From: an uncultured Candidatus Saccharibacteria bacterium
GTDB lineage: Bacteria > Patescibacteriota > Minisyncoccia > UBA6257 > WO2-44-18
Assembly (NCBI GenBank): GCA_964637575.1
Contig: CAZWVU010000001.1
Location: forward strand, 53,009-117,008
Length of the DNA stretch: 64,000 nt
Reading direction: 5' to 3'
Shown: positions 1-64,000 of the stretch, one piece after another
Numbering within the stretch: the stretch's first letter is position 1
Layout: each line of letters begins with the position of its first letter
Program-made: the position numbers and the translations under genes
Notes under the pieces: generated by a model
Databases searched by the model: none
What the model was told of the DNA's origin: nothing
Seen by the model: the letters and a program-made list of their open reading frames with translations, nothing else

Positions 1-297
1 ATTGGGCCGTTTGTAAAAATGCCGGACCGAGGCGAGATAATCAAATTCGTTTACCAAAGAGATACGGAGGAATTTGAAACGATCCCACAGCTTTGGATGC
101 TCCAGCGGCTTTTTTATGTAGGTCACGCCGGGCGACTGAAAATAACCGCCTGCCTTCGCGGCGGCCTCATCCAGCATCGACGTCAGCACCACCACCCGAT
201 AACGCGACGCCAGGTATTCAATATAGTGCGTGCGCAGAAGATCGGAGGTGAAGATGTAGTGGGGGATGCACAGAAAAACAGTTTTATGTGCGGCCAT
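1..297 (-). CDS. Partial CDS (N-terminus in window, continues off the left edge): fourth member of the unassigned GT-B-like paralog family
   Basis: Reverse translation from ATG at 297 gives MAAHKTVFLCIPHYIFTSDLLRTHYIEYLASRYRVVVLTS..., collinear with the N-termini of the 21940-23253 (MKTVFLFLSKEIYALDLLRGDYAKYLSDRYRVVAFV) and 7591-8946 proteins. Not in the ORF track because there is no in-window stop. Confidence 0.5.
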   Translation of the reverse strand, partial: MAAHKTVFLCIPHYIFTSDLLRTHYIEYLASRYRVVVLTSMLDEAAAKAGGYFQSPGVTYIKKPLEHPKLWDRFKFLRISLVNEFDYLASVRHFYKRPN

Positions 298-508
298 ACT
301 TTTGGAGAATTTTTTTAAGGTCCCCCACATTCTTCACTTCCGCCATGTCATTAATATCAAAACGCGTTTTATATTGTTTTTCGAGCTCCTGTATCAGGGC
401 TAGGCCGTTAAACGAATCCCAGCTCGGCGTATTTTCCGGGCTGGTCGCGTCATTGATGGCAGACGGATCGACATTAAAAACTTTTCCTAATATTTGTTCG
501 AGGGTCAT
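284..508 (-). CDS. Acyl carrier protein (phosphopantetheine attachment Ser in WDSFNGLALIQELE)
   Basis: 74 aa, acidic, DSF/DSL-type motif followed by amphipathic helix typical of ACP/PCP. Confidence 0.7.
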   Translation of the reverse strand: MTLEQILGKVFNVDPSAINDATSPENTPSWDSFNGLALIQELEKQYKTRFDINDMAEVKNVGDLKKILQKYGRT

Positions 509-512
509 AGGG

Positions 513-2234
513 TTATTTAGTGGGATTCATTTCCACATCCATCGTGGAAACGTCGCCTGTTTCCATATTCATTTCTTTAGCCCGCAGCACTCTCCGCATA
601 ATCTTGCCGCTTCTGGTCTTGGGGAGTTTTGCAACAAAATCGATTTCGCGCGGCACTTCATGCACCGAAAGATGCTGCTGCACGTATTTCATAATATCGT
701 GCTTCAATGAATCGGCGGCGAGAACGCCCGGCTTCAGAATGATGAATGCTTTAATAATGTTTCCGTAGATATCGTGCGGTTTTCCGATTACACCAGCTTC
801 CGCGACTGCCGGATGGGAAACTAGGGCGCTTTCAATTTCAAACGGACTGATCCGTTCGCCGGCACTTTTGATCATGTCGTCTTCTCTCCCCTGAAACCAG
901 AAATAACCATCCTTATCCTGATAGGCCATATCCCCGGAAATGTACCATTCTTTTTCAAAATAGGACTCGAATTTTTTCTGATTATTCCAGACTGTTTTCA
1001 TAAGCCCCGGCCACGGGATCTTCACGGCCAGACGCCCGATCTGACCCTGAGGCAACTCCTTCGCTTCGTGATCGATGATCGCGGCGGTAATTCCCGGCAA
1101 TGATCTTCCCATCGATCCCTTTTTAATCGGAAGACACCGGTAATTATTGATGAGCTGATGGCCGTTTTCGGTCATATACCAGGAGTCGTGGATGGGGATT
1201 TCCAGATGCTCCATCGTCCAATCGATAAGACTGGGATTGAGCGGCTCTCCGGCGCTGACTATGTGACGCAAATGTTTTAGATTCTCGCGGCCGATAGGAG
1301 CATTATAATAACGCAGAAGCCGGAAGGCGGTAGGCGTGCTGTACCAGACGCTGATATTCATCTTAGCCATAAACTTCACCCATTCAACGGGATGGAAGGC
1401 TCCTTCGTAAAGATGGGCAGCGACACCGAGCAGTAATGGTGCAAAAAAATTATAGACCATGCCAGTGACCCATCCGGGATCGCCCGAGTTCCAATATGCG
1501 TCGTCCGGATGGAGATCGAGGACGTATTGCGCGGTAACGAAGTGCCCGATCATTGCCCGTTGTGCCAGCAGAATTCCTTTTGGCTTGGCGGTCGAGCCGG
1601 AAGTGTAGTGAATGATAAAAGGAGTTTCCAGATCGCCGAATTTGATCACCGAAGCATCGGCCGGACCCTTCAAAAGTTCCTGAACGGGTAAATTGCGTAA
1701 GGACGGGCTGCTCAACTCTGCTGTTCCGTCCGTGACAACATTATGCAAGGTAGGAATATTTTTGAAATCGAGATTTTTCAGCAGCCTCGTATTTACGTAA
1801 ATCCATTCGGCGCCGCAGTCGCCAAGCCGGTCGGTAATGGCATCAGCGCCGAAGGCTTCGAACAAAGGCACGACGACAGCGCCGCACTTGATCGCAGCAA
1901 GCAACACCACCGCATAATCAACGGACTTGGAGGCATAGATACCGAAACGGTCACCCGGCTTGAGTCCCCTGGCCTGCAAAGCTCCGGCCATTATATTGGT
2001 ACGCTCGGCAAGCGTTCGGAACGTGATCCGCTCGACCGCGCCGTCAGCTTTTTGGGCGATCACCGCAGGACGATCTCCCCGTCCCTGGGAAACCTGATAG
2101 TCCGTTATTTCGTAGGCGTAGTTAACTTTGCCGGAAGTATGAAAAGAAAAATTTTTGTGCCATTTTTCCCAGGAAAAATTGCGGCATTCTTTTTCATAAT
2201 TGGTAAAATTCGGCTCCGGCTGCCTGATAGTCAT
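513..2234 (-). CDS. AMP-forming acyl-CoA synthetase (acetyl-CoA synthetase-like short-chain acid ligase)
   Basis: 573 aa; AMP-binding motifs YTSGSTAKPKG, YMTENG, ISGDMAYQDKDGYFWFQGREDDMIKSAGERI. Confidence 0.75.
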   Translation of the reverse strand: MTIRQPEPNFTNYEKECRNFSWEKWHKNFSFHTSGKVNYAYEITDYQVSQGRGDRPAVIAQKADGAVERITFRTLAERTNIMAGALQARGLKPGDRFGIYASKSVDYAVVLLAAIKCGAVVVPLFEAFGADAITDRLGDCGAEWIYVNTRLLKNLDFKNIPTLHNVVTDGTAELSSPSLRNLPVQELLKGPADASVIKFGDLETPFIIHYTSGSTAKPKGILLAQRAMIGHFVTAQYVLDLHPDDAYWNSGDPGWVTGMVYNFFAPLLLGVAAHLYEGAFHPVEWVKFMAKMNISVWYSTPTAFRLLRYYNAPIGRENLKHLRHIVSAGEPLNPSLIDWTMEHLEIPIHDSWYMTENGHQLINNYRCLPIKKGSMGRSLPGITAAIIDHEAKELPQGQIGRLAVKIPWPGLMKTVWNNQKKFESYFEKEWYISGDMAYQDKDGYFWFQGREDDMIKSAGERISPFEIESALVSHPAVAEAGVIGKPHDIYGNIIKAFIILKPGVLAADSLKHDIMKYVQQHLSVHEVPREIDFVAKLPKTRSGKIMRRVLRAKEMNMETGDVSTMDVEMNPTK

Positions 2235-2267
2235 ACCCTCAATAATAGTCGATTTTTAGCTTAAAAT

Positions 2268-2300
2268 CAATTAAAAAATCCACCCCCGAAAGGGTGGATT
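2268..2300 (-). terminator. Intrinsic terminator after the ketopantoate-reductase-like gene
   Basis: 8-bp stem ATCCACCC/GGGTGGAT (2278-2285 / 2292-2299), loop CCGAAA, followed on the minus strand by a U-run (plus-strand A-run 2273-2278). Confidence 0.6.
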
Positions 2301-2311
2301 AGGTGATGTAC

Positions 2312-3280
2312 TTACGACTTCCGGATATCGGACTCAATCGCCTTCATCAGAGAATAGAGCGTCGCGTTGACCGGCACGGAAATGGCATGCTTCTCGGCCA
2401 TTCTCACCACCGCGCCAACGAAACTTTCAAACTCCAGCTTCTTCTTGCGCTTGCGGATATCGTTGAGCGTCGAGCTGATGTACTCGCCGAACGATTTGGC
2501 GGAGCCCAGCACTTCCGCCGTATCCGCCCCGGAAAGACTGACGCCTTCCGCGCGGCCGACTGTCACCACTTCGGCAATCAGACGGTTCAGCATTTCCGCC
2601 GACTCCGTGCATTCGTGCATCCGATTAAAGGGAAGATTGCAGATGGCGGCCGGAATGTTCACGATGCAGTTCCAGAGGAACTTTTTCCAAAGCCGCGTGC
2701 GGATGTCGCGCGGCCGGAAATTCGGAATCCCCGCGTCATCGAACATGTGGTGCAAGGCGTGTGTCCGCTCCGACTCCTGGCCGTCCCATTCGCCGAAGTA
2801 GATCTCGCCTTTGTTCTTGTGCTGAACAATGCCCGCTTCGTCGATGGAAACACCGACGATGGTGAATCCGGGCAGCACCCTCTCAGGGCCGATCACCGCA
2901 GCGATCCGCTCGCAATTGTCGATGCCGTTCTGGAGGGTAAGGATCGCGGTCCGGTCACCGAGCACCGGAAGCATTTGTTCGGCGGCTTCGTCGGTGTCGT
3001 ACGATTTGACCGTGAACAGGACGCAATCGGCGGGCTTTAGCCCATCCATCCGGTCCTTTACGTTCACGTCGCGCACCGCAAAATCGGAATTGACGCTCTT
3101 CACCACGATGCCGTGATCCTTCAGGTGACGGAAATTCCGTCCGCGGGTAATGAATGTGACGTCATGTCCCGCGCGGGCAATCAGGCCGCCATAAAACGAT
3201 CCGATGGCGCCCGCTCCCATTACATGCACCCTCATCAATCTCTCCTTTCCAAAATAATCAAAGTACACTTGCCAGGACAC
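2312..3280 (-). CDS. 2-dehydropantoate 2-reductase family (ApbA/PanE-like 2-ketoacid reductase)
   Basis: 322 aa; N-terminal Rossmann MRVHVMGAGAIGSFYGGLIARAGHDVTFITRG and overall KPR architecture. Confidence 0.6.
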   Translation of the reverse strand: MSWQVYFDYFGKERLMRVHVMGAGAIGSFYGGLIARAGHDVTFITRGRNFRHLKDHGIVVKSVNSDFAVRDVNVKDRMDGLKPADCVLFTVKSYDTDEAAEQMLPVLGDRTAILTLQNGIDNCERIAAVIGPERVLPGFTIVGVSIDEAGIVQHKNKGEIYFGEWDGQESERTHALHHMFDDAGIPNFRPRDIRTRLWKKFLWNCIVNIPAAICNLPFNRMHECTESAEMLNRLIAEVVTVGRAEGVSLSGADTAEVLGSAKSFGEYISSTLNDIRKRKKKLEFESFVGAVVRMAEKHAISVPVNATLYSLMKAIESDIRKS

Positions 3281-3311
3281 GATACTGGATAATTACTGAA
3301 AAATCAAGTCA

Positions 3312-3347
3312 GCAAAAATAAAAACGGCCCGATTGAAATCGGGCCGA
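3312..3347 (-). terminator. Intrinsic terminator after the ICL-family gene
   Basis: 9-bp perfect stem CGGCCCGAT/ATCGGGCCG (3325-3333 / 3338-3346), loop TGAA, U-run on the minus strand from the plus A-run 3314-3324. Confidence 0.65.
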
Positions 3348-3351
3348 ATGA

Positions 3352-4356
3352 TTAGTGAGCGTCTCCTTCGCGGAAACCTTCCGACTGCTTGATCCGCTCC
3401 GCGGCTTCGGGAGAATAGGTCTTCTCCAGCTCCTGATAGTAGGGAGCGTTGCTGAGCTTGTGGTGGCTCTGGGTGGGATGGCCGTCCTTCTGGCGCTCCA
3501 GTTCCCACTGCCCGTGCTCGGCAACCCGCACCAGCGCCTGCATACCGTCCCACATCGCATGGGTAGCCGCGTGGTAGGCGAACAAAGTGATGAAGATGTA
3601 GCGGTAGCCCATCTGCGCCAGCTCTTTGAACGTCATCGGATTTTCCTGCTTGTGCCACTGGAACGAAGAAGAATAATTGAAAGCGAGCGGCAGATCCGGA
3701 TGCGTGCCGCGCACCGCGCCGGCAAACTCTTCGGCTTTCTGCCGGTCGGGAGTGCCGAATTCGCACCAGATGAGATCGGCGCCCGCGTCGGCATACGCAA
3801 TGCCGCGCTCCTTCGCCTTTTCCATACTGCCGCCGACCGCCCCAAGGGAATCGGTTCTCGCGATGACGATGAAATTCCTGTCATTCTCATCGCGGACATC
3901 CAGCGCGGCGCGCAGTTTTCCCAGCGACTCCGCCAGCGGCAGGACTCTCCGGCCCGCCATATGGCCGCAGCGTTTCGGACCCTTCTGATCCTCGATGTGC
4001 ACGCCGGCCACGCCGGTCTTCATGTACTCTTCCATCGTACGCTGCATATGGATGGCGTCGCCGTAACCGTCATCCGCGTCGGCGATCACCGGCGCCGCAT
4101 TCATGTTGTGCGCCTTGGCCGCCAGCTTCAGGGCATCCACCACCCGGTGGGCGGTGTAGACCATTTCAAAACGCTGGATGATGCCGATGTCGGTCACGCC
4201 CCACTGGGCGCTCGCGGTGGAATACCCGCTCAGGTATACCGCCTGATGACCGACCCGCTGGGCGATCTGTGCCCCGACCGCGTCGTAGACTCCCGGCGCG
4301 AACACATAGGGATCGCGCGCCAACTTTTCGCGGAACAGCCTGCTTGCCTGCTTCAT
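3352..4356 (-). CDS. Isocitrate lyase / PEP mutase superfamily C-C lyase (not a PEP mutase)
   Basis: 334 aa; YLSGY, PVIADADDGYG, GVAGVHIEDQKGPKRCGHMAG, IIARTD, YADAGADLI motifs of PF13714-type enzymes. EDQ...KRCGH rather than the PEP-mutase EDKx5NS signature. Confidence 0.65.
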   Translation of the reverse strand: MKQASRLFREKLARDPYVFAPGVYDAVGAQIAQRVGHQAVYLSGYSTASAQWGVTDIGIIQRFEMVYTAHRVVDALKLAAKAHNMNAAPVIADADDGYGDAIHMQRTMEEYMKTGVAGVHIEDQKGPKRCGHMAGRRVLPLAESLGKLRAALDVRDENDRNFIVIARTDSLGAVGGSMEKAKERGIAYADAGADLIWCEFGTPDRQKAEEFAGAVRGTHPDLPLAFNYSSSFQWHKQENPMTFKELAQMGYRYIFITLFAYHAATHAMWDGMQALVRVAEHGQWELERQKDGHPTQSHHKLSNAPYYQELEKTYSPEAAERIKQSEGFREGDAH

Positions 4357-4423
4357 GTGCGTTTCTCCTCAACACGTGAAAAGTTCTGACGGTAATGTAC
4401 CACAAAAAATCAGCCCCGGCAAC

Positions 4424-5473
4424 TCAAAATGGCCGGTCCTGATCGCCGCCGGCCTTCATCGTGTACCAGTCTTTGAGCGGCGCCGGCAGCGAACTTTTCA
4501 CCGCGAAATTCAAATGGGTGCGCTTGAAACTCACCGGGTTGAACAGTATCGGTATTTCCCGATAGGCCGGGTCGTCGCCGTGTACAAAACCCGCGGCGCG
4601 GAGGCCGGCATTGTGGAAATCGCCGCTGGAAAAATAATCGATAAAATCAATGTTCTGCCCGCGGCAATATTCCACCAGCGCGCCGAGCATATACGCCTCG
4701 GCGTCCTTTTCCGCGATGAAATCAATGATCCGCGCGGCGCGGACACCGGTCGGCTGTTCTTTTTTAACATCCTCAAAACGAAGCACGGCGAATGCCTTCA
4801 CGGCATTTCCCTGCTTCGCCACAAACATCGGATACTTCACCAGCGGATTATTCGCAAAACGCCAATTGAGATAGTCAGCGCTGCGATTCACGGTAATCGG
4901 ATAGCGGCCCCGGACTGATGTCCAAAAAACATCCATTTCCTTCCCGAAATGGTGCACCGGTTCAAACGTATAATTCCCCCGAACTGGCGCTGAAGCGGCG
5001 GACGCGGGAAGGTCGTAGAGATTGTTTTTCGGATTAATCACGTACAAAAAACGCGAAAGGTTTTCGCCCTCCCAGCCGGCTTTCATGAAAAGGGGCCAGG
5101 CGGTGTCATTAATGGTGTGATCGATGGAAAGTTCGTTGAGCTTCGCCGCCCGGTCCAAAAGAAGATAGCCATAGCCGAGTGCGCGGAGATTTTTTTTCAC
5201 GATCAGGTTGCACAGCTGGGTGGCCATCACATCCTTCCCGTAATAATTAAAGGGAGTCATGAACAATCCGAACGTCCCAAGCAGATCGCCCCGCTCCGAC
5301 CAGAGACCGAGCGTTGAATATTCTTCCTTATTCCCGTTCGTAAAGCCATCGAACTGCCAGTCGTAATAGGTTTTGTCGGCAAAGATGTGCTCCGGCTTGT
5401 ATTCGGCGGCGTTGAAAACGCGCAATTGTTCCCACTCGGACTTTTTAACCGGTCTTATTTCCATCCCACACAT
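4424..5473 (-). CDS. Unassigned 349-aa protein, candidate acyl/aminoacyl transferase (GNAT/FemAB-like fold suspected)
   Basis: No unambiguous motif. Sits between the carrier-protein gene and the ICL-family gene in the same transcription direction. Confidence 0.25.
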   Translation of the reverse strand: MCGMEIRPVKKSEWEQLRVFNAAEYKPEHIFADKTYYDWQFDGFTNGNKEEYSTLGLWSERGDLLGTFGLFMTPFNYYGKDVMATQLCNLIVKKNLRALGYGYLLLDRAAKLNELSIDHTINDTAWPLFMKAGWEGENLSRFLYVINPKNNLYDLPASAASAPVRGNYTFEPVHHFGKEMDVFWTSVRGRYPITVNRSADYLNWRFANNPLVKYPMFVAKQGNAVKAFAVLRFEDVKKEQPTGVRAARIIDFIAEKDAEAYMLGALVEYCRGQNIDFIDYFSSGDFHNAGLRAAGFVHGDDPAYREIPILFNPVSFKRTHLNFAVKSSLPAPLKDWYTMKAGGDQDRPF

Positions 5474-5528
5474 AACAAAGAGTGCGCTCCGCGCAATCTT
5501 TGCGATACATCATATTTCGACTGTTTTA

Positions 5529-5780
5529 TCATTGGCTCTTTGTTATGTGTGGGATCCATGATTCAACAATATTCGCAATGGTTTCCAGGGAATTAAAATT
5601 TTCCGGCGTGAGCGCTTCCATGCGCGGCACAATCCCGAGACTGCTCTCGATAAATCCGATCAGCTTGATCATGGTAAAGGAATCCAGAACGCCCCTCTCA
5701 ATCAGATTGACGGAAGAGTCCTCGATCTTCTGTTGGGTTTCTTTTTCCAGAAACGCTTTAATGTTTTCTTGTATATTCAT
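5529..5780 (-). CDS. Small phosphopantetheine carrier protein (DltC/PCP-like)
   Basis: 83 aa; GVLDSFTMIKLIGFIESSLGIV with DSF Ser attachment motif. Immediately downstream of an adenylation enzyme. Confidence 0.6.
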   Translation of the reverse strand: MNIQENIKAFLEKETQQKIEDSSVNLIERGVLDSFTMIKLIGFIESSLGIVPRMEALTPENFNSLETIANIVESWIPHITKSQ

Positions 5781-7251
5781 CTTTTAATTTCGGCCGGTCT
5801 ACCTTTCCCGTGCTGGTGCGCGGCAGAATGTCCCGGATCTCGATGATGTGGGGAATCATATAATGCGGCAGGAGCTTTGCCAAATCGGTCTTGATTGTTT
5901 CCGGCGTCATGCCTTTTTCTTTCAGACTGACAAACGCGGCGATTTCAACGCCGCCCGTTTCCGGCGCCTCCACCGCGATTACCCCCGCTTCTTTTATAGA
6001 GGAAAGCGAATAGAGCGCGGCCTCGATATCGCCAAGCTCGATGCGGTTTCCCATCACCTTCACCTGAAAATCTTTCCGGCCGATGAATTCGTAATTGCCG
6101 TCGGGAAGCCGGCGGACCAGATCGCCGGTCTTGTACACCATACCCGCCTTGCCCGGACGCGGATCCGGCACGAACGCTTCCGCGGTTTTTTCCGGATTAT
6201 TCCAGTAGCCCTTGCCAACTCCGGCACCGGCGACATACAGTTCTCCGTCAACGTCGAACACCTCCGCGCCACGCTGGGCTTTTCCGATCGGCACCAGCCT
6301 GGAAAGATCAGCGGGCGGCGCCGGAACGCGGTAGAACGTGCACTGGACGGTCGTCTCGGTCGGTCCATACATATTTATAAATTCTTTTTCCGGATAGGTC
6401 TTCATCCACTCCGCCAGAAACTTTGCCGGGAATCCTTCACCGTTGAAAAATATTTTCTTCACGCTCGCCATCCGTTCCGGCTTCACCAACCCGGCGTTGG
6501 AAAGATATACCATTACCGACGGAACGGAGTCCCAGATGGTAAGCCGGTGGTCTTCGATGAATTTCATGAGCTGGCCGGGAAAAAGCGAAAGCGATTCAGG
6601 CACGAGGTAGAGTGTCGCGGCGGATTTGAACGCGCAGTAGAGATCAAAGGTGGAAAGATCGAAATGGAGCGGCGGGTGCTGGGACATCCGGTCTTCATGG
6701 GTGATGTTGAATTCGTCCACCGCCCATTCGGTCGCGTTAATAACGTTCGCGTGCGTAATCATCACTCCCTTCGGCGTTCCGGTGGAGCCGGAGGTATAAA
6801 GAATGTAGGCAAGATCACCGGAAGAATTTTTGTAATCGAGCGGGGCGGAAGAAAATTCCCGGACAAATTCCCGGTCGTCATCCAGATTTAAAATTGTCCC
6901 GGCAGCGGCGACGGTAGGAAGCGTTTTATTATTGCAGATCACGATTGCCGGCCTGGCGTCGTCGATGATCTGCTTCGCCCGCGCCGCGGGCGCCTGCGGA
7001 TTGAGCGGCACATAGACCGCGTCGGCTTTCAGGATGCCGGCGAGGGCAATCAGCGAGTCGATCGATTTAAAAAGACAGAAGGCCACCCGGTCGCCGCGTG
7101 TTACGCCCAGTTTCTGCAATGCCCGCGCCATCTGATTGCTCCTTTCGTCAAAATCCTGGTAGGAAATAAGTTCGCCACCGAAAACCGCCGCCGGTTTCTC
7201 CGGAAACTTTTTCGCCGATTCGGAAATATAATCCTGAAGCAGGTTGATCAT
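5758..7251 (-). CDS. Stand-alone adenylation enzyme (amino/hydroxy-acid--carrier protein ligase, DltA/NRPS A-domain-like)
   Basis: 497 aa; core motifs YTSGSTGTPKGV (A3), FDLSTFD (A4), NMYGPTETT (A5), YKTGDL (A7), GRKDFQVKVMGNRIELGDIE (A8), PK at the C-terminus (A10). Confidence 0.75.
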   Translation of the reverse strand: MINLLQDYISESAKKFPEKPAAVFGGELISYQDFDERSNQMARALQKLGVTRGDRVAFCLFKSIDSLIALAGILKADAVYVPLNPQAPAARAKQIIDDARPAIVICNNKTLPTVAAAGTILNLDDDREFVREFSSAPLDYKNSSGDLAYILYTSGSTGTPKGVMITHANVINATEWAVDEFNITHEDRMSQHPPLHFDLSTFDLYCAFKSAATLYLVPESLSLFPGQLMKFIEDHRLTIWDSVPSVMVYLSNAGLVKPERMASVKKIFFNGEGFPAKFLAEWMKTYPEKEFINMYGPTETTVQCTFYRVPAPPADLSRLVPIGKAQRGAEVFDVDGELYVAGAGVGKGYWNNPEKTAEAFVPDPRPGKAGMVYKTGDLVRRLPDGNYEFIGRKDFQVKVMGNRIELGDIEAALYSLSSIKEAGVIAVEAPETGGVEIAAFVSLKEKGMTPETIKTDLAKLLPHYMIPHIIEIRDILPRTSTGKVDRPKLKDEYTRKH

Positions 7252-7643
7252 TGTGTTACCGCGATCGCGACCGCGTAATCATGGGTATGCGAAAGGGAAA
7301 CCAGCACCCGGGGCGCCCGGCGGATATTGCGGATTCTGGCGACCGGACGGCCGTCCTTGCGGTTTGAAATTTCAAAATTGCCGGCCTGATACACACTTGC
7401 ATTGAGCGCTTTGGCAATCGCCTCTTTGGCGGCAAAGCGGGCGGCAAAATGCGGATAGGGGTCTTTTTTGGAAAGACAATAGGCGATTTCTTTGGCGGTG
7501 AAAATGCGGCCGTAAAAAGACCGGTTCCGCTGGAATGGCAGCTTCCGGAAACGGCCGACGCTTTCTATATCTACTCCGATATTCTTCATGTTAGGCGATG
7601 CTGTCCCGCAGAAATCCGGCAATACGCTGACCGGCGTGGCCAT
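7248..7643 (-). CDS. acpS: Holo-ACP synthase (4'-phosphopantetheinyl transferase, AcpS type)
   Basis: 131 aa; MKNIGVDIESVGRF...FAAKEAIAKAL typical AcpS. 4-nt overlap with the adenylation gene. Confidence 0.7.
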   Translation of the reverse strand: MATPVSVLPDFCGTASPNMKNIGVDIESVGRFRKLPFQRNRSFYGRIFTAKEIAYCLSKKDPYPHFAARFAAKEAIAKALNASVYQAGNFEISNRKDGRPVARIRNIRRAPRVLVSLSHTHDYAVAIAVTQ

Positions 7644-8946
7644 CCAGTTCGCCGCACTGCTCGCGGACGAGGCGCGCCCGGCCTTCCTCGTCCAGCTCCG
7701 GGTGTTCCAGATAGCGCCGGATCTGGCTGATCAATTCTTCCTCCGACCGGGGATAGGCAATCCCGCCGCTGTTCACCGCATTCCGGTAATGCGTCATCTG
7801 GTAAAAATGCGTCGGTGATTTCGAGAGAAGCTGGCGCTCCTTTACTTCAAAATCAATGTTGATCACCGGCTTGTGGAATACCGCCGCGTCGATACTCATA
7901 CTGGAAGCGTAGCAGATAAAGAGATCGGCGTTGGCGAGCGTGTCGGTCAGTCCCCGGATATCGTCAAAACTCATGTCCCAATCCACGCCGCGGGTGGAGG
8001 AAAAGCGGATGCCGGGACGGTCGTATACAAGATAGGAGCGTTTCCGCAATTCCGATTCGTCCAGAAAATCATTGGGTTGAAAGCGCACGAGAAGCTGGGC
8101 GTTCGGAATCCGCCCCGCGGAAATCGCCGCGTGCAGAAGATCAACGATATCCCAGTCGGAATTGCTGTAGGTTTTTCCCATCGGCGCGTAGACGATTATC
8201 TTTTTTGCCGGATCAAGTCCTTTTTTCGCGCAAAAATCCTTCCGGCTCATCGGCGGGTAATTCACATGCCAGTCATATTGAGGAATGCCGGCCACGAAAA
8301 TATCCCCGGCCTTCATGTCGGCATGCCGGATCGCCTCTTCCTTCACCAGATCATTGAAGACGATCAGCTTGCCGGGGAGAAGCCGCATGATGCCGCGGGC
8401 GGTAAGCTTGTCCCACGAATTGATGAATCCGACCGCGGGCACGCCGCGCCGCTTTGCTTCGCGCAAAAGATCGGTTTCAGTGTCATCGAAAAGATGCGCC
8501 AGAAACACCGCGTCCGGGGAATATTTATCGAAAAATTCACCGAACAGGCCGCTTCCCCCGAAGTGGAAATCAAGCCGGCGGACGATCTGGCGGACGGACC
8601 GGCGGGCCAGCATGCGGTTCAGAAGCCAGTTCGCAGCGTATCCGAGGTAATTTCCGGTTTCCTCCAGAAGCATGCGGCGGCGGAGATCAACTGTGGCGGT
8701 CCGCAGTAAAAGGAATTTCAGATTGCTGAAAAAAGTTTCGCTCCGGCCCGGCGCGCGTTCCGGCGCTACTTCATACACGACATTCCGGCCGGAAAATTCC
8801 TTCCGGTAATATTCGGCCCGCTCCGGCGTCCGTACGAACAGCACCAGGCGCAGCTCCGGATCGGCGGCCAGCGTTTTGTAAATGTCGGTGCGGAGAATGT
8901 TCTTGGCCTCCACTCCCTGAAACAGGGTAATAAAAATAGTACGCAT
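7591..8946 (-). CDS. Unassigned GT-B-like paralog family member (451 aa, SWDKLT motif)
   Basis: Collinear similarity to the 33077-34444 protein: TIFITLFQGVEAKNILRTD / TVFITAFTNFVVRNLLDTD; GVPAVGFINSWDKLTARG / GIPVIGMVRSWDNLTTRG; VAGIPQYD / VVGIPHYD. Confidence 0.5.
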   Translation of the reverse strand: MRTIFITLFQGVEAKNILRTDIYKTLAADPELRLVLFVRTPERAEYYRKEFSGRNVVYEVAPERAPGRSETFFSNLKFLLLRTATVDLRRRMLLEETGNYLGYAANWLLNRMLARRSVRQIVRRLDFHFGGSGLFGEFFDKYSPDAVFLAHLFDDTETDLLREAKRRGVPAVGFINSWDKLTARGIMRLLPGKLIVFNDLVKEEAIRHADMKAGDIFVAGIPQYDWHVNYPPMSRKDFCAKKGLDPAKKIIVYAPMGKTYSNSDWDIVDLLHAAISAGRIPNAQLLVRFQPNDFLDESELRKRSYLVYDRPGIRFSSTRGVDWDMSFDDIRGLTDTLANADLFICYASSMSIDAAVFHKPVINIDFEVKERQLLSKSPTHFYQMTHYRNAVNSGGIAYPRSEEELISQIRRYLEHPELDEEGRARLVREQCGELDGHAGQRIAGFLRDSIA

Positions 8947-8947
8947 G

Positions 8948-9694
8948 TTATTTTACTTTATCGTAGCGGTCGGGTGTGCCGATGTCGTGCACGTAGTCGT
9001 TTACCTGAACCGGATAGCCGTAGTACGGTTCGGAGCGCTTCAGAATATCCGGCAAAAGCTGGTGATCGATCTCGTAATACCGGCCTTCCGGAATGGAGTC
9101 GAGTATTTTTTTATTGAATACGTAGATTCCCTGCATATCATAGAAATCACCCGCCGGCAGCTGCGCGTGCGGTTTCTGGTAGATAGCCTGAAACCGCATT
9201 GCGCCATCCAGCGCGGCCAGGTCGGAATCAAACGAATGTTCGGTCTTCGCGACGACATGAACTCCGAGGCAGGGCTGTTTGCTCCGGTAATATTCGATCA
9301 GCTTCCGGTAATCGACTTTGTTGAACACATCGCCGTAGACGAGAAGGAAGTCTTCCCCGAGTTGGTGTTCGAATTGTTTCAGCCCTCCGGCGGTGCCCAA
9401 GAGAACCGGTTCGTGGGAATAGGTTATCTTCACGCCAAATGCGGAACCGTCGCCGAAATACCCGGTGATCGATTCGGGGAGATAATGGAGATTGATGAAA
9501 ATTTCCCGGATTCCGTGGCGTTTCAGATGCTCGATCTGATGCCACAACAAGGGCCGGTCGCCGATGGGAGCCATCGCTTTCGGCACGGTGTTGGTCAGGG
9601 GGCGCAGCCGCGTCCCCAATCCGGCGCATAAGATAACTGCCTGCATGTGATACAAAGAATACAATAAAAAAGCTCCGATGTCTATCGGAGCCAT
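8948..9694 (-). CDS. Sugar-1-phosphate nucleotidyltransferase (HddC-like, D-glycero-D-manno-heptose 1-phosphate guanylyltransferase candidate)
   Basis: 248 aa; MQAVILCAGLGTRLRPLTNTVPKAMAPI NTP-transferase signature. Co-located with gmhA and the hddA-like kinase. Confidence 0.6.
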   Translation of the reverse strand: MAPIDIGAFLLYSLYHMQAVILCAGLGTRLRPLTNTVPKAMAPIGDRPLLWHQIEHLKRHGIREIFINLHYLPESITGYFGDGSAFGVKITYSHEPVLLGTAGGLKQFEHQLGEDFLLVYGDVFNKVDYRKLIEYYRSKQPCLGVHVVAKTEHSFDSDLAALDGAMRFQAIYQKPHAQLPAGDFYDMQGIYVFNKKILDSIPEGRYYEIDHQLLPDILKRSEPYYGYPVQVNDYVHDIGTPDRYDKVK

Positions 9695-10515
9695 TTTTCA
9701 AAATCGGTCAGGAACTGGCTGATTACTTCGTCGGTTTTGAAGTGCTGGACCATCCTGGAAAATTCGGGGAAAAACTTATACGGCACGGTCACAATGTGGA
9801 CGCCGGCAAGCATGGCGTCACGCATATCCCAGATCGTCCGGATTGAGCCGGCGATGATCTCGCAGCCGAACTTTTCCCGGTCAAACAATGCCCGGGTCCG
9901 GCCGGCCACGGAAACAGGATCGAAATCCTCTTCTCTGGCGGCGCCGCTTGCAAGGAGTTCCCGCGACTTCTGGAGCTGCGCACTGAGAAGCTCCTCGTCG
10001 CCTGGCTTTGCCTTGTTCGCCAGCGGGAAGCTGATCTTCTCCTGGATGACTTTCGGGTTTGCGTCGCGGATCCGGCCCCAGAAAAGACTGGCGTACTTCG
10101 CGCCGGCTTTCGCCGCCCACGCCGCCTGCGACACCGACATGCAGGCCGTGCAGTTCACGCTGATGCCGGACTCCGCAAAAGAACGGATGAGCGCAAGTTC
10201 GTTCCACCCAACCTGAATCTTGATGCTCAACGGATAGTCGAAGGTTTTTTTGAAATGGCGAACCTGTTCTCTGATCTGATCCGGCTCTTTCGCGAATACC
10301 TCAACGCTGAGATGGGGATACTTTCCCTGGATCCTGGAGTATTCCCGTTCGTAGTATTCCTGAAGCACGGCTACGATCTTGCCGATATGCTCCTCGAATT
10401 TGCCTTTCGGTTCTTTCGCGAGAAGCGACGGGTTGGTCGTCACGCCATCCACCCAGCCGGTTTCCAGCGCCTCCCTGATCTCGTCAAGGTTCGCGGTATC
10501 CACAAAGATTTTCAC
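9682..10515 (-). CDS. Transaldolase / fructose-6-phosphate aldolase family (sedoheptulose-7-P supply)
   Basis: MKIFVDTANLDEIREALETGWVDGVTTNPSL is a canonical TalC/FSA N-terminus. 277 aa with a C-terminal extension. Confidence 0.65.
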   Translation of the reverse strand: MKIFVDTANLDEIREALETGWVDGVTTNPSLLAKEPKGKFEEHIGKIVAVLQEYYEREYSRIQGKYPHLSVEVFAKEPDQIREQVRHFKKTFDYPLSIKIQVGWNELALIRSFAESGISVNCTACMSVSQAAWAAKAGAKYASLFWGRIRDANPKVIQEKISFPLANKAKPGDEELLSAQLQKSRELLASGAAREEDFDPVSVAGRTRALFDREKFGCEIIAGSIRTIWDMRDAMLAGVHIVTVPYKFFPEFSRMVQHFKTDEVISQFLTDFEKWLR

Positions 10516-10551
10516 GGAATCTCCTTATCAAAATATCTTCCCATAGAATAC

Positions 10552-10580
10552 ATATAAAAAAGCGGCCCGTAAAGGCCGCT
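10552..10580 (-). terminator. Intrinsic terminator after gmhA
   Basis: Stem AGCGGCC/GGCCGCT (10560-10566 / 10573-10579), loop CGTAAA, U-run on the minus strand (plus A-run 10555-10560). Confidence 0.55.
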
Positions 10581-10591
10581 TCATTGGTGAA

Positions 10592-11236
10592 TTACGAACA
10601 GGCGTTCAGGCCTTCGTAATATTCCCTGATCTTCTCCTTCAGTCCGAAGGTGATGAGGTGGCAGAGCAGGACATGAAAGGATTCCACCTGGGGTGTGTCC
10701 GACGCCGGGACGATAAGGCACACGTCGCAGATATCCTTAAACGCGCCGCCCTGATGCTTTTCGCCGACCAAGCCGATTGTCCGCCCGCCGTTATTCCTGG
10801 CATAGGTCAGCGCGCGCACCAGATTCTGGGAATAGACACCGGCTTTGTCCTGGCCGACGCCGCCGTTCACGCTGATCGCGATCACCACACCTCCCGGCTC
10901 CCAAAACGTCGCCAGCTGGGCATCGTAAACCCGGTCCCACTTCCAGTCATTCGTCAGGGCGCTGACCAGCGGGATATTGTCCACCAGTGCCGTGGCTTTG
11001 AGTCCCGCTTCGCCGGGATTCGCCACCACCGTCTTCACCAGATCGGCCGCGAGATGCGACGCCGTGGAAGCGGAGCCGCCATTGCCGACGATAAACACTG
11101 GCGACCGCTTCTGCCAGGCGGTGAAAAGAATTTCCATCGCCGCGGCGATTTCGTCCGCCCGGCTTTCCAGCATCGTGGCGATCAGCGAAGAATAGCCGAG
11201 AAAACTCTTGGCATAGGCGCGAAATTGCTCATGCAT
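10592..11236 (-). CDS. gmhA: D-sedoheptulose 7-phosphate isomerase (SIS domain)
   Basis: 214 aa; FIVGNGGSASTASHLAADL SIS motif, GmhA length. Confidence 0.7.
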   Translation of the reverse strand: MHEQFRAYAKSFLGYSSLIATMLESRADEIAAAMEILFTAWQKRSPVFIVGNGGSASTASHLAADLVKTVVANPGEAGLKATALVDNIPLVSALTNDWKWDRVYDAQLATFWEPGGVVIAISVNGGVGQDKAGVYSQNLVRALTYARNNGGRTIGLVGEKHQGGAFKDICDVCLIVPASDTPQVESFHVLLCHLITFGLKEKIREYYEGLNACS

Positions 11237-11304
11237 CGGAACTCCTCCAATTCAATGAACTAAGGAACGCCTGTACCTTAATAAAAAAACTGCCGGCGGT
11301 CAAC

Positions 11305-12093
11305 CTAGATTTTTTTGCCGCGGTCTTCCGGTTTGATACGCCGGTAGTTATAGATATCGGAAGAGGCGATCTCTTTCCGGTGCTTCGGGAATTCCCGGTA
11401 ATGATCCCAGACCGCGGAGAAAATTTTCCCGGTAAGGCCGGCGGAATCTTCAGAAACCAAAAACAGCACGAGGTCCGCGGCTTTTTGCGGGGAAACGCCT
11501 CCCTCCTTTTTTTGTTTCAGCGCCTGCTCATATTCTTTTCCCGCGGCCGCTCCCGCGCTGATGACTTCATCCAGCAACTGCGTGTTGACCGCGCCGGGCG
11601 CGATGGCGTTGACCGCGATGTTCCATTCTTTCAGCTCTTCGGCAACGGTTTCGGTAAGACGGGCGATCCCTCCCTTTGAGGACACGTATGCGGAAAAATT
11701 CGGGCGGGCTCCGTCGCCGCCGCCGACAAAATTAATGATCTTCCCGCCCCGCTCTTTCATAAGCGGCGCCATCGCCCGGATCGCGAGAAAGGTTCCGGTG
11801 AGATTGACGTCCAGCGTCTTCCGCCATTCGGCCGGATCAATGTCGGTGATTCTGCCGACAGGGCCGAGCACCGCCGCGGCGTTCACCAAGATATCCAGCT
11901 GTCCCCAGTCTTTTTTAATTCTTCCAGCCAGCGCCGCCACTGACCGTTCGTCCGCCACATCAACCGCAACCGTACCGCCGCTTCGGGAAGCAGTAAGAAC
12001 CTCGGCGCCCTGCGCCGCCAATGCCGCAGCGATTGCACTACCGATCCCGCCGTTGCCGCCGATCACCAGCGCTTTTTTTCCGGAAAGCGTCAT
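11305..12093 (-). CDS. Short-chain dehydrogenase/reductase (SDR)
   Basis: 262 aa; KALVIGGNGGIGSAIAAALAAQGAEV glycine-rich NAD(P) motif, SDR length. Confidence 0.7.
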   Translation of the reverse strand: MTLSGKKALVIGGNGGIGSAIAAALAAQGAEVLTASRSGGTVAVDVADERSVAALAGRIKKDWGQLDILVNAAAVLGPVGRITDIDPAEWRKTLDVNLTGTFLAIRAMAPLMKERGGKIINFVGGGDGARPNFSAYVSSKGGIARLTETVAEELKEWNIAVNAIAPGAVNTQLLDEVISAGAAAGKEYEQALKQKKEGGVSPQKAADLVLFLVSEDSAGLTGKIFSAVWDHYREFPKHRKEIASSDIYNYRRIKPEDRGKKI

Positions 12094-13211
12094 CGGGAAA
12101 TAATTTTTTTCTTTTTCAGATCGCTGAATGTCTTGTGAAGATACTTCTTCGCTTCGGGATACTGCCGCACCCAGGCCACATATTCGCGGACGTTGTCCGC
12201 GAATGTATATTCCGGTTTCCAGCCGAGCGCTTTCAACTTGGATACGTCCATCACCGAATGGCGCGGCGCTCCGACGCGATACTCGCCGGTAACTGGCCGG
12301 AACGGCACGCCGACTTCGCGGCAGACGGCTTTCGCGAGATCAATCACGCGCGTCGGCGTCCCACTCCCGATATTGAAGGCCTGGCCGTCCGCGCGCCGGT
12401 CTTCCAGCAAAATCAGGTGCGCGGCGGTCACGTCCTTCACATTCACGAAATCACGCGATTGCAGACCGTCCTCGTGAATACTGATCGGCTCGCCCGCGAG
12501 CGCCTGCACGGAAAAAGAACGGAGCGCGCCTGAGTAAAAATGCCGGAAAGACTGGCGCGGGCCGTGCGCGATCGAATAGCGTACGGCCACCGTCGGAATG
12601 CTGAGCAACGTTCCGAGATTGAACCCGGCTTTTTCCAGCGCCCATTTGGAAACTCCGTAGGGAATAGTTGGATTCAATTGGTCATCCTCTTCCTGCGGCA
12701 AAGGTTTGATGACTTCCCCGCCGGCCGGGCAGCGCATTTCCCATTGCCGCTGTTTGAGCTGGGTAAGCGGCCGCGGCGCCGGATAGACGATGCCGTGTTT
12801 TGGGCAGCGATATTTCCCCTCGCCATATACCGCCTGGGAGGAGGTAAGAATAATTTTTTTCACCGGCAGCTTCTGCTCGGCGATCAATTCGTAGATAAGC
12901 GCGGTACTTTTCGTGTTGGAATCGTAGTAGGTGCTGAAATCGAGATGATAATCCATGTACCCGGCGAGATGAAACACATATTCCACACCTTTCAGCGCTT
13001 TCGCCATATCCTTTTTATTTCGGACATCGCCTTTCTGGAATTCCGCGCGCGGATTGAACCAGGCGGGAAGTTTTCCGTTATGTGTCGGCGGAGCGAGATT
13101 ATCGAGTGCCCGCACCGCGTACCCGGCCTCAAGCAGGCCGTCCACCAGATGCGACCCGATAAATCCGGCGCCGCCGGTCACCAGCGCCAGACTCTTTTTA
13201 TTTCCGGCCAT
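12090..13211 (-). CDS. NAD-dependent sugar-nucleotide epimerase/dehydratase (extended SDR)
   Basis: 373 aa; ALVTGGAGFIGSHLVDGLLEAGYAVRALDNL; YxxxK region present. Confidence 0.7.
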   Translation of the reverse strand: MAGNKKSLALVTGGAGFIGSHLVDGLLEAGYAVRALDNLAPPTHNGKLPAWFNPRAEFQKGDVRNKKDMAKALKGVEYVFHLAGYMDYHLDFSTYYDSNTKSTALIYELIAEQKLPVKKIILTSSQAVYGEGKYRCPKHGIVYPAPRPLTQLKQRQWEMRCPAGGEVIKPLPQEEDDQLNPTIPYGVSKWALEKAGFNLGTLLSIPTVAVRYSIAHGPRQSFRHFYSGALRSFSVQALAGEPISIHEDGLQSRDFVNVKDVTAAHLILLEDRRADGQAFNIGSGTPTRVIDLAKAVCREVGVPFRPVTGEYRVGAPRHSVMDVSKLKALGWKPEYTFADNVREYVAWVRQYPEAKKYLHKTFSDLKKKKIISR

Positions 13212-14232
13212 AAATTGTTTCCACGATTTTCAATACTTCATACGCGTCCCGGACACCAGGCAGATTCTTCTCTCCCGACGTGAAAGCCTGGAGCTGCCGC
13301 GCGAATGATGTTTCTTTTTTTTCGTCCTTAAATATCATTATCTGCTCCGACGGCGGATTCGCAAAATCGGGATCGCGCTTCCCGATCGTTAACCGCTCCG
13401 GCCCGCGGTACCGCTGATCCAGCCCGTCAATCACCAGGTAGCCGTCGGTTCCGTAAATTTCAAAACAATGCGTCCAGTTCCAGTTCGTCCAGCTGACATG
13501 AATCGAGGCGACGTTTCCTTTCGCCGTGCGAAGCAAGGCGAATCCGTTGTCTTCGACGCCTCCTTTCCAGAACATATTTTCTGCATACCCTTCCACCTTC
13601 GGGAAGTCGCCGAGAAACCAGCGGGCGAGATCGATCATGTGCACTCCCTGGTCGATCAGCTCGCCGCCGCCGCTCATTTCTTTTTTAAAACGCCACTCCT
13701 TTTCATATCCCGGCTTGCCGCCGAACCCGTAGCGCGCCCGGACGAAAAGCAGATCGCCGATAGCACCCGCATCCGCCAGCTTTTTCGCTTCCATAAACGC
13801 GGCGTGGAAGCGGTGATTGAAGCCGATCATGTAGCGGCGTCCGGATTGTTTTTCGGCGGCGCTGATGCGCTCCATTTCTTCGGAGCTGATGGCGCCGGGC
13901 TTTTCCGAAAGTACATGCTTGCCGGCCGCGAGTGCTGCGACCGCCATCTCCGCGAGAAATGTGTGGGGGACGGCGAGAATGACCGCCTCTACTTCTTTAT
14001 CCGCGCACGCCTCCCGCCAATCCGCCACCGCGCGGCATCCGGGAACATCGGCGGCGCGCTGCTCCGCTTTTTTACGGTCAACATCGGCAATGACCCGCAA
14101 AGAATTTCCGGTTTCCCTGATCGCCGGAATCCACGAGGCGCTGATTCCTCCGGCGCCGATAAGTGCCAACTTCATTGCTTTATAGTATGTAAAAAACCCG
14201 CTGATTTCAATCAGCGGGTCAGTTTGATCCAT
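13198..14232 (-). CDS. Gfo/Idh/MocA family oxidoreductase (sugar/nucleotide-sugar dehydrogenase)
   Basis: 344 aa; MKLALIGAGGISASWIPAI N-terminal Rossmann and GFNHRFH-type region. Confidence 0.65.
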   Translation of the reverse strand: MDQTDPLIEISGFFTYYKAMKLALIGAGGISASWIPAIRETGNSLRVIADVDRKKAEQRAADVPGCRAVADWREACADKEVEAVILAVPHTFLAEMAVAALAAGKHVLSEKPGAISSEEMERISAAEKQSGRRYMIGFNHRFHAAFMEAKKLADAGAIGDLLFVRARYGFGGKPGYEKEWRFKKEMSGGGELIDQGVHMIDLARWFLGDFPKVEGYAENMFWKGGVEDNGFALLRTAKGNVASIHVSWTNWNWTHCFEIYGTDGYLVIDGLDQRYRGPERLTIGKRDPDFANPPSEQIMIFKDEKKETSFARQLQAFTSGEKNLPGVRDAYEVLKIVETIYGRK

Positions 14233-15125
14233 GTGAGCAAGTCCTGTGTCGGCTCCCAGTCGAACCAGTTCCTGGCGCGGGTGATATCCGCAAGCGTATC
14301 CGGAGGTTCTTCATAACGCGACGCCACGGATTCGGTTTCGCCTCCCACCGCCGCGGCGATCTCCGCGACGCTGTAATTTTTTCCGGCGCCGATGTTGATC
14401 ACCTCGCCGCGGCCAACGTGCGCTTCCTGATATGCCCGGAAGTTCGCCCGCGCGACATCCAGTACATACACGAAGTCGCGCCGCTGGCGGCCGTCGCCGA
14501 CGATCGTCAGCTTCTGGCCGTTTTTTTTCTGGAAGAGAAAACGTTCCGCCACGCCGGGAAAGGGAGCCCGCCCTTCCACGGCCGCGCGCGATCCATAGAC
14601 ATTGAAGTAACGCAGACAGACCGTTTCCAGCCGGCCCAGCTCGGCAAAAATCCGGCAGAGCACCTCGCCGCCGTATTTGGTGGCGGCGTAGGGATTGAGG
14701 AATTGCGGCGGAAAAATTTCCTTATGCGGCAGGGTCGGATTCTTTCCATACACCGAAGCCGATCCCGAGTAGATCACCCGACGCACGCCGGCGGCGAGCG
14801 CCGCAAGCAGGACGTTCTGGGTTCCGGCAACGTTGATCTGGAACGCGGAATCAAGATTGGCAATGCAGGCATCGATTCTGGCGTACGCGGCGCAATGAAA
14901 CACCGCCTCCGCTCCCGCGAACGCCGATTTCAAACTATCCGGATCGCGGACATCCGCCTGCCGCATTTCCACCCGAGGATTCCCTCGGAACACTTCAAGG
15001 TACGGGTTCGACTCGGCCAATACGCTGTCTACCAGCACCACGTCGGCCGGCGAAGCAATCAGCAGATACTGGCCGATGTTACTGCCGATAAATCCGGCTC
15101 CTCCGGTTACCACCAGTTTTTTCAT
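14211..15125 (-). CDS. NAD-dependent epimerase/dehydratase
   Basis: 304 aa; MKKLVVTGGAGFIGSNIGQYL. Confidence 0.7.
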   Translation of the reverse strand: MKKLVVTGGAGFIGSNIGQYLLIASPADVVLVDSVLAESNPYLEVFRGNPRVEMRQADVRDPDSLKSAFAGAEAVFHCAAYARIDACIANLDSAFQINVAGTQNVLLAALAAGVRRVIYSGSASVYGKNPTLPHKEIFPPQFLNPYAATKYGGEVLCRIFAELGRLETVCLRYFNVYGSRAAVEGRAPFPGVAERFLFQKKNGQKLTIVGDGRQRRDFVYVLDVARANFRAYQEAHVGRGEVINIGAGKNYSVAEIAAAVGGETESVASRYEEPPDTLADITRARNWFDWEPTQDLLTWIKLTR

Positions 15126-15704
15126 CTAGCACCTCCACCGGCGCCTGATAAATATTCCACTGGAAAGATGGGCAAAGATACCGGCCACGGTGGCGAGATC
15201 CTTGATCTCGCCATTCCGCACCATTTCCAGCACGCGCATCTGTCCCGCGCAATACGTCTGCACTCCCTGCACCTCGTCGCCCGCCAGTTTCTTTTTGGAA
15301 GGGCGGCAGTCAAAGGCCAGGAAAAGATGGCAGGGATTGTTCACGCGGTCGGAGAGCGGGAAAAAGTACTTGCCCACCGGCGCGATCCAGCCGGGCTCGA
15401 ACCCGGTCTCCTCGATCATCTCGCGGCAGGCCGCCTTCATCCAGGTCTCGCCTTTTTCGCGGCCGCCGGCCACCGACTCCAGTGTCAGTCCGGCCACCGG
15501 TTTGCACTGCCTGGTCAGAAGAAATGGATTCCCTGCGCCGGCCAGGCGGGCCGAAACCGACACGTATCCGTCGCTGGTGAGGCGCAGGAAGTTTTTGATC
15601 TCCCTGCCGTTGTCGAACTTCACGTCCACCACGTCAGCGGTTACCCATTTGTCGCGGTGTTTCACTTCCCGGACCGAAATTTCCCGGGTGGTCGCAATTT
15701 TCAC
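15126..15704 (-). CDS. NUDIX hydrolase (nucleotide-sugar / ADP-ribose pyrophosphatase-like)
   Basis: 192 aa; Nudix box GGREKGETWMKAACREMIEETGF. Confidence 0.65.
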   Translation of the reverse strand: MKIATTREISVREVKHRDKWVTADVVDVKFDNGREIKNFLRLTSDGYVSVSARLAGAGNPFLLTRQCKPVAGLTLESVAGGREKGETWMKAACREMIEETGFEPGWIAPVGKYFFPLSDRVNNPCHLFLAFDCRPSKKKLAGDEVQGVQTYCAGQMRVLEMVRNGEIKDLATVAGIFAHLSSGIFIRRRWRC

Positions 15705-15737
15705 AAATCCTCCTTCAATGTTCTAACGGCAAATTAC

Positions 15738-15766
15738 AATAAAAAAACCCCGACGGCAAGTCGGGG
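15738..15766 (-). terminator. Intrinsic terminator after the radical SAM gene
   Basis: Stem CCCCGAC/GTCGGGG (15748-15754 / 15760-15766), loop GGCAA, U-run on the minus strand from the plus A-run 15741-15747. Confidence 0.6.
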
Positions 15767-17299
15767 TTAGGATATGGGTTCGGCCGGATTCCAGCGGTTG
15801 CCGATGTTCTGCTTGAGCCGTTCGGCGACATAATCCCTGGGATTGACGGTCCGCCACGCCCACTCGCGCAATTCCAGCACGCGCTCGGCGGAAACGGCCG
15901 TATTCTTCATGACCGGCCGGTGCCAGTTCATCAGATCCGGATCGAAGTCCCGGGAAAGATGTCCGCCGGCGACGGCGATGTCATAGAGCGCGCTTCCGGG
16001 AAACGGGATCGGGATGAAGAAGGAGCAATATTTCGCTCCCGCATCCACCACCCGCTTCGCGTAGTCCACACTCTGCATGATTTCCGCTTCCGTCTCGTCC
16101 GGAAAACCGATCATCATGTTCACGGGACAGGTGATGCCGATCTTGGCCGCGATGCCCACCATTTCAACGATGTCCATCGTCGGCAGATGAAGCTTGCCCG
16201 TCGCATACCGGTCCAGCACCCGCTGGGAACCGGATTCCACAGGGAACGTGATCTGGTCAAATCCGGACGCGCGCAGAAGTTCCAAGTAGTCGCGGTCGGT
16301 TTCCAGCTTTCCGCTGTGTTTATTGCGGACAAGAAAATGAACAAGGTTCACGCCGTTGACGTCGGCGATCTTCAGACCGGCGCTGAGCAGGCGGCCGAAG
16401 ATATCCTTCACCCGCGACTTCTTGGCGAGAAGGCTGTCGTCTTCGAAATAGACCTTTTGCACGCCGAGATCCTTGAGGATCTGGATCTCGCGCATCACCC
16501 GGTCCACCGACTTAAGCCGGAGATTGCCGATATCTTCCTTGAACTCCCGCTCTTTGGAAATGTGGCAGTAGAGGCACTTGAACGGACAGCCGCGCGAGGT
16601 CATGATCGCCGCGTACATCAGACTTTTGTCGAGCACGGTGTCACCGTGCGGCGACGCGATGCGCGCGTACTTTTCCAGCGGCAGTTTGTGCCACGCCGGC
16701 ACCGGCAGTTCGTCCAGATCCATGCTGGTATCTTCGGGAAGGACCGGATTCCGCGCGAGAATTCCGTCCCGCCAGAAAAGCATGCCACTCACTCCGCCGA
16801 TGTCCTGCCCGCGGCTCCACAGCCGGAGCAGTTTCACGATGATCTTTTCCCCTTCAGTGGTGCAGATCGCGTCCACCAGTCCGGTCCGGAAAAACCGTTC
16901 CGGAATATTGCGGGCGTTCACGCCGCCCGCGATTACCAGAATGTCCGGACTGACCTCTTTCGCCGCCTGCGCCACTTCCAGCGCCATCCGCGTCTGCGGC
17001 GTAAAGTTGGAATGGATGGCCACCACGTTATACCCGCGCTTCGCGATCAGCTCCCGGATCATTCCGGACGTCATCCCGATGCGGGTCAGTCCGTTGGGTT
17101 GGCGCACCGCTTTGTAAAAGGTGTCTTCCAGTGTTTCCGCGGGGGAACCCACCGAAGCGTCCACCACATCATTGGCGATGCCTGCCCGATCCAGCGCCGC
17201 CGCGAGATACAGCGGGCCGAGCGAACCGTCCGGCCTTGCCGCCTCCGTCGGATTGAGCTGATTGGGCGGATACATAATAAGAACGTTGGGAGTCCGCAT
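15767..17299 (-). CDS. Cobalamin-binding (class B) radical SAM enzyme
   Basis: 510 aa; N-terminal B12-binding-like Rossmann region, then the radical SAM cluster motif CPFKCLYC (Cx3Cx2C). Confidence 0.65.
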   Translation of the reverse strand: MRTPNVLIMYPPNQLNPTEAARPDGSLGPLYLAAALDRAGIANDVVDASVGSPAETLEDTFYKAVRQPNGLTRIGMTSGMIRELIAKRGYNVVAIHSNFTPQTRMALEVAQAAKEVSPDILVIAGGVNARNIPERFFRTGLVDAICTTEGEKIIVKLLRLWSRGQDIGGVSGMLFWRDGILARNPVLPEDTSMDLDELPVPAWHKLPLEKYARIASPHGDTVLDKSLMYAAIMTSRGCPFKCLYCHISKEREFKEDIGNLRLKSVDRVMREIQILKDLGVQKVYFEDDSLLAKKSRVKDIFGRLLSAGLKIADVNGVNLVHFLVRNKHSGKLETDRDYLELLRASGFDQITFPVESGSQRVLDRYATGKLHLPTMDIVEMVGIAAKIGITCPVNMMIGFPDETEAEIMQSVDYAKRVVDAGAKYCSFFIPIPFPGSALYDIAVAGGHLSRDFDPDLMNWHRPVMKNTAVSAERVLELREWAWRTVNPRDYVAERLKQNIGNRWNPAEPIS

Positions 17300-17337
17300 A
17301 TCACCTCCGTGTATTTCTCAATGTGCGGAATTACTGT

Positions 17338-17376
17338 ACAAGAAAAAAAGAAAACTGGCAATTACATGCCAGTTTT
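17338..17376 (-). terminator. Intrinsic terminator overlapping the stop of the GHMP kinase gene
   Basis: 10-bp palindrome AAAACTGGCA / TGCCAGTTTT (17351-17360 / 17367-17376), loop ATTACA containing the stop codon, followed on the minus strand by CUUUUUUUCUUG. Confidence 0.5.
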
Positions 17377-18360
17377 GGGGGAAAAATCCGGATCAATCGC
17401 CACACTGCCCTGATAGTCGATGGCAAAATGGACGCGCCTCAGTCCGCGCGCGGCCAGCGCGAACGCCATGCGCGCCCGGTCCGTCGGATCGGGACAATAG
17501 AACATGAGGTAGCCGCCGCCACCCGCGCCGATCAGCTTGCCGCCGAGCGCGCCGCACTCCTTCGCGGTTTCGCAGGCGGCGTCAAAATCCGCCGTACTGA
17601 TTTTGGAAGACATCTTCTGCTTAATCCGCCAGTGGGCGTCAAGCAGGCGCCCGAACTGATCAAGGTCGCCTTCTTCAAACGCCCGGAGCACCGAACGGCC
17701 GATTTCCTTCGTCCGGTGTTTCAGCTCAAGCACCGCCGCCGCATCCTGCTCTTTGAGAATGTCTTTGCTCGCGCCGGGGCGCTTGATGCCGGTGTAGAAA
17801 AACAGGGTGTTGCTCAAAAAGCGCTCCGTGGTTTCGCGCGCGATCGCGGGCTTCCGCACTGCGACCCCGCCGTCACGTCCGATCTCGAGCACGGTAAATC
17901 CGCCGAACGCCGCCAGATACGGATCCTGTTTGCCTTCGTGTCCGCGGATGCGCTCGGTAATTTCAAACGATTTTTCCGCGAGAAACTCCGGCGTCTTCCG
18001 CTCCCCTTTAAGGGCGAAAAGAGTATTCAACAGGCCCAGTGCGTAACTTCCGGAGGAACCAAGCCCGGTGCCGGCCGGCGAGTCGGCGTTAAAGGTCACG
18101 CTCACCGCCCGGTCGATTCCGGCGATGCGCAGCGCCTCGCGGCCGATTTCGTGGTGAAGGGAATTCACCGAATCCACGACTTCGCAGTCCGTGTAATGGA
18201 ACTGGATGCGGTCGTCCAGCGCCAGCCGCTTGGCGAAAATGTGGACGTAGGACTGAATGGCCACGCCGAAGATGAATCCGCCGAACTTTTCGTAATACGA
18301 AGGGAGGTCGGTCGAGCCGCCTCCCAGAGGAATCCGGAACGGCGTTCTCGAAATGATCAC
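17362..18360 (-). CDS. GHMP sugar kinase (HddA-like D-glycero-D-manno-heptose 7-phosphate kinase candidate)
   Basis: 332 aa; MIISRTPFRIPLGGGSTDLPSYY (PxGSGLGSS-type GHMP motifs, GTGLGSSGSYALG). Confidence 0.65.
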   Translation of the reverse strand: MIISRTPFRIPLGGGSTDLPSYYEKFGGFIFGVAIQSYVHIFAKRLALDDRIQFHYTDCEVVDSVNSLHHEIGREALRIAGIDRAVSVTFNADSPAGTGLGSSGSYALGLLNTLFALKGERKTPEFLAEKSFEITERIRGHEGKQDPYLAAFGGFTVLEIGRDGGVAVRKPAIARETTERFLSNTLFFYTGIKRPGASKDILKEQDAAAVLELKHRTKEIGRSVLRAFEEGDLDQFGRLLDAHWRIKQKMSSKISTADFDAACETAKECGALGGKLIGAGGGGYLMFYCPDPTDRARMAFALAARGLRRVHFAIDYQGSVAIDPDFSPKTGM

Positions 18361-18409
18361 AACACTCTCTCTTTCTCAATGTAAAAAAACTATCCCAATA
18401 GTAGCCGAA

Positions 18410-19210
18410 CTATTTCTTCTTGGCAATAAAATAAAATCCGGCGGTGATCGTTTCCGCGGACCCGTACCGAGCAAACACGTAATCAAGCAGCTTGAGCGGC
18501 GAAGTAATAATCACCATCAGAATCCAGATCAGGTCTTTCAGGATTTTAATGTTGAAGGAAAGTGCCAGCGCCACCCACTCCTGCATCACCGACAGAAAGG
18601 CGCAGGTCGGGCCGACGTCCGGTTTCAGCTCCAGAATTTCAAACGCGGAGAATAATTCCCGGAGACCGTCGGCCGTCCACCGGTAATAGTCTTTGGGCGA
18701 AGGGTGGTACGGAGTGATGAAGTTGGTGGAAAGATAGAGATGGCCGCCGGGCTTCAGCACGCGGCGCATTTCTTCCGCCACCCGCACGGGATCCTTCATA
18801 TGCTCGAGCACCCAGGCAAACACAATCCCGTCCACCGAATTATCGGCGAAGGGCAGGTCATGGGCGTCCGCCAGAATATCCACGTAGTGCCACGGATGGA
18901 TGTCGACATTCACGATGTCCGGATGAATCCGCCGGTTGCCCGATCCGACTTCCACCACCAGCCCTCCCTTGGGAGCGTAATGAAAAATCGATTTGGGCGG
19001 TTTCCCCAGGAAGAGCGCGGGTGCGACGAAATAAAAAATAAATGAATACAGCCAGGGAATTTTTTTGAGGGCGGTTTTCAGCCGGTTAATGAAACCGGTG
19101 TGGAGATCGCCCCGCATTTCCTCGAATCCGGAATCGGAAATAAAGAGGGGCTTGCCGTCCACCAGCCGTTCCGGATTTTTTTTAAAACGGACCGCGTCAA
19201 GTCTGTTCAT
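18410..19210 (-). CDS. Class I SAM-dependent methyltransferase (type 11)
   Basis: 266 aa; VVEVGSGNRRIHPDIVNVDI motif I, DLPFADNSVDGIVFAWVLEHMKDP motif II/III. Confidence 0.65.
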   Translation of the reverse strand: MNRLDAVRFKKNPERLVDGKPLFISDSGFEEMRGDLHTGFINRLKTALKKIPWLYSFIFYFVAPALFLGKPPKSIFHYAPKGGLVVEVGSGNRRIHPDIVNVDIHPWHYVDILADAHDLPFADNSVDGIVFAWVLEHMKDPVRVAEEMRRVLKPGGHLYLSTNFITPYHPSPKDYYRWTADGLRELFSAFEILELKPDVGPTCAFLSVMQEWVALALSFNIKILKDLIWILMVIITSPLKLLDYVFARYGSAETITAGFYFIAKKK

Positions 19211-21045
19211 TTTTTAATTCTGTAAATTTCCACGGACGGATTTTTGTACACTAATTCTAGGTTCGGATTGTTCCCGAAGTCAACCTGGCTGAATGAACGC
19301 TCCAGCGGGCCCACGTAGACATAGTCAGCCGCAAGATCACTCCAGCGGACATCGGTCTGGCGGTAGCGCGCGAGGAGCTCCTGGATTTTTTCTTCGGGAA
19401 TCGTGGTGATGCCCAGTTTGTAGTAATAGTAGAGCTGATAGAGATGGAGCCGGTCATCCGCCAGATTGCTCGTCGCGTAGACTTTGTCGCAATCCTGGCT
19501 GCAGGGCAGCCCCTTCCCGCCTCGCAATCGCAATTCCAAAATTTTTTCCGAAACGCCGAATATCTTATTGGTTTCCAGATAGCGTTTTTCTATTTCAAAA
19601 TTGGATAACGGCGACAGGCCTCCGATCGGCATCGTCGGCCGCGCGGAACTGAAGGCCATTTCATATACGCCGGTGATGAATGAAGGCGAGACAACCCGGG
19701 GCTCTTTCAGATTGGCGTCCATCCACTGCCAGCTTGCCAGCAGATTTTCCGGCAAACGGTATTCGGAAAGAATCTGCGGGGATGGATGGATAAACCCGGC
19801 GGCGTTTACCAGTTTTTTACCGACCAGAAGCGCGATCATGAGGATCAGTCCGGCAGTAATGAATTTTTTAAGCGCCGGTTTTTTCGCGGCGGCCATTCCC
19901 GCAAGTTCGTACACCAGATCGAACGCCGCCACAAACAGCGGCATATCGATGACGCGCGGCCAGTGATCCGAATGGGGAACAAAGCCCAGCACCACCTGAA
20001 CGTTCCAGACCACCACTGCCGCCGCAAGCAACGACCAGTAGAATACCGCCTTGGATTTCTTTTCCTGAACCCGCCAGAACACGAAATAAATGAGCACCGC
20101 GGCGGCGAGATATAAAAGATAATACGGCCAGGCCGCCCAGCGGAACTGCGACCCCACCTCCAGGCCAAGCCGGTTGATATAGTCTTTGTATCCGAGCTGG
20201 CCGTTGAGCTTCACCTGGCCGAGGAAGTAGGGAATGCTCACGAGCAACACTGTCCCCATCAGCAGGATGAAATTTTTTATCAACGGACGGTTGCCGCGGA
20301 AAAACGCCAGGGCGCCCACAAACATGAAACCGCCGACTGTCACCCAGTAACTCCAGATGTGGAAATACGTGTAGAAAAGCAGGCCGGAAACAAGGCCGGC
20401 AATAATCGCCGTTGAAGGTTTCGGACGCTTCCAGAATATCAGCACCGTCGCGATTGCCGGCAGATACACCAGGCTGGTCAGAAGCGGATAATCCACCCGG
20501 GCAAAAAACAAAAGTGGCAGAAACGTTTTCACCCCGGGGTAGAAATTATTGAGGACAATCGCGGCAAACCGGTCGGGACTGAAGAACGCCTGCGAAAGCA
20601 CGAGCGCCATCGGCGTCAGCGTCCCGACAAACGCCAGGAACAGCGACCAGAGGCGGTTCCGGTCAAATATCAGCCACCCGATCCAGAAAAACAGCAGAAA
20701 GATCCCCGCGGAAAAAACCGCGAGCGCGGCCAGATACGCCGGCGTAATCTGATGAAATAAAAAGACAAAGAGAGAAAGAAGGAGTGGCGGAATTGGCGGA
20801 TAGATATTGGCAAGCGTGTGATCGAAAAACAGATCGGCCGGCGGAAAATGGCCGTCATAAATTTCCCGGGAAAACTGGAAATACGCATCGCCGCCATCAT
20901 CCAGAGTATTAAATTGCGACAATACAAATGTCCGGCCCGAACCGTCGACTGCGCGCTTGATAAGAAGCTGGGGGGCGAGATAAAGGCTGCCCACCAGCAG
21001 GGCGGAGCACGCCACGATGATCCAAAAATACCGGGAACGGCTCAT
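19207..21045 (-). CDS. Polytopic membrane protein, GT-C-like glycosyltransferase candidate (ArnT/PMT-like) with C-terminal soluble domain
   Basis: 612 aa; about 12 hydrophobic segments over 420 aa, then a roughly 180-aa hydrophilic C-terminus. Translationally coupled to the GT2 gene. Confidence 0.4.
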   Translation of the reverse strand: MSRSRYFWIIVACSALLVGSLYLAPQLLIKRAVDGSGRTFVLSQFNTLDDGGDAYFQFSREIYDGHFPPADLFFDHTLANIYPPIPPLLLSLFVFLFHQITPAYLAALAVFSAGIFLLFFWIGWLIFDRNRLWSLFLAFVGTLTPMALVLSQAFFSPDRFAAIVLNNFYPGVKTFLPLLFFARVDYPLLTSLVYLPAIATVLIFWKRPKPSTAIIAGLVSGLLFYTYFHIWSYWVTVGGFMFVGALAFFRGNRPLIKNFILLMGTVLLVSIPYFLGQVKLNGQLGYKDYINRLGLEVGSQFRWAAWPYYLLYLAAAVLIYFVFWRVQEKKSKAVFYWSLLAAAVVVWNVQVVLGFVPHSDHWPRVIDMPLFVAAFDLVYELAGMAAAKKPALKKFITAGLILMIALLVGKKLVNAAGFIHPSPQILSEYRLPENLLASWQWMDANLKEPRVVSPSFITGVYEMAFSSARPTMPIGGLSPLSNFEIEKRYLETNKIFGVSEKILELRLRGGKGLPCSQDCDKVYATSNLADDRLHLYQLYYYYKLGITTIPEEKIQELLARYRQTDVRWSDLAADYVYVGPLERSFSQVDFGNNPNLELVYKNPSVEIYRIKK

Positions 21046-21935
21046 TGTCTGATAATTTCTTTAATCTGATAGGGACGGAGATCGCGGGAGTCGTAATAAT
21101 TTCTCCATAAAAGTTCGGCGATGATTCCCAGCAAAGGGAACAGGGAAATCAGAATCAGGAAAATCCCGATCAGCACCGGCAGGATCATATTCAACCACAC
21201 TGCGAGCGCCAGAGAAGCCGCCGCCAGGGCCGCCACTCCCAATCCCAGTGCGCTGAAAAAAAGCATCGGCCGGGTGCGCGGCGCCAGAACCCGCACCATC
21301 AGCAAATCAGCGATCGCTTTGACGCCGGCGAGAAGATGATGTTTGGAAAGTCCCGATTTCCGTTCGTGGTGGGTTACTTCCACTTCGGTAATCCGGGCGC
21401 CGCGGAGAAACAGCTGGGCCGCCAGAAATACATGCTGAACTCCGGCAAGGTGTATCCCGTCCAGCCAGGATTTCCGGTAGACCTTCAGGGCGCAGGCATG
21501 GTCGTGCAGGTTCAATCCGCTGATTTTTCTTGTCAGCCAGTTGGCCATCCGCGAATGGAAACGCCGGCCGAAACTGTCGTGCCGGTCCCGGCGCCATCCG
21601 GCCACCACGTCATATCCCTCGCGCGCTTTCGCCATCATCGCGGGAATGTCGCGCGGATCGTTCTGGAGATCGCCGTCCATAATCACCACCCACTCTCCCT
21701 TGGCCGCCTTGATGCCGGCATCGAGTGCCAGTGTCTGACCGAAATTCTTCGGCAGGACGACAATGGTAACCGGGTGAAGCGTCTTCAAAATTTCCAGCGT
21801 GGCGTCGGTGGAACCGTTATCCACGACAATAATTTCGTACGGCTCCCCCATCGCGTCCAGGGTTTCCTTATTCAGGCGGTGCAATTCCTTCACATTGCCC
21901 TCTTCGTTATAGGTGGGAAAAATTACAGAAATCAT
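21042..21935 (-). CDS. GT2 polyprenyl-phosphate glycosyltransferase (DPM1/ArnC/GtrB-like) with C-terminal TM helices
   Basis: 297 aa; MISVIFPTYNEEGNV...IIVVDNGSTDAT...VVIMDGDLQNDP (DxD), two C-terminal TM segments. Confidence 0.7.
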   Translation of the reverse strand: MISVIFPTYNEEGNVKELHRLNKETLDAMGEPYEIIVVDNGSTDATLEILKTLHPVTIVVLPKNFGQTLALDAGIKAAKGEWVVIMDGDLQNDPRDIPAMMAKAREGYDVVAGWRRDRHDSFGRRFHSRMANWLTRKISGLNLHDHACALKVYRKSWLDGIHLAGVQHVFLAAQLFLRGARITEVEVTHHERKSGLSKHHLLAGVKAIADLLMVRVLAPRTRPMLFFSALGLGVAALAAASLALAVWLNMILPVLIGIFLILISLFPLLGIIAELLWRNYYDSRDLRPYQIKEIIRQ

Positions 21936-21939
21936 TTTC

Positions 21940-23253
21940 TTATTTTACTATGGTATCCAGAAAATCGACATGCCGCTTATACGACATACCATCTTTCACC
22001 GGCATGAAGACGCTGCTCAATGCCGCCCGCTTATCGGCGTCGATTGCCGGATTTTTCAGGTACATGGCGATATAATCGAGACATTCAGCTTCGGTATAGG
22101 CCATGCGGACCGCCCCCGAACGGACAATCGGCTGGTAATGTTCGTAGGTGTAGTGCTTCAGGGTCGGCTGATCCGGCCAGGCAATGTTAATAACCGGCCT
22201 GTCCAGAACGACCCCGTCGATGGAAAGAGTTGAGGTGTAATTCACGTTTACATCCGAGTACAGAAAAGACGCCTTGAGATTAAGAAGGTCGGCTTCCGGA
22301 TTCTTCGGCGCGAATTCCTCCACATGCAGATCCGGCTCCTGCAGAAATTCCCGATATCGTTCGATTGAATCTTTGTAGTGCAGGCGGACGAAAAGATTCA
22401 CATACTCGATGCGCTTTTCCTTTCGTGCCCGCAGCAGCAGGCGGAGCACTTCATCGTGATGAGGATAGACGCCGTGCGAGGTGGTGCTGAAAAAAATCGT
22501 CTTGTATTTCGGATTCAATCCTTTGCTCTTCAAAAATGCGTCGCGGGAAATAAAGTCGGGATACTTCCGGAAATAAGGATCAAGGCGCATCATACCGGAC
22601 ACGAAAATCCGCTCCGCGGGATGCTGGTACAACCGCACCAATTCATCCTGAATAATGCCGTTCCAGACGATGAAATAATCCGGCCGGCGGAACACCTTGG
22701 TCTTGGTGGTCAGATTGTCCCAACTGGCATCAATTGCCGCCGTCGGTATCCCCGCTTTTCGGCCGAACGCGATCGCTTCGGCATCGAGGTTGCTGATGCC
22801 GGGCGTCGCGGTGAGGATCGCCGCGGGCTGGTACTCCTCAGCGTAGCGCCGGAATGCCGCGTATGATGCGCGGGGCAACAGAAGACGTTCAAGAAAAAAA
22901 ATAGCGTCCACTGAAGTAAGGGGGCCGGCCCAGGCGGCAAGTTTCATGATAATTTTTCGGGGAAGCGTGGTGGCGGCTTTTTCCTTTTTAAACCGCTGGA
23001 CGCGCAGCCTATCGAATTGTCTCACCAGAAGCGCCCTCACCCGCTTGGCCATATCCCAAAAACGCGCGTTTTGCACGCGCCAGGGAATATAGATGATTCG
23101 CGGCGACTTCAGGAATCCTTTGTCGGATTCAAGAAGCTCGCTTCGCACAAAGGCGACGACGCGATACCGATCGCTGAGATACTTCGCGTAATCGCCCCGC
23201 AGAAGATCCAGCGCATAAATTTCCTTGGATAAAAATAAAAATACGGTTTTCAT
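21940..23253 (-). CDS. Unassigned GT-B-like paralog family member (437 aa, SWDNLT motif)
   Basis: GIPTAAIDASWDNLTTKTKVF, collinear with the 7591 and 33077 proteins. Confidence 0.5.
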   Translation of the reverse strand: MKTVFLFLSKEIYALDLLRGDYAKYLSDRYRVVAFVRSELLESDKGFLKSPRIIYIPWRVQNARFWDMAKRVRALLVRQFDRLRVQRFKKEKAATTLPRKIIMKLAAWAGPLTSVDAIFFLERLLLPRASYAAFRRYAEEYQPAAILTATPGISNLDAEAIAFGRKAGIPTAAIDASWDNLTTKTKVFRRPDYFIVWNGIIQDELVRLYQHPAERIFVSGMMRLDPYFRKYPDFISRDAFLKSKGLNPKYKTIFFSTTSHGVYPHHDEVLRLLLRARKEKRIEYVNLFVRLHYKDSIERYREFLQEPDLHVEEFAPKNPEADLLNLKASFLYSDVNVNYTSTLSIDGVVLDRPVINIAWPDQPTLKHYTYEHYQPIVRSGAVRMAYTEAECLDYIAMYLKNPAIDADKRAALSSVFMPVKDGMSYKRHVDFLDTIVK

Positions 23254-24065
23254 TATGGACGTTCCAAAATCGGAAATTTCTTCAGACGCTCCTCTTTATG
23301 CGCAAGAAATTCAGCAATCATGCCACTCTTGAACCGTTCCTGCATCCGCAAGATGGATTCCGGCGTAAGGTCTTTTGACCGGCAGAGTTTTCCCGGCACG
23401 GAGCGGTCCTGCGCTTCCGGCGCGATCCGGCCCTGATCGTAGAGGATCAGGCAGCGCCTGAGAAGCTCTGCCCCCGCCATCACCGTCTTGCAGTTAATAT
23501 CGTAGACAGTATCCGATTTCTTCATTTCCGGACGGACCTGGCCGAGCACGGCCCCCGCATCCACTTTCAGGATCGCCAGATGCACGGTCACGCCGACGCA
23601 TTCCGGCTCCCCGTTCACCAGCGGCCAGAAATTAGTGCCCGCGCCGCGGTAGTAAGGAGAAAGCCCGAGATGCATATTGATAATCCTGTTTTCAAAGGCC
23701 GTGAGCAGGGGGTCTTTAATAATGCTTGAACCGAATAAGAGAATGTACTTCGGCTTACGGGCAGTCACCCATTCATACACCTGTTGATCATTGGCGCCAC
23801 CCCAGGGAACTTCAAGGATATCTTCTTTCGCGATTCCATAATCCTTATACGCACCAAAATACGCCGATTCGGCTTCGGCCCGGTTTTTGTCATGCGCTTC
23901 AACTACGGCATTGGCGCCTGAATTCGGATCCTGAAACAGCGGTTTTTTCTTTTCCGTTACCACGCCCGCCACGCGGAAGGTTTCCCCAAGCTTCGTCACC
24001 ACATACCGATGGCGCGGGGCGTTGCCGGTAAATATAAGAACGGGTATTTTTTCCATGATGATCAT
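23253..24065 (-). CDS. Formyltransferase (N10-formyl-THF dependent, Fmt/PurN/ArnA-N fold), sugar N-formyltransferase candidate
   Basis: 270 aa; catalytic motif INMHLGLSPYYRGAGTNFWPLVNGE (N..H...LP..RG) and downstream KVDAGAVL Asp. Confidence 0.65.
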   Translation of the reverse strand: MIIMEKIPVLIFTGNAPRHRYVVTKLGETFRVAGVVTEKKKPLFQDPNSGANAVVEAHDKNRAEAESAYFGAYKDYGIAKEDILEVPWGGANDQQVYEWVTARKPKYILLFGSSIIKDPLLTAFENRIINMHLGLSPYYRGAGTNFWPLVNGEPECVGVTVHLAILKVDAGAVLGQVRPEMKKSDTVYDINCKTVMAGAELLRRCLILYDQGRIAPEAQDRSVPGKLCRSKDLTPESILRMQERFKSGMIAEFLAHKEERLKKFPILERP

Positions 24066-24793
24066 TATTTTTCCCGGAGTACGTAGACAACATTATAGCC
24101 GACCAGTTCCTTCGCGTTCTTTATATGCCTGAAAAGCGGCCAGCCGAGCAGGAGAAGTTTTTCCACCCAGGTCGCGCTCCGGAAAAATGCCGCGTCCCGA
24201 CGGAGAAAGTAATCCTTCCCGGCCAGGTCGAAATATTTAAGAAATGACTTTTCAAATACTCCTTTCGGAAACGCGCTGATGTGATTGTTTTTCGATTTAT
24301 AGCGCGGAAGATCCCCGTGGCGGAAGAATGTCCAACGGTGCTTGAAGGAAAAGATATTGGGCATGGAAACAAAAAAGAGGCCGCCCGGCTTTAGCACCCG
24401 CCTCACTTCGCGGAGAAGATTGTGGGGATTTTCCAGGTGCGGGAGAAGGCACCAGGCCGCCGCCGCGTCGAATGAAGCGTCCGGCCAGGGCAGTGGCTGG
24501 AGACTCAGATCGGCTGTTTTGAAATCATGAATTGCCTCTCTGCCGGCCGGTTGCCGGAAATCACCGATATCGGTGGCGGAAATACGGCCGAAACCCGCCG
24601 TTTTCAGCTGTTCCGCAAAGACGCCCCCCGCGGTGGCGAGATCCAGAACAGCCAGCCCCGACCGGTCGCCCGGATAGTAGTGCTCCACAAGGTCAATCGC
24701 GAACCGGGACTTCACCAGCCGGCCGGCCGAATAATCGGCCATCGCCTGATCGTACCGATCCGACTTCATCTCCTCTTTCGTAAGATATTTCAT
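24065..24793 (-). CDS. SAM-dependent methyltransferase (paralog group A)
   Basis: 242 aa; LDLATAGGVF motif I, FKTADLSLQPLPWPDASFDAAAAWCLLPHLENPHNLLREVRRVLKPGG shared with the 29505 and 32363 proteins. Confidence 0.6.
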   Translation of the reverse strand: MKYLTKEEMKSDRYDQAMADYSAGRLVKSRFAIDLVEHYYPGDRSGLAVLDLATAGGVFAEQLKTAGFGRISATDIGDFRQPAGREAIHDFKTADLSLQPLPWPDASFDAAAAWCLLPHLENPHNLLREVRRVLKPGGLFFVSMPNIFSFKHRWTFFRHGDLPRYKSKNNHISAFPKGVFEKSFLKYFDLAGKDYFLRRDAAFFRSATWVEKLLLLGWPLFRHIKNAKELVGYNVVYVLREK

Positions 24794-25503
24794 TTCTTCA
24801 TCTTAAGAAGGCAGCGGGCCAGCTCCAGGTCAAATACATCATTGATATCATGGGCGCTTGGCGAATCAACCGCAAAGCCCACCCGCTTTCCCGGCTCCAT
24901 CTTTTTTTCTTTCATAAAAGACTCGCGGCTAAACCAATAAATGCCCCCGAAGGCGTAACGCTTCGGATCGGACTGCCGCGTCGGATGGCTGTAGTGTTCC
25001 GCCGGATTATCATATTCCAGATATCCTTCGGATGTGACGTGCCGGACATGGTAGGGATGGAATATTCTCGGCACCTCCACCGTAGAAATGCCGGAGTCGG
25101 CTCCTTTTTCGCGCATAAGATCGAACACGGCGCGGATATGTTCAGGTTTTACAAAGGCGGAGGTAGGCTGGACTACTAATATATAGTCCGGGAGAAATGC
25201 CTCTTTCTCCTCAAGCCAGCGGACGGCATGATCGATGACCGGGGCGGTGGGCGTGGTATCCTGCGCCAGTTCAGCCGGACGGAGAAAGGGTGTTTCGGCG
25301 CCGTGCTTTCTCGCGGCTTCGGCAATGTCGGAATTGTCCGTGCTGACAAATATCCGGTCCACCAGGCCGCTTTTCCGGATCGCTTCGATGGAATAGGCGA
25401 TCAGAGGCCGGCCCTCAAGATCGATAATGTTTTTCCTTGGAATAGACTTGGAATTGCCCCGTGCGGGCACGATCGCTACGTTGTGAAGCTTGCGGGACAG
25501 CAT
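24790..25503 (-). CDS. CMP-sugar synthetase (acylneuraminate cytidylyltransferase family, NeuA/PseF/LegF-like)
   Basis: 237 aa; AIVPARGNSKSIPRKNI...LIAYSIEA...VSTDN CTP_transf_3 signature. Confidence 0.7.
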   Translation of the reverse strand: MLSRKLHNVAIVPARGNSKSIPRKNIIDLEGRPLIAYSIEAIRKSGLVDRIFVSTDNSDIAEAARKHGAETPFLRPAELAQDTTPTAPVIDHAVRWLEEKEAFLPDYILVVQPTSAFVKPEHIRAVFDLMREKGADSGISTVEVPRIFHPYHVRHVTSEGYLEYDNPAEHYSHPTRQSDPKRYAFGGIYWFSRESFMKEKKMEPGKRVGFAVDSPSAHDINDVFDLELARCLLKMKK

Positions 25504-25518
25504 AAAGTTACTACCATG

Positions 25519-26469
25519 CTATCGCGGATTGGAAGGATAGGCAATCTGATTAAGATAATCGCGCAGATGGTTCGTATCGTAACGCGGAATCATAAACGGA
25601 TCGTCTTCCACCCTGGCCGCCCGCGGTTCAATGGTTACCCCGTAATGGAACCCGGCGGCCTTCAGCAAGGGGAACATCTCGGGACGATAATGGCCGTGCG
25701 GATAGGAAAACACCTCCACAGGCCGGCCGACTATCCCGGCCAAATTTTTCTGCGAAAGCTCAAATTCCCGGCGCAAGGCGGCTTCGTCCAGGCCGCGAAG
25801 CGAATGGTGGGAGTGGGAGTGGCTGCCAATGGCCATTCCCCGGTCGGCCAGTTCCCGGATCTGTTCCCGGGTCAGAAAAAGCTGTGCCGCAATCTCTTTT
25901 TCATTTTGAAAATGACCGCGGAACGTGTCCGCGAGAAATTCCTCCCGGACACTGTTCGGTAAAAGCGCTATTACTTCCTTAAAATTCGCGGTCAGCGTCG
26001 TTTCGTACACCCGGGTCACGCTCATTTTCCGGTCGCGGGAAATCGGATACTTCCCGGCAAGGTCGGGGTGCCGGTCTTTTAAAAATTGTTCCAAAAGGCT
26101 CACGAGCTTCTCCGAAGGAATATTGGAAAGGAGAAAGTGGATTTTATGGGTCGCCGGCAGGACGCCCTCCAGCGTGGAACTTACCGGGAAAAACGTGGCG
26201 GTGGCGCGGTGGCGCATGAGCGCCGGCAGGGCGTACTGATAGTTATCCGCCAAACCGTCATCAAACGTAAGGGCGGAAAATACTCCCGCACGTTTCCCGC
26301 GCGCCGCTTCCAAAACTTCCGGAACCGAAACGATCCGCGAATGCTCCGACAAAAACCGCACCTGCCGTTCGAACTCGGCCACCGGGCAGGGATGAATTCC
26401 GGAATGGTCCGGACGCGGATCCTCCACGTAATGATAATTTACGACCAAATAACTGCCTAGGCTTTCCAT
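25519..26469 (-). CDS. Polysaccharide deacetylase (NodB-type carbohydrate esterase 4)
   Basis: 316 aa; TFDDG motif and downstream His-rich motifs (HSHSHH). Confidence 0.6.
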   Translation of the reverse strand: MESLGSYLVVNYHYVEDPRPDHSGIHPCPVAEFERQVRFLSEHSRIVSVPEVLEAARGKRAGVFSALTFDDGLADNYQYALPALMRHRATATFFPVSSTLEGVLPATHKIHFLLSNIPSEKLVSLLEQFLKDRHPDLAGKYPISRDRKMSVTRVYETTLTANFKEVIALLPNSVREEFLADTFRGHFQNEKEIAAQLFLTREQIRELADRGMAIGSHSHSHHSLRGLDEAALRREFELSQKNLAGIVGRPVEVFSYPHGHYRPEMFPLLKAAGFHYGVTIEPRAARVEDDPFMIPRYDTNHLRDYLNQIAYPSNPR

Positions 26470-27419
26470 ATTTTTTTCATCTCCGCAACCACTAATTCGC
26501 TGATATACGCCTGGGTTCGCCCGGTCGCTTCCCGCGTGGCGCCTCCGAGATGCGGGACAATGAGAAGATTCTGATGCTGCCTGGCGTACCGCACCAGAGG
26601 ATTGTTTTTCAGATGACTACCATCCGGCATCTCGCCCGCAAGCGTGTCCACCGCGGCGCCGGCAATCCATTTTTGCCGGAGTGCTTTGAGAAGCGCCCGC
26701 TCGTCGGTAATTTCACCCCGGGCCGTATTGATGAATACCGCCTCCGGCTTCATGAGCCGGAAATGTTGCTCCTGAATAAGCCGGTAGGTGCGGTCATTAT
26801 ATATAGTATGCAGGGAAACAATATCCGCCGTCCGCAGAAGCTGGCCAACGCTGACTTTACGCGCCCCGAATTTCTTCATCACGGCGGCGGAAACATATGG
26901 ATCGCAGGCGGTTACCGACATGCCGAATGCCCGACTGTAACCGGCGACCATTTTCCCCAAACGGCCAAAACCGATCAGGCCGATCGTTTTGCCGGCCAGC
27001 TCGCGTCCGCCGTATTTTTTCCTTTCCCACTCTCCCTTCTGAATCGACGAAAAGGCCCAAGGAATATTCCGGAGCAGGGCCAGCAATAACGCCATTGTTT
27101 CTTCGGCGGTGGATGGGGTATTCCGCAATACGGGAGAGTCCGCTTTGATATTCACCACAGCAATGCCCCGGCGGCGGCATTCGTCGAGGTCGAGATACCG
27201 CAGCTGGGTGGTCCGGCTGCCGATTACTTTCAGTTTCTTTGCCTTTTTCAAAAGCGCCGCATTGAATTTTATATCCAGCGCGGTGACCACCACACCGGCA
27301 GCCGGCAGGTGTTTCAAAAAATTCTTCCGGGAAGAAAAGTCCACGACCCTCCCCGCGGCGGATAGGATTTTTTTCGCATGCGCGTCGAATCCTTCTTCGG
27401 CAATAAGAATTGTAGGCAT
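26457..27419 (-). CDS. D-isomer-specific 2-hydroxyacid dehydrogenase (PGDH-like)
   Basis: 320 aa; GLIGFGRLGKMVAGYSRAFGMSV NAD motif, catalytic R/E/H region. Confidence 0.65.
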   Translation of the reverse strand: MPTILIAEEGFDAHAKKILSAAGRVVDFSSRKNFLKHLPAAGVVVTALDIKFNAALLKKAKKLKVIGSRTTQLRYLDLDECRRRGIAVVNIKADSPVLRNTPSTAEETMALLLALLRNIPWAFSSIQKGEWERKKYGGRELAGKTIGLIGFGRLGKMVAGYSRAFGMSVTACDPYVSAAVMKKFGARKVSVGQLLRTADIVSLHTIYNDRTYRLIQEQHFRLMKPEAVFINTARGEITDERALLKALRQKWIAGAAVDTLAGEMPDGSHLKNNPLVRYARQHQNLLIVPHLGGATREATGRTQAYISELVVAEMKKIWKA

Positions 27420-27477
27420 CTGGTTATGAGATTAACAAAGGTTGCCCGAACGCGCCAGTTATTTTATAATAAAGGCG

Positions 27478-28443
27478 ATGTTGAGCACCAAAACCATTCT
27501 TGTGACCGGCTGCGCGGGATTTATCGGATCGAATTTCGTTAAAAAATTCAGGCAGGATGTCCCGGCTATTACCGTAGTTGGAATCGACAATTTTTCCACG
27601 GGAAGAAGGGACGCGCTCGATAAAGGAATAGTTTTTTATGAAGGCTCGCTGCTGGACGCGCCGCTGCTGGAAAAAATATTTTCCTCACATGCGCCGGAAT
27701 ACGTGTTTCACTTCGCCGCCGTTCCCCGGGTATCCTATTCGGTGGAACATCCGCGCGACACCACCGAAAACAATATCACCGGCACCGTGGCGCTGCTGGA
27801 AGCCGCGAAAAATCACGGCGTGAAACGCGTAATCTATTCCGCCTCGTCTTCCGTCTATGGAGGAGCGGCGAAGCTGCCGACCAAGGAGTCAGAAAATGCG
27901 CCTGACCCGAAATCTCCCTACGGCCTGCAGAAATATGTCGGCGAAGTGTTTTGCAAAATATTCAGCGATCTTTATGGAATGGATACGGTTTCGCTCCGTT
28001 ATTTCAATGTGTTCGGGCCGGGACAATATGGCGACTCGCCATATGCGAGCGTTATTTCCGGCTGGCTGGACGGTCTTTTCTTTCCAAACGCCGGCCGGAA
28101 ACCTTTTCTGGAAGGCGACGGCGAACAATCCCGGGATTTTTGCTACATCGACAACGTGATCCAGGCGAACCTTTTGGCGATGCGGCATCCGCAACCGCTG
28201 AAAGGCCAGAGTTTTAATATCGCGTATGGCGGAAGAACCAGCGTCAACGAAGTGCGCCGGATGATTGAAGCGATGACCGGCAAAAGCCTGTCCCTTGAAG
28301 GGCGGCCGCCCCGGCCGGGCGACGTCAAACATTCTTATGCCGACATTTCCCGCGCCCGCGAAACACTCGGATACGATCCCCAAGTAAATTTCGAAGAAGG
28401 CCTGCGGCGCACCGTCGCCTGGTATCAGTCCCGAACGTCGTAA
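27478..28443 (+). CDS. NAD-dependent UDP-sugar 4-epimerase (GalE/WbpP-like)
   Basis: Start chosen at MLSTKTILVTGCAGFIGSNF (27478; the ORF track starts at 27442). YxxxK (YGLQKY) and SSSVYG present. Confidence 0.7.
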   Translation: MLSTKTILVTGCAGFIGSNFVKKFRQDVPAITVVGIDNFSTGRRDALDKGIVFYEGSLLDAPLLEKIFSSHAPEYVFHFAAVPRVSYSVEHPRDTTENNITGTVALLEAAKNHGVKRVIYSASSSVYGGAAKLPTKESENAPDPKSPYGLQKYVGEVFCKIFSDLYGMDTVSLRYFNVFGPGQYGDSPYASVISGWLDGLFFPNAGRKPFLEGDGEQSRDFCYIDNVIQANLLAMRHPQPLKGQSFNIAYGGRTSVNEVRRMIEAMTGKSLSLEGRPPRPGDVKHSYADISRARETLGYDPQVNFEEGLRRTVAWYQSRTS

Positions 28444-29486
28444 ATTTTTTTATACGATCGCGCCGCCTTTTCCCAGGACATCCCGTGCGCGAACACGACC
28501 GATTCCTTCGCAAAAGAAGCCTTTATTTTTTGGTCACGTAAAAGAATCCTCATCATCTCCGCCGCCGCGTTCGCGTCGCGCGCCGGCACAAGAAAACCGT
28601 TTTTCCCGTCATTGATCGCGTCTTCGGCGCCCGTGTCGCGCGTGCCGATCACCGGCAATCCGTTGGCCGCCGCCTCCAGAAAGACGAGGCCGAACCCTTC
28701 CAAATCCTTTCCGATATCCTGCGAAAGCAGCATAAAAAGCTCGGCATGCTGATACAGCGCGGCCAAAAAGTCCTGGGGAATATGCTCCAGAAAAATAATT
28801 CTGTTTTCCAATTTTAAATTCGAAATTTTAATTTTTAAATTTTGGTGTTCCGGCCCGCCGCCGACAATCACGTATTTCAAATCGGGAAATTCCCCGGCGA
28901 TTGCGGCAAATGCTTCTATTGAGTAATCAAATCCTTTCCGCTTCTTGAGCGATCCGACGCTCAATACAAACGGCTTCAGAGGATCGAGCTCCTTTTCATA
29001 TCCGGATACAATGTTCCGGAAACGGCTGACATCCACACCATGGTGGATCACTTCTATCGGCAGGCCGGGAATCACGGCAAGAATTTCCCGTTTCGTGTTA
29101 TTGCTTACCGCCACCACCCGATCCGCCCGACGGTAGGCCCACGCCATCAGCATTTTTTGGAACGGCCGGTGGAGCGGTTGAACCGCGCCGGTACCGATCG
29201 CGGTAATAATCAGCTTTTTCTTCAAGCCGATCGAGGCGAGCGCCGCCACGACACCGTAAGGCCAGCCGTCCAGCGCATGGATGACATCGCACTGCTTCAT
29301 TATTCTCCGGATCGCTGGCAGGGCGAGCAATAATTTCAATTTGTTCGGAAAGATAAGATTCTCCGAAGTCAGGATGTCAAATTCCACCCCGGGAATTACC
29401 CGCTCCACCGCCCGGGAGAAATCGTTGAAAAACCGGCCGGCGCCGGTATTAGTCCGGGTGTCGTGGTTAAGATAACAGATGCGCAT
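28425..29486 (-). CDS. GT4 (family 1) glycosyltransferase
   Basis: 353 aa; EGFGLVFLEAAANGLPVIGT EX7E-type motif. Confidence 0.7.
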   Translation of the reverse strand: MRICYLNHDTRTNTGAGRFFNDFSRAVERVIPGVEFDILTSENLIFPNKLKLLLALPAIRRIMKQCDVIHALDGWPYGVVAALASIGLKKKLIITAIGTGAVQPLHRPFQKMLMAWAYRRADRVVAVSNNTKREILAVIPGLPIEVIHHGVDVSRFRNIVSGYEKELDPLKPFVLSVGSLKKRKGFDYSIEAFAAIAGEFPDLKYVIVGGGPEHQNLKIKISNLKLENRIIFLEHIPQDFLAALYQHAELFMLLSQDIGKDLEGFGLVFLEAAANGLPVIGTRDTGAEDAINDGKNGFLVPARDANAAAEMMRILLRDQKIKASFAKESVVFAHGMSWEKAARSYKKIYDVRD

Positions 29487-29504
29487 TACTTAAACCTACC
29501 TCAA

Positions 29505-30281
29505 CTAATCGTTGTCTGTCATCTTGGAGGGTCCTGCTACCGCGGCCTTCTTTTTCAAGACGTAGACAATTTTCGGCCCCCACCGCTGATCGAGTTTTTC
29601 TTTCAGGAAAGGATGCCGGCCGGCAATCCCATAAAGAACTTTACGGATCGCCCCCTTCATGCCTTCGAAAATTCTCGGATTGATAAAATATTCCGTGCCG
29701 ATGCAATCGAAATACCGCAGAACGGTTTTTGTAAAGATCGCGGGTGTCAGAATGGCAATGTGATTATTGCGCTCGTGGTAACCGGGCAGATCGCCGTGCA
29801 TGCGAAAATAATTCCGGTGAGAAGGCGAGGTGATATTAATCGCCGAATAGATAAGCAGGCCATTTGGTTTGAGAACCCGGTGCGCTTCCCGGATAAAATT
29901 GTGCGGATTCTCCAGGTGCGGCACCACACACCAGGCGGTGATCAGGTTAAAAAAATTATCGGTCCACGGCAATTTTTCATAGCTCAAATCCGCGGTCTTA
30001 AATTCCTTCGCAATTTTTTTCGCTTCCGGCTGAAGATAGTCATCAATGTCCACGCCGTACAAGTTATGGAACCCCGCCTCTTTCAGATCAAAAAAGAATT
30101 TTCCGCTCGCGGTTCCACAGTCCAACACGTTCAATTCCGCCGGCGCAAGATTCTCCCGCGCCATCCATTTCTTCACCACGTCAATACTAAACCCGTGCCT
30201 CACGGCCGGACCCACAAACTCCCTGTTGCGCGCTTTTACTGACTGACTGTCTTTAATTTCTTCCGGCCGGAAATAATCCAT
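29505..30281 (-). CDS. SAM-dependent methyltransferase (paralog group A)
   Basis: 258 aa; FKTADLSYEKLPWTDNFFNLITAWCVVPHLENPHNFIREAHRVLKPNG. Confidence 0.6.
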   Translation of the reverse strand: MDYFRPEEIKDSQSVKARNREFVGPAVRHGFSIDVVKKWMARENLAPAELNVLDCGTASGKFFFDLKEAGFHNLYGVDIDDYLQPEAKKIAKEFKTADLSYEKLPWTDNFFNLITAWCVVPHLENPHNFIREAHRVLKPNGLLIYSAINITSPSHRNYFRMHGDLPGYHERNNHIAILTPAIFTKTVLRYFDCIGTEYFINPRIFEGMKGAIRKVLYGIAGRHPFLKEKLDQRWGPKIVYVLKKKAAVAGPSKMTDND

Positions 30282-31064
30282 TTAGGTATTTAAAATGTAA
30301 AAATTTTTAAACAATTCCACCACCAACACCGGGCCGGTACCCCCAGGAGTCGGCGTGTAAAAACCGAGAGCGTCCAGCCCGGAACTTTGGGTGTCGAGGT
30401 CGCCGGAGATTTTCCCGTTGACCATATCGAACCCGAAATCGATCACCCCAGCCCCCGGCTTCAGCATTCCCGGCTTCAGCAAGCCGGCTTTACCGGCGCC
30501 GGCAATCACAAGGTCGCAATCCTTAATTCTCGAAAAATCGGTTTTGGTGTGAAAAATGATCACCTCCCGGCATTGATTATAAAGCCATTTCGCAACCGGA
30601 TCGCCGACCAGCAATCCGCGGCCGACCACGCCGACAACTTTCTCTTTAATGTCCACTTTCGCTTCGGCCAGCACATCCTTCACCACTTCCACCGCCAGCG
30701 CAGAAACCGGCGACTCCGCCGTCAGCGCGTCCACATCCTTTTTCGGGAAAATGGCCGCGAGAATTTTCCCGCGGTTGAACTTTTCCGGCAAAGGCAGCTG
30801 AACCAGAATGCCGCCAATTTCTTTATCGACGCCCAGATGCGTGATCTCGGCAATCAATTCGGCCTGGGAAATATCCGCCGACAGGGTAATCAGCCGGAAC
30901 TCCACGCCAAGCTCTTCGGCGATTTTCCTTTTCTGCTTGAGAAAGCTCTCGGAGGCAGCGCTTTCGCCGACAAACACCGCGGCCAGCGCCTTGGTGGGCT
31001 TGGGCAGTTTCTTCAATTGCTCAATTATTTTCCGGGCAATAGATTTTCCATCGATAACAATCAT
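30282..31064 (-). CDS. folD: Bifunctional methylene-THF dehydrogenase / methenyl-THF cyclohydrolase
   Basis: 260 aa; MIVIDGKSIARKI...LAAVFVGESAASESF; overall FolD layout. Confidence 0.65.
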   Translation of the reverse strand: MIVIDGKSIARKIIEQLKKLPKPTKALAAVFVGESAASESFLKQKRKIAEELGVEFRLITLSADISQAELIAEITHLGVDKEIGGILVQLPLPEKFNRGKILAAIFPKKDVDALTAESPVSALAVEVVKDVLAEAKVDIKEKVVGVVGRGLLVGDPVAKWLYNQCREVIIFHTKTDFSRIKDCDLVIAGAGKAGLLKPGMLKPGAGVIDFGFDMVNGKISGDLDTQSSGLDALGFYTPTPGGTGPVLVVELFKNFYILNT

Positions 31065-31113
31065 GAAAAATTTTAAAGTTTAAATTTGAAATTTAAAATA
31101 AATGATTAAATTC

Positions 31114-32325
31114 TTAATAAGGCAGGGGAAATTTTTTGGCCAGCGCCGTAACTTCCTTCCGGACAAATTCCTTTTTCACAAGCGCCCGCTGGATCAATCC
31201 GGCGATTGTTTTCATCTGCGGTTCTTTCATCCCGCGGGTGGTGACCGCCGGAACGCCGATGCGGATGCCGGAAGGCTTGAAAGGGCTCTGATCGCCCGGG
31301 ATGGTGTTGCGGTTCGCAGTGATCCCGTTTTTCTCGAGCAGCTGCTCCGCGGTCATACCGTCCAGATTGACGCTCCGCATGTCGGCCAGCATTAAATGAT
31401 TGTCGGTTCCGCCGGTGACAAGCGTGAAGCCCAGGCGGACCAGTTCGGCCGCGAGCACCTTGGCATTTTTCAAAATCTGCTGCTGATATTTTTTAAAACC
31501 CGGCAGAGCCGCTTCAAAAAACATCAGCGCTTTGGCCGCGGTGAGATTATTATGCGGGCCTCCCTGCATGCCCGGAAATACCGCTTTATCGATCGCCTCC
31601 GCCAGGTTTATTTTTGAGAAGATTGCGGCGCCGCGCGGTCCGCGCAGTGTTTTATGAGTCGTCATCATCACCGCGTCGCTGTGGAGAAACGGGGATACGT
31701 GCACGCCGGCCAGCACCAGCCCGGCAATATGGGAGATGTCGGCGACATGATACGCACCGACGGAGTGGGCGATTTCGCCGAAGCGGCGGAAATTAATTTC
31801 CCGGGGATAGGCAGTGAGGCCGGAAACGATCACTTTTGGCCTGTGTTCTTTCGCAAGTTTTTCGATTTCGCCGTAATCCAGAAGTCCCGTCCGCTCATCA
31901 ACGCCGTAATGAATTACCTTATACGCCTTACCGGAAAAATTCACTTTGTGTCCGTGGGTGAGATGGCCGCCGGAAGAAAGCTTCAAGCCCATCAGCGTAT
32001 CGCCGAAATTCATGAGGGCCGCGTAGATGGCAATATTCGCCGGCGATCCGGAATAGGGCTGGACGTTCACCGCCCACTCCTCCGGTTTCAGATCGAACGC
32101 TTCCAGGCCGCGTTTCTTCGCGAGATTTTCAATTTGATCATAGTATTCATTGCCCGGGTAATATCGCCTGCCCGGATACCCCTCGGAATACTTATTGGTA
32201 AGCGGCGAGCCGATCACGGAAAGCATGTCTTGGGAAACATAATTCTCCGACGCGATCAGGTCGATGGTTTCTTTTTGCCGCTTGGTCTCCTCTTGTATTA
32301 AACGCCCGAGAATTTTATCTTTCAT
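31114..32325 (-). CDS. glyA: Serine hydroxymethyltransferase
   Basis: 403 aa; DLIASENYVSQDMLSVIGSPLTNKYSEGYPGRRYY, PLP-Lys region HKTLRGPRG. Confidence 0.85.
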   Translation of the reverse strand: MKDKILGRLIQEETKRQKETIDLIASENYVSQDMLSVIGSPLTNKYSEGYPGRRYYPGNEYYDQIENLAKKRGLEAFDLKPEEWAVNVQPYSGSPANIAIYAALMNFGDTLMGLKLSSGGHLTHGHKVNFSGKAYKVIHYGVDERTGLLDYGEIEKLAKEHRPKVIVSGLTAYPREINFRRFGEIAHSVGAYHVADISHIAGLVLAGVHVSPFLHSDAVMMTTHKTLRGPRGAAIFSKINLAEAIDKAVFPGMQGGPHNNLTAAKALMFFEAALPGFKKYQQQILKNAKVLAAELVRLGFTLVTGGTDNHLMLADMRSVNLDGMTAEQLLEKNGITANRNTIPGDQSPFKPSGIRIGVPAVTTRGMKEPQMKTIAGLIQRALVKKEFVRKEVTALAKKFPLPY

Positions 32326-32362
32326 TTTTTATGCGGTTTGGTTACACTGATTTTAACGCACC

Positions 32363-33106
32363 ATGCGCTATTTTACCACTGAAGAATTAAAGGAGAACAA
32401 CCGTGACGAGGTGGCGCGCGTCCTCAAGGATTGCGTGGGAAAAAACGTCCGCTACAACCTCGCGTTTGAACTTATTGAAGACTACGCGAAACGCGCCCCG
32501 GCGCCGCAGGAGGTAACAATTCTGGACCTCGGAGTGGCGAGCGGGTATTTTTTAAAACAACTGCACAAGAAGGGGTACCGGAATCTTTTTGCCCATGACA
32601 TCGATGAATACCTGCCGCCGGAAACAAAAAAATTATTCCGGGAGTTCAAAACCGCGGAACTGAACACGGAGAAGCTTCCCTGGCCGGATAATTCCTTTGA
32701 TTTTGTCACCGCCTGGTGCGTCCTGCCGCACCTGGAAAATCCCTTCCATGCCGCCCGCGAGGCGCACCGCGTATTAAAACCAGGCGGCATCTTTCTTTTC
32801 AGCGCGCCCCATCTGACCTCCCGGGGCAGTATCGATTTTTTTCTGAAATACGGATATTTCGCAGGATACCGGGAAACCAACAATCACATCGCGATGCTGC
32901 CGCCCAGCATTGTTAAAAAAACGCTGTCCAAATATTTTACCGTGCTCGACCTGCAATATCTGGTGGTGCCGAAAATTTTCGCCGGCCTCAAGGGCCGCAT
33001 CCGGGAAGCATTATATGGATTTTCAAAACGTTTTCCCAGGTTTCGAACGTACCTGGGAAAACGCTGGGGTTATAACCTAATTTATATCCTGCAAAAACCG
33101 CAGTAA
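32363..33106 (+). CDS. SAM-dependent methyltransferase (paralog group A)
   Basis: 247 aa; FKTAELNTEKLPWPDNSFDFVTAWCVLPHLENPFHAAREAHRVLKPGG. Confidence 0.6.
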   Translation: MRYFTTEELKENNRDEVARVLKDCVGKNVRYNLAFELIEDYAKRAPAPQEVTILDLGVASGYFLKQLHKKGYRNLFAHDIDEYLPPETKKLFREFKTAELNTEKLPWPDNSFDFVTAWCVLPHLENPFHAAREAHRVLKPGGIFLFSAPHLTSRGSIDFFLKYGYFAGYRETNNHIAMLPPSIVKKTLSKYFTVLDLQYLVVPKIFAGLKGRIREALYGFSKRFPRFRTYLGKRWGYNLIYILQKPQ

Positions 33107-34444
33107 TTCGGAAGCAAGCCGCTGGCTGGAGTTTCCGTCAGTTTTATAACAAATCTGCTCAAGCGTTTTCTCCCGCTGCTCATTGTTCCGCGTCGGATCA
33201 TTGGCGTATGCCCCAATCGATTCAATCAGATCGTCTTCATTGGACGCCACGTGGCAACCGCCCCCGCGCGTCAGTGGCTGAAGATGTTCGAGGTCTAAAA
33301 ATTTCCGGATCCCGCCAAAACCGATCAGGATCACCGGTTTTTTAAAAAGCAGGGCGTCCACCGCGATGGTCGACGGGCCCGGCAACACCACGTCGCTGTG
33401 GGCAAGCGAGTTGATAAGATGCCGGTCGGCTTCGGAGTTCAGCTCTCCTTTTCCAAAAAGTTTTGCCGGCCGGTCAAACGCCATATTGGCAGGCGGGACA
33501 AAATTCCCCAGATCAACTTCGCCGATCAGCGGAAAACGTACCAGCACCTGAAATATTCGCGGGTCCAGCCGGCGCAGTAGTTCCAAAATCCGGCGGTTGT
33601 ATTCCTCATGACGCCCGGAAAACTGCTTATGGAGAAACATATCCGCGACGGCAACAAAAAGAATGGTTTTTTTGCCTGGATCAAGGCCGGCGCTCCGGAA
33701 AAATTCCGCGCGGGAATCGGTCCGGGTATTCAGGTATTTGTCATAGTGGGGAATTCCCACCACCACGACATCCCGCGCTGGAATGTGGTTATAGACCCGG
33801 CACTCTTCTTTGATCACCTCATTCCACACCGCGATCCGATCCGGCACCTCCCGGATAACTCCGCGGGTGGTCAGGTTGTCCCAGGAACGGACCATTCCGA
33901 TCACCGGAATCCCGTTCTTTTTCGCCTCCCGAATCAGATCAATGTCGCTGTCGCCGCTGCTCCGGTCGGTAATATCCGTCGAAAATACCAGCGCCGGTTT
34001 ATAGCGTTCGAAATAAATCCGGAATCTGTCGGACGGCAGGGTGTTCCGGTCCAGCCAGCGCACGAACAGGATTGCCGGCTTCCAACCCGCGCAGACGCCG
34101 GTCACGACCCGGCTGCCATAGTAACTGAATGCGGAAAGAACATTGCGGAAATTAGTGCGCATTTTCAAAAACATCCGGCTGGTATTGGTATTGATCAGAA
34201 GCCGCGACAGGGCGCCGATCAGAATTTTCCGCCGGCTCAACGGCGCCACCGGTACGCCTTCAATAATCACTTTTGCCGAGGAAAAATTCTTTTCCAGATA
34301 TTCCCTTTCCTTTTCCGGAGCGAGGATCACGACGCGCACGTTATCCGGACGCGTGACCATGTTCAGGAAATCCGTGTCCAGAAGATTGCGGACAACAAAG
34401 TTGGTAAAGGCCGTTATGAAAACGGTTTTCTGTTCCTGATTCAT
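33077..34444 (-). CDS. Unassigned GT-B-like paralog family member (455 aa, SWDNLT motif)
   Basis: GIPVIGMVRSWDNLTTRGVI; start overlaps (ATGA-type, 4 nt) the stop of the upstream CMP-sugar synthetase gene. Confidence 0.5.
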   Translation of the reverse strand: MNQEQKTVFITAFTNFVVRNLLDTDFLNMVTRPDNVRVVILAPEKEREYLEKNFSSAKVIIEGVPVAPLSRRKILIGALSRLLINTNTSRMFLKMRTNFRNVLSAFSYYGSRVVTGVCAGWKPAILFVRWLDRNTLPSDRFRIYFERYKPALVFSTDITDRSSGDSDIDLIREAKKNGIPVIGMVRSWDNLTTRGVIREVPDRIAVWNEVIKEECRVYNHIPARDVVVVGIPHYDKYLNTRTDSRAEFFRSAGLDPGKKTILFVAVADMFLHKQFSGRHEEYNRRILELLRRLDPRIFQVLVRFPLIGEVDLGNFVPPANMAFDRPAKLFGKGELNSEADRHLINSLAHSDVVLPGPSTIAVDALLFKKPVILIGFGGIRKFLDLEHLQPLTRGGGCHVASNEDDLIESIGAYANDPTRNNEQREKTLEQICYKTDGNSSQRLASELLRFLQDIN

Positions 34445-35166
34445 TTTTTGAATGCCAATGGCAGAAGCGCTTCCGCCATTTCCAGATCTTCCGCCGAATC
34501 AAGATCGAACGCGCTCAACCCGCTGATGATCAGGGGAAGGCACCGGTCGCCGATCGGTATATTTTTTTCCCGGATTACTTTCGGTGTAAAGACCCATAAA
34601 TTTCCGATCGCGTACCGCTTCGGCTTGGACTGGCGCGTGATATATTTGGCCCTCGCCTCCGGATCAACGAACTGAAGATAGCCATTTTCGTTGATCAGAC
34701 GGAGATTGATCGGATGGAAATCGTTCGGCACTTCCACTACGCTGGTAACCGAATCGGCCTCGGAATGCGCCTTGATTAACTCCAGCGCCGCGTCAATTTC
34801 GGCTGTTTTAATGAAAGGCGACGTAGCCTGGACCAGTATGATGTAATCAGGGATATACGATTCATGCGCTTCCAGCCATTCCAGCGTCTGACGGAGCACG
34901 GGCATGGTCGGAGTGCTGTCAGTGGCGAGCGCTGCCGGTCTCACATATGGAACTTCCGCGCCGAATTGTTTCGCCACGTCGGCAATTTCCCGGTCATCAG
35001 TGTTCACGATCAGCCGCGAAATGTGCCGGCTTTTTTTGACCGCTTCGATCGCGTAGGCGATGAGCGGTTTCCCGCCCAGCGGGACAATATTCTTTCCCGG
35101 TATCGATTTGGATCCTCCTCTGGCCGGAATGATCGCAAGGGTCCGCGGGGTTTCTGACATAACCAT
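34441..35166 (-). CDS. CMP-sugar synthetase (acylneuraminate cytidylyltransferase family), second copy
   Basis: 241 aa; AIIPARGGSKSIPGKNIVPLGGKPLIAYAIEA. Confidence 0.7.
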   Translation of the reverse strand: MVMSETPRTLAIIPARGGSKSIPGKNIVPLGGKPLIAYAIEAVKKSRHISRLIVNTDDREIADVAKQFGAEVPYVRPAALATDSTPTMPVLRQTLEWLEAHESYIPDYIILVQATSPFIKTAEIDAALELIKAHSEADSVTSVVEVPNDFHPINLRLINENGYLQFVDPEARAKYITRQSKPKRYAIGNLWVFTPKVIREKNIPIGDRCLPLIISGLSAFDLDSAEDLEMAEALLPLAFKK

Positions 35167-35202
35167 AAAATAACAGCAACAATGGGTTTTGGCAATTTCC
35201 GG

Positions 35203-35230
35203 TAATAAAAACCCCTCGAAAAGAGGGGTT
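35203..35230 (-). terminator. Intrinsic terminator after the SQD1-like gene
   Basis: Stem AACCCCTC/GAGGGGTT (35210-35217 / 35223-35230), loop GAAAA, U-run on the minus strand. Confidence 0.6.
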
Positions 35231-35235
35231 AGTAC

Positions 35236-36393
35236 TTAGCTTCTGCGCCACTTGATCCTGGGATTGATGATGTCCGGATCGATCTTCTGCTTCGCCTCAA
35301 CGACTTTGAGCAGCATCGAATTTACGAGGTCTTCGGAAAGGTTGATCGGTTTGAGACCGAGATTGAGAAGGTTCCGGTTGACCGCCTCGTAGTAGTGCTC
35401 TTCCTTTTCCACCCGGGGGTTCGGAATGTTGGCGATGTTCACGTCGAGGTTGAGTTTCTCGCCGGCCTCCTTGACCTTGCGCGCGAGCTCAAGAATCGTG
35501 AATGTTTCCGTGAACTGATTGAACACGCGGAACTCTCCGGGCTTCGCGGGATTGGTGACCGCGAGCTCCACGCACCTGATGGTATCGCGGATATTGAGGA
35601 ACCCGCGGGTCTGGCCGCCCTTCCCGTACACCGTGAGAGGAATGCCGGCCGCGGCCTGCACGCAAAACCGGTTCAGCGCGGTGCCGAAGACCTCGTCATA
35701 ATGGAAGCTGGTGAGAAGGTCGGGATGCAGTTCGGTACAGTCCGTCTCGATTCCATACACCACGCCCTGGTTCAGGTCGGTGGCCCGGATGTCCCAGAAG
35801 CGGCAGGCCGCTTCGATATTGGTGCTGTCGGCCACCTTGCTCGCGTGGTAGAACGAAGCCGGACGCTTCGGATAGAGCATGCGATCGGCGCGTCCTTTGT
35901 GAACCACGTCGATCCAGCCTTCTTCGATGGCGATGTTCGGCGTGCCGTACTCGCCCATCGTTCCAAGTTTGACCAGATGCGAATCGGGCATGTAACGCTT
36001 CATCGCGAAGAGCACGTTCATCGTTCCGATGATGTTGTTCTTCATGGTGTCGCACGCCTTCCGGGGACTGGCCATCGAATACGGCGCGGAGGGCTGCTCG
36101 GCATAGTGGATGATCGCCTCCGGCCGGAACTGCTCGAAGATCTCGAACAGAAACCGGTCATTTTCAGCGATGTCGCAGATCCGGTATTCGATGCCCTTGC
36201 CCGTAACTTTTTTCCAGGTCTTGATGCGCACCTGCAGCGTCGGCACCGCCCAGAGCGGCGTGGAGCTGTACTCCGCCTCCCACCGCCGCTTGATCATGTT
36301 GTCCACGATCATCACGTCGTGTCCGGCATTCGAAAAATGCATCGCCGTCGGCCAGCCGAGGTATCCGTCGCCACCCAGCACAAGAACCTTCAT
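35236..36393 (-). CDS. UDP-sulfoquinovose synthase (SQD1/Agl3)-like NAD-dependent epimerase/dehydratase
   Basis: 385 aa; MKVLVLGGDGYLGWPTAMHFSNAGHDVMIVDN resembles the SQD1-family N-terminus; AAGGAGG SD upstream. Confidence 0.5.
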   Translation of the reverse strand: MKVLVLGGDGYLGWPTAMHFSNAGHDVMIVDNMIKRRWEAEYSSTPLWAVPTLQVRIKTWKKVTGKGIEYRICDIAENDRFLFEIFEQFRPEAIIHYAEQPSAPYSMASPRKACDTMKNNIIGTMNVLFAMKRYMPDSHLVKLGTMGEYGTPNIAIEEGWIDVVHKGRADRMLYPKRPASFYHASKVADSTNIEAACRFWDIRATDLNQGVVYGIETDCTELHPDLLTSFHYDEVFGTALNRFCVQAAAGIPLTVYGKGGQTRGFLNIRDTIRCVELAVTNPAKPGEFRVFNQFTETFTILELARKVKEAGEKLNLDVNIANIPNPRVEKEEHYYEAVNRNLLNLGLKPINLSEDLVNSMLLKVVEAKQKIDPDIINPRIKWRRS

Positions 36394-36461
36394 GTCGCCT
36401 CCTTGGTTGTTCTGTAAAAATTACTACCCATATAGTCGCAAAAAATGGCACGTTAGTCAAC

Positions 36462-36496
36462 GCCAATAAAAAATCCCGGACACCTCCGGGATTTTA
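36462..36496 (-). terminator. Intrinsic terminator after the UDP-GlcNAc 2-epimerase gene
   Basis: Perfect palindrome ATCCCGGA / TCCGGGAT (36473-36480 / 36485-36492), extendable by A:T pairs, loop CACC, U-run on the minus strand. Confidence 0.65.
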
Positions 36497-37657
36497 ACTT
36501 TTCCTTAACAGACGATCATTCAACGGGATATACGCGATGACCTGGAAAACTTTTTCCGAGGAGTGCCCGTCGCCGAGCCGGTAGCCGCATCCGTCAAGCG
36601 TTCCGGAATCAAGCGAAAGCGCTTCGTCAATTGTTTCGCTGATCGAAGAAAGGGAAGTGTTGGCATCAAGCACATTGTCTTCCCGATCCCTCCCGCGCTG
36701 GCGGTTTCCGATGTTGACGGCCGGCACATGAAGATACGGCGCCTCCACTAAGGCGCACGAAGAATTCCCGATGATGAGGCGCGCCTCCTTGAGCAGGCCG
36801 AGAAAGTCCTGGTTGTCGATGTTCTTCCGCACCAGAAAAGTCTCGGGGTCTTTTCTCTGCCACGACTCGATGACGTTGATGATGCCTTCATAGCCGGGAT
36901 CGGAACAGGGGTAGACCATCAGCGCCTTCCAACCCTCTACACGCGCGCGGGCAGCCACCGCTGCCATCATATTATGCGCAGCCTGCCAGTTGGCTTCGGG
37001 CGTTTCCAGCGTGTCGGGATGGAGCAGGCCGATGATATAGCGCTGCTCTTTGCCGAAGCCAAACTTCTCCCGGGCAACCGCCGGAGGGGTGTACATTCCC
37101 GCCACAATCCGGTCGATGTACAGAGAGCCGACTTCGTGAATCCGCCAGGCCGGTTCGCCGATCGCCTTCAGCCGTCCGGCCGCCACCGTGGTTTCCGGAA
37201 AATGGAGATGGGCGAGTTTCGAAATGGCGTTCCGAAGCACGTCATCCACGTTGCCGGAAATCTCACCGCCCTGGGTATGCGTCACCGGAATATTGAAATG
37301 CGCGGCCGCCATCGCCATCGCCAGATGTTCGCCGCGGTCGGCATGCACCATCAGGAGATCGGGCTTGAGCCGCCCCAGAATTTCACCCGCTTTATACAGG
37401 CAGGTGCCGAGATTTTCCGTCCGGATCCGTTGCGAATCGCCCCGGCCGGCGCCCATTTCGATGAGCTCGATCCGGGCCTCCGGGAAAAAACTTTTTGCCT
37501 CGTTCGCCGTCGAACCGAACTCTGCCGACGCATGCATGTCCCCGAGGACCATCTGCAGCTCCAAATCCTTGTCGGCTTGGATGCGCCGCATGAGCGGCAG
37601 GTAGGCGCCAAAGCCGCCCCGCTTGCCGGAAAACACGCATATTGTCCTTCTTGCCAT
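36494..37657 (-). CDS. UDP-N-acetylglucosamine 2-epimerase, hydrolysing type (NeuC/LegG-like)
   Basis: 387 aa; VHADRGEHLA and GNSSCALVEAPYLHVPAVNIGNRQRGRD match the NeuC-family signature. Confidence 0.65.
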   Translation of the reverse strand: MARRTICVFSGKRGGFGAYLPLMRRIQADKDLELQMVLGDMHASAEFGSTANEAKSFFPEARIELIEMGAGRGDSQRIRTENLGTCLYKAGEILGRLKPDLLMVHADRGEHLAMAMAAAHFNIPVTHTQGGEISGNVDDVLRNAISKLAHLHFPETTVAAGRLKAIGEPAWRIHEVGSLYIDRIVAGMYTPPAVAREKFGFGKEQRYIIGLLHPDTLETPEANWQAAHNMMAAVAARARVEGWKALMVYPCSDPGYEGIINVIESWQRKDPETFLVRKNIDNQDFLGLLKEARLIIGNSSCALVEAPYLHVPAVNIGNRQRGRDREDNVLDANTSLSSISETIDEALSLDSGTLDGCGYRLGDGHSSEKVFQVIAYIPLNDRLLRKS

Positions 37658-37728
37658 AGTACCCTCTCAATGTTCTGGCTAAACTCTACAAAGGGATTGC
37701 GTGCCGGTCAAGCCGGTGGAAGACCGCG

Positions 37729-39123
37729 CTACTTGAGACGCGGCATGATTGTTTTCACGCTGAACCAAAATCTCTTAAGAATATTTATCAAAAATTCTTT
37801 ATCGTATTCATTGAATACAAATAAACTTCTGATTTTTATCCTGAATTGTTCGTATTTCCTGACTAGCCGGGAATACAGGAACCAGCTCCGCACGATGCAG
37901 CCAAAAATGTAGTCGAACGCGATGCCGGGCAGCTGAAAGAGCGGCATAAACATTACCGCCGAAACCGGGTCGATCAGAAAATCGAGAATCACTCGCGCAC
38001 TGAGCGCTTTGTATTCCCGCAAATTGGTCAGGATCGCGCGCGTTACTTTCCAGGTGGCGTATACGGGCATGGCGAGCACCAGTATCCTGAATAGAAATAT
38101 CGCCGGAGCGTAATTCGGGAAAAGAAAAGTAATGATTACCGGCACGAAAATAAATCCGCCGATGGCAAACAAGACTCCCAGCCAGAACATGTATTTCATT
38201 GAGCGCTTGAATAAGAACGCCAGTTCCTCCAGGTGGCCGATCCGTACAAAGAAAAGCTGGGCGATCCCGTCAATCGGCACGAGGTTCTGCAAAGTTGCCA
38301 CCAGATTTACCGCCAGACTGTAAAACGCGACCGCTTCGGTATTGATAAACAGCTTGATGAACCAGGGCGTGGTATTGGATGAAACATTCACCAGGGCGTA
38401 ATTCAAAAACATCCATTTCCCGTGTGTTTTCACAAAATCAACCATCATAATCCGATTATAAGCCCTGATCCTTCCCAGTGTTTTCAAATAGGGGATAAGG
38501 GAAAGCACAAGCACCAGGATGAACACTTCAATCGCCATGCCCATCATATGCGCGATCGCGACATGCAAAATATCCAGCGTGGAAAAACGCACAAAAAACA
38601 AAATGAAGATCAGCTTGGCGAATTCGCGGATCGCAGGAGCTGCCCAGTAGGAAAACCGGACGATGGATTTTAAAAAAATACTGGCCAGGGATTCCAGCCC
38701 GGACAGGAAAAAGTAAGGGCTGATGATTTTGATCAGCAATCCAATGTCCTTGCCGTACCAGTGGGCGATGATATTCGCGCCGAAAAACACCGCGAGACTG
38801 ATCAGCGCGGTAAGCGGCAGGCGCCATGCGGCCATTTCCCAGAATATTCTTTTGGCCTTTTCCGGCTCTTTGTTATTGAAATGATGCCGCATCTCCGTGG
38901 CGATCGGACCGTCCAGATTATTAATGTCCAAACTGTCCAAAAGAGAAACGAATGCCAGTACGAGCTGGAAGGTGCCGAACTGGAAAATGCTTAACAGGCG
39001 AATCGTAAAAAAGGAACTCACATATCCGATCAGGGATGCCGACATGTCGAAAAACCGGCGCATGCCTTCGCCTTTAAAAAAATAGTATCCCAGCGGTTTT
39101 TTTCTCAATGCCTCGTCGTTCAT
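37729..39123 (-). CDS. Wzx-like oligosaccharide/polysaccharide flippase (MOP superfamily)
   Basis: 464 aa, about 12-14 predicted TM helices, polysaccharide_biosynth-type layout. Confidence 0.55.
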   Translation of the reverse strand: MNDEALRKKPLGYYFFKGEGMRRFFDMSASLIGYVSSFFTIRLLSIFQFGTFQLVLAFVSLLDSLDINNLDGPIATEMRHHFNNKEPEKAKRIFWEMAAWRLPLTALISLAVFFGANIIAHWYGKDIGLLIKIISPYFFLSGLESLASIFLKSIVRFSYWAAPAIREFAKLIFILFFVRFSTLDILHVAIAHMMGMAIEVFILVLVLSLIPYLKTLGRIRAYNRIMMVDFVKTHGKWMFLNYALVNVSSNTTPWFIKLFINTEAVAFYSLAVNLVATLQNLVPIDGIAQLFFVRIGHLEELAFLFKRSMKYMFWLGVLFAIGGFIFVPVIITFLFPNYAPAIFLFRILVLAMPVYATWKVTRAILTNLREYKALSARVILDFLIDPVSAVMFMPLFQLPGIAFDYIFGCIVRSWFLYSRLVRKYEQFRIKIRSLFVFNEYDKEFLINILKRFWFSVKTIMPRLK

Positions 39124-41270
39124 TGTAAAAGCGCGGCGGACAGCTTTTCCATTAACCCGGACAGGCTGTGTTTTTCCTGAATAAGGATACGCATGGTGCG
39201 GCCGATTGCCTCCCGCTCGGAAGGAGCCAGGGCAACAAATTCCCGGATTTTTGCCGCCAGATCATCATAGTCCTTTTCACTGAACATCAGCAATGAACGC
39301 AGCTCCGGAGGAAATATGTCCCGGAACGCCCCGTTACTCACGAGTACGGGAATTCCGCAGGCCATTGCCTCAAGGGTGCTCTTATCAAAACTGCCGGTGT
39401 CCGTGAGATTGATGAAGAGATCGTGCTGATGATACATACCTGGCGTATCCTGGTTTGGAACCGAGTCGCGGAGCTCTATTCTGCCGCGCGCGTCCGACTC
39501 TGCTGCAAGACTCCTGATCCGCGCATAATAATCCGCCTCCACCGGCTTGCCCGCCGTGGGGCTGCCGACAATAGTCAAAGATGCGTTGCCGATTGAAGGT
39601 AGCGCGGCCGCGAATGCCTGGAGCAACCCGTCGACATGTTTTACCGGAGCGATTCTTCCTAAGAATAAAATTTTAAAATGGCTGCCGTCCGCCTGCCGTT
39701 TGTCGTCCGGCCGGAAGCGGTCCGTGTCAATTCCCTGCTGCAATACTCTAAGCTTGCGGCTTGCAAACGGATAGGCCTGCCGCACCGATGTGACAATCGC
39801 TTCGGGGAAAAGCGCGGCGACCCGGAGCTTCCAGGTGCCAAGGTAATGGGCATACCACAACACCAGCCGCTTATGCCAAAGCCTCCAAAGCCATCCGGCG
39901 AGAATGACGTATTCGGGATTCATGTGGACAAAGACCGTGTCATAGTTTTTCCGAAGTCCCCATACATACCGGTAAAAATTCCAAAGGTATTTGATCCGGC
40001 TTTTCCCGCGCTCTTTGCCAAGCGAGTATATGGAAACATTTTCTGGAAGATCGGTTTTCCCCTGATACAGACAGATCACTGAAATGTGGTCGAAATGCGC
40101 CGCCAGTCCCCTGATCCACTGGTGGTAGACGCCAAGCACATCGTCGCGCAGATCGACTTTCTGGGTAATCATCAAAAGTTTTTTGGCGCGCGGAAACCGC
40201 AGGGACGCGGCATAGTCCCGGAGATATTCCTCCCGGCATTCCGGCAACGCTGCCAGAAATTCCCGCTGACGGTGTAATGTTGCCTGCCGCACCCCGGGAT
40301 TGCTGATCAGGCGGTCGACGGCTTCGATAAGCGCCATGACACTGCCGACGGGAATCACCTCGCCGAGGGCGACGCCGACATCGGTCATGATCACCGGCAC
40401 ATTGGCGGCGGCGGCTTCCACGGCGACACGTCCATATCCTTCATAATTTGAGGTCAATAAAAAAATATCGGCGGACTGGTAATAAGCGGCAAGATTGTTT
40501 GTCTGCGGCTCAAGCAGGACGTGCTGATCCAGTTTTAAATGGGCGATGCGGGCTTTAAGATTGTCGCGTTCCGGACCGTCGCCGACGATCACCAGAACGG
40601 CATGGGGATGTTTTTGAATAATGACCGGCATCATTTCAACCGCCATCCCAATATTTTTTTCTCTGGTCAGACGCGAAGCCATAAGCATCACGGGGTGCTT
40701 TCCGGGAAACATTTTTGCGTTCGGTGCCGCAGTCGCCGCGCGATCGGTAAAAATCGGCAAAACAGTAATCCGCTTCTCATCGACAAGATGGCGCCCGATC
40801 AAAGAAGTCCGTATCCGATCGGACACTACGCGCACGCCGTCCGCCTTCGGAAGAATCCGCCGGGCAATCGCGAGCCGGATTTTATTTTTCCAGGATTCCG
40901 CCACAAAAAACGGACTGAAAAGATCCGTGTGCACCTGTAACTGCAAGGGGTAGCCGAACCTGCGCGAAAGCCGGTATGCCGCGAGGCCATTTTCAAAAGG
41001 ATCCTGGGCGGTAATCGTCCATTCCCCGCCGGAAACAAACAGCTGCCTGGCAATGACGTCCGCGCGCCAGAGGGCGCCCACGCCCGTCCACGCAATGGCC
41101 GGATGCGCAGTAACTTTTTCAGAAACGACAACACTGGCTGCAGAATGATCTCGCGTGGGAATAATGATGTGGAGCTCATCAAAAAACGCCCCATATTCCG
41201 CCATTCTTCGCCGCGCCTCCGAATGTTCTTTCAAAATGGCGGCGTCAGTTGAGATCATTAATACTTTCAT
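39120..41270 (-). CDS. Tandem two-domain GT4 glycosyltransferase
   Basis: 716 aa; two GT-B units each with an E..E/Gly-rich acceptor motif (VAVEAAAANVPVIMT; LEAMACGIPVLVS). Confidence 0.6.
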   Translation of the reverse strand: MKVLMISTDAAILKEHSEARRRMAEYGAFFDELHIIIPTRDHSAASVVVSEKVTAHPAIAWTGVGALWRADVIARQLFVSGGEWTITAQDPFENGLAAYRLSRRFGYPLQLQVHTDLFSPFFVAESWKNKIRLAIARRILPKADGVRVVSDRIRTSLIGRHLVDEKRITVLPIFTDRAATAAPNAKMFPGKHPVMLMASRLTREKNIGMAVEMMPVIIQKHPHAVLVIVGDGPERDNLKARIAHLKLDQHVLLEPQTNNLAAYYQSADIFLLTSNYEGYGRVAVEAAAANVPVIMTDVGVALGEVIPVGSVMALIEAVDRLISNPGVRQATLHRQREFLAALPECREEYLRDYAASLRFPRAKKLLMITQKVDLRDDVLGVYHQWIRGLAAHFDHISVICLYQGKTDLPENVSIYSLGKERGKSRIKYLWNFYRYVWGLRKNYDTVFVHMNPEYVILAGWLWRLWHKRLVLWYAHYLGTWKLRVAALFPEAIVTSVRQAYPFASRKLRVLQQGIDTDRFRPDDKRQADGSHFKILFLGRIAPVKHVDGLLQAFAAALPSIGNASLTIVGSPTAGKPVEADYYARIRSLAAESDARGRIELRDSVPNQDTPGMYHQHDLFINLTDTGSFDKSTLEAMACGIPVLVSNGAFRDIFPPELRSLLMFSEKDYDDLAAKIREFVALAPSEREAIGRTMRILIQEKHSLSGLMEKLSAALLQ

Positions 41271-41899
41271 TTTTCTAAAATGAAAAAGTAATGATAATGA
41301 TTGAATGCCGGCCGGACTTCTTTCAGGATATTGAATTGTTTCTTAATTTCGGCACGCACCCGGGAAAGCCGGTAATTTCGCGCGTCAATTTCCCAGTAAT
41401 GTTGGCCGGAAACCTTGATCCCGCCGAATTTCAGGGGAATTCTTACAAAGAAATCCAGGAATAATCTCTTGAATAAGGTGCGGACTCCCGGAAATTTAAA
41501 CGCAAATTCGAATCCGGTCGATTTATACGGGAGCGACAGAACCACATGCCGCCTGGCCACGCGCTTCAGTTGCGCGAGCGCTTTCGGGAAATCCTCGAAC
41601 GGCAGATGCTCGAGCACCTCAAACGCCGTTACCACGTCAAAGCTGTTGTCGGCAAGCGGCAGCGAACGGACGTCAGCCACCACGTCCGGATTCAGACTCG
41701 CGTCAAAGTCACAGGCAGTAACCTGATAGCCGAATTTCTTCATGTAATCAGAAAAGGTGCCGTTACCCTTGCCGATTTCCAAAATAGTTTTCGGGTCCAG
41801 GGAGCCGACGAGGTCGGTTTGATAGAAATAGGAAATAAAACGATTGAGATCGTCGTACTTTTTGCGGAAATAATGCTGCGTATCAACCTGTGGCTTCAT
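41267..41899 (-). CDS. Class I SAM-dependent methyltransferase
   Basis: 210 aa; ILEIGKGNGTF motif I, LPLADNSFDVVTAFEVLEHLP. Confidence 0.6.
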   Translation of the reverse strand: MKPQVDTQHYFRKKYDDLNRFISYFYQTDLVGSLDPKTILEIGKGNGTFSDYMKKFGYQVTACDFDASLNPDVVADVRSLPLADNSFDVVTAFEVLEHLPFEDFPKALAQLKRVARRHVVLSLPYKSTGFEFAFKFPGVRTLFKRLFLDFFVRIPLKFGGIKVSGQHYWEIDARNYRLSRVRAEIKKQFNILKEVRPAFNHYHYFFILEK

Positions 41900-44129
41900 T
41901 GATTAAGTTTACTAAATTATCGACGGTTCGTTGTATGGAGAATTCTTGAGCCTTAGAATGAGCCGCGTGTCCGATATCGCGCCGGAACCCGAAATCGTCT
42001 CTGATTTTCTTTATGGCGGACAATATCTGATCTTTATTATTCGGCTCAACCAATATTCCTTCCTTGCCGTCTTCAATTAGTTCCGGGATGCTTCCTATTT
42101 TTGTGGCAATTACAGGAACATGGGCATTCATCGCTTCAACAATTGCAAATGAGAAACTTTCAAAACTCGTATTGAGGATAAAAATGCCCGCATTATGTAA
42201 ATAGTTGCTCAGCATCTTCTCTCTGCCAATCTCGCCCACCAGCGTAACTCTGTTCTCCAGCTTATATTCTCTAATAATCTCCTCTAATCTTGTTCGATCG
42301 GGACCTTCGCCGACAATAAAAAGTTTGGACTCAACCATTTCCGGATCGGCCATAAGTTTTATTAGGTAATCAAAGCCTTTCCAGGGAACCAGCCGACCGA
42401 CTGACAGTAATACATTATTATTGCGCACCGCCATCACTCCCCCTCTCAATTCAATGCCGTTATATATCGTCTTCACCTTCTCTGGCTGGGCGACCCATCC
42501 TCCCACCAATTTCTGAAAATACCTGCTTGGCGTGATCACTAAGTCCGCCCGGCCCACTACCAGGCGCTGAATCCGCCGGAGCAATTCGGTTTTCCATCCA
42601 TAGCGTCGGTGCTGGAACTCATCAATCGAATCCGATACGCCAAAACGCTGGGTCGCCTGCTCCCAGGCATAGTCGCCGGCGACGCGGATAAAAAACTTCC
42701 TACCGCGCAATTTCGCCGCCAGCATCGCGGGCAATCCCACGCTCACCGGGTCCTGTGCGTAGACAGCGTCAAAATTGTTCAGCATGCTCCAGCACCGCCG
42801 GAAATACGCGAAATGCCTGATGATGGTCGGTTTTTTCCTGAACGGCGTAAATGCCAGAACGCCCACAGACAATCCGCGTTTCGGCAGCTCTTTTTCCAGC
42901 AGGACGGTATAGGTGGCGGGGCCGCCGATATCCGGCGGATAGATGCCGGTGGCAATCAAGATGCGCGGCGCCCGATCCGGGGCATGCATCATCGAAAAGA
43001 TATTTTTCATTCTGGAGGCGATACCGTCCCAAGAATAGTTTCCGCGGGCCAGCGTGCGGCCATTGGCGGCGATCCGGCGCGCCGCGTCCGGATTATCCAA
43101 AAGATAGGTAATTTTTTCAGCGAGATCTTTGGGATTATCTATTTCACAAAAAAGACCGGTCTCTCCGTCTTTAAGAAAATCGGGGATACCGCCCGCCCGG
43201 GTGCCGATAACCGGCAGCCCCGCCGCCATCGCTTCCAGAAAAGAATTTCCCAATCCTTCCGACCGCGACGGCCTGACAAACACATCAGCGCCTGACAAAT
43301 AATCGGGGATTCGCTCCGGCTCAACATGGCCGAGAAATTCCATATTTTCCGCGACCCCAAGCTCCGCTGCCAGATTTTTCAACGATTGTTCATCAGGCCC
43401 GCTCCCGACGACTTGCATTGAGAATCGCGCGCCGCGAGTCTTTTTCAATTCCGCTGCCGCGCGGATTACAATATCAATTCCGTTTTTGTGAACCAATCGC
43501 GACGTGGTAATGATTACCGGTTTTTTGCCGGCATTTTTTGGTTTTTGATTTTCAGTTTTAAATTTACCGAAGTCCACTCCGTTGGGAACCATATCAATGG
43601 GGCATGACGCTCCGTGACGCCGGGCAAAGTCGCCAAGATAGTTGCTGATCACCTGGATGCGATCCGCTTTTGTAAAAATCAACTTCCACAAAGGATAGAA
43701 AATTCCAACCCGGTGAAGGATGTGCTCCTCCGAATCACCCTCCTGAAGGGTAAGCAGCATCGGCACATCAGGGTGGCGCAATTTAAAAAGAAGCGCTGCA
43801 ATTCCGGCATAGGAAGCCATCATCGCCCACGTGGCTGCGAAAGGCCGCTGTCGGTGTTCACGCTCCGCCGCGCGCCATGCCCGGATCACGTAGACGATCT
43901 TTTCCAAAAAACGGCCGTAGTAGTTTCCTCCGCTCCGCCCCTTTCCCACCCGGATTACTTCGGCGTTGCCGGACATTTCCCGCTCCGGCCATGTGGCATC
44001 AAAACGGGAGGTAAAGAGCACAAATTGGGCATCGGGAATCCGTCGGGAAATTTCTTCAATCGCAATTTCCGCTCCACCGACAAACGGCCGGTACGCGAGC
44101 GTAAACACGCCGATGACTTCTTTTGACAT
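41883..44129 (-). CDS. Tandem two-domain GT4 glycosyltransferase
   Basis: Start chosen at MSKEVIGVFTLAYRPFVGGAEI (44129; the ORF track extends to 44267). Two EX7E-type regions: EGLGNSFLEAMAAGLPVIGT and ESFSFAIVEAMNAHVPVIAT. Confidence 0.6.
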   Translation of the reverse strand: MSKEVIGVFTLAYRPFVGGAEIAIEEISRRIPDAQFVLFTSRFDATWPEREMSGNAEVIRVGKGRSGGNYYGRFLEKIVYVIRAWRAAEREHRQRPFAATWAMMASYAGIAALLFKLRHPDVPMLLTLQEGDSEEHILHRVGIFYPLWKLIFTKADRIQVISNYLGDFARRHGASCPIDMVPNGVDFGKFKTENQKPKNAGKKPVIITTSRLVHKNGIDIVIRAAAELKKTRGARFSMQVVGSGPDEQSLKNLAAELGVAENMEFLGHVEPERIPDYLSGADVFVRPSRSEGLGNSFLEAMAAGLPVIGTRAGGIPDFLKDGETGLFCEIDNPKDLAEKITYLLDNPDAARRIAANGRTLARGNYSWDGIASRMKNIFSMMHAPDRAPRILIATGIYPPDIGGPATYTVLLEKELPKRGLSVGVLAFTPFRKKPTIIRHFAYFRRCWSMLNNFDAVYAQDPVSVGLPAMLAAKLRGRKFFIRVAGDYAWEQATQRFGVSDSIDEFQHRRYGWKTELLRRIQRLVVGRADLVITPSRYFQKLVGGWVAQPEKVKTIYNGIELRGGVMAVRNNNVLLSVGRLVPWKGFDYLIKLMADPEMVESKLFIVGEGPDRTRLEEIIREYKLENRVTLVGEIGREKMLSNYLHNAGIFILNTSFESFSFAIVEAMNAHVPVIATKIGSIPELIEDGKEGILVEPNNKDQILSAIKKIRDDFGFRRDIGHAAHSKAQEFSIQRTVDNLVNLINEATG

Positions 44130-44161
44130 TGCCGTTATCTTATCGTACTGTGTACTCAATG

Positions 44162-45295
44162 GCAACCCGGAAAATTGTCTATCTGGTAACCAAAGATGAC
44201 GTGGGCGGCGCGCAAAAGTATGTTCAGGATCTCTGTGAAAATCTCGACAAAAGCCGGTTTGAAGCAAAAATAGTCACCGGCGGGAAAAAGGGGATCCGTT
44301 TTCTTTCCAACGCCTTTCTTCCCTACGCGCTTTTTATGAATGACTGGCTGGCGCTCACCGAGCTGGTGTTGTTTTTCCGCAAAGAAAAACCGGATATCGT
44401 TCATCTGAACAGCTCCAAAGCCGGCGTGGTGGGCGCCATCGCAGCGAAAATTGCCGGGGTTCCCCATGTGGTGTTTACCGCTCACGGCTGGGTATTCAAT
44501 CCCGACAGCCAGCTCGGTGCAGCCCGCAGAACATTCTATATAGCGCTCCATAAGCTGGCGGCGAAATTCCAGGACCGGATCATCAACGTGTCTGAATATG
44601 ACCGCCGTCTCGCGCTTACCCACCGGATCGCGCCTGCCCACAAATTGGCGACTGTATATAACGGCATCGACCGGGAAAAAGCAAAATTCCTGGATAAAAA
44701 AACGGCGCGAAGCGCCTTATCCCAAATGACCGGCCGCCGCATTCCCCTTACCGGCACCTGGATCGGATCCATCGGCCGGCTTGTAAAAGAAAAAAGTTAC
44801 GGTGATTTTATTGAGGCCGCCACCATGGTCAGCGACCCCTCCGCTCAATTTTTTATCATCGGAAGCGGAACGCTTAAAAAAGATCTGGAAATAAGGATCA
44901 GGGAGGCAGGGCTGGCGGAGCGGTTTTTCATCATAGAAAATGTTTCTCCGGCCGCGGCCTATATCCAGGCGTTTGACGTGTTCGCGTTGTCGTCTATCAA
45001 AGAAGGCATGCCCTACACCCTTATTGAAGCCATGGCCGCCGGACTTCCGATTGTTGTCACCCGCGTGGGCGGCATGCCGGAAATTATTGACGCGCTTGAT
45101 GAGGCGAAACGCGGCCTGGCTATGCCGCCCCGGTCTCCGGAAGAACTGGCCCGGGCAATTAATTATTTTCTGGAAAACAAGAAGGAGGCGGTCCGCTACG
45201 GCAGGAACGCACAACAGTATCAAAAGTCCCGGTTGGCGCTTTCCTCGATGGTCGCCCAGACGGAGGCGGCGTACCAGCTTACTGAAGCTTCTTAA
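44162..45295 (+). CDS. GT4 glycosyltransferase
   Basis: Start chosen at MATRKIVYLVTKDDVGGAQKYV (44162; the ORF track starts at 44123). KEGMPYTLIEAMAAGLPIVVTRVGGMPE. Confidence 0.65.
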   Translation, partial: ATRKIVYLVTKDDVGGAQKYVQDLCENLDKSRFEAKIVTGGKKGIRFLSNAFLPYALFMNDWLALTELVLFFRKEKPDIVHLNSSKAGVVGAIAAKIAGVPHVVFTAHGWVFNPDSQLGAARRTFYIALHKLAAKFQDRIINVSEYDRRLALTHRIAPAHKLATVYNGIDREKAKFLDKKTARSALSQMTGRRIPLTGTWIGSIGRLVKEKSYGDFIEAATMVSDPSAQFFIIGSGTLKKDLEIRIREAGLAERFFIIENVSPAAAYIQAFDVFALSSIKEGMPYTLIEAMAAGLPIVVTRVGGMPEIIDALDEAKRGLAMPPRSPEELARAINYFLENKKEAVRYGRNAQQYQKSRLALSSMVAQTEAAYQLTEAS

Positions 45296-46049
45296 TTTCG
45301 TCCTGAATCAATGCTTGTTGAGTCCCGGTAATTTCGGGGTTTTGCAGGACAAGCTCAAAATAAGTGATCGCATCTGCCTTGTCTCCCACCGATCTGTAGT
45401 ATGAGGCGAGCTCCAGGGCTAAATTGGGGTTATTTTTTATATGATCCAACCCGGAAAGCAGTACCTTGGGAATTTCCGCAGATTTTTCAGGATAAAAATC
45501 CCGGTAAAAATCCGCCAGGCCAAGATACGTAAATTCTTCATATGAATCCAGTTGAACTGCTTTGACAAAATTCAGCTCTGCGCTCTTATTATCCCGCAGA
45601 AAACTCGCATACAAGTCTCCCAGATCGTAATAGATTGTCGGATTATTCGGCGCGAGGTGTTTCGTATATTCCAAAACATCCCGAGCTCCCGCATAATTTT
45701 CGACGGACTTTTTGATGATCGCAAGGCCAATCCAGGCATCGATATTATTTCGGTCATCCCCGATCAGTTTTAATTCCGCGGCAAAACGATCCTTTTGCTG
45801 TTGAAGATAGGCCACGGGATACTTACCGGCTACTTTTTCGGCGCCAAGATAGGAAAGTGTCTGACCCTGATATCCTGTACGGGCTGGATTCGTTGAGGGG
45901 GTTTTTGGAAAAAGATCATCGGCTTTTTCATTCGCCGGAGATGTCTGAGCAACGCTTGGAGTTTCTTTATGCAAAAAACGAACGCCCGCAAATGTTGCGG
46001 CCCCCGCGAGCAACACTGCCCCGAAAACAATAAGGATACCTCTCTTCAT
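45279..46049 (-). CDS. TPR-repeat protein with N-terminal membrane anchor/signal
   Basis: Start chosen at MKRGILIVFGAVLLAGAATFAG (46049, AGGA 6 nt upstream). The longer ORF (to 46121) would run through the terminator hairpin. TPR-like helical repeats (YYDLGDLYASF, YLGLADFYRDF). Confidence 0.5.
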   Translation of the reverse strand: MKRGILIVFGAVLLAGAATFAGVRFLHKETPSVAQTSPANEKADDLFPKTPSTNPARTGYQGQTLSYLGAEKVAGKYPVAYLQQQKDRFAAELKLIGDDRNNIDAWIGLAIIKKSVENYAGARDVLEYTKHLAPNNPTIYYDLGDLYASFLRDNKSAELNFVKAVQLDSYEEFTYLGLADFYRDFYPEKSAEIPKVLLSGLDHIKNNPNLALELASYYRSVGDKADAITYFELVLQNPEITGTQQALIQDEIKKLQ

Positions 46050-46059
46050 AATCCTCATT

Positions 46060-46100
46060 AATACCAAAAAACCAAAACCCCCGCAAGAGCGGGGGTTTTT
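46060..46100 (-). terminator. Strong intrinsic terminator after the giant surface-protein gene
   Basis: Perfect 7-bp GC stem CCCCCGC/GCGGGGG (46078-46084 / 46089-46095), loop AAGA, followed on the minus strand by UUUUGGUUUUUUGG. Confidence 0.7.
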
Positions 46101-46123
46101 GGCATCTGCAATAAATCTCAAGT

Positions 46124-49100
46124 TTATTGCAAGGTGATCGTTTCCTGCAATCCAGCATCGCTGTTGGAGAGACCAGGAACGAGGAAACCGTTGTACCAGG
46201 TGAAGTCCACAATGCTCTGGGTCGTCGAAGTCGGGTTGCCGCTCCAGATGAAGTCATTGTCATCCCAGCCATCGGCATTCGCAGCAGTGGTCGCGAAGAT
46301 GTACCGGCCGTTCACAAAGTCATCACCTTGTGCCGTCGGATCATAGCTCGCGCCAACACCGTTTCCGTTGCCGGCTGAACCTAACTGACCTGCATCGAAA
46401 GTAGCATCGCCGTCCATCTTGGTTGTGACGTTCGGAGAGCTGGAAGCACCTGTGATGTCACCGACGAGGGCGAAGTATAACGTCTGACCGGCGCTGACGC
46501 GCACCGTGTCCTTGGTAGAACCACCTGTGCTATCGGTCGGGTTGAAGTATACCGTCACCAGAGTCGGGTTAGTCGTGCTGCCACCTGGGTGCAACGCACG
46601 GCCGGATCCTCCATTGTTCACGGTCGCATTCGCGAGACCACCCTGGTTCAAGAGACCGGAGTTGTCGAAGGCGTTGCAAGCCGCGTTGCTGAAGGCCGCA
46701 TCGGAGTAGCAATACACACGGAAGTTCGTAACTTGGAAGTTGCAAGTGTGTCCCGCAACACCGCTGTTATCGCAACCCTGTGTCGTGCTCGTAGAGACTT
46801 CGAAAGCGTACTTGTACAAGCTGACGCCGTTCGTTCCCGCCGGGGCGCTTACGCTGAAGCGATAAAGCGTCTGGCCGGAAGTGTTGGCGAACTTGCCGCT
46901 CGTTGAAATCTTGGTGATCGTCGGATTGGCACGTGTGATTCTCACGCCGTTCGAGGCAGTGTTGCTGCCACCGGAAGCGATCGTGGAACCAGACGACATA
47001 CCGACACCTACCGCACCGCGGTTGCTGTTGTCAGTGCTGCTCTGGGAATCATAGTTCACAAGAACCAGATGACCAGGCTTGGCCGGCTGACCAACACCAA
47101 TCGGAGCGATATCTCCCTTGATGGTCAAGAGAATCTGGCTGTCCTTCGGAACAGTGACACCACTCAAGCTGACCGTGGCGAAATCACCGCTGAAGACCGC
47201 GCTACCAACCTGCTGGGAACCCACCCAAAGAGTAACCTGGCTGAGATCCTGCGGGGTGTTGGAAGCGTTGCCATAGGCATATGCAGCATTGCCGGAAGTG
47301 GTAGCGAGCGTGAGGCCGATGGTATCCACCCGGATGTCTTCATAGGTAGAGGTCAGAGAGAAGACCGCAAGAGTGTTGCCGGTCGTTCCCGACTGAGCCC
47401 ACCGCAAAGACGGGCTGGAGGAATCCAAAGCCAAGCTCAATGTACCAGCTGTGCGGGCAGTGATGGTGCGGCCGTTATCCGCCGTTCCACCAGGAGTAAC
47501 TGTGGTACCGGAAGTAATACCGGTCGCCACTACGTTCGTGGTGGAAGGAGTCGCAAGGCCCCAACCATATGTCTGTCCAGACAACGCCTGAGCCGTCAGG
47601 TTGCAATACAATCCCAATGTCTTCACCGTTCCTTTCGGAATGATCAAGCTTGAGTCAAACGTGAAGGCAACCGCGTCGGCACTCGCAACCGAGTTGCCCG
47701 GGTTCACGATATTGGAACCGCTGTTCAACGCAGTCGTGCCATCTTTCAATTGGCAGTTGGTCATATCGTCTGCGGTATTCGCAGTGCCGATCGCCACGCG
47801 CAATTGCATCTGGGTAAGACGAATGTCTTCGCCGGAGTTCGAGGCATCGAGTACGTAGTTCGTGAAGAGGTAGTTATTCGTACCTGCTACAACGTTCTGA
47901 GCAGCCGCAGCTGAACCCGTTCCAGGCGCAACGGTTACCGACAACGCGGCCGCTTTCACGGTCATCGTGTTCATAGTAATCGTACCGCCAGTCGGCGTAA
48001 TGGACTGGGAAGAAACCAAGCCCTTGACAGTGGTCCACTGGGAGCTCGGGGTGGTAGAAGCCGAAACCGTATCGTTATTCGCGAAATCGGTGCCCAGTTT
48101 ACCTTTCAAGGTGTAAACGTGGCGGCCAACTTTCAAAGTAACGGTATCGGTGAATTTAATGGCGTTCTTGCCGCCCGCTGCACCATCAACCGGACCGGCG
48201 ACTACATTGCCGTTCTCGTCGTACAAGCTGACATTGGTAATGTCGTTCGAATCAATCGCACGGCTACCAGTGCTCGGCTTCACGAGAGAAAGATCAAAGT
48301 TCATCGCGGCAACCGTGACATCTTCACCCTTCACATCAGCCAAGAAACCGCCCAACACCTGGTTGGAAAGGTTGATAGCAATGTTCTGGGCAGCAACCGT
48401 TACGGCTTTTTCAACAGTCAGCGTACCAGCGCCAATGGTGACTTGGAAGCCATCAAAGTTCGGCTGGGAGCTCTGAAGAGTGCCGTTATGGTTGGTGGAA
48501 GAATCACCGGAATCAGTTGCGGTCGGAGCAAGCGTATAACCGTAAGTCAAACCAACGACCTGGATATCGTTGTAGCGATAGAGGTCAAAGCTGACGGTAC
48601 GATTCGTGCCGCTCACGACATCTCCCTTGATAGAAGCTTCCTTGGAAAGACCCTTTTGAATGGTCAAAGGCGGGTTGAAGACGGCGGTATAGTACTTACC
48701 ATCAGAGCTGACGGTAGTATCATACGCGGTTCCATCAACATATACCTTTACATTCGCAAGGTCAGTCGCGCTCGCAGAGCCGGACTGATACCAGCGGAAG
48801 GACTTCAGAGAAACATCTTCATTGGAACCAGCGGTCAACTTGAGGGAAGAGAACGTGTACCCAGTGGTACCGATCTGTTCAGTCAAAGAAGTACCCGGAT
48901 CCAAAGGACCACGAGTGATCGTGACGTTTCCAATAGAAAGCGTGTCGTTTACGGTCATCACGTTTCCGGTCAGAGGGAAACTGGCACCTACATGGGCGGC
49001 TCCCGCATCGACGCCGATCAAGCTCAAGCTGACAAGCTGTCCAGCCTGGTTGGTCTGGCTCGCCGGGGAATCACCGGCCAATGTAATGATCCGGGACTGG

Positions 49101-49885
49101 CCTGCCTTAACTACGAACGGATTCGAAAGTTTCAGGGTGTGGTCAGAACCGAAGGTCTTGGAATCGCCGAGGCGGATTCCATTCTCATCCAAAGCTACAA
49201 CGCCGCTGAATGCAGCATCGGCGCCCTGGCCAGTTCTCTGAACGGTCAAGCTATTTACCGTAACATCGCCATCAGCAGAGGCCGAGAACACCAATTTGGT
49301 GAACGGGCGGCTCGCAAATGACTTGCCGAAAAGACCAGCAGCTGGCTGATCAGCGGCCAAATTAACAGAAAGTCCGCTTCCAGACGGTACTGGAGTCGGG
49401 CTTGGGGTCGGGACCGGAGCAGGAGTAGTGCCAGCGACAAGCACGGCATACTTCGCTCGTGATTTCGGACCAAAATAACCGACAGCCGGGGAAAGGCCAT
49501 TGGCAGCTTGCCACTTGGCTACCGCAGCAGCGGTCCTTGAACCGAAATACATAGATTCATTGCCTCTTGATCCCGCGCCGCTGGCAGATACCATCGAGTT
49601 GCCACCATCATTCAAGTACTGCTGCAGGCACATAACGTCATTGCCAGTTACACCCACGGTGAGGTCGCGGGTAAACGTGCAATGAACGGCAGAGCCGGAG
49701 CCACCTGTCTGATTAGCAAGCTGTGATTGTAACGCAGCGATTTGGGATAACAAGGCATTGATCTGGGTTTGCAAATCCGTAACGGATTGCGCGTTGGCAA
49801 CCGGTACGAACATCGCAAAGCTAGAAAGCCATACAGCGGTAGTTGCGGTAAGCAATACCGATGTAATTTTATTTGTTATGTTCAT
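46124..49885 (-). CDS. Giant secreted cell-surface protein with peptidoglycan-binding domain and Thr/Ser/Gly/Asn-rich beta-repeat region (S-layer-like, probable glycoprotein)
   Basis: 1253 aa; signal peptide ending VANA-QS, short coiled coil, PG_binding_1-like segment (CLQQYLNDGG...FGSRTAAAVAKWQAANGLSPAVGYFGPKSRAKY), Pro/Thr linker TTPAPVPTPSPTPVP, then repeated beta-domain-like units. Confidence 0.6.
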   Translation of the reverse strand: MNITNKITSVLLTATTAVWLSSFAMFVPVANAQSVTDLQTQINALLSQIAALQSQLANQTGGSGSAVHCTFTRDLTVGVTGNDVMCLQQYLNDGGNSMVSASGAGSRGNESMYFGSRTAAAVAKWQAANGLSPAVGYFGPKSRAKYAVLVAGTTPAPVPTPSPTPVPSGSGLSVNLAADQPAAGLFGKSFASRPFTKLVFSASADGDVTVNSLTVQRTGQGADAAFSGVVALDENGIRLGDSKTFGSDHTLKLSNPFVVKAGQSRIITLAGDSPASQTNQAGQLVSLSLIGVDAGAAHVGASFPLTGNVMTVNDTLSIGNVTITRGPLDPGTSLTEQIGTTGYTFSSLKLTAGSNEDVSLKSFRWYQSGSASATDLANVKVYVDGTAYDTTVSSDGKYYTAVFNPPLTIQKGLSKEASIKGDVVSGTNRTVSFDLYRYNDIQVVGLTYGYTLAPTATDSGDSSTNHNGTLQSSQPNFDGFQVTIGAGTLTVEKAVTVAAQNIAINLSNQVLGGFLADVKGEDVTVAAMNFDLSLVKPSTGSRAIDSNDITNVSLYDENGNVVAGPVDGAAGGKNAIKFTDTVTLKVGRHVYTLKGKLGTDFANNDTVSASTTPSSQWTTVKGLVSSQSITPTGGTITMNTMTVKAAALSVTVAPGTGSAAAAQNVVAGTNNYLFTNYVLDASNSGEDIRLTQMQLRVAIGTANTADDMTNCQLKDGTTALNSGSNIVNPGNSVASADAVAFTFDSSLIIPKGTVKTLGLYCNLTAQALSGQTYGWGLATPSTTNVVATGITSGTTVTPGGTADNGRTITARTAGTLSLALDSSSPSLRWAQSGTTGNTLAVFSLTSTYEDIRVDTIGLTLATTSGNAAYAYGNASNTPQDLSQVTLWVGSQQVGSAVFSGDFATVSLSGVTVPKDSQILLTIKGDIAPIGVGQPAKPGHLVLVNYDSQSSTDNSNRGAVGVGMSSGSTIASGGSNTASNGVRITRANPTITKISTSGKFANTSGQTLYRFSVSAPAGTNGVSLYKYAFEVSTSTTQGCDNSGVAGHTCNFQVTNFRVYCYSDAAFSNAACNAFDNSGLLNQGGLANATVNNGGSGRALHPGGSTTNPTLVTVYFNPTDSTGGSTKDTVRVSAGQTLYFALVGDITGASSSPNVTTKMDGDATFDAGQLGSAGNGNGVGASYDPTAQGDDFVNGRYIFATTAANADGWDDNDFIWSGNPTSTTQSIVDFTWYNGFLVPGLSNSDAGLQETITLQ

Positions 49886-50044
49886 TGATTAATTTTTGTA
49901 ATTACTGAATTCTTTTTTAATTTCTCGTCCAAAATCGTTCTCCATCTTTCTGCCACGTAAAGTGCTGCAGAAATCGACCTTGATAGAAAACCTATCTCAA
50001 TAGCTTATTCTGGTAATGACTCTGCTCGGATATTTTTTTATTTG

Positions 50045-50080
50045 TGAGGAATAAAAAAAGTCTCCCAAATGTGGGAGGCT
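50045..50080 (-). terminator. Intrinsic terminator after the regulator gene, upstream of the surface-protein promoter region
   Basis: Stem TCTCCCA/TGGGAGG (50061-50067 / 50072-50078), loop AATG, U-run on the minus strand from the plus A-run 50052-50059. Confidence 0.5.
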
Positions 50081-50203
50081 GCAAAGCAATGTCGCAATCG
50101 ACAAGAGATCAACATTGCTAATGACTAAGCCTCACACAAAGCCACTACATAGAGTATAACGACCGTATGGGCTATTTATTACGGCAATTATATGCGGCAA
50201 ACA

Positions 50204-50827
50204 CTATCCCTTAAGGGCGTAGTAGCTTCCAGGTCCCCCATTGCCGATTCGTTCAATAAGGCCCTGTAAGCAGAGCTTTTGAAGATCGTAGCGCATGGTT
50301 CTTTCGCTCACTTCAGGAAATGCGGCAATAATGTCTTTAAGCTGGGCTTGCCGGTTTTCGGATTGCCGTATTTTATCTAAAATTGCCGATTGCCGAATTG
50401 TGGATGCCATTCCATTTCCGTTTCCATCTATTGCTACCATTGGCGCAGAATTGCCGTTTTCTTTTTTTGCAAGATCGTCACTTATGATAGTAGGGACCTT
50501 AGAAAAAATCGGCGCAACATCGGAAGTGTTTTGAGATTCAGATTCTATTCCGGTGATTTGTTCAAGTGACTCCTTTACTGACCGCAACTCGCCAATTATT
50601 ATCTTGGCATTCACTGGTTCGATTTCATACATTAACTTTCCAAGACTGATCAAAGACTCCAAAACAACGATTGATTTTAAAGCGTCCTCGAAATTTTGCA
50701 TGCCTACATTTTCCAAAAGCTGAAAGGCATATTTTTCGAGACGTTGCCGAAGTTCCACCCGCCGAATGTAGGGGGCAATGCGGGTCAGTGCATAGCTAAT
50801 TTCCTGCGTTTTCTGATTCACAAACAT
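50204..50827 (-). CDS. Putative DNA-binding regulator with C-terminal DeoR-like winged HTH
   Basis: 207 aa; C-terminus AAFPEVSERTMRYDLQKLCLQGLIERIGNGGPGSYY is HTH-like. N-terminal domain unassigned. Confidence 0.35.
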   Translation of the reverse strand: MFVNQKTQEISYALTRIAPYIRRVELRQRLEKYAFQLLENVGMQNFEDALKSIVVLESLISLGKLMYEIEPVNAKIIIGELRSVKESLEQITGIESESQNTSDVAPIFSKVPTIISDDLAKKENGNSAPMVAIDGNGNGMASTIRQSAILDKIRQSENRQAQLKDIIAAFPEVSERTMRYDLQKLCLQGLIERIGNGGPGSYYALKG

Positions 50828-50853
50828 TAGAAATTAATCTAGAATAAAAATGT

Positions 50854-51678
50854 ATGGAAGTCAAAGTTGCTGTATTGCCGGTTGCCGGATTAGGAACAAG
50901 AGTAATGCCGCTTACCCTGCACCAACCAAAAGCAATGATTGGCATTGTGGACAGGCCAATGATCCATTATGTCATTGATGAGATAGCTGCCGCGGGCATC
51001 CGGCGGATAATAATTGTTGCCGGACCGCAACAGCACGAGTTCAAAAGATACGTAGAGCATCTTGAGAAAAGCTGGGATAAAAAATACAAAATTCAATTTC
51101 AGTTTGCCGTTCAAAAAAACCAATGGGGCAATGGCGATGCCATCTATGCGGCAAGGCATCTTCTGAAAAATGAGCCGTTTCTGGTTTGTTTTTCGGATGA
51201 CCTGCTTGTCGATGCTGTCCCGCCAATGCAGACCCTGGTCAAGCTTTTTCATAAAACCCAGTCACCGATTGTTACGCTGGAACGCGTGCCGAAATCGCGT
51301 GTCTCCTCTTATGGCGTGGTAAAGGCCACAAAGCATGGGGTGTCGGAGCATGCCTATCGCATCAGCGACGTCGTAGAAAAGCCCAAAATAAGCGAAGCGC
51401 CTTCTAATCTGACTATTATTGGAAGGTACGTGCTGACTCCGGAAATACTCGCCCACATTGGAAATCTTTACCCTTATCGAGGCCGTGAGATCGGCCTCGC
51501 CGATGCGCTCAAAAATTACGCTCGTGCCGGAAACGAGCTCTGCGGCTGGCTTTTTCAGGGAACACGCTTTGATGCAGGATCCAAGCTGGGAATATTAAAG
51601 GCACAGGCTTATTTCGGAACGCATCATAAGGAGTTTGGGGCTGAATTTGTCCGCTATCTCAAAAACCTGCGGAGCTAA
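50854..51678 (+). CDS. galU: UTP--glucose-1-phosphate uridylyltransferase
   Basis: 274 aa; AVLPVAGLGTRVMPLTLHQPKAMIGIVDRPMIHYVIDE. Confidence 0.7.
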   Translation: MEVKVAVLPVAGLGTRVMPLTLHQPKAMIGIVDRPMIHYVIDEIAAAGIRRIIIVAGPQQHEFKRYVEHLEKSWDKKYKIQFQFAVQKNQWGNGDAIYAARHLLKNEPFLVCFSDDLLVDAVPPMQTLVKLFHKTQSPIVTLERVPKSRVSSYGVVKATKHGVSEHAYRISDVVEKPKISEAPSNLTIIGRYVLTPEILAHIGNLYPYRGREIGLADALKNYARAGNELCGWLFQGTRFDAGSKLGILKAQAYFGTHHKEFGAEFVRYLKNLRS

Positions 51679-52376
51679 ACTCCCCAACGGGAAAACACGA
51701 ATACCAGGAGCGTGAGCGTCGTAAGAAGCGTGCCATGAATTAATACTGTTCTTTTGGTGAGCTTGTGTTCCTGATGATAGTAGGCGATATCGGCAAGGAG
51801 TATCCAAGAAAGAGCGGCTAAGCCGGATTGGCTGAGAAAGCCGATAGGTAATAATGAGATAGCCCAGGCGATTTGAAGTCCGAGAAAGCTGACTAACCAG
51901 CGGGCGGCCCTATGGACAATGACCTGCTTCATAAGAATTACAAAGCCTATAAAAATCCCGAAAAGTCGCAGGAACTCGCTTGTGCCGGGATAGTAAAAAA
52001 ACATGATAAAAAGCGGGTAGGACAACAAGAGCACCAGCACTCTCTGCCAGCTTTCCCGGTCAACAAGCGCCAGATCCTTTATGCCCAGAATCAGATAGAA
52101 CAGAACGGCAAAATAGAGCATCGGAACGATTCCTGAAGAAAATGTCTGCACGGTCATAATTACCTCCGCTAAAAGAAGAATAAAGGGCCCGCCCAGCTCA
52201 AACGTGCGGAAAAAAGGAATTGCATATAAAAACCCGGCGCATATTCCAAAAAACAGTATCGGGAAAAAACCGAGGCGCCCGGACGAGAGCGTTCCCAACA
52301 GGAACGCGAACACCAGGGTTTTAACTGCTAACCGTAATTTGGGATTCTGAAAAACCAATTTTAACTTTGTCTCCAT
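51675..52376 (-). CDS. Integral membrane protein of unknown function (start may lie downstream of 52376)
   Basis: 233 aa, 6-7 hydrophobic segments. The annotated start overlaps the clpB 3' end by 56 nt. Confidence 0.35.
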   Translation of the reverse strand: METKLKLVFQNPKLRLAVKTLVFAFLLGTLSSGRLGFFPILFFGICAGFLYAIPFFRTFELGGPFILLLAEVIMTVQTFSSGIVPMLYFAVLFYLILGIKDLALVDRESWQRVLVLLLSYPLFIMFFYYPGTSEFLRLFGIFIGFVILMKQVIVHRAARWLVSFLGLQIAWAISLLPIGFLSQSGLAALSWILLADIAYYHQEHKLTKRTVLIHGTLLTTLTLLVFVFSRWGV

Positions 52377-54936
52377 TGTTCAGTTCTCCGCCGATAATTT
52401 TATCGGCTAATTTGTCCAGGATTGCTTTTTGAATGAGGCGCTTGATCGGCCGCGCGCCATACTCCGGATCGAAACCGTTATCAACAATGTACTTTTTCGC
52501 GGCGGGATCGATAGTAATTTTAATATCGCGCTCTTTGAGCTTCTCCTTCACCAATTCTAATTGCAAATCCACGATCTTTTCAATTTCCTTCTTGTGAAGC
52601 GGGTTAAAAATGATGATTTCATCGAGACGGTTCAGAAATTCCGGCTTGAATGTCCGGCGAAGCGAATCCATGATCTTATCCTTATAATTCCCCTCCTGGG
52701 CCTGTGCCTCTCCGTCGAAAAGCGAGGCAAAGCCGATGTTGGAGATCTGCTTGAAGAAGTGACTCCCCGCATTTGAGGTCAAAAGGATAATTGAATTTTT
52801 AAAGTTAATCACCTTCCCTTTGCCGTCGGTAAGGCGGCCGTTATCCAATATCTGGAGCAAGATATTAAACACTTCCGGATGAGCTTTTTCTATTTCATCA
52901 AACAAAATCAAACTGTAGGGACGATGGCGAACCATCTCCGTAAGCTGGCCCCCTTCTTCAAATCCCACATATCCCGGAGGCGATCCGATCAGGCGGGCGA
53001 CGGAGTGCTTTTCCATGTATTCGGACATATCAATGCGGACCAGCGCTTTCTCGTCATTAAACATAAACTCCGCAAGCGCCCGGGCCAGCGCAGTCTTTCC
53101 CACGCCGGTTGGCCCTAAAAATATGAAGGATCCGAGCGGCCGGTGTTCATCGGCCAATCCGGCGCGCGCCCGCCGGAGCGCGTTCGCAACTGAGCCGATC
53201 GCCTCTTCCTGGCCGACTACCCGGCTCTGCAGAGCCTCTTCAATTCTTGTCAGTTTTTTCGCTTCCGACTCCAGCATCCGGTTCACCGGAATTCCCGTCC
53301 AGCGCGAAACCACCGTCGCGATATCTTCCGCGTCAACTGCTTCCTTAATAAAACCATGGTCCTTGGCCTGCTTCTTTTCAAGATTTTTATAATCTTTTTC
53401 CGCTTGCGGCAGACTGCCGTACAAAATTTCCGCCACCCGCTCCAGATCGCCCTCCCGCTCCGCCACTTCGGCGTCACGACGCAAATCCTCTATTTTTTTC
53501 CGAAGATTGTGAAGATTTTCAAAGGCGATTTTTTCCGCATGCCACGTCGCGGACAATTCGTCATTGCGCGCTTTTAATTTCTCAATCTGGCCGCCTACTT
53601 CCTTAATCCTGGCTTTATTTTTGGTGACGCCCTCTTTTTGCAATGCGGAGCGTTCAATTTCCAATCGGGTCATTTCCCGGCGAAGTTTTTCTATTTCAGC
53701 GGGCAGACTTTCTGTTTCCAGCCGCCGGGCCGCCGCCGCTTCATCAATCAAATCCACTGCCTTATCAGGCAAAAAGCGGTCGGTAATATAACGGGCGGAA
53801 AGATTCACCGCTTCGGTAATTGCCTCGTCGCTGATACGCAGTCCGTGATGAGTCTCGTATTTTTCCTTCAGGCCGCGCAAAATCGCGATCGTGTCCTCAA
53901 CGGTCGGCTCTTCAACCATAATCGGCTGAAAGCGGCGTTCCAGCGCCGGATCCTTTTCAATATGCCGCTGGTATTCCCTGATTGTTGTGGCGCCGACCGC
54001 ATGCAATTCTCCGCGCGCCAATGGGGGTTTCAGCAAATTAGAGGCATCCACCGCTCCCTCCGCGGCGCCGGCTCCTACAATCATATGTATTTCGTCGATA
54101 AATAAGATCAATCTGCCGGCCGCGTTCTGTATCTCCCGGACAAATGCCTTCAGTCGGTCTTCAAATTCGCCGCGGAATTTCGTTCCCGCGATCAGCGATC
54201 CAAGATCAAGCATGATTATTTCCTTACCCTTCAGGGTCTCCGGGACATCTCCGGAAATAATCCGCTGGGCCAGTCCTTCCACGATTGCGGTCTTTCCGAC
54301 GCCGGGCTCTCCGATCAATACGGGATTATTTTTGGTGCGGCGGCTCAACACCTGAATCAGGCGGCGCAATTCTTCGTCCCTGCCGATTACCGGATCAAGC
54401 TTCCCTTCGCGCGCCCGATCAGTAAGATTGATGGCGTATTTTTCCAGAACCTGAAATTTGCTTTCCGGGGTCTCGTCAGTAACGCGCGTGGATCCGCGGA
54501 GCTGGGCCAGCGCCCGAAACGCAACATCTCTCCGCAATCCCGCCTTCTCCAGAAGTTTCTGGGCGGCGGAAGAGGAATCCAGGACACTGAGCAACAGGTG
54601 CTCGCAGGAAATATATTCATCCTTCTGCTGAAGGGCAATTTTTCCCGCGCGATCCAGCACCTGCATCAGCTCAGGCGAAAGATAAAGCTGGCCGACGCTG
54701 GAAGCCCCGAAAATTTTCGGCATTTTTTTAAGTTCACCTTCCACTTCCCCATGAAGCGTGTCGATATTGACTCCGGCTTTTACGAGCATCGGACGGACCA
54801 GCGTCTGCTCGTCTTCAATGAGCGTGTACAAAAGATGGAGGACTTTGAACTCTCCGTGATTCCACTGACCGGCAAGCTCCTGCGCCTGCTGGAGCGCTTC
54901 CTGGGCGCGGATGGTAAAACGATTAAATGATGGCAT
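52321..54936 (-). CDS. clpB: ATP-dependent chaperone ClpB
   Basis: 871 aa; two AAA+ modules ([16 protein letters not shown]), ClpN N-domain, middle coiled coil. Confidence 0.9.
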
Positions 54937-54970
54937 GGTGGTTTATATTAATTTCCGCAGAATTTTATCA

Positions 54971-56212
54971 TTATATTTTTCTTTCAGCAAGAGTGACCGA
55001 CACTGTCATCTCTTTTCCTGCGTGCAAAAGAGTAATTGACACGGTATCGCCGACAGAAAAGCTCTGCAATAACTCCGCCGGCGTGTGATCGGCATCCACT
55101 GTCCGGCCGTTGATCGCGATAATAATGTCCCCGGCCTGGATGCCGGCATTCGCGGCCGGAGATTGTGGAATAACTGCCGGACCACCCGCGCCGCCGCGCA
55201 CAATCACGCCTTTATCGGTGGGAAGTTTGTCCCGTTTCGCAATATCGGAAGAATTCAGGACGTAGCGGATGCCGAGAAATGGCGTCTGGATTTTTCCGGT
55301 AGCCTTTACGGAATTAATGTCGCGTTTGGCAAGATTGATCGGCAGGGCAAATCCGATATTTTGCGCGCCCTCGGCGGTAGCGGTGTTGATACCGATCACC
55401 TCTCCCCGCAAATTCAGAAGCGGCCCGCCGGAATTGCCGAGATTGATAGCCGCATCGGTCTGAATAATCCCCTTCAGTTCTTCCTCAAAACCGCTCTGTT
55501 CCCCTGCGGTAATTTTCCTGGAAAGTCCGGAGATAATTCCCACTGATACGGTGTTTCGGAATTCCCCGAGCGCATTGCCGATGGCAATTGCAGTCTGTCC
55601 AAGCTTGATCGAGTCGGAATCGCCCAAAGTGATCACCGGCAACCCGCCGGCGGGGGCTTCAATTTTTACTACTGCGAGATCCTGGACGGAATCGCGGGCG
55701 ACTACCTTGGCGGAATATTTTTTCCCGTCATTGGTAAACACCGTGTAAGAAGCGTTGGTGTCCTGCACCACGTGTTTGTTGGTTAAAATCAGTCCGTCGC
55801 CGGAAATAATGAATCCGCTGCCGCCGCCCACTTCCTGAAGTTTAGTGCCTTTCTGGCACGGCTGGGAAAATTGGACATTCCCGAAAAATTGCTGGAATTC
55901 CGGCGGAAGATCACCGAACGGATTAACAGGGCAGTTTTCTATAATAGGAACGTTTTTGCTGATGACGATAGACACTACTGACGGCGAGGCCTGCTGGACC
56001 GCGTCAATAATATGCTGTTCGTAATCGACCGGCGCCCGGTATTCCGGCGCAGGCGAGGTTTGCACATTTGGCGTGCTCGAGCCAACTCCGAAAAGATTAT
56101 GAAGAAAATCCTGGAAAAAACTTGCATGCGCGGAAGGACTCGCAAACACCAGGAGCGCCGCTACGACGACTACGGCACCCCCGCCAAGCCATAGAGTGCG
56201 GTGTTGTTTCAT
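54971..56212 (-). CDS. HtrA/DegP-family serine protease with PDZ domain
   Basis: 413 aa; N-terminal TM/signal, catalytic GNSGGPLLN, C-terminal PDZ. Confidence 0.8.
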   Translation of the reverse strand: MKQHRTLWLGGGAVVVVAALLVFASPSAHASFFQDFLHNLFGVGSSTPNVQTSPAPEYRAPVDYEQHIIDAVQQASPSVVSIVISKNVPIIENCPVNPFGDLPPEFQQFFGNVQFSQPCQKGTKLQEVGGGSGFIISGDGLILTNKHVVQDTNASYTVFTNDGKKYSAKVVARDSVQDLAVVKIEAPAGGLPVITLGDSDSIKLGQTAIAIGNALGEFRNTVSVGIISGLSRKITAGEQSGFEEELKGIIQTDAAINLGNSGGPLLNLRGEVIGINTATAEGAQNIGFALPINLAKRDINSVKATGKIQTPFLGIRYVLNSSDIAKRDKLPTDKGVIVRGGAGGPAVIPQSPAANAGIQAGDIIIAINGRTVDADHTPAELLQSFSVGDTVSITLLHAGKEMTVSVTLAERKI

Positions 56213-56217
56213 ATTCT

Positions 56218-57375
56218 TTATTTTAATACGTTTCTGATGATTTTGACCACATAATTTATATCTGTCTTCCGGATCCCGCGGCCAACGCTGAAGCGAAGGC
56301 TGCCGCCAGCCCGACTCTTGGAAAATCCGAGCGCCTCCAAAACGTATGATGTTTTGGAAACACGGGTGGAACAGGCCGCCCCCGGGGACGCCGCAATGCC
56401 GGCAAGATCCAATTTGATCTGAAGATCATGAGCCGTCTGTCCGGGGAAATAAATATTCAGATTATTCGGCAGGCGGTTTTCCCAGGATCCGTTTAGTTTC
56501 AGCGAAGGCACGGCGTCGTGCAAAGCATCCCAAAAATAATTGCGGATCGCGGCCACCCGCATCCCCTCCGATGCGCGCTGCGCTGCGGCTATTTCCACCG
56601 CCCTTGCGAATCCCGCCAGGTACGGCACGTTTTCAGTTCCGGAACGCCGCCCCGCTTCCTGACCGGAGCCGGTAATGATCGGGCTGAGGCCTACGCCCTT
56701 TCGCACATACAAAGCGCCGACGCCTTTGGGTCCGTAGATTTTATGGGCGGAGATAGTAAGAAGGTCAACGCCAAGATGTTTCGGCACGCACTCCAGATAT
56801 TGAAACGACTGCACCGCGTCGCTGTGAAATAACGGATAGGGCGAACCGGGCGCGCGACGCGAAGCCAAGAGCCTGGCAATTTCCTGGACAGGCTGAATGG
56901 TGCCAATTTCATTATTGGCATGCATCACCGAAACAAGGATGGTCCATTCATTCAGCGCAGAAGCAACTTTTTGAGGATCAACGATTCCTTCTTCCCCCAC
57001 CGGAACATATACCACCTCCGCCAATCCTTCTCGCTCCAGATCGCGGCACGTCTCCAATACTGATTCATGCTCGATGGCGGTAGTAATAATTCTCGGCATG
57101 CCTCCTGCATTGTTATATGCCTTCACCGCTCCCCTGATTGCCAGATTGTTGGCTTCCGTGGCGGACCCGGTAAAAATAATCTCCCGGTAATCAGCGCCGA
57201 GCGCGGCGGCTACCGCCCGCCGGGCGGCAAATACCGCGGCGGACGCTTCCTGGCCGAACCGGTGCAGAGCGCTTGGATTGCCGTATACCGCTCCGAAATA
57301 AGGAGCCATCGCCCGCTCCACCCGCCGGTCTACCGGAGTCGAGGCCGCATAATCAAGATAGATTCGTTTAGGCAT
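56218..57375 (-). CDS. Cysteine desulfurase (class V aminotransferase, IscS/NifS-like)
   Basis: Start chosen at MPKRIYLDYAASTP (57375; the ORF track runs to 57438); SAHKIYGPKGVGALY PLP-Lys motif. Confidence 0.75.
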   Translation of the reverse strand: MPKRIYLDYAASTPVDRRVERAMAPYFGAVYGNPSALHRFGQEASAAVFAARRAVAAALGADYREIIFTGSATEANNLAIRGAVKAYNNAGGMPRIITTAIEHESVLETCRDLEREGLAEVVYVPVGEEGIVDPQKVASALNEWTILVSVMHANNEIGTIQPVQEIARLLASRRAPGSPYPLFHSDAVQSFQYLECVPKHLGVDLLTISAHKIYGPKGVGALYVRKGVGLSPIITGSGQEAGRRSGTENVPYLAGFARAVEIAAAQRASEGMRVAAIRNYFWDALHDAVPSLKLNGSWENRLPNNLNIYFPGQTAHDLQIKLDLAGIAASPGAACSTRVSKTSYVLEALGFSKSRAGGSLRFSVGRGIRKTDINYVVKIIRNVLK

Positions 57376-57436
57376 TTTAGTCTCACCTACTATAATAGTA
57401 GACAAAGTTTCCGTAAAGTTGTACTTTATTAGCAAC

Positions 57437-57934
57437 ATGAGTGCATCTTCGGAACTGTTATTTTTTAATAGCTCGCTGGGAATACAATTAAACGCCGAAC
57501 AGGTCAGCCGGGAAATTGTGAACTTTATGAACGAAAAGCCCGACTATGAATATAAAGTCACGCTGGGCACCGATTCCGAAAAAGATCCGGACAATCATGC
57601 CGACTTTGTGACCGCCATCGTGGTGCATCGGGTGGGCAACGGGGGCCGCTACTTCTGGCGCCGGATTGACGGATCAGAAAAATACCACACCCTCCGCAAC
57701 CGGATTACCCAGGAAGTGCTTATTTCCCTGGACATCGCCAAATATTTTCTCGAAGTGATGAAACATGTCGGCGCGCCGAAATTCGATTTTGAAATTCATG
57801 TGGACGTCGGCGAAAACGGGGCCACGCGAATGCTTATCCAGGAACTGGTCGGCATGATCCGGGCCAACAATTTTGAAGTCCGCACCAAGCCGGACAGTTA
57901 TGCCGCCTCCAAAGTGGCGGACCGGCACGTGTAA
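57437..57934 (+). CDS. YkuK/DUF458-like RNase H-fold protein
   Basis: About 165 aa; KVTLGTDSEK...HADFVTAIVVHRVGNGGRYFW pattern reminiscent of the YkuK family. Confidence 0.35.
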   Translation: MSASSELLFFNSSLGIQLNAEQVSREIVNFMNEKPDYEYKVTLGTDSEKDPDNHADFVTAIVVHRVGNGGRYFWRRIDGSEKYHTLRNRITQEVLISLDIAKYFLEVMKHVGAPKFDFEIHVDVGENGATRMLIQELVGMIRANNFEVRTKPDSYAASKVADRHV

Positions 57935-57950
57935 CGACATATCGCATCCG

Positions 57951-58514
57951 ATGGACAAACTTGTAATTGATATCGAAACAAAAAATACGTTCGCCGAAGT
58001 CGGCGGACAAAGCAATATCCACAAGCTGGACGCTTCCTTTGTAGGCGTCTACTCCTATAACAAAGATCGGTATTTCTCGTTTTACGAACACCAGTTTGCC
58101 GAACTGGGGGCGCTTTTTCAGACGGCCGGCCTGATTATCGGCTTCAGCATCAACCGGTTTGATATTCCGGTCATGGAAAAATATTTCAAATTCAATCTGA
58201 AGGCGATTCCCTGCCTGGATCTGCTTGAAGAAATTGAACTTGGCCTCGGCCAGCGCATCAGCCTGGATATTCTCGCGAAAACCAATCTTGGCATCGGCAA
58301 AACCCATCACGGATTGGATGCGATCAAATTCTACCGCGAGGGCAATCTGGAAGAACTGAAAAACTACTGCTTGCACGACGTGAAAATCACCAAAGATCTT
58401 TATGATCTCGCGAAAAAGCAGGGGCATTTGCTGGTTCCCCGCAAATATTCCGATGAAATCGTAAAGGTTTCTTTTGACTGGAAAGAACAGATCCTGCCCG
58501 CGACATTATTTTAA
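57951..58514 (+). CDS. RNase H-like 3'-5' exonuclease domain protein
   Basis: Start chosen at MDKLVIDIETKN (Exo motif I D-x-E; the ORF track starts at 57873); later YCLHDV motif III-like. Confidence 0.4.
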   Translation: MDKLVIDIETKNTFAEVGGQSNIHKLDASFVGVYSYNKDRYFSFYEHQFAELGALFQTAGLIIGFSINRFDIPVMEKYFKFNLKAIPCLDLLEEIELGLGQRISLDILAKTNLGIGKTHHGLDAIKFYREGNLEELKNYCLHDVKITKDLYDLAKKQGHLLVPRKYSDEIVKVSFDWKEQILPATLF

Positions 58515-58542
58515 AAAAACGCCTCCGGTTTGCCGGAGGCGT
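58513..58542. terminator. Bidirectional-looking intrinsic terminator between convergent genes (the U-run favours the minus-strand lipoprotein gene)
   Basis: Perfect 10-bp stem ACGCCTCCGG/CCGGAGGCGT (58519-58528 / 58533-58542), loop TTTG, A-run 58513-58519. Confidence 0.6.
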
Positions 58543-58546
58543 TGGG

Positions 58547-58771
58547 CTAGTCCTTATCCTTGTCGCCCTTGTTCTTTCCCTTTCCCTTGCCGTGATCGTC
58601 GTTGTCGTCGCCGCTGTGTCCGTGGCCGTTGCTGTTGCCCGGCGGATCGTTCTGACCCGGCGGATTGGTCACGGTGGTGTTGATCACCGTGTAATCATTG
58701 CGATGGCTGCGATGGCAGCCGCTGAACACCAGCACGCAAAGAAGCGCGAGAGCGAATCCGAAACGCCGCAT
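58547..58771 (-). CDS. Small secreted/lipoprotein-like peptide with His/Gly/Asp/Lys-rich tail
   Basis: 74 aa; signal MRRFGFALALLCVLVFSGC then ...NGHGHSGDDNDDHGKGKGKNKGDKDKD. Confidence 0.4.
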   Translation of the reverse strand: MRRFGFALALLCVLVFSGCHRSHRNDYTVINTTVTNPPGQNDPPGNSNGHGHSGDDNDDHGKGKGKNKGDKDKD

Positions 58772-58805
58772 GTATCACCTCACAAAAATCTAAAGGCAGT
58801 CTAGA

Positions 58806-59699
58806 TTATATTTCAGAGAAAATCAAGCGCCGGAGTTCGGAAAATCGATCCTTAAAAACCTGCTCACGCGTCGCTTCCATGTTCAGGCGGATCAGATTTT
58901 CCGTGTTGGAAGCGCGGACGTTGAACCACCAATCCGGAAATTCCATGGAGAGTCCGTCCAGCTCCTGTATCCGTGACGCCTGGCTCGCATAGGCCAGATG
59001 CAATTGTTTCAATTTCTTTTCTTTATCGGCAACTTCAAAATTTACCTCGCCGGATATCCAATGCGGCGGAAGCTGCCGGATCCATTCGGAAAGAGGCATG
59101 GGAAGGGCGCTGACGGCATTTGCGAATTGGATTGCCGCAAAAATTCCCGAATCAAAATAAAAAAAGTTTTTAAAATAGTAATGGCCGGACTGCTCCGCCG
59201 CAAATTCCATCCCTCCTGCCCGCATTGCTTGTTTCACGAAATGGTGCCCGACGCGGACATCCACCGCGGCTCTCCCCTGCTGCAAAAGTTGGCTTCTGAC
59301 GAAAGGGCCGATGTTTACCGGTAAAAGGACATCCCCGCGGAAACAATTGGCCAGAAAAAGAATCGCCGCCGCGGGCTCCAAAGAATTTCCTTTTTCATCG
59401 ACAAAAAAAACCCGGTCGCCATCGGCGTCAAAAATGACTCCGGCATCCGCATGGACGCGAATGACGGTCCGGCGGAGCTCCTCTTGGGCTCCTTCCGCCA
59501 GGGGATTAGGGCCGTGCGCGGGGAAATTCCCATCCGGACGGTCATGTAGCATCTGGACGGTAAGATGTGGAATACCGGCGAATAATTCTTTGAGTACCAG
59601 GCCCGCGGTGCCATTTGAACAGTCGCAGACCAGCGAAATTGGCCGCGAGGGATGAAGGTTCTTTTTCAGGAAATCCGCGTACAGTCGTATGTAGTTCAT
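58806..59699 (-). CDS. Phosphomannomutase/phosphoglucomutase, C-terminal part (domains II-IV) of a split gene
   Basis: Begins MNYIRLYADFL...DCSNGTAG (domain II start). Its ATG overlaps the stop of the N-terminal part (ATGA). Confidence 0.55.
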   Translation of the reverse strand: MNYIRLYADFLKKNLHPSRPISLVCDCSNGTAGLVLKELFAGIPHLTVQMLHDRPDGNFPAHGPNPLAEGAQEELRRTVIRVHADAGVIFDADGDRVFFVDEKGNSLEPAAAILFLANCFRGDVLLPVNIGPFVRSQLLQQGRAAVDVRVGHHFVKQAMRAGGMEFAAEQSGHYYFKNFFYFDSGIFAAIQFANAVSALPMPLSEWIRQLPPHWISGEVNFEVADKEKKLKQLHLAYASQASRIQELDGLSMEFPDWWFNVRASNTENLIRLNMEATREQVFKDRFSELRRLIFSEI

Positions 59700-60085
59700 A
59701 GAGAAGCGACCAGCTCCGCAACCGCGGTGCCGCTCATGGTTTCAGTCTTTGCCCCGACTATTTTGAAGCCGTTGTACTCTTTGGGATTGTGCGAGGCCGT
59801 CACCATGATTCCTCCGGCCGCCGCCCGTTCGTGCGCCAAAAAATAAAACATCGGAGTAGTTGCCAGATCAATTTTTTCCACAGTGATAGCGGGATTGGTC
59901 GCAAGACCTTCTATTACCGCGGCATAGAGCATCGGGGAGCTTAGCCGCGCATCGTGCGCGACCAGCACCGTGCCCCGCCTCCAATACCGCGCCAACGCTT
60001 TGCCGATAATCCGCGCGGAATCCTCATCAAGCTCTTCGGGATACCGCCCGCGGATGTCGTATGCTTTAAAAATAGCGGTATTCAT
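59696..60085 (-). CDS. Phosphomannomutase/phosphoglucomutase, N-terminal part (domain I with active-site Ser)
   Basis: MNTAIFKAYDIRG...GGIMVTASHNPKEYNGFK (TASHNP phosphoserine loop). Start chosen at the M of MNTAIF (60085). Confidence 0.55.
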   Translation of the reverse strand: MNTAIFKAYDIRGRYPEELDEDSARIIGKALARYWRRGTVLVAHDARLSSPMLYAAVIEGLATNPAITVEKIDLATTPMFYFLAHERAAAGGIMVTASHNPKEYNGFKIVGAKTETMSGTAVAELVASL

Positions 60086-60086
60086 A

Positions 60087-60674
60087 TCAGATAACTTGGG
60101 CGAGAAATTCACTCCAGCTTGCGACGCAGGTCTGCGCCGGGGACGAACCTTTGAAATTACCGAATTGGTCCAGTAAAAATTTTCTCGGCACGCTTGTTAT
60201 GTGCTCCAGCACGCTCGCCTGATCGTCAAAATACACCGTCACGCCAAGCGCGCGGGCTTGGATATTTTTCTCCTGGGCAGTTTCAACAAAAAAAACGTTC
60301 TCTTCATTAAAGTATGACGCCCAGAGGCCGTGCTTTTTCAGAATTGCCTTGGGAATGTCGGCATCTTTCCGCCGGGAAATAAGATAGAAGGGGATGCCTT
60401 TGGTTTTCAGGGCGGCAAGCCCGTTTTTCGCGCCATCAATAATACCGGCGCGAAGCGCGGTTGCGGGATTTTGATACAAAAGAAATTTTAATGTATCCAG
60501 GTCTTCCGGAGAAACGATCTCGCCTATGCGGTCAGCCGCGGTATCTTCAGGGGTGAGCTGGTAGCCGAGTTTCTTGGCGAAGGCGATCTTGGATCGGGTA
60601 TTGTCGATAATCACGCCATCCATGTCCAAACCCACTATTAACAAGTTATCCACATTTTTAGCTTTCGCAACCAT
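60087..60674 (-). CDS. HAD-superfamily hydrolase (phosphatase)
   Basis: 195 aa; motif I LDMDGVIID, later K and DD motifs. Confidence 0.55.
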   Translation of the reverse strand: MVAKAKNVDNLLIVGLDMDGVIIDNTRSKIAFAKKLGYQLTPEDTAADRIGEIVSPEDLDTLKFLLYQNPATALRAGIIDGAKNGLAALKTKGIPFYLISRRKDADIPKAILKKHGLWASYFNEENVFFVETAQEKNIQARALGVTVYFDDQASVLEHITSVPRKFLLDQFGNFKGSSPAQTCVASWSEFLAQVI

Positions 60675-60754
60675 CTACTTCATATTACTTTTAAAATAGC
60701 TCGTCACACAATAGAATCGCGCAGGTTACTCACCGTTTGCGAGAGGAGAGGCCT

Positions 60755-61480
60755 ATGAAGTGCGCGGTGAGTGAGGGTTGCTTTGAGCAGAGGTCAAAAC
60801 GGATCCAAAAGTATCTTTGCACGGACATCCGCTACAATAAGAAAATTCTCAAGCGGCCGTTTTTCTTTGAATTCACCGGAACGCCATCGGCGGGAAAAAC
60901 AACCACCATCACCGAACTCGACAAATTCTTGAGGAAGATGGATTTCCGGGTATACCGGCCTCCGGAAGGCGCCGAGGTGATCAGGCACATTACCCGGGAC
61001 ACGCCCCTCTTCAATATCCGGACGGGAAATTACTCGGTTGACCTGCTCATGGACCTTTCTCAGGGCCACCAATATGATATCGTCCTCCTTGATCGCGGTC
61101 CTTATGACGCGTATTGCTGGATGATTCATTGGCGCGAGAAGGGATTGCTGACTCCACACGACCAGCGTCTCTATCAGCGTTACTATCTTTCCAGGCTCTG
61201 GACGCAATACATAGACGTTGCCTACTTCATGGTATGCAGCGCCGAAGCGGCGATCCAGCGGGAATTGAAGAACGCTCCGACACGAAAACTTGGTTCGACC
61301 ACCAATCCGGAATCAATTCAGATTCTGGAAACCCGGTACCGACAAGCCTTCCGCCAGTTGCGGCAAAAACACCCGCAATTACGATTCTTTGACACCACCC
61401 GATTTGATGAACGCAGCATGGTCGACGAAATCGCCAACCAACTGCTCGTCATTATGGAGAAAAAAGCCGCCAACCGCTAA
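60755..61480 (+). CDS. P-loop kinase-like protein (dNK/NMP-kinase fold), function unknown
   Basis: Walker A GTPSAGKTT, later LLDRGPYD (Walker B-like). Start at MKCAV with GGAGAGG SD (the ORF track starts at 60737). Confidence 0.35.
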   Translation: MKCAVSEGCFEQRSKRIQKYLCTDIRYNKKILKRPFFFEFTGTPSAGKTTTITELDKFLRKMDFRVYRPPEGAEVIRHITRDTPLFNIRTGNYSVDLLMDLSQGHQYDIVLLDRGPYDAYCWMIHWREKGLLTPHDQRLYQRYYLSRLWTQYIDVAYFMVCSAEAAIQRELKNAPTRKLGSTTNPESIQILETRYRQAFRQLRQKHPQLRFFDTTRFDERSMVDEIANQLLVIMEKKAANR

Positions 61481-61495
61481 GGCGGTATTTTTTTA
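61473..61495 (+). terminator. Weak intrinsic terminator after the P-loop gene
   Basis: 5-bp stem ACCGC/GCGGT with TAAG loop, then ATTTTTTTAT. Confidence 0.3.
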
Positions 61496-61509
61496 TATAT
61501 TTGGGTATA

Positions 61510-63648
61510 ATGAGGAGTATACAAACAGGCATGGCAAAAAAAGATAAGCAGAAACAAAGCTTTCTTATAAATCCGGAAACAAAAAACAGCATTGTCGCTA
61601 TTTTTTTAATTGGCATTGCGGCAATCCTGATCCTTGCGGCCTTTGAAAAAGCGGGTCCGGTCGGAATTTTTATTCATAGCATTCTCAATAATCTTTTTGG
61701 CTGGGGATATTATCTTCTTCCCACCATCGCGCTTCTTATCGCGGCGTTTTTTCTTTTTTCCCGCCAACGCGTCCTGATCGGAACGAGTATGATCGGCGCG
61801 CTTATGTTTATCGTGTTTGGCCTTGGCCTTATCGACATCGCCCTGTCGGGACACGGCGGAATAGTCGGAAAAGTTATTGGGTTTCTGCAGGTACCATTCG
61901 GCTACACTGCTTCGATGGTACTTACTTTTATTCTCTTATTGGTATCTCTTCTCATAACGTTTAATGCTTCGATCAAATTCAGGAAAGTGGAGAAGAATGA
62001 AAAAGAAACAGGGCAGCGCGCGTCCGATGAAGATTTGGACAAAGCGGTGATTGCCGCGTCGGAAGAAAAAGCCGCACCAATTCACCTTAAAAAGGATAGG
62101 GACAGCGAAGTTCAGAAAAAAGAAATCATTGAAGAATCGCCCGACTTTACGGCAGCGCTTCCCGCGGCAAGTAAAAAATCATTTAAAGTAAAAGCACCGG
62201 CGAATTACGTGGCGCCGCCCTCTGATCTTTTGAAATCCTCCGTGGAAAAGCCTACTTCCGGCGATCTTCGCGCAAACGCCAACATTATCAAACGCACCCT
62301 GGAAAGTTTCGGCATCCCGGTGGAAATGGGAGAAATCAATATCGGGCCGAAGGTCACGCGCTATACCCTGAAACCGGCCGAAGGGGTGAAGCTGAGCAAG
62401 ATCCTCGCGCTCAATTCCGATCTGGCGCTGGCCTTGGCCGCACATCCAATCAGGATCGAAGCGCCAATTCCTGGAAAATCCCTGGTGGGTATCGAGGTGC
62501 CGAATAAATCAGCGGCGATTGTTCGCCTTGGCAGCCTGATCGCCTATCCGGAATTCCGCGAATCAGGACCCCTGGCATTTGTACTGGGACGGGGCGTAAG
62601 CGGAGAACCGATTATGGGTGATATTGAGAAAATGCCCCACTTGCTGGTAGCAGGAGCGACGGGAAGCGGTAAAAGCGTGGCAATTCATGGATTGATTGTT
62701 TCGCTGCTTTACAAAAACTCTCCGGACACCTTACGGCTGGCGATGATCGACCCGAAACGCGTGGAGCTTTCGATATATAACAACGTTCCCCATCTCATTG
62801 CTCCGGTGATCACGGATGGGAAAAAATCGATCGGGCTTTTCCGTTGGGCGATTAAAGAAATGGAACGGCGCTATGAGGTCCTCCTTGGCGCGGGGGCCCG
62901 CGATATCCGTTCATATAACCAGCGCAGCAAAGAAGCACTTCCCTATCTTGTAATTATCGTGGATGAAATGGCGGATTTAATGGCCGCGTACGGCAAAGAA
63001 ATCGAAGGTTCCATTGTCCGGCTTGCCCAAATGGCTCGCGCAACCGGAATTCATCTTGTTCTCGCGACGCAGCGTCCGTCGGTGGAAGTAATCACCGGCC
63101 TGATCAAGGCAAATATTACCGCCCGGATGGCGCTCCAAGTGGCCAGCCAGATTGATTCCCGAACAATCCTGGATGCCGCAGGAGCGGAGAAACTTCTTGG
63201 CGGCGGAGATATGCTTTTTATATCGTCAGAATTTTCCAAACCGAAACGCATTCAAGGCGCGTACATTTCGGAGGATGAAATCAGTAAGGTCTCTTCTTTT
63301 ATCAGCGACAATAATGAGAGCGCTGGCTGGGCAAGCGGCGCCACCAGCGAAAACATTCCTCTCCCGATGAAATCAGATGATGGAAAAACGAGTTCAGATT
63401 TTCTTGACGAACTCAGCGGCGACGGGGAAATCGATGATGAGATGTTTGAAGAGGCAGTGAAGGTGGTGACGGAAGCTCAAAAAGCATCTGCTTCTTTGCT
63501 TCAGCGCCGCCTTAAAGTCGGGTATGCACGAGCCGCCCGGCTTCTCGATCTCATGGAAGAAAAAGGGTTGATCGGTCCTGGCGAAGGAGCTAAGCCGCGC
63601 GAAGTCTTCCTAAATCAAAGTAGTAGTGATACAATTGAGGGCGTATAA
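61510..63648 (+). CDS. ftsK: DNA translocase FtsK/SpoIIIE
   Basis: N-terminal TM helices, Walker A VAGATGSGKSV, Walker B LVIIVDEMADL, C-terminal gamma wHTH; TATAAT hexamer at 61506-61511 just upstream. Start could also be 61531 (MAKKDKQ). Confidence 0.85.
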   Translation: MRSIQTGMAKKDKQKQSFLINPETKNSIVAIFLIGIAAILILAAFEKAGPVGIFIHSILNNLFGWGYYLLPTIALLIAAFFLFSRQRVLIGTSMIGALMFIVFGLGLIDIALSGHGGIVGKVIGFLQVPFGYTASMVLTFILLLVSLLITFNASIKFRKVEKNEKETGQRASDEDLDKAVIAASEEKAAPIHLKKDRDSEVQKKEIIEESPDFTAALPAASKKSFKVKAPANYVAPPSDLLKSSVEKPTSGDLRANANIIKRTLESFGIPVEMGEINIGPKVTRYTLKPAEGVKLSKILALNSDLALALAAHPIRIEAPIPGKSLVGIEVPNKSAAIVRLGSLIAYPEFRESGPLAFVLGRGVSGEPIMGDIEKMPHLLVAGATGSGKSVAIHGLIVSLLYKNSPDTLRLAMIDPKRVELSIYNNVPHLIAPVITDGKKSIGLFRWAIKEMERRYEVLLGAGARDIRSYNQRSKEALPYLVIIVDEMADLMAAYGKEIEGSIVRLAQMARATGIHLVLATQRPSVEVITGLIKANITARMALQVASQIDSRTILDAAGAEKLLGGGDMLFISSEFSKPKRIQGAYISEDEISKVSSFISDNNESAGWASGATSENIPLPMKSDDGKTSSDFLDELSGDGEIDDEMFEEAVKVVTEAQKASASLLQRRLKVGYARAARLLDLMEEKGLIGPGEGAKPREVFLNQSSSDTIEGV

Positions 63649-63655
63649 CGCCCCA

Positions 63656-64000
63656 ATGAATCCCGATCAAAAATCTCTTAAAGAACTTTTACTGGAACGC
63701 TTGGAAGGGAAAAATTTAAACGTTGAGAAAATTTTCCAGGCCACGGAAATCCCGAAGCATTATTTAGAATCAATGATGCGCGGGGATTGGAAAAAACTTC
63801 CCGCTGCTCCTTATACGCGGGGGTATTTTAAAAAACTGGCCGGCCTTCTGGATTGGAGCGACGGAGAGATGTGGCTTCTGTATCAAAACGAGGTAGACAC
63901 TTTGAAAGTCTCCGGCGCAACTGACAGGCTGCCGGAAAATCGCTTTGCCATTAAAAGGAAGGCGCGCGCCTGGACTTGGCCGGTGATCGCAGTCGTGCTG
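63656..64000 (+). CDS. Partial CDS: HTH-domain protein (RodZ-like), continues past the window end
   Basis: MNPDQKSLKELLLERLEGKNLNVEKIFQATEIPKHYLESMMRGDWKKLPAAPYTRGYFKKLAG resembles the HTH_25 / RodZ N-terminus. No stop before 64000. Confidence 0.45.
   Translation, partial: MNPDQKSLKELLLERLEGKNLNVEKIFQATEIPKHYLESMMRGDWKKLPAAPYTRGYFKKLAGLLDWSDGEMWLLYQNEVDTLKVSGATDRLPENRFAIKRKARAWTWPVIAVVL

What the first reader, a model, noticed from the sequence alone, without database searches (positions are those of the whole stretch)
284..7643. Carrier-protein based acyl/aminoacyl tailoring module embedded in a glycan island
Sequence shows, co-directional and tightly packed:
- AcpS (PPTase);
- a stand-alone adenylation enzyme with complete A3-A10 motifs;
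- an 83-aa carrier protein (DSF Ser) directly downstream;
- an unassigned 349-aa protein;
- an ICL/PEPM-family lyase;
- a ketopantoate-reductase-like 2-ketoacid reductase;
- a short-chain acyl-CoA synthetase and a second 74-aa ACP;
- then immediately the N-terminus of a GT-B-like paralog (1-297).
This is not a Dlt D-alanylation operon: there is no MBOAT DltB and no DltD. It is not fatty-acid synthesis: there is no KS/KR/DH/ER. The lyase and reductase pair could build a 2-hydroxy/2-keto acid. That acid would be activated by the CoA ligase or adenylation enzyme, tethered on the carriers, and transferred by the 349-aa protein onto a sugar or amine of the surface glycan. Two independent carrier/activator pairs suggest two different tethered building blocks. 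I know of no described glycan-decoration pathway with this composition.
Basis: partly seen in the sequence, partly recalled or inferred. Interest (0 to 1): 0.8.

Follow-up and report, generated by a model that had tools for sequence, protein, structure and literature searches.

The report
Carrier-protein acyl donors for glycan decoration
A tiny-celled (Patescibacteria) bacterium carries, inside a large surface-sugar gene island, two small "carrier protein" systems that most likely hang an amino acid and a short hydroxy-acid onto its surface sugars, using an uncharacterised but widespread double-GNAT transferase family.

Summary
The gene content is real: eight tightly packed minus-strand genes. 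They are AcpS, a stand-alone adenylation enzyme, carrier CP1, a 349-aa protein, an ICL/PEPM lyase, a ketopantoate-reductase-like enzyme, an acetyl-CoA-synthetase-like ligase and carrier ACP2. TagB/TagF-like transferase paralogs flank them, inside a ~45-kb glycan island of a Patescibacteria (CPR) genome.

It is two modules, not one pathway.

- **Module 1** (AcpS, A, CP1, 349-aa protein) is conserved in order in at least 10 CPR loci. The adenylation specificity code is nearly invariant (DLFSFNMVQK) and keeps the Asp that binds an alpha-amino group.
- **Module 2** is mosaic. The ligase belongs to a 38-member clade with an altered acyl pocket, near a small carrier in 7 of 7 contexts. KPR–ligase–ACP2 recurs once elsewhere. 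The lyase is unique here and probably acquired.

Substrates and acceptor remain inferred.

The parts
1..330 (-). N-terminal part of a 455-aa TagF/TagB-like (Glyphos_transf) transferase paralog. The gene runs off the window start and overlaps ACP2 by 47 nt.
   Evidence: The gene call on the identical contig L001 (15144-16511) corresponds to window 330 downwards. PF04464 E 3e-12 on the full protein.
284..508 (-). ACP2: a 74-aa acyl-carrier protein. The phosphopantetheine-attachment Ser32 lies in WDSF (codon 413-415).
   Evidence: PF00550 E 1.2e-4, 22.7 bits against a cut-off of 20.8. Nearest solved relatives are ACPs: 2lml at 1e-8, and AcpM. Homologs at 44-63% identity follow FkbH or ACS-like loaders in L012, L026, L067, L068 and L074.
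513..2234 (-). ACS-like short-chain acid ligase, predicted to load ACP2.
   Evidence: PRK04319 acetate-CoA ligase model: 670 bits, below the cut-off of 729. It belongs to a separate clade of 38 proteins (64-73% identity); the next relatives are ~50% identical. The clade signature is SWYMTENG / SAGEPLN, against TWWMTETG / SVGEPLN in canonical enzymes. A small carrier gene lies nearby in 7 of 7 contexts examined.
2277..2300 (-). Terminator-like hairpin directly after the KPR-like gene.
   Evidence: 10-pair stem followed by a T-run. This is a pattern match only.
2312..3235 (-). Ketopantoate-reductase-family 2-oxoacid reductase. 307 aa from the MRVHVMGAG start; the longest ORF extends to 3280.
   Evidence: PF02558 and PF08546; TIGR00745 255 bits against a cut-off of 141. 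Nearest solved structures are KPRs, 3hwr at 147 bits. A 59%-identical homolog sits in a KPR-ACS-ACP2 trio in L068.
3325..3346 (-). Terminator-like hairpin directly after the ICL-like gene.
   Evidence: 9-pair stem with 7 GC pairs, followed by a T-run. This is a pattern match only.
3352..4356 (-). Short (334-aa) isocitrate-lyase/PEP-mutase-family lyase, unique to this locus.
   Evidence: PF13714 1e-39 and PF00463 1.6e-35; all equivalog models fall below their cut-offs. It carries KRCGH, LIWCE, NYSSSFQW and FITL motifs aligned to ICL 3i4e. The nearest homologs are only 56% identical. They are from Rokubacteria, Methylomirabilota and Binatia, where the gene stands alone with a LysR regulator. It is absent from all 60+ related loci. 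It has the highest GC3 in the block, 0.785.
4424..5473 (-). 349-aa tandem-GNAT protein: predicted carrier-protein-dependent acyl/aminoacyl transferase.
5529..5780 (-). CP1: an 83-aa aminoacyl/peptidyl-type carrier protein. Ser34 lies in LDSF (codon 5679-5681).
   Evidence: Weak NCBIfam DltC and OlsHI-ACP hits at 2.5e-6. Nearest solved relatives are type II PCPs, PltL, PigG and an aminoacyl carrier protein. The motifs FLEKETQ...LDSF(T/S)M are conserved in 10 CPR loci, always between the A enzyme and the tandem GNAT.
5758..7251 (-). Stand-alone adenylation enzyme, predicted amino acid:CP1 ligase.
   Evidence: TIGR01733 381 bits against a cut-off of 317; DltA models 288-300 bits, below their cut-offs. 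Best solved matches are NRPS A domains, a Pro-carrier ligase and DltA. The specificity code DLFSFNMVQK is identical in 8 of the 10 CPR-clade sequences.
7248..7589 (-). AcpS-type phosphopantetheinyl transferase, 113 aa; the longest ORF extends to 7643.
   Evidence: PF01648 5e-18; TIGR00556 66 bits against a cut-off of 45. The start is taken from the gene call. It lies directly upstream of the A enzyme in L003, L005 and L012-L019.
7591..8946 (-). 451-aa TagB/TagF-like transferase, immediately upstream. It is conserved with module 1.
   Evidence: PF04464 1.8e-5; a BFO_1060-family domain hit at 6e-12, below the cut-off. Homologs at 44-67% identity lie directly upstream of AcpS in L003, L005 and L012-L017. 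BFO_1060/Tanf_01245 are Pse/Leg-derivative transferases in Tannerella forsythia (PMC5420450).
25519..26469 (-). NodB-type polysaccharide deacetylase: a candidate partner that would free the acceptor amine. It is 20 kb away here but adjacent to the tandem GNAT in most other phyla.
   Evidence: PF01522 1e-22. No TM segment or signal-like segment. A homolog lies within 10 kb of the tandem GNAT in 39 of 53 species loci, and within 3 kb on the same strand in 30 of 53.

Best explanation
The block is two carrier-protein-based acyl-donor modules that decorate a cytoplasmic precursor of the cell-surface glycan of a Patescibacteria bacterium.

**Module 1 (conserved).** AcpS phosphopantetheinylates CP1. 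The DltA/NRPS-like adenylation enzyme activates one particular alpha-amino acid, probably small or polar, and thioesterifies it to CP1. The 349-aa tandem-GNAT protein takes the aminoacyl group from the CP1 arm, which binds in its N-terminal GNAT domain. It passes the group to a sugar acceptor made or used by the neighbouring TagB-like transferases. The acceptor is most likely an amino group of a CMP- or NDP-linked amino sugar or nonulosonic-acid-like sugar, exposed by the island's cytoplasmic NodB-type deacetylase.

**Module 2 (accessory, mosaic).** A KPR-family reductase makes a short 2-hydroxy acid from a 2-oxo acid. In this genome the oxo acid is supplied by a horizontally acquired ICL-like lyase, and glyoxylate reduced to glycolate is the most specific guess. 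A CPR-specific ACS-like ligase with a remodelled acyl pocket loads the acid onto ACP2. In a sister genome an FkbH glyceryl-ACP loader does this job. A GNAT then transfers the acyl group. That GNAT is either the same tandem GNAT or the 149-aa GNAT encoded just beyond the window start.

**Shown:** gene content, folds, synteny, domain fusions and signature residues.

**Inferred:** every substrate, the acceptor, N- versus O-acylation, and which transferase serves ACP2.
For: **Gene content and domains:**

**Module 1 synteny.** Glyphos_transf-AcpS-A-CP1-tandem GNAT appears in the same order in L003, L005/L016, L012-L015 and L017. AcpS-A-CP1-tandem GNAT appears in L018 and L019. An A-carrier-tandem GNAT arrangement persists even at 32% identity in L007.

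**Amino-acid substrate.** Asp235 and Lys517 are present, and the code DLFSFNMVQK is identical in 8 of the 10 CPR-clade sequences. L007, with the code NGVAIGGAYK, lacks the Asp. CP1's nearest solved relatives are aminoacyl/peptidyl carriers.

**Transferase.**
- The model is high-confidence and the fold is tandem GNAT.
- The pyrophosphate/pantetheine-binding motif R-x-x-G-x-G is invariant in the N-terminal domain.
- Rosetta-stone fusions exist: P0188, P0218, P0228 and P0232 are PP-binding + tandem GNAT; P0249 is AMP-binding + tandem GNAT; P0235 is FkbH + PP-binding + tandem GNAT.
- In Verrucomicrobiota, Acidobacteriota, Planctomycetota, Pseudomonadota and Nanoarchaeota the order is FkbH - ACP2-like carrier - tandem GNAT - Polysacc_deac_1.
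- Counts over 53 species loci: a loader within 4 kb in 35, a deacetylase within 10 kb in 39.

**Cytoplasmic location.** Neither the tandem GNAT nor the deacetylase has a TM segment.

**Glycan context.** TagB-like BFO_1060-family paralogs, CTP_transf_3 and Epimerase_2 are present. TagB-like proteins transfer Pse/Leg derivatives in T. forsythia.

**Module 2.**
- The ACS clade and its pocket changes.
- A carrier lies near the ACS in 7 of 7 contexts and AcpS in 5 of 7.
- A KPR-ACS-ACP2 trio occurs in L068.
- L012 has FkbH (TIGR01686, 289 bits) plus a 51%-identical ACP2 in the same slot.
- In L067 the order is ACS-ACP2-(125 aa)-tandem GNAT.

**ICL.** ICL-type motifs are present. A foreign origin is suggested by homologs of 56% identity at most, all non-CPR; by the highest GC3 in the block; and by its own terminator-like hairpin.

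**Functional precedent.** AlmE/AlmF/AlmG show that an A + carrier + transferase system can decorate a glycoconjugate (PMC4278540).
Against: - No biochemical data exist for any member of the tandem-GNAT family. The donor could still be acyl-CoA in some members. P0249 lacks a detectable carrier domain, and L002 has the tandem GNAT with no A enzyme or carrier within 10 kb.
- The acceptor is unknown. No NeuB-type nonulosonate synthase lies in the window. In this genome and its closest relatives the deacetylase is not adjacent.
- The Glyphos_transf paralogs might be genuine polyol-phosphate transferases. In that case O-aminoacylation of a teichoic-acid-like polymer is equally possible.
- All 38 ACS-clade members share the same pocket while their partner enzymes differ: KPR, MaoC+SDR, or an Inos-1-P_synth-like protein. 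The ligase may therefore load one common acid, and the partners may act before or after loading.
- The ICL-like enzyme needs isocitrate or a similar substrate, and CPR bacteria are not expected to make it (general knowledge, not tested here). It is as close to dimethylmalate lyase and oxaloacetate hydrolase as to ICL.
- The terminator-like hairpins after ICL and KPR could mean these two genes are expressed independently of the module.
Confidence: 0.55

Rival explanations
1. The lyase and reductase build one 2-hydroxy/2-oxo acid. Either ligase activates it, both carriers tether it, and the 349-aa protein transfers it.
For: All eight genes are co-directional and tightly packed. KPR-ACS-ACP2 recurs as a unit. 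Tandem GNATs do follow ACS-ACP2 in L067 and FkbH-ACP in many phyla.
Against: Module 1 is conserved without any of ICL, KPR, ACS or ACP2 in nine or more loci. The A enzyme keeps Asp235 and an invariant amino-acid-type code. CP1 and ACP2 belong to different carrier types. Terminator-like hairpins separate ICL and KPR from their neighbours.
Confidence: 0.1
2. A cytoplasmic, Dlt-like O-aminoacylation of a teichoic-acid-like polyol-phosphate polymer. The TagF-like paralogs are true glycerol/ribitol-phosphate transferases, and the tandem GNAT esterifies a polymer hydroxyl with the CP1-borne amino acid. It would replace DltB/DltD.
For: The A enzyme and CP1 score best or near-best against DltA and DltC models (300 bits; E 2.5e-6). 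A Glyphos_transf gene lies immediately upstream of AcpS in all close relatives. PF04464 is the teichoic-acid transferase family.
Against: The DltA and DltC equivalog cut-offs are missed by a wide margin. No TagD-type glycerol-3-phosphate cytidylyltransferase was detected. The cytidylyltransferases present are CTP_transf_3 (CMP-sugar type) and sit beside Epimerase_2. TagB-like BFO_1060-family proteins transfer nonulosonic acids. The family's strongest partner outside the CPR is an N-deacetylase, which points to an amine acceptor.
Confidence: 0.15
3. Module 2 is not a glycan module. ICL, KPR and ACS are ordinary central-metabolism enzymes (glyoxylate/propionate metabolism, pantoate synthesis, acetate activation) that happen to be inserted in the island.
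For: The closest ICL homologs are stand-alone genes with a LysR regulator, next to MDH, fumarase and IDH genes in L009. KPR passes the TIGR00745 cut-off and the ACS is close to the acetate-CoA ligase cut-off. ICL and KPR each have their own terminator-like hairpin.
Against: The ACS belongs to a clade with changed acyl-pocket residues. That clade sits near small carriers in 7 of 7 glycan-island contexts and near AcpS in 5 of them. The KPR-ACS-ACP2 order is conserved in L068. The ACS stop codon is 4 nt from the ACP2 start. An FkbH loader occupies the same slot in L012.
Confidence: 0.12
4. The 349-aa protein is a FemABX/MprF-like aminoacyl-tRNA-dependent transferase, or a plain acetyl-CoA N-acetyltransferase, and its adjacency to the carrier is incidental.
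Against: There is no FemAB or Acetyltransf_6 hit. The top fold matches are NMT and Eis-type proteins, not Fem. The family repeatedly occurs as natural fusions to PP-binding domains and loaders. The order carrier then tandem GNAT is conserved across phyla.
Confidence: 0.08

Closest known systems
AlmE/AlmF/AlmG glycine modification of Vibrio cholerae lipid A (PMC4278540)
   Same: A three-part logic: a stand-alone adenylation enzyme loads an amino acid on a small phosphopantetheinylated carrier, and a dedicated cytoplasmic-face transferase moves it onto a surface glycoconjugate. There is no DltB or DltD.
   Different: AlmG is a lipid A acyltransferase-superfamily membrane protein and the acceptor is lipid A. 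Here the transferase is a soluble tandem GNAT, the context is TagB-like/CMP-sugar glycan genes, a dedicated AcpS is encoded, and a second acyl module is attached.
Dlt D-alanylation system (DltA-D)
   Same: A DltA-like adenylation enzyme and a DltC-like carrier, next to teichoic-acid-family (PF04464) transferases.
   Different: The DltA and DltC equivalog cut-offs are not reached. There is no MBOAT DltB and no DltD. All components here are predicted to be cytoplasmic.
FkbH-type glyceryl-ACP loaders (TIGR01686), and the FkbH-domain and ACP genes noted in flagellin glycosylation islands of Campylobacter jejuni (cj1302) and Aeromonas (PMC7099621, PMC7874193)
   Same: Carrier-tethered short hydroxyacyl donors encoded among nonulosonic-acid or glycan genes. 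In relatives, and in the fusion protein P0235, FkbH + ACP feed the same tandem-GNAT family. L012 has FkbH + ACP2 where the window has ICL-KPR-ACS + ACP2.
   Different: The window itself has no FkbH. Its ACP2 loader is an ACS-like ligase fed by a KPR-like reductase. In the cited islands the functions are annotations only, and no tandem GNAT has been reported there.
Eis-type and other tandem GNAT acyltransferases; N-myristoyltransferase
   Different: Sequence identity is 9-13%. The donor predicted here is a carrier-protein thioester rather than acyl-CoA. The Eis C-terminal SCP2-like domain is absent.
Isocitrate lyase / methylisocitrate lyase (ICL/PEPM superfamily) and ketopantoate reductase (PanE/ApbA)
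   Same: Superfamily membership, the catalytic KRCGH loop and ICL-like C-terminal motifs. The KPR-like protein has the KPR two-domain architecture.
   Different: The lyase is 334 aa against ~430 aa for ICL, and falls below every equivalog cut-off. The location in a glycan island next to an ACP loader is unlike either enzyme's normal context.

Membership tests
Dlt D-alanylation operon | DltA equivalog (D-alanine--D-alanyl carrier protein ligase) | tested here: not met
   TIGR01734 scores 288 bits against a cut-off of 559.85. NF003417 scores 300 against 476.
Dlt D-alanylation operon | DltC equivalog carrier | tested here: not met
   NF003464 scores 27.4 bits against a cut-off of 68. TIGR01688 scores 20.5 against 52.35.
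Dlt D-alanylation operon | MBOAT DltB and DltD encoded with DltA/DltC | tested here: not met
   No MBOAT or DltD domain appears in any gene from 284 to 19210, nor in the related loci's gene tables.
AlmEFG-type aminoacyl decoration | Stand-alone A enzyme plus small carrier encoded together | tested here: met
   TIGR01733 scores 381 bits against a cut-off of 317. CP1 overlaps the A gene by 23 nt.
AlmEFG-type aminoacyl decoration | AlmG-type (lipid A acyltransferase superfamily) transferase | tested here: not met
   No such domain is present. The adjacent transferase is a tandem GNAT.
GNAT superfamily, tandem-GNAT architecture | Two GNAT folds in one chain | tested here: met
GNAT superfamily, tandem-GNAT architecture | R/Q-x-x-G-x-G/A pantetheine-pyrophosphate binding motif | tested here: met
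   R97, G100 and G102 are invariant in 37 sequences. PF00583 scores 22.8 bits against a cut-off of 20.7, a marginal pass.
GNAT superfamily, tandem-GNAT architecture | Acyl transfer from a thioester donor | not testable with these tools
   This needs an enzyme assay. The fusions to PP-binding domains are only indirect support.
FemABX peptidyltransferases | FemAB / Acetyltransf_6 sequence family; aminoacyl-tRNA donor | tested here: not met
Isocitrate lyase (equivalog) | Score above the curated cut-off; ~430-aa architecture | tested here: not met
   TIGR01346 scores 146.9 against 275.9. NF011645 scores 157 against 562. The protein is 334 aa.
Isocitrate lyase (equivalog) | Catalytic K-K/R-C-G-H loop and C-terminal N-x-S-x-S-F-x-W / F-I-T motifs | tested here: met
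   KRCGH, LIWCE, NYSSSFQW and FITL align to 3i4e. The roles of these residues are from memory of the M. tuberculosis ICL structure.
Methylisocitrate lyase PrpB | Score above the curated cut-off | tested here: not met
   TIGR02317 scores 157.4 against 354.4. PrpB structures align only to residues 5-215.
PEP mutase / phosphonate pathway | PEP mutase equivalog plus phosphonopyruvate decarboxylase nearby | tested here: not met
   TIGR02320 scores 79.8 against 319.55. No decarboxylase is found in the block.
2-dehydropantoate 2-reductase (PanE/ApbA) | Subfamily model cut-off | tested here: met
   TIGR00745 scores 254.9 against 141.35. The best equivalog, NF005091, scores 210.7 against 252 and is not met.
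2-dehydropantoate 2-reductase (PanE/ApbA) | Pantothenate pathway context (PanB/PanC/PanD) | tested here: not met
   None of these genes is in the window's scanned genes. The homolog in L068 is again next to ACS-ACP2.
Acetate--CoA ligase | Equivalog cut-off and canonical acetate pocket (TWW..., SVGEP) | tested here: not met
   NF003313 scores 669.9 against 729. The pocket motifs are changed to SWY and SAGEP in the whole clade. The mapping of these motifs to pocket residues is from memory of the S. enterica Acs structure.
Type II fatty-acid or polyketide synthesis | KS, AT, DH, ER enzymes with the ACP | tested here: not met
   None is present in 284-19210.
AcpS-type PPTase | PF01648 / TIGR00556 domain | tested here: met
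   PF01648 scores 65.6 bits against a cut-off of 25. TIGR00556 scores 66.3 against 45.35. The acpS equivalog_domain TIGR00516 scores 55.1 against 59.8, narrowly missed.

The most novel reading that the evidence does not exclude
The 349-aa protein would represent a large, unnamed family of tandem-GNAT enzymes, about 9,600 representative clusters spread from CPR bacteria and DPANN archaea to Verrucomicrobiota, Planctomycetota, Acidobacteriota and Pseudomonadota. In this reading the family forms the transferase core of a general 'de-N-acetylate and re-acylate' editing system for nonulosonic-acid-like or amino sugars. The new N-acyl group is delivered on a carrier protein, and interchangeable loaders set its identity: an A domain gives aminoacyl, FkbH gives glyceroyl, and an ACS-like ligase gives a short hydroxyacyl such as glycolyl. 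That would supply the missing genetic basis for N-glyceroyl, N-glycolyl and N-aminoacyl groups on bacterial pseudaminic and legionaminic acids. It would also show that ultra-small CPR cells invest in combinatorial surface-glycan chemistry.
Probability: 0.35. Interest if true: 0.78.

Novelty: new variant of a known kind. Interest (0 to 1): 0.6.

Why it matters
Bacterial surface sugars, nonulosonic acids above all, carry unusual N-acyl groups: glyceroyl, glycolyl, hydroxybutyryl and aminoacyl. These groups shape immune recognition and phage binding. The enzymes that install them are mostly unknown. A 2017 study of Tannerella forsythia calls the genetic basis of the N-glyceroyl group 'a major challenge' (PMC5378307).

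This locus and its relatives point to a concrete, testable enzyme set:
- a loader (A domain, FkbH or ACS-like ligase);
- a carrier protein;
- a tandem-GNAT transferase;
- often a NodB-type deacetylase.

The transferase family has no specific Pfam or NCBIfam model, and I found no literature on it. It has thousands of members. It occurs in at least one cultured organism, Psychrobacter sp. AOP7-C1-14 (L064), where genetics is possible.

For CPR biology, the locus shows that genomes which generally lack fatty-acid synthesis still keep AcpS and carrier proteins, apparently for glycan tailoring.

Tried and rejected
- **Dlt operon:** rejected. The equivalog cut-offs are missed, and there is no DltB or DltD.
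- **Fatty-acid or polyketide synthesis:** rejected. There are no KS, DH or ER domains.
- **FemAB / Acetyltransf_6 idea for the 349-aa protein:** rejected.
- **Phosphonate (PEP mutase) pathway for the lyase:** rejected.
- **PDB sequence search with the family profile:** gave only weak single-GNAT hits, E 0.002 or worse. Fold comparison was needed.
- **Neighbourhoods of the closest ICL homologs** (L009-L011): central-metabolism contexts with no carrier or glycan genes. They give no help on the role here beyond suggesting horizontal acquisition.
- **Metagenome scan with the KPR-like protein:** returned one informative locus (L068) and four distant (~30% identity) KPRs. In those four only the KPR itself matched any window protein.
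- **Foldseek against AFDB50:** could not be run because the library is unavailable. I therefore could not look for family members in named model organisms.
- **Literature searches that returned nothing:** 'FkbH + acyl carrier protein + O-antigen', 'Patescibacteria + nonulosonic' and 'tetronate + perosamine + acyl carrier protein + Vibrio cholerae'. The V. cholerae O1 rfbKLMNO tetronate-ACP precedent that I recall could therefore not be verified and is not used as evidence.
- **Amino acid identity:** I could not predict it from the code DLFSFNMVQK. It matches no code I can recall with confidence.
- **Isocitrate supply:** I could not test whether the genome can supply isocitrate.

Full report
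**1. The observation**

All eight genes are present on the minus strand and closely packed. Domain scans confirm each assignment.

| Gene | Coordinates | Size | Key evidence |
|---|---|---|---|
| AcpS-type PPTase | 7248-7589 | 113 aa | PF01648, E 5e-18 |
| Adenylation enzyme | 5758-7251 | 497 aa | TIGR01733 381 bits, cut-off 317 |
| Carrier CP1 | 5529-5780 | 83 aa | Ser34 in LDSF |
| Unassigned protein | 4424-5473 | 349 aa | marginal GNAT hit only |
| ICL/PEPM protein | 3352-4356 | 334 aa | KRCGH motif |
| KPR-family reductase | 2312-3235 | 307 aa | TIGR00745 255 bits, cut-off 141 |
| ACS-like ligase | 513-2234 | 573 aa | PRK04319 670 bits, cut-off 729 |
| Carrier ACP2 | 284-508 | 74 aa | Ser32 in WDSF |

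Three coordinates need small corrections. An identical public contig (L001) puts the AcpS start at 7589. It gives the KPR a length of 307 aa rather than 322 aa. It also shows that the next gene, starting at window 330, is a 455-aa Glyphos_transf (TagF/TagB-like) protein.

The block sits in a ~45-kb co-directional glycan island. The island holds:
- four Glyphos_transf paralogs;
- two CTP_transf_3 cytidylyltransferases;
- Epimerase_2, a NodB-type deacetylase and a formyltransferase, with SHMT and FolD nearby;
- a Wzx-like flippase, GT2/GT4 enzymes and methyltransferases;
- a heptose-like NDP-sugar route.

Housekeeping genes begin at ~46 kb.

The organism is a Patescibacteria (CPR) bacterium. Close homologs come from Parcubacteria-, Harrisonbacteria- and 'Saccharibacteria'-labelled MAGs.

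**2. The 349-aa protein**

The first sequence search found only 55 relatives among 5.8 billion proteins. Nearly all come from CPR bacteria, and they are annotated as hypothetical or GNAT.

A 37-sequence alignment shows three invariant features:
- R97-x-x-G100-x-G102, the GNAT cofactor-binding loop;
- a YLNWRY motif;
- K-G-G-D-x-D-R at the extreme C-terminus.

Fem proteins are not among the top matches. No FemAB or Acetyltransf_6 model hits the sequence.

A profile search of 1.84 billion cluster representatives shows that the family is in fact large. It finds 9,583 clusters at E<=1e-3 and 364 at E<=1e-30. No specific NCBIfam or Pfam model covers the family.

Several members are natural fusions:
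- PP-binding + tandem GNAT (P0188, P0218, P0228, P0232);
- AMP-binding + tandem GNAT (P0249);
- FkbH (TIGR01686, 287 bits) + PP-binding + tandem GNAT (P0235).

These fusions are the strongest evidence that the family takes its acyl group from a carrier protein.

**3. Conservation of the neighbourhood**

*Close CPR relatives.* The order Glyphos_transf - AcpS - A enzyme - CP1 - tandem GNAT is kept at 42-60% identity in L003, L005/L016, L012-L015 and L017. The order AcpS - A - CP1 - tandem GNAT is kept at 37-39% identity in L018 and L019. L007 has an A - carrier - tandem GNAT arrangement even at 32% identity. None of these loci has ICL, KPR or the ACS-like ligase.

*A scan of one genome per species.* This gave 53 loci from CPR bacteria, Nanoarchaeota, Verrucomicrobiota, Acidobacteriota, Planctomycetota, Chloroflexota and Pseudomonadota.

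| Feature near the tandem GNAT | All 53 loci | 30 loci with >=4 kb on both sides |
|---|---|---|
| AMP-binding or FkbH loader within 4 kb | 35 | 23 |
| Polysacc_deac_1 homolog within 10 kb | 39 | 26 |
| Polysacc_deac_1 within 3 kb, same strand | 30 | 17 |
| CTP_transf_3 or Epimerase_2 within 10 kb | not counted | 18 |

In the 30 loci with a same-strand deacetylase within 3 kb, it usually lies immediately downstream of the tandem GNAT.

The typical non-CPR arrangement is FkbH - ACP2-like carrier - tandem GNAT - deacetylase. That is the gene order frozen into the fusion protein P0235.

The tandem GNAT and the window's deacetylase lack TM segments. The chemistry is therefore cytoplasmic, unlike Dlt.

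**4. Module 1 substrate**

I read the ten specificity-pocket positions by motif anchoring to GrsA-PheA. The numbering is from memory; the alignment is.

The code is DLFSFNMVQK. It is identical in 8 of the 10 CPR-clade sequences. It retains Asp235 and Lys517, the residues that hold the alpha-amino and carboxylate groups. L007's enzyme, with the code NGVAIGGAYK, lacks the Asp and presumably loads a different kind of acid.

CP1's closest solved relatives are type II peptidyl and aminoacyl carriers. The enzyme resembles DltA (300 bits) but is far below the DltA cut-offs.

I conclude that the donor is an alpha-amino acid. I cannot say which one.

**5. Module 2**

*The ligase.* It belongs to a sharply separated clade of 38 proteins at 64-73% identity. 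The next relatives are Bacillus-type acetate-CoA ligases at ~50% identity.

Every member of the clade has SWYMTENG, VTGMVYNFF and SAGEPLN. Canonical enzymes have TWWMTETG, VTGTSYGIF and SVGEPLN. By my recollection of the S. enterica Acs structure, these positions include the acetate-pocket Trp and Val. The changes (Trp to Tyr, Val to Ala) would enlarge and polarise the pocket.

In all seven contexts examined the ligase lies within a few kb of a small carrier gene, in a CPR glycan island. These are the window, L065-L068, L073 and L074. AcpS is nearby in five of the seven.

*Its partner enzymes vary:*
- KPR in the window and in L068, where KPR (59%) - ACS (68%) - ACP2 (63%) are in the same order;
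- MaoC dehydratase plus SDR in L067;
- an Inos-1-P_synth-like enzyme in L073 and L074.

*The slot.* In the sister locus L012, the position after the tandem GNAT holds an FkbH protein (TIGR01686, 289 bits) and a 51%-identical ACP2. ICL-KPR-ACS is therefore best read as one of several interchangeable ways of putting a short oxygenated acyl group on ACP2.

*The lyase.* It occurs in no other locus. Its nearest homologs are 56% identical or less. They are 323-aa proteins of Rokubacteria, Methylomirabilota and Binatia, encoded next to a LysR regulator and in one case near MDH, fumarase and IDH genes.

The lyase has the highest GC3 of the block, 0.785. Both it and the KPR gene are followed by terminator-like hairpins. 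This fits a recent insertion.

Its C-terminal half aligns to true ICLs and keeps LIWCE, NYSSSFQW and FITL. In M. tuberculosis ICL these motifs contribute to succinate and glyoxylate binding (from memory).

The most specific guess is therefore isocitrate to glyoxylate, then glycolate, then glycolyl-ACP2. That guess is weak for two reasons. Dimethylmalate lyase and oxaloacetate hydrolase score equally well. The source of isocitrate in a CPR cell is unknown.

**6. Which transferase serves ACP2?**

Tandem GNATs follow ACP2-type carriers directly in L026, in L067 and in the FkbH-type loci.

The window's genome and L012 each have two carriers. Each also has a 149-151-aa single GNAT next to a Glyphos_transf gene just after ACP2. 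L068 and L074 have the small GNAT but no tandem GNAT in the stretch seen.

A one-carrier-one-transferase arrangement is plausible: CP1 to the tandem GNAT, and ACP2 to the small GNAT. It is not shown. L003 has the small GNAT without ACP2.

**7. The acceptor**

Three lines of evidence favour an amino group on a nucleotide-activated amino sugar or nonulosonate-type sugar:
- The flanking Glyphos_transf proteins hit the BFO_1060 family domain. Its founding members transfer Pse and Leg derivatives in Tannerella forsythia (PMC5420450).
- CMP-sugar-type cytidylyltransferases and 2-epimerases accompany the cassette.
- The family's commonest partner is an N-deacetylase.

A 2026 preprint reports low-abundance CMP-nonulosonates with a free amine, which are possible intermediates of this kind.

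Two points count against this. No NeuB is present in the window. In this genome the deacetylase lies 20 kb away.

O-aminoacylation of a TagF-made polyol-phosphate polymer remains a live alternative.

**8. Comparison with what is known**

In mechanism, the closest system is AlmEFG of V. cholerae: an A enzyme, a carrier and a dedicated transferase that decorate lipid A with glycine (PMC4278540). The next closest is Dlt. This locus differs from both in four ways:
- the transferase superfamily is a soluble tandem GNAT;
- the location is cytoplasmic;
- the context is glycan genes, not lipid A or lipoteichoic acid;
- the loader is modular.

ACP, AMP-ligase and FkbH-domain genes have been noticed in Aeromonas and Campylobacter flagellin glycosylation islands, but without functional assignment. 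The enzymes that install N-glyceroyl and N-glycolyl groups on nonulosonic acids were described as unknown.

I found no paper that describes the tandem-GNAT family.

**9. Verdict**

- *Supported:* a carrier-based tailoring system, the glycan embedding, two donors, and the 349-aa protein as transferase.
- *Not supported:* the single integrated pathway, and a hydroxy-acid role for the adenylation enzyme.

This is a new variant of a known kind of system. Its interest is moderate to high because it points to a large, uncharacterised and testable enzyme family. All substrate and acceptor assignments remain inference.

Noticed in passing
window 8948-18360 (minus strand): This looks like a heptose-like or higher-sugar NDP-sugar route. 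It comprises an NTP_transferase, a TAL_FSA aldolase, a SIS isomerase, SDR/epimerases, a GFO_IDH_MocA oxidoreductase, NUDIX, a B12-binding radical SAM enzyme and a GHMP kinase. A similar set (GHMP kinase, SIS, HAD, TAL_FSA) lies next to AcpS and the ACS-like ligase in L073.
   Followed up: partly
window 19207-21045 (minus strand): A 612-aa polytopic membrane protein with a soluble C-terminal domain and no Pfam or NCBIfam hit. Homologs at 34-54% identity recur in the related islands (L002, L003, L005, L012, L014, L067). It may be an unrecognised glycan polymerase, ligase or GT-C-like enzyme.
   Followed up: partly
window 23253-24065, 26457-27419, 30282-32325: A formyltransferase lies together with SHMT, FolD and a D-2-hydroxyacid dehydrogenase inside the island. 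This suggests a locally supplied formyl-THF pool for an N-formyl sugar. The same SHMT/FolD/2-Hacid_dh set occurs in L002.
   Followed up: no
window 4424-4450 (C-terminus of the 349-aa protein): The motif Y-T-x-K-G-G-D-x-D-R-P is invariant and lies at the extreme C-terminus of the tandem-GNAT family. The best fold match is N-myristoyltransferase, where (from memory) the C-terminal carboxylate acts in catalysis. The last 10 residues are the least confident part of the model (pLDDT 62).
   Followed up: no
window 2277-2300 and 3325-3346: Strong terminator-like hairpins directly follow the KPR-like and ICL-like genes. Those two genes also have the highest GC3 of the block (0.75-0.79, against 0.57 for the ligase). 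This is consistent with recent insertion of these two genes.
   Followed up: partly
L007 7096-11902: In a distant relative, two sulfotransferase-family genes and NeuB flank the A-carrier-tandem GNAT cassette. Its A enzyme lacks Asp235 (code NGVAIGGAYK). The cassette has apparently been re-tooled for a non-amino-acid donor in a sulfated glycan.
   Followed up: no
L073 8739-9797 and L074 5946-6998: A myo-inositol-1-phosphate-synthase-like protein (PF01658) is encoded directly next to the ACS-like ligase in two CPR islands. This is a third kind of partner enzyme for that ligase clade, and its role is unknown.
   Followed up: no
L064 (Psychrobacter sp. AOP7-C1-14) and L060 (Desulfovibrio MAG): Members of the tandem-GNAT family occur in a cultured Psychrobacter. 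There the gene sits with FkbH upstream, a deacetylase downstream, and CTP_transf_3 and Epimerase_2 nearby. This organism is a possible experimental handle.
   Followed up: no
window 46124-49885 (minus strand): A 1,253-aa protein lies just outside the island. Its only hit is a peptidoglycan-binding domain, so it may be a large surface protein and a candidate glycosylation target.
   Followed up: no
window 1-45000: There are five TagB/TagF-like paralogs in one island. Four are in the window and one more is a 453-aa BFO_1060-like protein beyond the window start in L001. No NeuB-type synthase was seen in the window, although two CMP-sugar-type cytidylyltransferases are present.
   Followed up: partly

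Follow-up and report, generated by a model that had tools for sequence, protein, structure and literature searches.

A SWD branch of the TagF-fold GT-B superfamily in a Patescibacteria surface-glycan cluster, with CMP-ulosonic or nonulosonic sugars as its most likely donors

We report that four paralogous proteins, P1 to P4, whose genes lie in a surface-glycan cluster of 45 kb in a Patescibacteria (CPR) genome, belong by their sequences to a distinct branch of the TagF-fold GT-B superfamily, which we refer to as the SWD branch. Our best reading is that they are membrane-associated, single-addition glycosyltransferases using CMP-linked ulosonic-type donors. With moderate confidence, we consider transfer of a CMP-ulosonic or CMP-nonulosonic sugar on a TagF fold, with one addition per paralog, to be their most likely activity; judged from sequence, the donor is most likely a CMP-activated sialic-acid-like sugar and not glycerol phosphate. 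All analyses concern a 64-kb stretch of DNA, hereafter the window, together with related loci of other genomes.

The coordinates given in the sequence-only reading for three open reading frames proved exact, namely P1 (7591..8946, 451 aa), P2 (21940..23253, 437 aa) and P3 (33077..34444, 455 aa). The fourth, P4, starts at position 297 and is cut by the window edge, leaving only its N-terminal 99 aa (1..297); all four lie on the minus strand. The copies are homologous far above chance, as had been proposed, with BLASTP E-values of 2e-59 (P1-P3), 9e-30 (P1-P2), 7e-30 (P2-P3) and 4e-16 (P2-P4). P4 matches family members of other genomes with up to 74% identity over 95 aa, the 74% being that to the member in locus L027. 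The tripeptide S-W-D was found in all three copies covering that region, at residues 177-179 of P1 (nt 8410-8418), 177-179 of P2 (nt 22717-22725) and 187-189 of P3 (nt 33878-33886). The longer strings, also described earlier as invariant, vary between the copies: P1 carries SWDKLT, while P2 carries SWDNLTTKT, has TVFLF at its N-terminus and shows GMMRLD (22579-22596) in place of the GIP.YD motif seen as GIPQYD in P1 (8272-8289) and GIPHYD in P3 (33740-33757). Conservation of the SWD motif extends well beyond these copies, with D in 149 and W in 144 of 150 members from other genomes, and SWD in 109/110 proteobacterial relatives.

The family had been regarded as unassigned, but P1, P2 and P3 all pass the gathering score of PF04464 (TagF-like), with 24.3, 35.2 and 32.9 bits, respectively, against a cut-off of 22.1, and members already carry the NCBI name 'CDP-glycerol glycerophosphotransferase family protein'. 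These matches fall mostly in the C-terminal half, and genuine TagF-like proteins score 238-412 bits with the same model. The TagF-like candidate was the one chosen by profile searches from the three that had been put forward: hhalign comparison with 6-11 genuine TagF-like proteins gave probabilities of 98.4-99.2% (E 5e-15 to 1.5e-19), and profile matches in the PDB included Cps3D (1e-6) and TarL (9e-5). The suggested GT-B fold was borne out by an AF2 model of P3 (pLDDT 90.8), which has the N-terminal-subdomain helices for monotopic membrane binding. A KpsC/KpsS-type beta-Kdo transferase (PF05159, GT107) was rejected, since P1-P3 have no match to this Capsule_synth profile and lack its reduced, displaced N-domain with a helical subdomain. 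The PseG/MurG-like candidate fell away as well, with no GT28-domain profile match and a likeness to MurG that is generic to GT-B proteins. Among NCBIfam models, the best match of P1-P3 was NF046086 (BFO_1060 family glycosyltransferase; E 6e-12 to 2e-17), but their scores of 45.4, 54.8 and 63.3 bits against a cut-off of 200 mean that they are not members. TIGR04396 (surface carbohydrate biosynthesis protein) was matched by P2 (30.1 bits) and P3 (26.1 bits) below its cut-off of 125, and by P1 not at all.

The SWD proteins might instead not be transferases, but either nucleotide-sugar enzymes of the hydrolysing UDP-GlcNAc 2-epimerase type or catalytically dead scaffolds. Loss of the TagF histidine pair would fit this explanation, as would the order beta4-STD, beta5-SWD, beta7-G.P..D, which may resemble the epimerase series GD.., H.EAG, GN..D. 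We nevertheless hold it to be very improbable. No significant match to Epimerase_2 (PF02350) or NeuC was obtained in Pfam or NCBIfam (best E 0.19), the significant matches being to the TagF and BFO_1060 families, and a bona fide NeuC is already present in the window. Moreover, an array of two to four diverged copies at one locus is typical for transferases, and the strict conservation of D, R, G and D in the family speaks against a dead scaffold.

Comparison of catalytic motifs separates the SWD branch from TagF. In TarL, H300, located in the loop after beta15, acts as base and H433 as acid (PMC10901376); both histidines are essential in TagB, TagF and TarL. QTWHG(T)PLK or WHAxGAF is present in all real TagF-like proteins, with WH in 11/11 examined. 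No WH occurs in the SWD family for the first of these histidines (TagF H444, TarL H300), and S-W-D stands in its place. In the AF2 model of P3, SWD follows the strand 181-184, just before the strands that align confidently with beta16 and beta17 of TarL. The equivalence of WH and WD rests on strand order and has no significant sequence alignment behind it, as profile-profile alignment of the N-domains was insignificant and a low-confidence global path instead sets WH opposite the STD loop. At the second histidine site (K/R-x-H-P; TagF H584, TarL H433), K-x-H of TagF aligns with R-x-P of the family, where R is found in 150/150 members and the histidine column most often holds P (68 of 150), followed by H (31), Y (19) and Q (18). 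The residue is Q in P1 (VRFQP, 8074-8088) and P in P3 (VRFPL, 33527-33541), whereas P2 retains the histidine (VRLHY, 22375-22389). The PL/GAF polyol-binding motif is absent after W-D, where family members show SWDN(L/I/V)TxKG. TagF-like polymerases have an extra N-terminal domain, as described in the TarL paper, which SWD-branch proteins lack.

These differences bear directly on whether the paralogs are phosphotransferases of CDP-glycerol, CDP-ribitol or another CDP-polyol, which would build a teichoic-acid-like phosphodiester wall polymer in a monoderm CPR bacterium, with the AMP-ligase and carrier protein of the cluster acting in a Dlt-like manner. The PF04464 scores above gathering, the NCBI names, the Patescibacteria origin of the window and a C-terminal CMP-binding half clearly homologous to TagF, TarL and Cps3D all agree with such a role, as do the AMP-binding enzyme, ACP and PPTase that adjoin P1 and P4. 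However, P1 and P3 lack both essential histidines, the first is missing from the whole branch, and so is the PL/GAF motif. A TagD-like ORF was detected in only 1/76 related loci, and a TagD search of the window found none; NeuB, NeuC and NeuA-type genes are the neighbours instead. We consider this explanation quite unlikely.

The gene neighbourhoods inside the window, all on the minus strand, place P3 and P2 near sugar-activating genes. P3 is translationally coupled to a NeuA/PseF-like cytidylyltransferase gene (34441..35166; PF02348, E 4.6e-31), the ATGA overlap noted earlier being visible in the junction sequence. Further upstream are an extended SDR resembling UDP-sulfoquinovose synthase (35236..36393; NF041015, 436 bits, below its cut-off of 575), which belongs to the P3 sugar module, a NeuC-type hydrolysing UDP-GlcNAc 2-epimerase (36494..37657; TIGR03568, 294 bits, above its cut-off of 235.9) and a Wzx-type flippase (37729..39123; PF01943) that clusters with flippases of 22 related loci. 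Upstream of P2 is a sugar-tailoring module (23253..27419) made up of a 2-hydroxyacid dehydrogenase (26457-27419), a polysaccharide deacetylase (25519-26469), a PseF-like CTP_transf_3 protein (24790-25503), a methyltransferase (24065-24793) and a formyltransferase (23253-24065), the last with a TAATG overlap with P2. Both CTP_transf_3 proteins of the window score under the PseF cut-off (TIGR03584; 159.6 bits against 205.7 for the one beside P3). Two copies had been said to sit directly after NeuA-like genes; this is correct for P3 but not for P2, which is separated from its CTP_transf_3 gene by the methyltransferase and formyltransferase. Nor does P2 close an operon, since a GT2 gene, a membrane protein gene and 20 more genes continue the co-directional string past it to position 1, with gaps of at most 4 nt or overlaps.

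Within this string lies a 612-aa polytopic membrane protein (19207..21045) with about 10 hydrophobic segments and a C-terminal soluble domain. It has no Pfam or NCBIfam match, and its homologs were found in 16/76 related loci, recurrently beside family members. One nucleotide upstream of P1 is a sugar-1-phosphate nucleotidyltransferase (8948..9694; PF00483, E 4e-30) which reached no NCBIfam model, the best being Man-1-P GTase, MurU and HddC. The start of P4 is overlapped by the gene for a 74-aa acyl/peptidyl carrier protein (284..508; PF00550, 22.7 bits against a cut-off of 20.8). Neither the heptose/octose-like PF00483 context of P1 nor the carrier-protein context of P4 is a CMP-ulosonic one. 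The nonulosonic-acid genes of the window are NeuC and the two PseF-like genes, and no synthase of the NeuB or KdsA type was found in its 64 kb, so no ulosonic acid pathway is complete there. The ulosonic donor is therefore inferred.

The SWD branch comprises 2,080 clusters (50%-identity clusters at E up to 1e-30), almost all from Patescibacteria, and multi-copy arrays are general among them, with 2-4 copies per locus. The use of CMP-sugars, argued earlier from gene order in the window, is supported by comparative genomics through the contrast between NeuB, NeuC or CTP_transf_3 and TagD as neighbours. At least one of the former three was found in 30/40 related loci (75%; loci of at least 15 kb, genes within 8 kb), NeuB itself in 23, its identity being confirmed by Pfam. 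Direct adjacency of a family gene to CTP_transf_3 is rare (5/161). P3 orthologs with 51-54% identity show the synteny Wzx-NeuC-SDR-CTP_transf_3-[P3]-MTase in three loci (L001-L003), which includes the extended SDR. NeuB, NeuC and CTP_transf_3 also share a cluster with a family member in Rhizobium sp. WL3, Polaromonas, Herbaspirillum and a Rickettsiales MAG. In Rhizobium and Herbaspirillum, the family member immediately follows CTP_transf_3; in Polaromonas, it comes three genes behind CTP_transf_3, and in the Rickettsiales MAG it immediately precedes a second CTP_transf_3 gene.

Other subgroups keep different company. P1 orthologs (62-69% identity) lie behind TAL-SIS-GmhB-NTP_transferase and before PPTase in L057 and L058, the synteny with the TAL-SIS-GmhB-NTP_transferase module being shared by L046, and P4-type paralogs pair with AMP-ligase and ACP. 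P1 and P4 may therefore serve other modules, P1 that for NDP-heptose/octose and P4 that for carrier-protein acylation. The four copies had been taken to suggest iterative or multi-site nonulosonic transfer; multiple copies are indeed the rule, but four nonulosonic transfers is too strong a claim because P1-type and P4-type paralogs are syntenic with these other modules. The same P1 synteny would fit a general GT-B family that uses whichever NDP-heptose/octose, UDP-/GDP- or CMP-sugar the adjacent module provides, the CMP link being limited to subgroups like P3, and the precomputed Pfam labels of the proteobacterial branch, which alternate between PF04464, PF13439 and PF02350, point the same way. 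Against this, the sole domain with significant similarity to characterised enzymes is the CMP-binding one, which the TagF and BFO_1060 families share; NulO genes predominate among the shared neighbours, and ordinary GT4 and GT2 enzymes also occur at these loci and could take the NDP-sugars. We regard it as unlikely.

CMP-ulosonic-type transfer, the reading we prefer, can be put in terms of a single-domain enzyme of about 450 aa. Its strongly basic helical insert (residues ~60-150), with a net charge between +6 and +13, would probably anchor the protein at the cytoplasmic face of the membrane, beside a lipid-linked acceptor. The C-terminal Rossmann domain, still recognisably TagF-like, would bind the cytidine nucleotide, with CMP as the leaving group. 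In the N-terminal domain, the invariant Ser-Trp-Asp loop is placed on the strand where TagF and TarL have Trp-His, and its Asp would deprotonate the acceptor hydroxyl as general base. Phosphate stabilisation, a task of the second histidine in TagF, may fall to helix dipoles and the invariant Arg of R-x-(P/H)-P. The donor is more likely a CMP-ulosonic or CMP-nonulosonic acid from the neighbouring NeuC and PseF-like modules, CDP-glycerol or CDP-ribitol being unlikely; with such a donor, the reaction would be glycosyl transfer. Since each paralog falls in its own orthologous subgroup tied to one sugar module, the four probably each contribute a different residue to the same glycan, as opposed to one enzyme iterating. 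What we observed is the homology, the fold, the conserved motifs, the missing His pair and the gene neighbourhoods; the donor, the function of the Asp, the attachment to the membrane and the single addition are inferences.

It is tempting to go further, and we do so tentatively. The SWD branch could represent a new family of glycosyltransferases that the name 'CDP-glycerol glycerophosphotransferase' conceals at present, one which arose from a TagF scaffold by exchange of the His-His pair for Asp/Arg and so moved from phosphoryl transfer to glycosyl transfer of CMP-nonulosonic and other acidic sugars. Its arrays would then build a teichulosonic-acid-like surface polymer, heavily formylated, methylated and acylated, as a hallmark of the Patescibacteria envelope. 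We think this broader proposal possible but rather doubtful.

Transferases of Pse, Leg and related acids are the least-known step in the assembly of bacterial sialic-acid-like glycans, and only a handful have been characterised. Here a large family, systematically mislabelled as teichoic-acid enzymes or 'hypothetical', lacks the residues on which the phosphotransferase activity of TagF depends and tracks NeuB/NeuC/NeuA in CPR bacteria and Proteobacteria. It also offers candidates in cultured hosts, namely Rhizobium sp. WL3, Polaromonas sp. YR568 and Herbaspirillum. That a reduced-genome Patescibacterium spends at least 45 kb on what appears to be a single elaborate surface glycan bears on how episymbionts present themselves to their hosts.

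Among known systems, KpsC/KpsS (GT107), WbbB (GT99), KpsS1 (GT118) and KrkA (GT140) are encoded in capsule and O-antigen loci and use CMP-linked Kdo or Pse as donors (PMC12887879); unlike P1-P3, these retaining ulosonic-acid transferases combine a reduced N-domain with an additional helical subdomain. The sialyl- and polysialyltransferases of GT38, GT52 and GT80, and WaaA (GT30), are GT-B enzymes using CMP-linked ulosonic donors, as proposed for the SWD branch, with an acidic base in the N-domain and an 'HP' motif in the C-domain (PMC5420450). An HP-like motif is seen as CRCHP in the proteobacterial members and as R-x-H-P in 31/150 CPR members. There is, however, no sequence-profile match to these families, the resemblance covers a short motif, and most SWD-branch members, P1 and P3 among them, can dispense with the HP histidine.

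TagF, TagB, TarF, TarL and Cps3D (PF04464) share the GT-B fold, membrane-binding helices in the N-domain and a homologous C-terminal nucleotide domain, in which KKxIL(F/Y)AP corresponds to kkviLyAPT, (S/T)(S/T)xxxD to DYSSxxFD, and the C-terminal DGxSxxR to DG.aseR; both groups are expected to release CMP. In the SWD branch, W-H is replaced by W-D and K-x-H-P by R-x-P/H/Y/Q-P, the PL/GAF polyol loop is missing, the catalytic strand is followed by a loop shorter by about 19 residues, TagD neighbours are nearly absent, and the N-domains cannot be aligned by sequence. SpsB of Bacillus subtilis is TagB-like and encoded beside a legionaminic acid pathway, but its deletion does not reduce surface Leg (PMC7439481), which calls for caution in deducing function from neighbourhood.

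The closest parallel is found in Tannerella, where the O-glycan of T. forsythia depends on the founding BFO_1060 members for its terminal Pse/Leg derivative (PMC5420450). NF046086, to which Tanf_01245 and TFUB4_00887 belong, is the best curated-profile match for P1-P3, weak but collinear over both domains. Function in Tannerella is known from genetics alone, and the proteins described here differ in occurring as multiple copies and in CPR bacteria. Like P1-P3, the Tannerella proteins are about 445 aa long and TagB/GT-B-like. Their genes neighbour those for CMP-nonulosonic acid biosynthesis and for methyltransferases, a setting seen around SWD-branch relatives in other genomes and in part in the window, which has NeuC and two PseF-like genes but no NeuB. 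The reaction of the SWD branch would be analogous to that of these TagB-like Pse/Leg transferases of T. forsythia.

Three full-length paralogs were found as open reading frames on the minus strand, namely P1 (7591-8946, 451 aa), P2 (21940-23253, 437 aa) and P3 (33077-34444, 455 aa), together with a 99-codon N-terminal fragment of a fourth, P4 (1-297), cut by the window edge; all these coordinates agree with those of the sequence-only reading. Their proposed homology was confirmed far above chance by BLASTP (P1-P3, 2e-59; P1-P2, 9e-30; P2-P3, 7e-30; P2-P4, 4e-16), and P4 shares 74% identity across 95 residues with a family member of another genome. The TagF-like assignment, one of several candidates at the outset, was borne out, since P1, P2 and P3 all pass the gathering score of PF04464 (Glyphos_transf, TagF-like). 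Their scores are marginal, 24-35 bits against a gathering value of 22.1 with coverage mostly of the C-terminal half, as compared to 238-412 bits for genuine TagF-like proteins. Eleven such genuine proteins were taken from plasmids for comparison (two of them adjoin tagD), and hhalign of the family against them gave probabilities of 98.4-99.2%. A 22-member family profile also matched the solved TagF-like enzymes Cps3D (8QOY, 1e-6) and TarL (8VA1, 9e-5). The best NCBIfam model for P1-P3 was NF046086, 'BFO_1060 family glycosyltransferase' (45-63 bits vs a cut-off of 200), followed in P2 and P3 by TIGR04396 (26-30 bits vs 125).

In the structure-match list, NeuC and WecB-type epimerases scored 21-23.5, GT4 enzymes about 20-21, TarL 20.0 with the highest identity (17%), MurG 19.4, TagF 19.2, WaaA 19.0, Bcs3 15.7 and polysialyltransferase 15.4, and KpsC- and WbbB-type enzymes were not found in the top lists. 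That the paralogs are epimerase-like or inactive proteins is highly improbable in our judgement, as no significant profile match supports it. The KpsC/KpsS and GT99/107/118/140 candidates were rejected; PF05159 gave no match and none of them was among the top structural matches. The D/E-D/E-G and HP short-motif arguments of the Tannerella and SpsB papers were set aside because P1, P2 and P3 differ in the candidate stretches.

When 1.84 billion cluster representatives were searched exhaustively with the family profile, 2,080 matched at E values of 1e-30 or lower and 5,788 at 1e-10 or lower. Representatives of ~850-940 aa (e.g. P0249, P0250, P0253, P0261 and P0263) carry two full SWD-type domains in tandem, and are natural fusions of two paralogs. 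A one-genome-per-species scan gave 193 loci, of which 76, nearly all from Patescibacteria MAGs, were kept and their ORFs called and clustered. These contain 164 family genes, with one, two, three and four copies in 20, 27, 26 and 3 loci, respectively. Within 8 kb of family genes, CTP_transf_3 (NeuA/PseF-like CMP-sugar synthetase) was present in 30 of the 76 loci, Pfam-verified NeuB (nonulosonic acid synthase) in 27 and NeuC (hydrolysing epimerase) in 24; of the 40 loci that span 15 kb or more, 30 had at least one of the three and 11 had all three. Each of the window paralogs has a separate set of orthologs whose gene order is conserved. P3-type genes lie in the order Wzx-NeuC-SDR-CTP_transf_3-[P3]-MTase(opposite)-SHMT-FolD in the related loci L002 and L003, with SHMT and FolD replaced by 2-HacidDH and NeuB in L001; P1-type genes lie in the order TAL-SIS-GmhB-NTP_transferase-[P1]-PPTase in L057 and L058, and P4-type genes have AMP-ligase, ACP, FkbH-like and GNAT-like genes nearby.

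TagB, TagF and TarL, the teichoic-acid CDP-polyol phosphotransferases, need two invariant histidines: a base within a Trp-His pair in the loop after strand beta15 (TagF H444, TarL H300), and an acid in the loop after beta19 (TagF H584, TarL H433) (PMC10901376). All 11 retrieved genuine TagF-like proteins carry QTWHG(T)PLK or WHAxGAF, and the Trp-His pair was not found in the family (150 full-length members from 76 other loci). As for the central motif that the sequence-only reading took to be invariant, Ser-Trp-Asp is indeed shared by P1, P2 and P3, but the longer strings are merely approximate (SWDNLTTKT and GMMRLD in P2, SWDKLT in P1). The motif does hold outside the window copies, with S in 132, W in 144 and D in 149 of those 150 members, among which G230 (150/150) and R303 never vary and D235 is replaced only by E, in 2 members (148 D). 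Where the profile alignment is confident, TagF K-x-H falls opposite the family's R-x-P; the second-histidine column reads P in 68, H in 31, Y in 19 and Q in 18 of the 150 members, and Q, H and P in P1, P2 and P3, respectively.

In the structural model, SWD comes after strand 181-184, which directly precedes strands 203-206 and 226-228, both aligned confidently with TarL beta16 and beta17, while the TarL Trp-His comes after beta15 (PMC10901376). From this strand order and topology we infer that SWD would take the position of the TagF/TarL Trp-His. We go no further because hhalign of the N-domains, family against TagF-like, was insignificant (probability 1%) and the global or low-mact paths, inconsistent in register and of low confidence, differ from this placement. 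Sequence proof failed, as the local alignments end at the strand following SWD; in Pfam coordinates, Trp-His falls near HMM position 104, ahead of the start of the P2 match at position 128. We consider it improbable that the paralogs are true CDP-polyol phosphotransferases; the loss of the histidines (both in P1 and P3, the first in P2), of the polyol loop and of TagD speaks against it, a TagD-like gene being found in 1 of the 76 loci.

Relatives outside the Patescibacteria were also observed. A plasmid tblastn search with P2 gave one match, a Rhizobium sp. WL3 protein of 464 aa (WP_147885260.1) that is annotated as 'hypothetical protein' and is a full-length family member (225 bits to the family HMM) with the motifs GSWDQPTTKG and CRCHP. 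Its gene directly follows neuC and an acylneuraminate cytidylyltransferase gene, and a NeuB-family gene is in the same cluster. Similarly, a Herbaspirillum sp. member directly follows CTP_transf_3, that of Polaromonas sp. YR568 lies three genes after it, and that of a Rickettsiales MAG is flanked by NeuC and a second CTP_transf_3. Of 110 proteobacterial family proteins, 109 carry SWD; these proteins are almost always annotated as 'hypothetical protein', and their precomputed Pfam labels vary (PF04464, PF13439 or PF02350). Further 445-513-aa 'hypothetical' proteins adjoin a second CTP_transf_3 in proteobacterial NeuB/NeuC/NeuA clusters (L083 490-6339; L084 234-1571; L085 945-2321 and 3024-4382); those of L083, from Rhizobium, match the family HMM weakly (E 1e-6 to 1e-11), and the group may represent still more diverged GT-B relatives.

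Positions 1 to about 45,300 form a single surface-glycan cluster. At 45 kb or more, it is a sizeable part of a CPR genome, such genomes being typically small. It encodes a Wzx flippase, one GT2 and six GT4 enzymes, a NeuC-type hydrolysing epimerase above the NCBIfam cut-off, two PseF-like CTP_transf_3 proteins (155-160 bits, below the cut-off of 205.7), a 2-hydroxyacid dehydrogenase, a deacetylase, a formyltransferase and seven methyltransferases, with SHMT and FolD alongside. No NeuB-type synthase was detected in the 64 kb by tblastn with the Pfam-verified NeuB of the related locus L024. P3 does directly follow a cytidylyltransferase through a real ATGA overlap, as had been claimed; P2, which had also been placed directly after one, is two genes away from its cytidylyltransferase and joins the formyltransferase gene by a one-base overlap (TAATG). 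Neither does P2 close an operon, as a run of 28 co-directional genes extends from 27419 down to position 1, its members overlapping or separated by gaps mostly below 80 nt. An SDR (35236-36393, minus strand) best matches UDP-sulfoquinovose synthase (436 bits vs a cut-off of 575), and its place between NeuC and the cytidylyltransferase is kept in four genomes. SHMT and FolD (30282-32325, minus strand), syntenic downstream of the P3-type gene in L002 and L003, look like a dedicated 10-formyl-THF supply for N-formylation by the sugar formyltransferase (23253-24065, minus strand).

The minus-strand gene string at 8948-18360, whose PF00483 nucleotidyltransferase ends 1 nt before the P1 start, also encodes a transaldolase/FSA-like protein, a SIS isomerase, a GHMP kinase, a NUDIX protein, two epimerases, a GFO/IDH/MocA oxidoreductase, an SDR and a B12-binding radical-SAM protein, and is syntenic with P1-type paralogs in L046, L057 and L058. 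We take it to resemble NDP-heptose synthesis or the lincomycin GDP-octose route, and the radical-SAM gene hints at C-methylation or some other uncommon tailoring reaction. On the P4 side, a carrier-protein acylation module (284-7643, minus strand) comprises a 74-aa ACP, overlapped by P4, two AMP-binding ligases, a PPTase, a 349-aa GNAT-like protein, a PEP-mutase/isocitrate-lyase-family protein and a ketopantoate-reductase-like (PanE-like) protein. Related loci have FkbH-like proteins and ACPs at the equivalent position, and the module hints at glycan N- or O-acylation with an unusual hydroxy-acid.

A 612-aa protein (19207-21045, minus strand) with ~10 hydrophobic segments and a ~200-aa C-terminal soluble domain had no Pfam or NCBIfam match; its homologs lie beside TagF-fold genes in 16 of the 76 related loci, and it might act as a polymerase, a ligase or a GT-C-like enzyme. 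Two of the six GT4 proteins (39120-44267, minus strand; 716 and 794 aa) are double-length with two Glycos_transf_1 stretches each, and a small methyltransferase gene sits between them. Immediately outside the cluster lie a TPR protein (45279-46121, minus strand) and a 1253-aa protein (46124-49885, minus strand) whose sole recognisable feature is an N-terminal peptidoglycan-binding domain; the latter could be a surface protein anchored in the wall and perhaps a target of glycosylation. A phosphoglucomutase/phosphomannomutase is encoded by two minus-strand ORFs with a 4-nt overlap (58806-60112; domain I at 59696-60112, domains II-IV at 58806-59699), a split that may be genuine or due to a frameshift or sequencing error. 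The window ClpB is 80-91% identical to Patescibacteria/Parcubacteria proteins, which assigns the window to a CPR bacterium. Neither tRNA genes nor Rfam families at gathering threshold were found across 1-64000.

The conserved protein half is the cytidine-nucleotide-binding domain that TagF also has. The diverged half, where the acceptor and the group to be transferred are positioned, no longer carries the residues for phosphotransfer; the family's neighbours would make CMP-activated acidic sugars, not CDP-polyols. On the simplest reading, which we hold to be somewhat probable, the family, with P2 and P3, consists of inverting-type GT-B glycosyltransferases with CMP-linked ulosonic/nonulosonic donors. 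The same model is weaker for P1 and P4, because their modules suggest an NDP-heptose/octose-type sugar and carrier-protein chemistry, respectively. A donor-promiscuous GT-B family, with CMP donors used by some subgroups only, is partly compatible with this model, and we think it rather unlikely. Under the CMP-donor model, D189 (P3 numbering) would serve as the base, and departure of CMP might be assisted by R303, or by the histidine in P2 and the proteobacterial branch. The acceptor would be lipid-linked and the enzymes would act at the membrane, which is supported by the basic insert of the paralogs (net charge +6 to +13). In the TarL study, polymerases were associated with an extra N-terminal domain (PMC10901376); the family proteins do not have it, and therefore we consider it more likely that separate paralogs each make single additions than that they polymerise iteratively.

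Our literature searches found no description of the SWD branch, its size or its dominance in Patescibacteria, its multicopy arrays, its loss of the TagF histidine pair, or, in cultured Proteobacteria, its association with NeuB/NeuC/NeuA genes, and none of CPR nonulosonic acids or of a characterised SWD-branch member. Among known systems, Bacillus subtilis SpsB is TagB-like and adjoins a legionaminic acid (Leg) pathway, yet is dispensable for Leg transfer (PMC7439481), a negative result that cautions against over-reading gene neighbourhoods. A TagB-like protein as nonulosonic-acid transferase is already published for Tannerella: BFO_1060 is the strain 92A2 ortholog of T. forsythia Tanf_01245 and TFUB4_00887, TagB-like proteins whose deletion leads to loss of the terminal pseudaminic/legionaminic acid derivative from the O-glycan (PMC5420450).

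What the first reader, a model, noticed from the sequence alone, without database searches (positions are those of the whole stretch)
5463..5555. Perfect 20-bp inverted repeat spanning the carrier-protein stop and the start codon of the 349-aa gene
ATCCCACACATAACAAAGAG at 5463-5482 and its exact reverse complement CTCTTTGTTATGTGTGGGAT at 5536-5555 flank a 53-nt spacer. On the minus-strand mRNA, the arm at 5536-5555 encodes the carrier protein C-terminus (IPHITKS). The arm at 5463-5482 contains the 5' UTR and the AUG UGU GGG (MCG) start of the 349-aa gene. The predicted 20-bp stem would occlude that start codon. A repeat this long and perfect is unlikely by chance in a 55-nt intergenic region. 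It could mediate translational control or coupling, mRNA processing, or mark a recombination scar.
Basis: seen in the sequence. Interest (0 to 1): 0.5.

Follow-up and report, generated by a model that had tools for sequence, protein, structure and literature searches.

The report
Mobile palindromic element splitting two genes
The perfect 20-bp inverted repeat is the pair of ends of a roughly 90-base mobile DNA element that has jumped into the overlap between two coupled genes, and it belongs to an apparently undescribed family in CPR (Patescibacteria) bacteria whose copies all sit exactly on start codons.

Summary
The repeat is real: arms 5463-5482 and 5536-5555, 20/20 complementary, 53-nt spacer. 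It is the only such repeat in the window and is not expected by chance.

It is not a locally evolved regulatory hairpin. Five homologous loci lack it. In four of them the carrier gene's stop overlaps the next gene's start (e.g. ATGGAAATAA).

Deleting 95 nt from the window restores that junction exactly. The repeat is therefore an insertion flanked by a 5-bp direct repeat, ATGGA.

The same 18-20-nt arms occur as inverted pairs 113-150 nt long in CPR metagenome-assembled genomes labelled Saccharibacteria and Parcubacteria. I found 17 instances. In all 15 complete copies the 3' arm abuts the ATG of a real but functionally unrelated gene. The 5' arm is usually preceded by the same ATGRA and a -10 box, the layout of leaderless genes. 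A second filled-versus-empty comparison (tyrS) confirms insertion.

The conserved start of the 349-aa gene is M4 (ATG 5464). 'MCG' is encoded by the arm.

My best reading is a MITE-like element. On the mRNA its hairpin would hide the start codon unless carrier translation melts it; that part is inferred.

No transposase partner, Rfam family or paper was found.

The parts
5536..5555 (-). 5' arm on the mRNA (AUCCCACACAUAACAAAGAG). It is the left terminal inverted repeat of the inserted element and encodes I-P-H-I-T-K-S, the new C-terminal tail of the carrier protein.
   Evidence: Identical 18-20-mers occur in CPR loci.
5463..5482 (-). 3' arm on the mRNA (CUCUUUGUUAUGUGUGGGAU). It is the right terminal inverted repeat. 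It contains the spurious in-frame ATG at 5473 (M-C-G) and the A and U of the conserved start ATG at 5464.
5483..5535 (-). 53-nt interior of the element. It is a shortened version of the 77-114-nt interiors seen elsewhere. It keeps GTCGAAAT (family motif GTCGTAAAT) and the internal CAAAGA, and it carries the carrier gene's new stop TGA (5531-5529).
   Evidence: covariance-model match 74.6 bits on the minus strand against 55 bits on the plus strand
5555..5559 (-). Left copy of the 5-bp direct repeat ATGGA (target-site duplication). Its TGG is the conserved Trp codon of the carrier.
5460..5464 (-). Right copy of the 5-bp direct repeat ATGGA. It regenerates the start codon and the first bases of the Glu codon of the downstream gene (MEIR...).
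5460..5554 (-). The 95 nt absent from homologous junctions: a 90-nt element plus one copy of ATGGA. Equivalent partitions are a 93-nt element with a GG duplication, or a 91-nt element with a TGGA duplication. Deleting it restores GAATCATGGAAATAAGACC.
   Evidence: The 12-mer ATGGAAATAAGA is identical to the junction in L042, and the architecture matches L002.
5476..5502 (-). Local alternative hairpin. The internal CAAAGA (5502-5497) pairs with TCTTTG of the 3' arm (5481-5476) and encloses the small GCGC-GGA-GCGC hairpin (5495-5483). It competes with the long stem and leaves both AUGs unpaired.
5529..5780 (-). Gene for the 83-aa peptidyl/D-alanyl-type carrier protein. Its last 8 codons and its stop are supplied by the element; relatives end in ...W-K/R* or ...W-R/K-S-A/G-K*.
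4424..5464 (-). Gene for the 346-aa GNAT-fold protein, read from its conserved start (ATG 5464). The 349-aa call from ATG 5473 is an extension encoded by the element.

Best explanation
The two arms are the terminal inverted repeats of a small, non-coding, non-autonomous mobile element (MITE-like). The element is about 90-93 nt long.

It inserted into the 10-nt overlap (ATGGAAATAA) that once joined the carrier-protein gene to the downstream GNAT-fold gene, and it duplicated ATGGA on insertion. The host genome belongs to the CPR (Patescibacteria, Parcubacteria-like).

The duplication keeps both genes intact. The left copy keeps the carrier's Trp codon, after which the carrier reads 8 codons into the element and stops. 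The right copy regenerates the downstream start codon.

The element belongs to a family found in CPR genomes. Every complete copy I found abuts the ATG of a gene, and most copies lie at ATGRA start codons of leaderless genes.

Shown here: the insertion, the duplication, family membership and the start-codon association.

Inferred: on the operon mRNA the arms form a 20-bp stem (about -40 kcal/mol) that buries the start codon. Ribosomes translating the carrier pass through the 5' arm and terminate 4-6 nt beyond it. That frees the 3' arm, which then folds only into a short local hairpin and leaves the AUG exposed. Translation of the downstream gene would thus stay coupled to that of the carrier.

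The enzyme that moves the element is unknown. The confidence given (0.6) is for this whole reading, as against the rivals below. That the repeat is an inserted copy of a dispersed mobile element I hold at about 0.9.
For: 1. Five homologous loci share the gene order TagF-like / PPTase / adenylase / carrier / GNAT-fold, and none has the repeat. The carrier stop overlaps the next start by 10 nt (L002, L042) or 19 nt (L003, L039), or lies 19 nt upstream of it (L040).

2. Deleting 95 nt from the window gives ...GAATCATGGAAATAAGACC. This reads carrier ...IVESWK* overlapping MEIRPV, and its 12-mer is identical to the L042 junction.

3. The 18-mer arm occurs in three CPR genomes and in four CPR-like metagenome contigs, mostly as inverted pairs spanning 113-150 nt. 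That makes 17 instances, including one relic. A covariance model scores them at 75-133 bits in the sense orientation, about half that in antisense.

4. In 15 of 15 complete copies the 3' arm abuts the ATG of a 126-470-aa ORF. The functions are unrelated: TyrRS, LigA, L25, DoxX-like, glycosyltransferases and others.

5. The flanking direct repeat covaries: ATGGA/ATGGA in the window, L009 and L030; ATGAA/ATGAA in the others. The base after the left copy is always T, while the base after the right copy varies. The duplication is therefore exactly 5 bp.

6. A second filled-versus-empty pair exists. tyrS is filled in L017 and L029, but empty in the orthologues L045, L046 and L047, where a -10 box sits 7-8 nt upstream of the ATG.

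7. A TAnnnT box lies 6-8 nt upstream of the left ATG position in 15 of 17 copies, against 6-9% background.

8. The window genome itself rarely uses Shine-Dalgarno sequences (11 of 54 ORFs) and often has -10 boxes 5-8 nt upstream of the ATG. Its ClpB is closest to Parcubacteria/Paceibacterota sequences.

9. Folding gives the long stem as the minimum-free-energy structure. With the 5' arm held single-stranded, the 3' local hairpin forms and both AUGs are unpaired.
Against: - No transposase gene or full-length element with these ends was found, so the mobilising mechanism is unidentified.
- Only one copy is present in about 74 kb of this genome.
- Three copies (L035, L011a, L007) lack the left ATGRA. 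They carry TTCAT, TTCGT or ACGTGT instead, which a simple target duplication does not explain without later mutation.
- The target ATGRA is so constant that the boundary between the duplication and the inverted repeat cannot be fixed. Duplications of 2, 4 or 5 bp all fit.
- The exclusive association with start codons, and a bias towards G-U-compatible changes on the sense strand, hint at a host-level RNA function beyond a selfish element.
- Copies were ascertained through one exact arm, which inflates the apparent conservation of the arms.
- Nothing here measures expression, so the coupling mechanism is inference only.
Confidence: 0.6

Rival explanations
1. Mobile riboregulator. The family is a functional 5' leader or RNA switch that the host retains. 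The long stem and the two local hairpins (CCCACA/UGUGGG and ACAAAGAG/CUCUUUGU) are mutually exclusive conformers that gate access to the start codon. The window copy would then be a bona fide translational control element that happens to have arrived by insertion.
For: - All 15 complete copies abut a start codon and share one orientation relative to the gene.
- The local 3' hairpin is 97% paired across 15 copies. It shows 14 one-sided changes, all G-U-compatible on the sense strand, plus one compensatory change.
- The long stem has 6 G-U changes against 3 breaks.
- The L011b subfamily has three fully compensated arm changes, and its internal copy co-varies.
- At the orthologous filled tyrS sites (L017/L029), the element is about 85% identical while the coding sequence is about 72% identical.
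Against: - The downstream genes share no function, so this is not a regulon.
- No Rfam family matches.
- The G-U bias is partly compositional: the 5' arm and the internal copy are A/C-rich, so any transition there is G-U-compatible. The statistics are marginal, p about 0.03-0.06 by my own estimate.
- The compensated arms are equally expected for the inverted repeats of a transposon subfamily.
- The window copy lacks the 5' local hairpin motif.
- A perfect 20-bp stem is too stable for a reversible switch unless a helicase or a ribosome opens it.
Confidence: 0.2
2. Single-strand (HUH/Y1-type; IS200/IS605-, PATE- or REPIN-like) element. It would insert 3' of a specific pentanucleotide (ATGRA) without making a duplication. 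The right-hand ATGRA would be the element's own end, and the local hairpins would be the transposase recognition structures.
For: - The 5-nt sequence at the left flank is constant, and there are subterminal hairpins near both ends.
- The substitution pattern is strand-specific.
- The interior base in CG(T/C)TGTGG tends to go with ATGGA versus ATGAA (3/5 against 0/7; my Fisher test gives p about 0.045).
- A -10-like TATTGT lies 6 nt upstream even at the non-promoter site in the window. This is compatible with targeting of melted promoter-like DNA.
Against: - From general knowledge, IS200/IS605 elements lack long terminal inverted repeats, and their two hairpins resemble each other. Here there are perfect 20-bp terminal repeats, and the two local hairpins differ in sequence.
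- REP units carry a GTAG motif and are individually palindromic. These arms are neither.
- The right-hand ATGRA matches what the gene needs (ME/MD versus MK/MN), as a duplication of host sequence predicts.
- No Y1 transposase or RAYT was found, though none could be searched for.
Confidence: 0.12
3. Locus-specific regulatory hairpin evolved in place for translational control or mRNA processing between the carrier gene and the 349-aa gene.
For: The stem is very stable and covers the start region.
Against: It is absent from all five homologous junctions. Identical arms occur at unrelated genes in other genomes. Flanking 5-bp duplications mark it as an insertion.
Confidence: 0.03
4. Local sequence accident: an inverted duplication by template switching, a recombination scar, or an invertible promoter segment (inverton).
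For: The arms are perfect, as expected for a recent event.
Against: - Neither arm exists in the ancestral junction, so neither could have templated the other.
- The same arms and interior motifs occur elsewhere.
- The interior orientation relative to the gene is the same in every copy, and the one other assembly of this locus that I aligned is identical.
- No promoter is predicted inside the 53-nt spacer.
Confidence: 0.02

Closest known systems
Bacterial MITEs in general (non-autonomous derivatives of insertion sequences)
   Same: Small (89-150 nt), non-coding, with perfect or near-perfect terminal inverted repeats and a short flanking direct repeat. There are several copies per genome in some hosts. 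Filled and empty sites can be compared.
   Different: - No cognate transposase or insertion sequence was identified.
- The flanking repeat is always ATGRA, and every complete copy sits on a start codon.
- The arms are identical across CPR lineages labelled Saccharibacteria and Parcubacteria.
- From memory, a 4-5-bp duplication with 'CC' ends resembles IS1380-type elements. That is only a lead and was not tested.
Correia elements (NEMIS/CREE) of Neisseria
   Same: They work alike in several respects (from general knowledge): palindromic elements of about 100-150 bp, co-transcribed with neighbouring genes, whose inverted repeats fold into a long RNA hairpin that can affect mRNA processing (RNase III) and expression.
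   Different: Correia elements have 26-bp repeats of unrelated sequence, a TA target duplication and hundreds of copies, and they are not tied to start codons. No processing data exist for the present family.
Rickettsia palindromic elements (RPE)
   Same: Palindromic mobile elements tolerated inside or at the edge of coding sequence, where they add residues to proteins. Here 8 residues are added to the carrier's C-terminus.
   Different: RPEs insert in frame within ORFs and are translated throughout. This element ends the upstream ORF after 8 codons and regenerates the downstream start codon.
REPINs / REP-RAYT and IS200/IS605-derived palindromic elements
   Same: Two conserved inverted units around a variable spacer form a long hairpin. 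Recognition appears sequence-specific, and there are strand-specific structural constraints.
   Different: The arms lack the GTAG motif and are not themselves palindromic. The position is at start codons rather than between convergent genes. The flanking repeat behaves as duplicated host sequence.
Translational coupling by hairpin melting (for example coat-dependent translation of downstream genes in RNA phage MS2, or the IF3-L35-L20 operon)
   Same: A downstream start sequestered by long-range pairing with sequence inside the upstream ORF is exposed only when ribosomes translate the upstream ORF. This is the predicted behaviour here.
   Different: In those systems the pairing evolved in place. 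Here it was imported ready-made by a mobile element, and it has not been tested.

Membership tests
MITE (non-autonomous DNA transposon) | Short and without coding capacity | tested here: met
   The element is 89-93 nt in the window and 113-150 nt elsewhere. Only short incidental reading frames cross it.
MITE (non-autonomous DNA transposon) | Terminal inverted repeats | tested here: met
   20/20 complementary in the window. In 15 copies the 20 pairs are almost invariant.
MITE (non-autonomous DNA transposon) | Target-site duplication, verified against an empty site | tested here: met
   ATGGA flanks the insert in the window, and the junction rebuilt by deletion equals the homologous junctions. 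The tyrS filled sites (L017, L029) compare with the empty sites L045-L047. The length is 5 bp, although 2 or 4 bp with longer inverted repeats cannot be excluded.
MITE (non-autonomous DNA transposon) | Multiple dispersed copies within one genome | tested here: inconclusive
   At least 6 copies occur in one MAG (ERP119705_co11_391) and 4 in another (SRP178908_co1_164). In the window's own genome there is only 1 copy in about 74 kb. The whole genome was not available.
MITE (non-autonomous DNA transposon) | A cognate autonomous element or transposase with the same ends | not testable with these tools
   None lies in the roughly 270 kb of loci held.
REPIN / REP-RAYT | Each unit is an imperfect palindrome with a conserved GTAG-type 5' motif | tested here: not met
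   The arm CCCACACATAACAAAGAG is not self-complementary and has no GTAG.
IS200/IS605-type palindrome-associated element | No terminal inverted repeats; similar subterminal hairpins at both ends; insertion 3' of a fixed 4-5-nt target without duplication | tested here: inconclusive
   A fixed ATGRA at the left flank and subterminal hairpins are present. However, there are 20-bp terminal inverted repeats, and the two hairpins differ in sequence.
Correia element (Neisseria) | 26-bp repeats of the Correia consensus with a TA duplication | tested here: not met
   The arm sequence and the flanking ATGRA differ. The Correia features used for the comparison come from general knowledge.
Described structured RNA (Rfam 15) | A match to a curated covariance model | tested here: not met
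   No hit overlaps the element in the window (E up to 1 over 4000-8000; gathering threshold over 64 kb) or in eight loci that carry it.
Intrinsic terminator | GC-rich stem followed by a U-tract | tested here: not met
   The long stem is followed by GGAAAUAAGACC. Only a chance-level 5-bp GCGC hairpin inside the spacer was flagged.
Invertible promoter (inverton) | Both orientations of the segment observed, with a promoter inside | tested here: not met
   Every copy has a single interior orientation relative to the gene. The second assembly of this locus that I aligned is identical. No promoter is predicted in the spacer.
Integron attC site | Lies at the 3' end of cassettes in arrays; imperfect stem with extrahelical bases | tested here: not met
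   Single dispersed copies lie at the 5' ends of genes, the stem is perfect, and there are no arrays.

The most novel reading that the evidence does not exclude
The family may be a start-codon-homing mobile leader specific to CPR bacteria. It would integrate at position +1 of leaderless genes by recognising ATGRA, perhaps in the melted DNA of an open promoter complex. It would convert each such gene into one with a 5' hairpin leader plus a tiny leaderless upstream ORF (MNPTHNKE...). Its mutually exclusive long and local hairpins would then act as a portable translational gate or RNA-processing site. This would be a transposable riboregulator rather than a merely tolerated parasite.
Probability: 0.2. 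Interest if true: 0.85.

Novelty: new variant of a known kind. Interest (0 to 1): 0.62.

Why it matters
For this locus, the finding corrects the annotation. The 349-aa gene starts at ATG 5464, 'MCG' is encoded by the element, and the last 8 residues of the carrier protein are also element-encoded. It also explains why two normally overlapping, coupled genes are separated here.

More broadly, it reveals an apparently undescribed palindromic mobile-element family shared by distant CPR/Patescibacteria lineages. Every complete copy found sits exactly on a start codon, usually that of a leaderless gene, and duplicates ATGRA so that the gene survives.

CPR genomes are tiny and tightly packed, and little is known about their mobile DNA or about how they start translation. 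A start-codon-specific element gives a natural probe of leaderless initiation, translational coupling and mobile-element tolerance in these organisms.

The element also produces a recurrent 'MCGM...' mis-annotation in public protein sets, which could be used to find more copies.

Tried and rejected
- Rfam scans of the window and of eight element-bearing loci found nothing at the element.
- The search for related loci with the 349-aa protein in genome contigs found no relative. Homologous loci had to be reached through exact-protein look-ups instead.
- The covariance model R1 found no further copies in the window, in 10 kb more of the same genome, or in the homologous and control loci. A relaxed arm search also found none.
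- The viral-contig scan gave one hit inside an unrelated ORF, which I judged to be chance.
- The 18-mer hits in Cupriavidus, Solirubrobacterales, Acidobacteriaceae and Psychrosphaera, and in a low-GC conserved family (L021, L027, L032-L034, L036), lack a partner arm and the family's interior motifs. I treated them as unrelated.
- A look-up of the FtsK-like protein at the right edge of the window found no record.
- Five literature searches (MITE or repeats with Saccharibacteria, Patescibacteria, Parcubacteria, leaderless) returned nothing relevant.
- I considered and rejected a terminator, an inverton, an attC site, a REP unit and a local template-switch duplication; reasons are in the membership tests and rival explanations.
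- I considered an internal promoter that would recreate a leaderless transcript at the right-hand ATG. The sequence upstream of it (TTGTTATGTGTGGG) has no TAnnnT at the right spacing, by my own reading.
- I do not claim in-situ purifying selection on the arms, because the copies were ascertained through an exact arm.
Full report
**1.

- The repeat finder reports arms at 5463-5482 and 5536-5555. They are 20 nt long, 100% complementary, with 53 nt between them.
- Allowing 3 mismatches, the arm occurs nowhere else in the 64-kb window, and none is expected in shuffles.
- It is the only long perfect spaced inverted repeat in the window.
- All genes here lie on the minus strand. The upstream arm (5555-5536) encodes I-P-H-I-T-K-S of an 83-aa ORF that stops at 5531-5529. 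The downstream arm (5482-5463) contains ATG 5473 (M-C-G) and the A and T of ATG 5464.
- As RNA the region folds into the 20-bp stem at about -40 kcal/mol, with z between -3.4 and -5.1.

**2. Gene context**

The minus-strand operon reads as follows:
- nucleotidyltransferase
- TagF-like glycerophosphotransferase
- 4'-phosphopantetheinyl transferase
- AMP-binding adenylase
- the 83-aa protein
- the 349-aa protein (weak GNAT hit)
- a PEP-mutase/isocitrate-lyase family protein

A profile of the 83-aa protein and its homologues matches peptidyl-, aminoacyl- and D-alanyl-carrier proteins in the PDB (E 6e-10 to 1e-4). 'Carrier protein' is therefore justified.

The window's ClpB is most similar (73-91%) to proteins from MAGs. 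The named ones are labelled Patescibacteria, Parcubacteria, Paceibacterota, Harrisonbacteria and Liptonbacteria. The host is thus a CPR bacterium.

**3. The true start of the downstream gene**

All 24 aligned homologues (42-60% identity) begin at MEIR, which is M4 of the called ORF. The conserved start is therefore ATG 5464-5462.

'MCG' is simply AUG-UGU-GGG of the arm. The same spurious extension appears on an unrelated TyrRS in NCBI (P0178, 'MCGMNDS...') and on the ORF next to another copy (L035, 'MCGMKKV...').

**4. The repeat is an insertion**

Exact-protein look-ups gave five homologous loci with the same gene order. None has the repeat.
- In L002 and L042 the carrier stop overlaps the next start by 10 nt (ACATGGAGATAA; AAATGGAAATAA).
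- In L003 and L039 the overlap is 19 nt.
- In L040 there is a 19-nt gap.

In the window the minus strand reads GAATC[ATGGA]T-CCCACAC...GTGTGGG-[ATGGA]AATAAGACC. Removing 95 nt gives GAATCATGGAAATAAGACC. This encodes carrier ...IVESWK* overlapping MEIRPV, and the 12-mer ATGGAAATAAGA is identical to L042.

So a 90-nt element plus a 5-bp duplication (ATGGA) was inserted into the overlap. Because the target always begins with AT, partitions of 93 nt + GG or 91 nt + TGGA cannot be excluded.

**5. It belongs to a dispersed family**

Scans for the 18-mer CCCACACATAACAAAGAG found it in two MAGs labelled Candidatus Saccharibacteria (at least 6 and 4 copies), in a Parcubacteria MAG, and in groundwater and other metagenome contigs. 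It usually occurs as an inverted pair spanning 113-150 nt.

With the window copy this gives 17 instances: 15 complete copies, one copy split across two loci, and one relic with a single arm upstream of ruvC (L023). Other 18-mer hits lack a partner arm and the interior motifs, and I treated them as unrelated.

The aligned copies share these features:
- the arms
- an interior CG(C/T)TGTGGG next to the 5' arm
- a GTCGTAAAT motif
- an AT-rich middle
- AACAAAGAGCGAA next to the 3' arm

The window copy is a shortened version that keeps GTCGAAAT and CAAAGA.

A covariance model scores all copies at 75-133 bits in the orientation of the downstream gene and about half that in antisense. It finds no second copy in the window or in 10 kb more of the same genome. 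No Rfam family matches, and five literature searches found nothing relevant.

**6. Where the copies sit**

In 15 of 15 complete copies the 3' arm directly abuts the ATG of a real ORF of 126-470 aa. The functions are unrelated: TyrRS (two copies), NAD-dependent DNA ligase, ribosomal protein L25, a DoxX-like membrane protein, an FAD-binding protein, glycosyltransferases, a TagF-like protein and secreted proteins (identified by my reading of the N-terminal sequences).

In 12 of the 15 the 5' arm is preceded by the same pentamer that follows the 3' arm.
- It is ATGGA in the window, L009 and L030, and ATGAA in the other nine.
- The split copy (L006/L018) also carries ATGGA on both sides.
- The base after the left copy is always T (from the element). 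The base after the right copy varies. The repeat is therefore exactly 5 bp.

A TAnnnT hexamer lies 6-8 nt upstream of the left ATG position in 15 of 17 copies, against 6-9% at random or at other ATGRA sites. That is the layout of leaderless genes.

A second filled-versus-empty comparison confirms this. tyrS carries the element in L017 and L029. Orthologues with 72-74% identical TyrRS (L045, L046, L047) have terminator, -10 box, 7-8 nt, then ATG, with no element.

The window genome itself seldom uses Shine-Dalgarno sequences (11 of 54 ORFs) and often has a -10 box 5-8 nt before the ATG.

**7. What the arms are, and what they probably do here**

The anatomy is that of a MITE-like element: short, non-coding, with perfect terminal inverted repeats and a flanking duplication verified at two loci. 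It is multi-copy in some genomes and present in distant lineages. The transposase is unknown.

The consequences at this locus are inferred. The insertion preserved both genes:
- The left ATGGA keeps the carrier's conserved Trp codon. The ORF then runs 8 codons into the element (IPHITKSQ) and stops. Relatives have 1-4 variable residues after this Trp.
- The right ATGGA regenerates the start codon.

On the mRNA the long stem would bury AUG 5473 and the A and U of AUG 5464. The 5' arm lies wholly inside the carrier ORF, and the stop is 4-6 nt beyond it. Each translating ribosome must therefore unwind the stem.

With the 5' arm held single-stranded, or with only local pairing allowed, the predicted structure is a short hairpin between the internal CAAAGA and TCTTTG of the 3' arm. 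Both AUGs are then unpaired. This would replace coupling by overlap with coupling by hairpin melting. It has not been tested.

**8. Hints of more than a selfish element**

- Across 15 copies the local 3' hairpin is 97% paired. It has 14 one-sided changes, all G-U-compatible on the sense strand, plus one compensatory change.
- The long stem shows 6 G-U changes against 3 breaks. One subfamily (L011b) has three fully compensated arm changes, and its internal copy co-varies.
- Three copies (L035, L011a, L007) lack the left ATG. In two of them the palindrome is extended instead (TTCAT or TTCGT ... ATGAA).

Caveats apply:
- The 5' arm and the internal copy are A/C-rich, so any transition there is G-U-compatible.
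- My rough tests give only p about 0.03-0.06.
- Compensated arms are also expected for a transposon subfamily.
- Copies were ascertained by one exact arm.

I therefore keep 'mobile riboregulator' and 'single-strand (HUH-type) element with an ATGRA target' as live rivals, but not as the best explanation.

**9. Verdict**

The stem and the M4 start are right.
- The feature is a copy of an apparently undescribed, start-codon-associated palindromic mobile element of CPR bacteria. It is a new variant of a known kind (MITE-like).

Noticed in passing
window 5462-5473 (minus strand); also P0178 (L017) and L035 389-778: Gene callers extend ORFs downstream of the element by 'MCG', because the 3' arm contains an in-frame AUG-UGU-GGG directly before the real AUG. 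'MCGM...' N-termini in CPR protein sets may therefore flag further copies.
   Followed up: partly
whole window (e.g. upstream of the genes starting at 2234, 8946, 21935, 41899, 54936, 56212 and 60674 on the minus strand): Only about 11 of 54 long ORFs have a Shine-Dalgarno-like motif. Many have a TAnnnT box 5-8 nt upstream of the ATG, and operon-internal genes overlap. The genome seems to rely on leaderless initiation and translational coupling.
   Followed up: partly
window 5566-5571 (minus strand, TATTGT): A -10-like hexamer lies 6 nt upstream of the left ATGGA, even though this site is inside the carrier coding sequence and not at a promoter. This is either chance (6-9% background) or a hint that the element prefers promoter-like sequence followed by ATGRA.
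   Followed up: no
L023 about 1900-1930 (minus orientation): A relic copy lies upstream of a RuvC-like gene: ATGAAT + left arm + 8 nt + ATGAAAATC. The interior and right arm are deleted.
   Followed up: no
L035 765-900; L011 3218-3348; L007 2479-2607: Three copies lack the left ATGRA. Two have TTCAT or TTCGT instead, which extends the palindrome to about 25 bp around the start codon. A -10-like box is still present at the usual distance from the element.
   Followed up: partly
L009 4531-4691; L029 1975-2134; L006/L018: A 150-nt subfamily carries an extra inner hairpin (TCCCTCACATAA-loop-TTATGTAAGGGA) built from the outer halves of the arms, like a nested mini-palindrome. It accounts for the 30-nt indel between the orthologous tyrS copies L017 and L029.
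   Followed up: no
L011 5891-6031: A variant subfamily has arms CCCTCACATAACAAGGAT / ATCCTTGTTATGTGAGGG, with three compensated changes. Its internal repeat is changed in step (CAAGGA).
   Followed up: partly
alignment A3, column 27 (interior CG[T/C]TGTGG): T at this interior position goes with ATGGA flanks (3 of 5), while C goes only with ATGAA flanks (0 of 7 are ATGGA). My Fisher test gives p about 0.045. It could be shared descent or a target-recognition base.
   Followed up: no
window 284-2234 (minus strand) and L049 11727-14864: A second adenylase (573 aa) plus small carrier-like ORF (74 aa) lies next to the first set. Just beyond the window it is followed by another TagF-like gene, a small GNAT gene and a 351-aa ORF. 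This suggests a duplicated or modular carrier-dependent decoration system for a surface polymer.
   Followed up: no
L017 1200-1253 compared with L029: Between the two orthologous tyrS loci, the terminator tail and promoter upstream of the element are 49/50 identical, while the flanking coding sequences are only about 50-72% identical. This is unexplained; it could reflect strong constraint or recent exchange of the promoter-plus-element block.
   Followed up: no
L021, L027, L032-L034, L036: An unrelated, low-GC (33-37%) conserved sequence family contains the same 18-mer in a different context (..CTCTTTCCCGCAAC[T/C]T-18mer-TCA..). It has no partner arm and is probably a coincidence.
   Followed up: no
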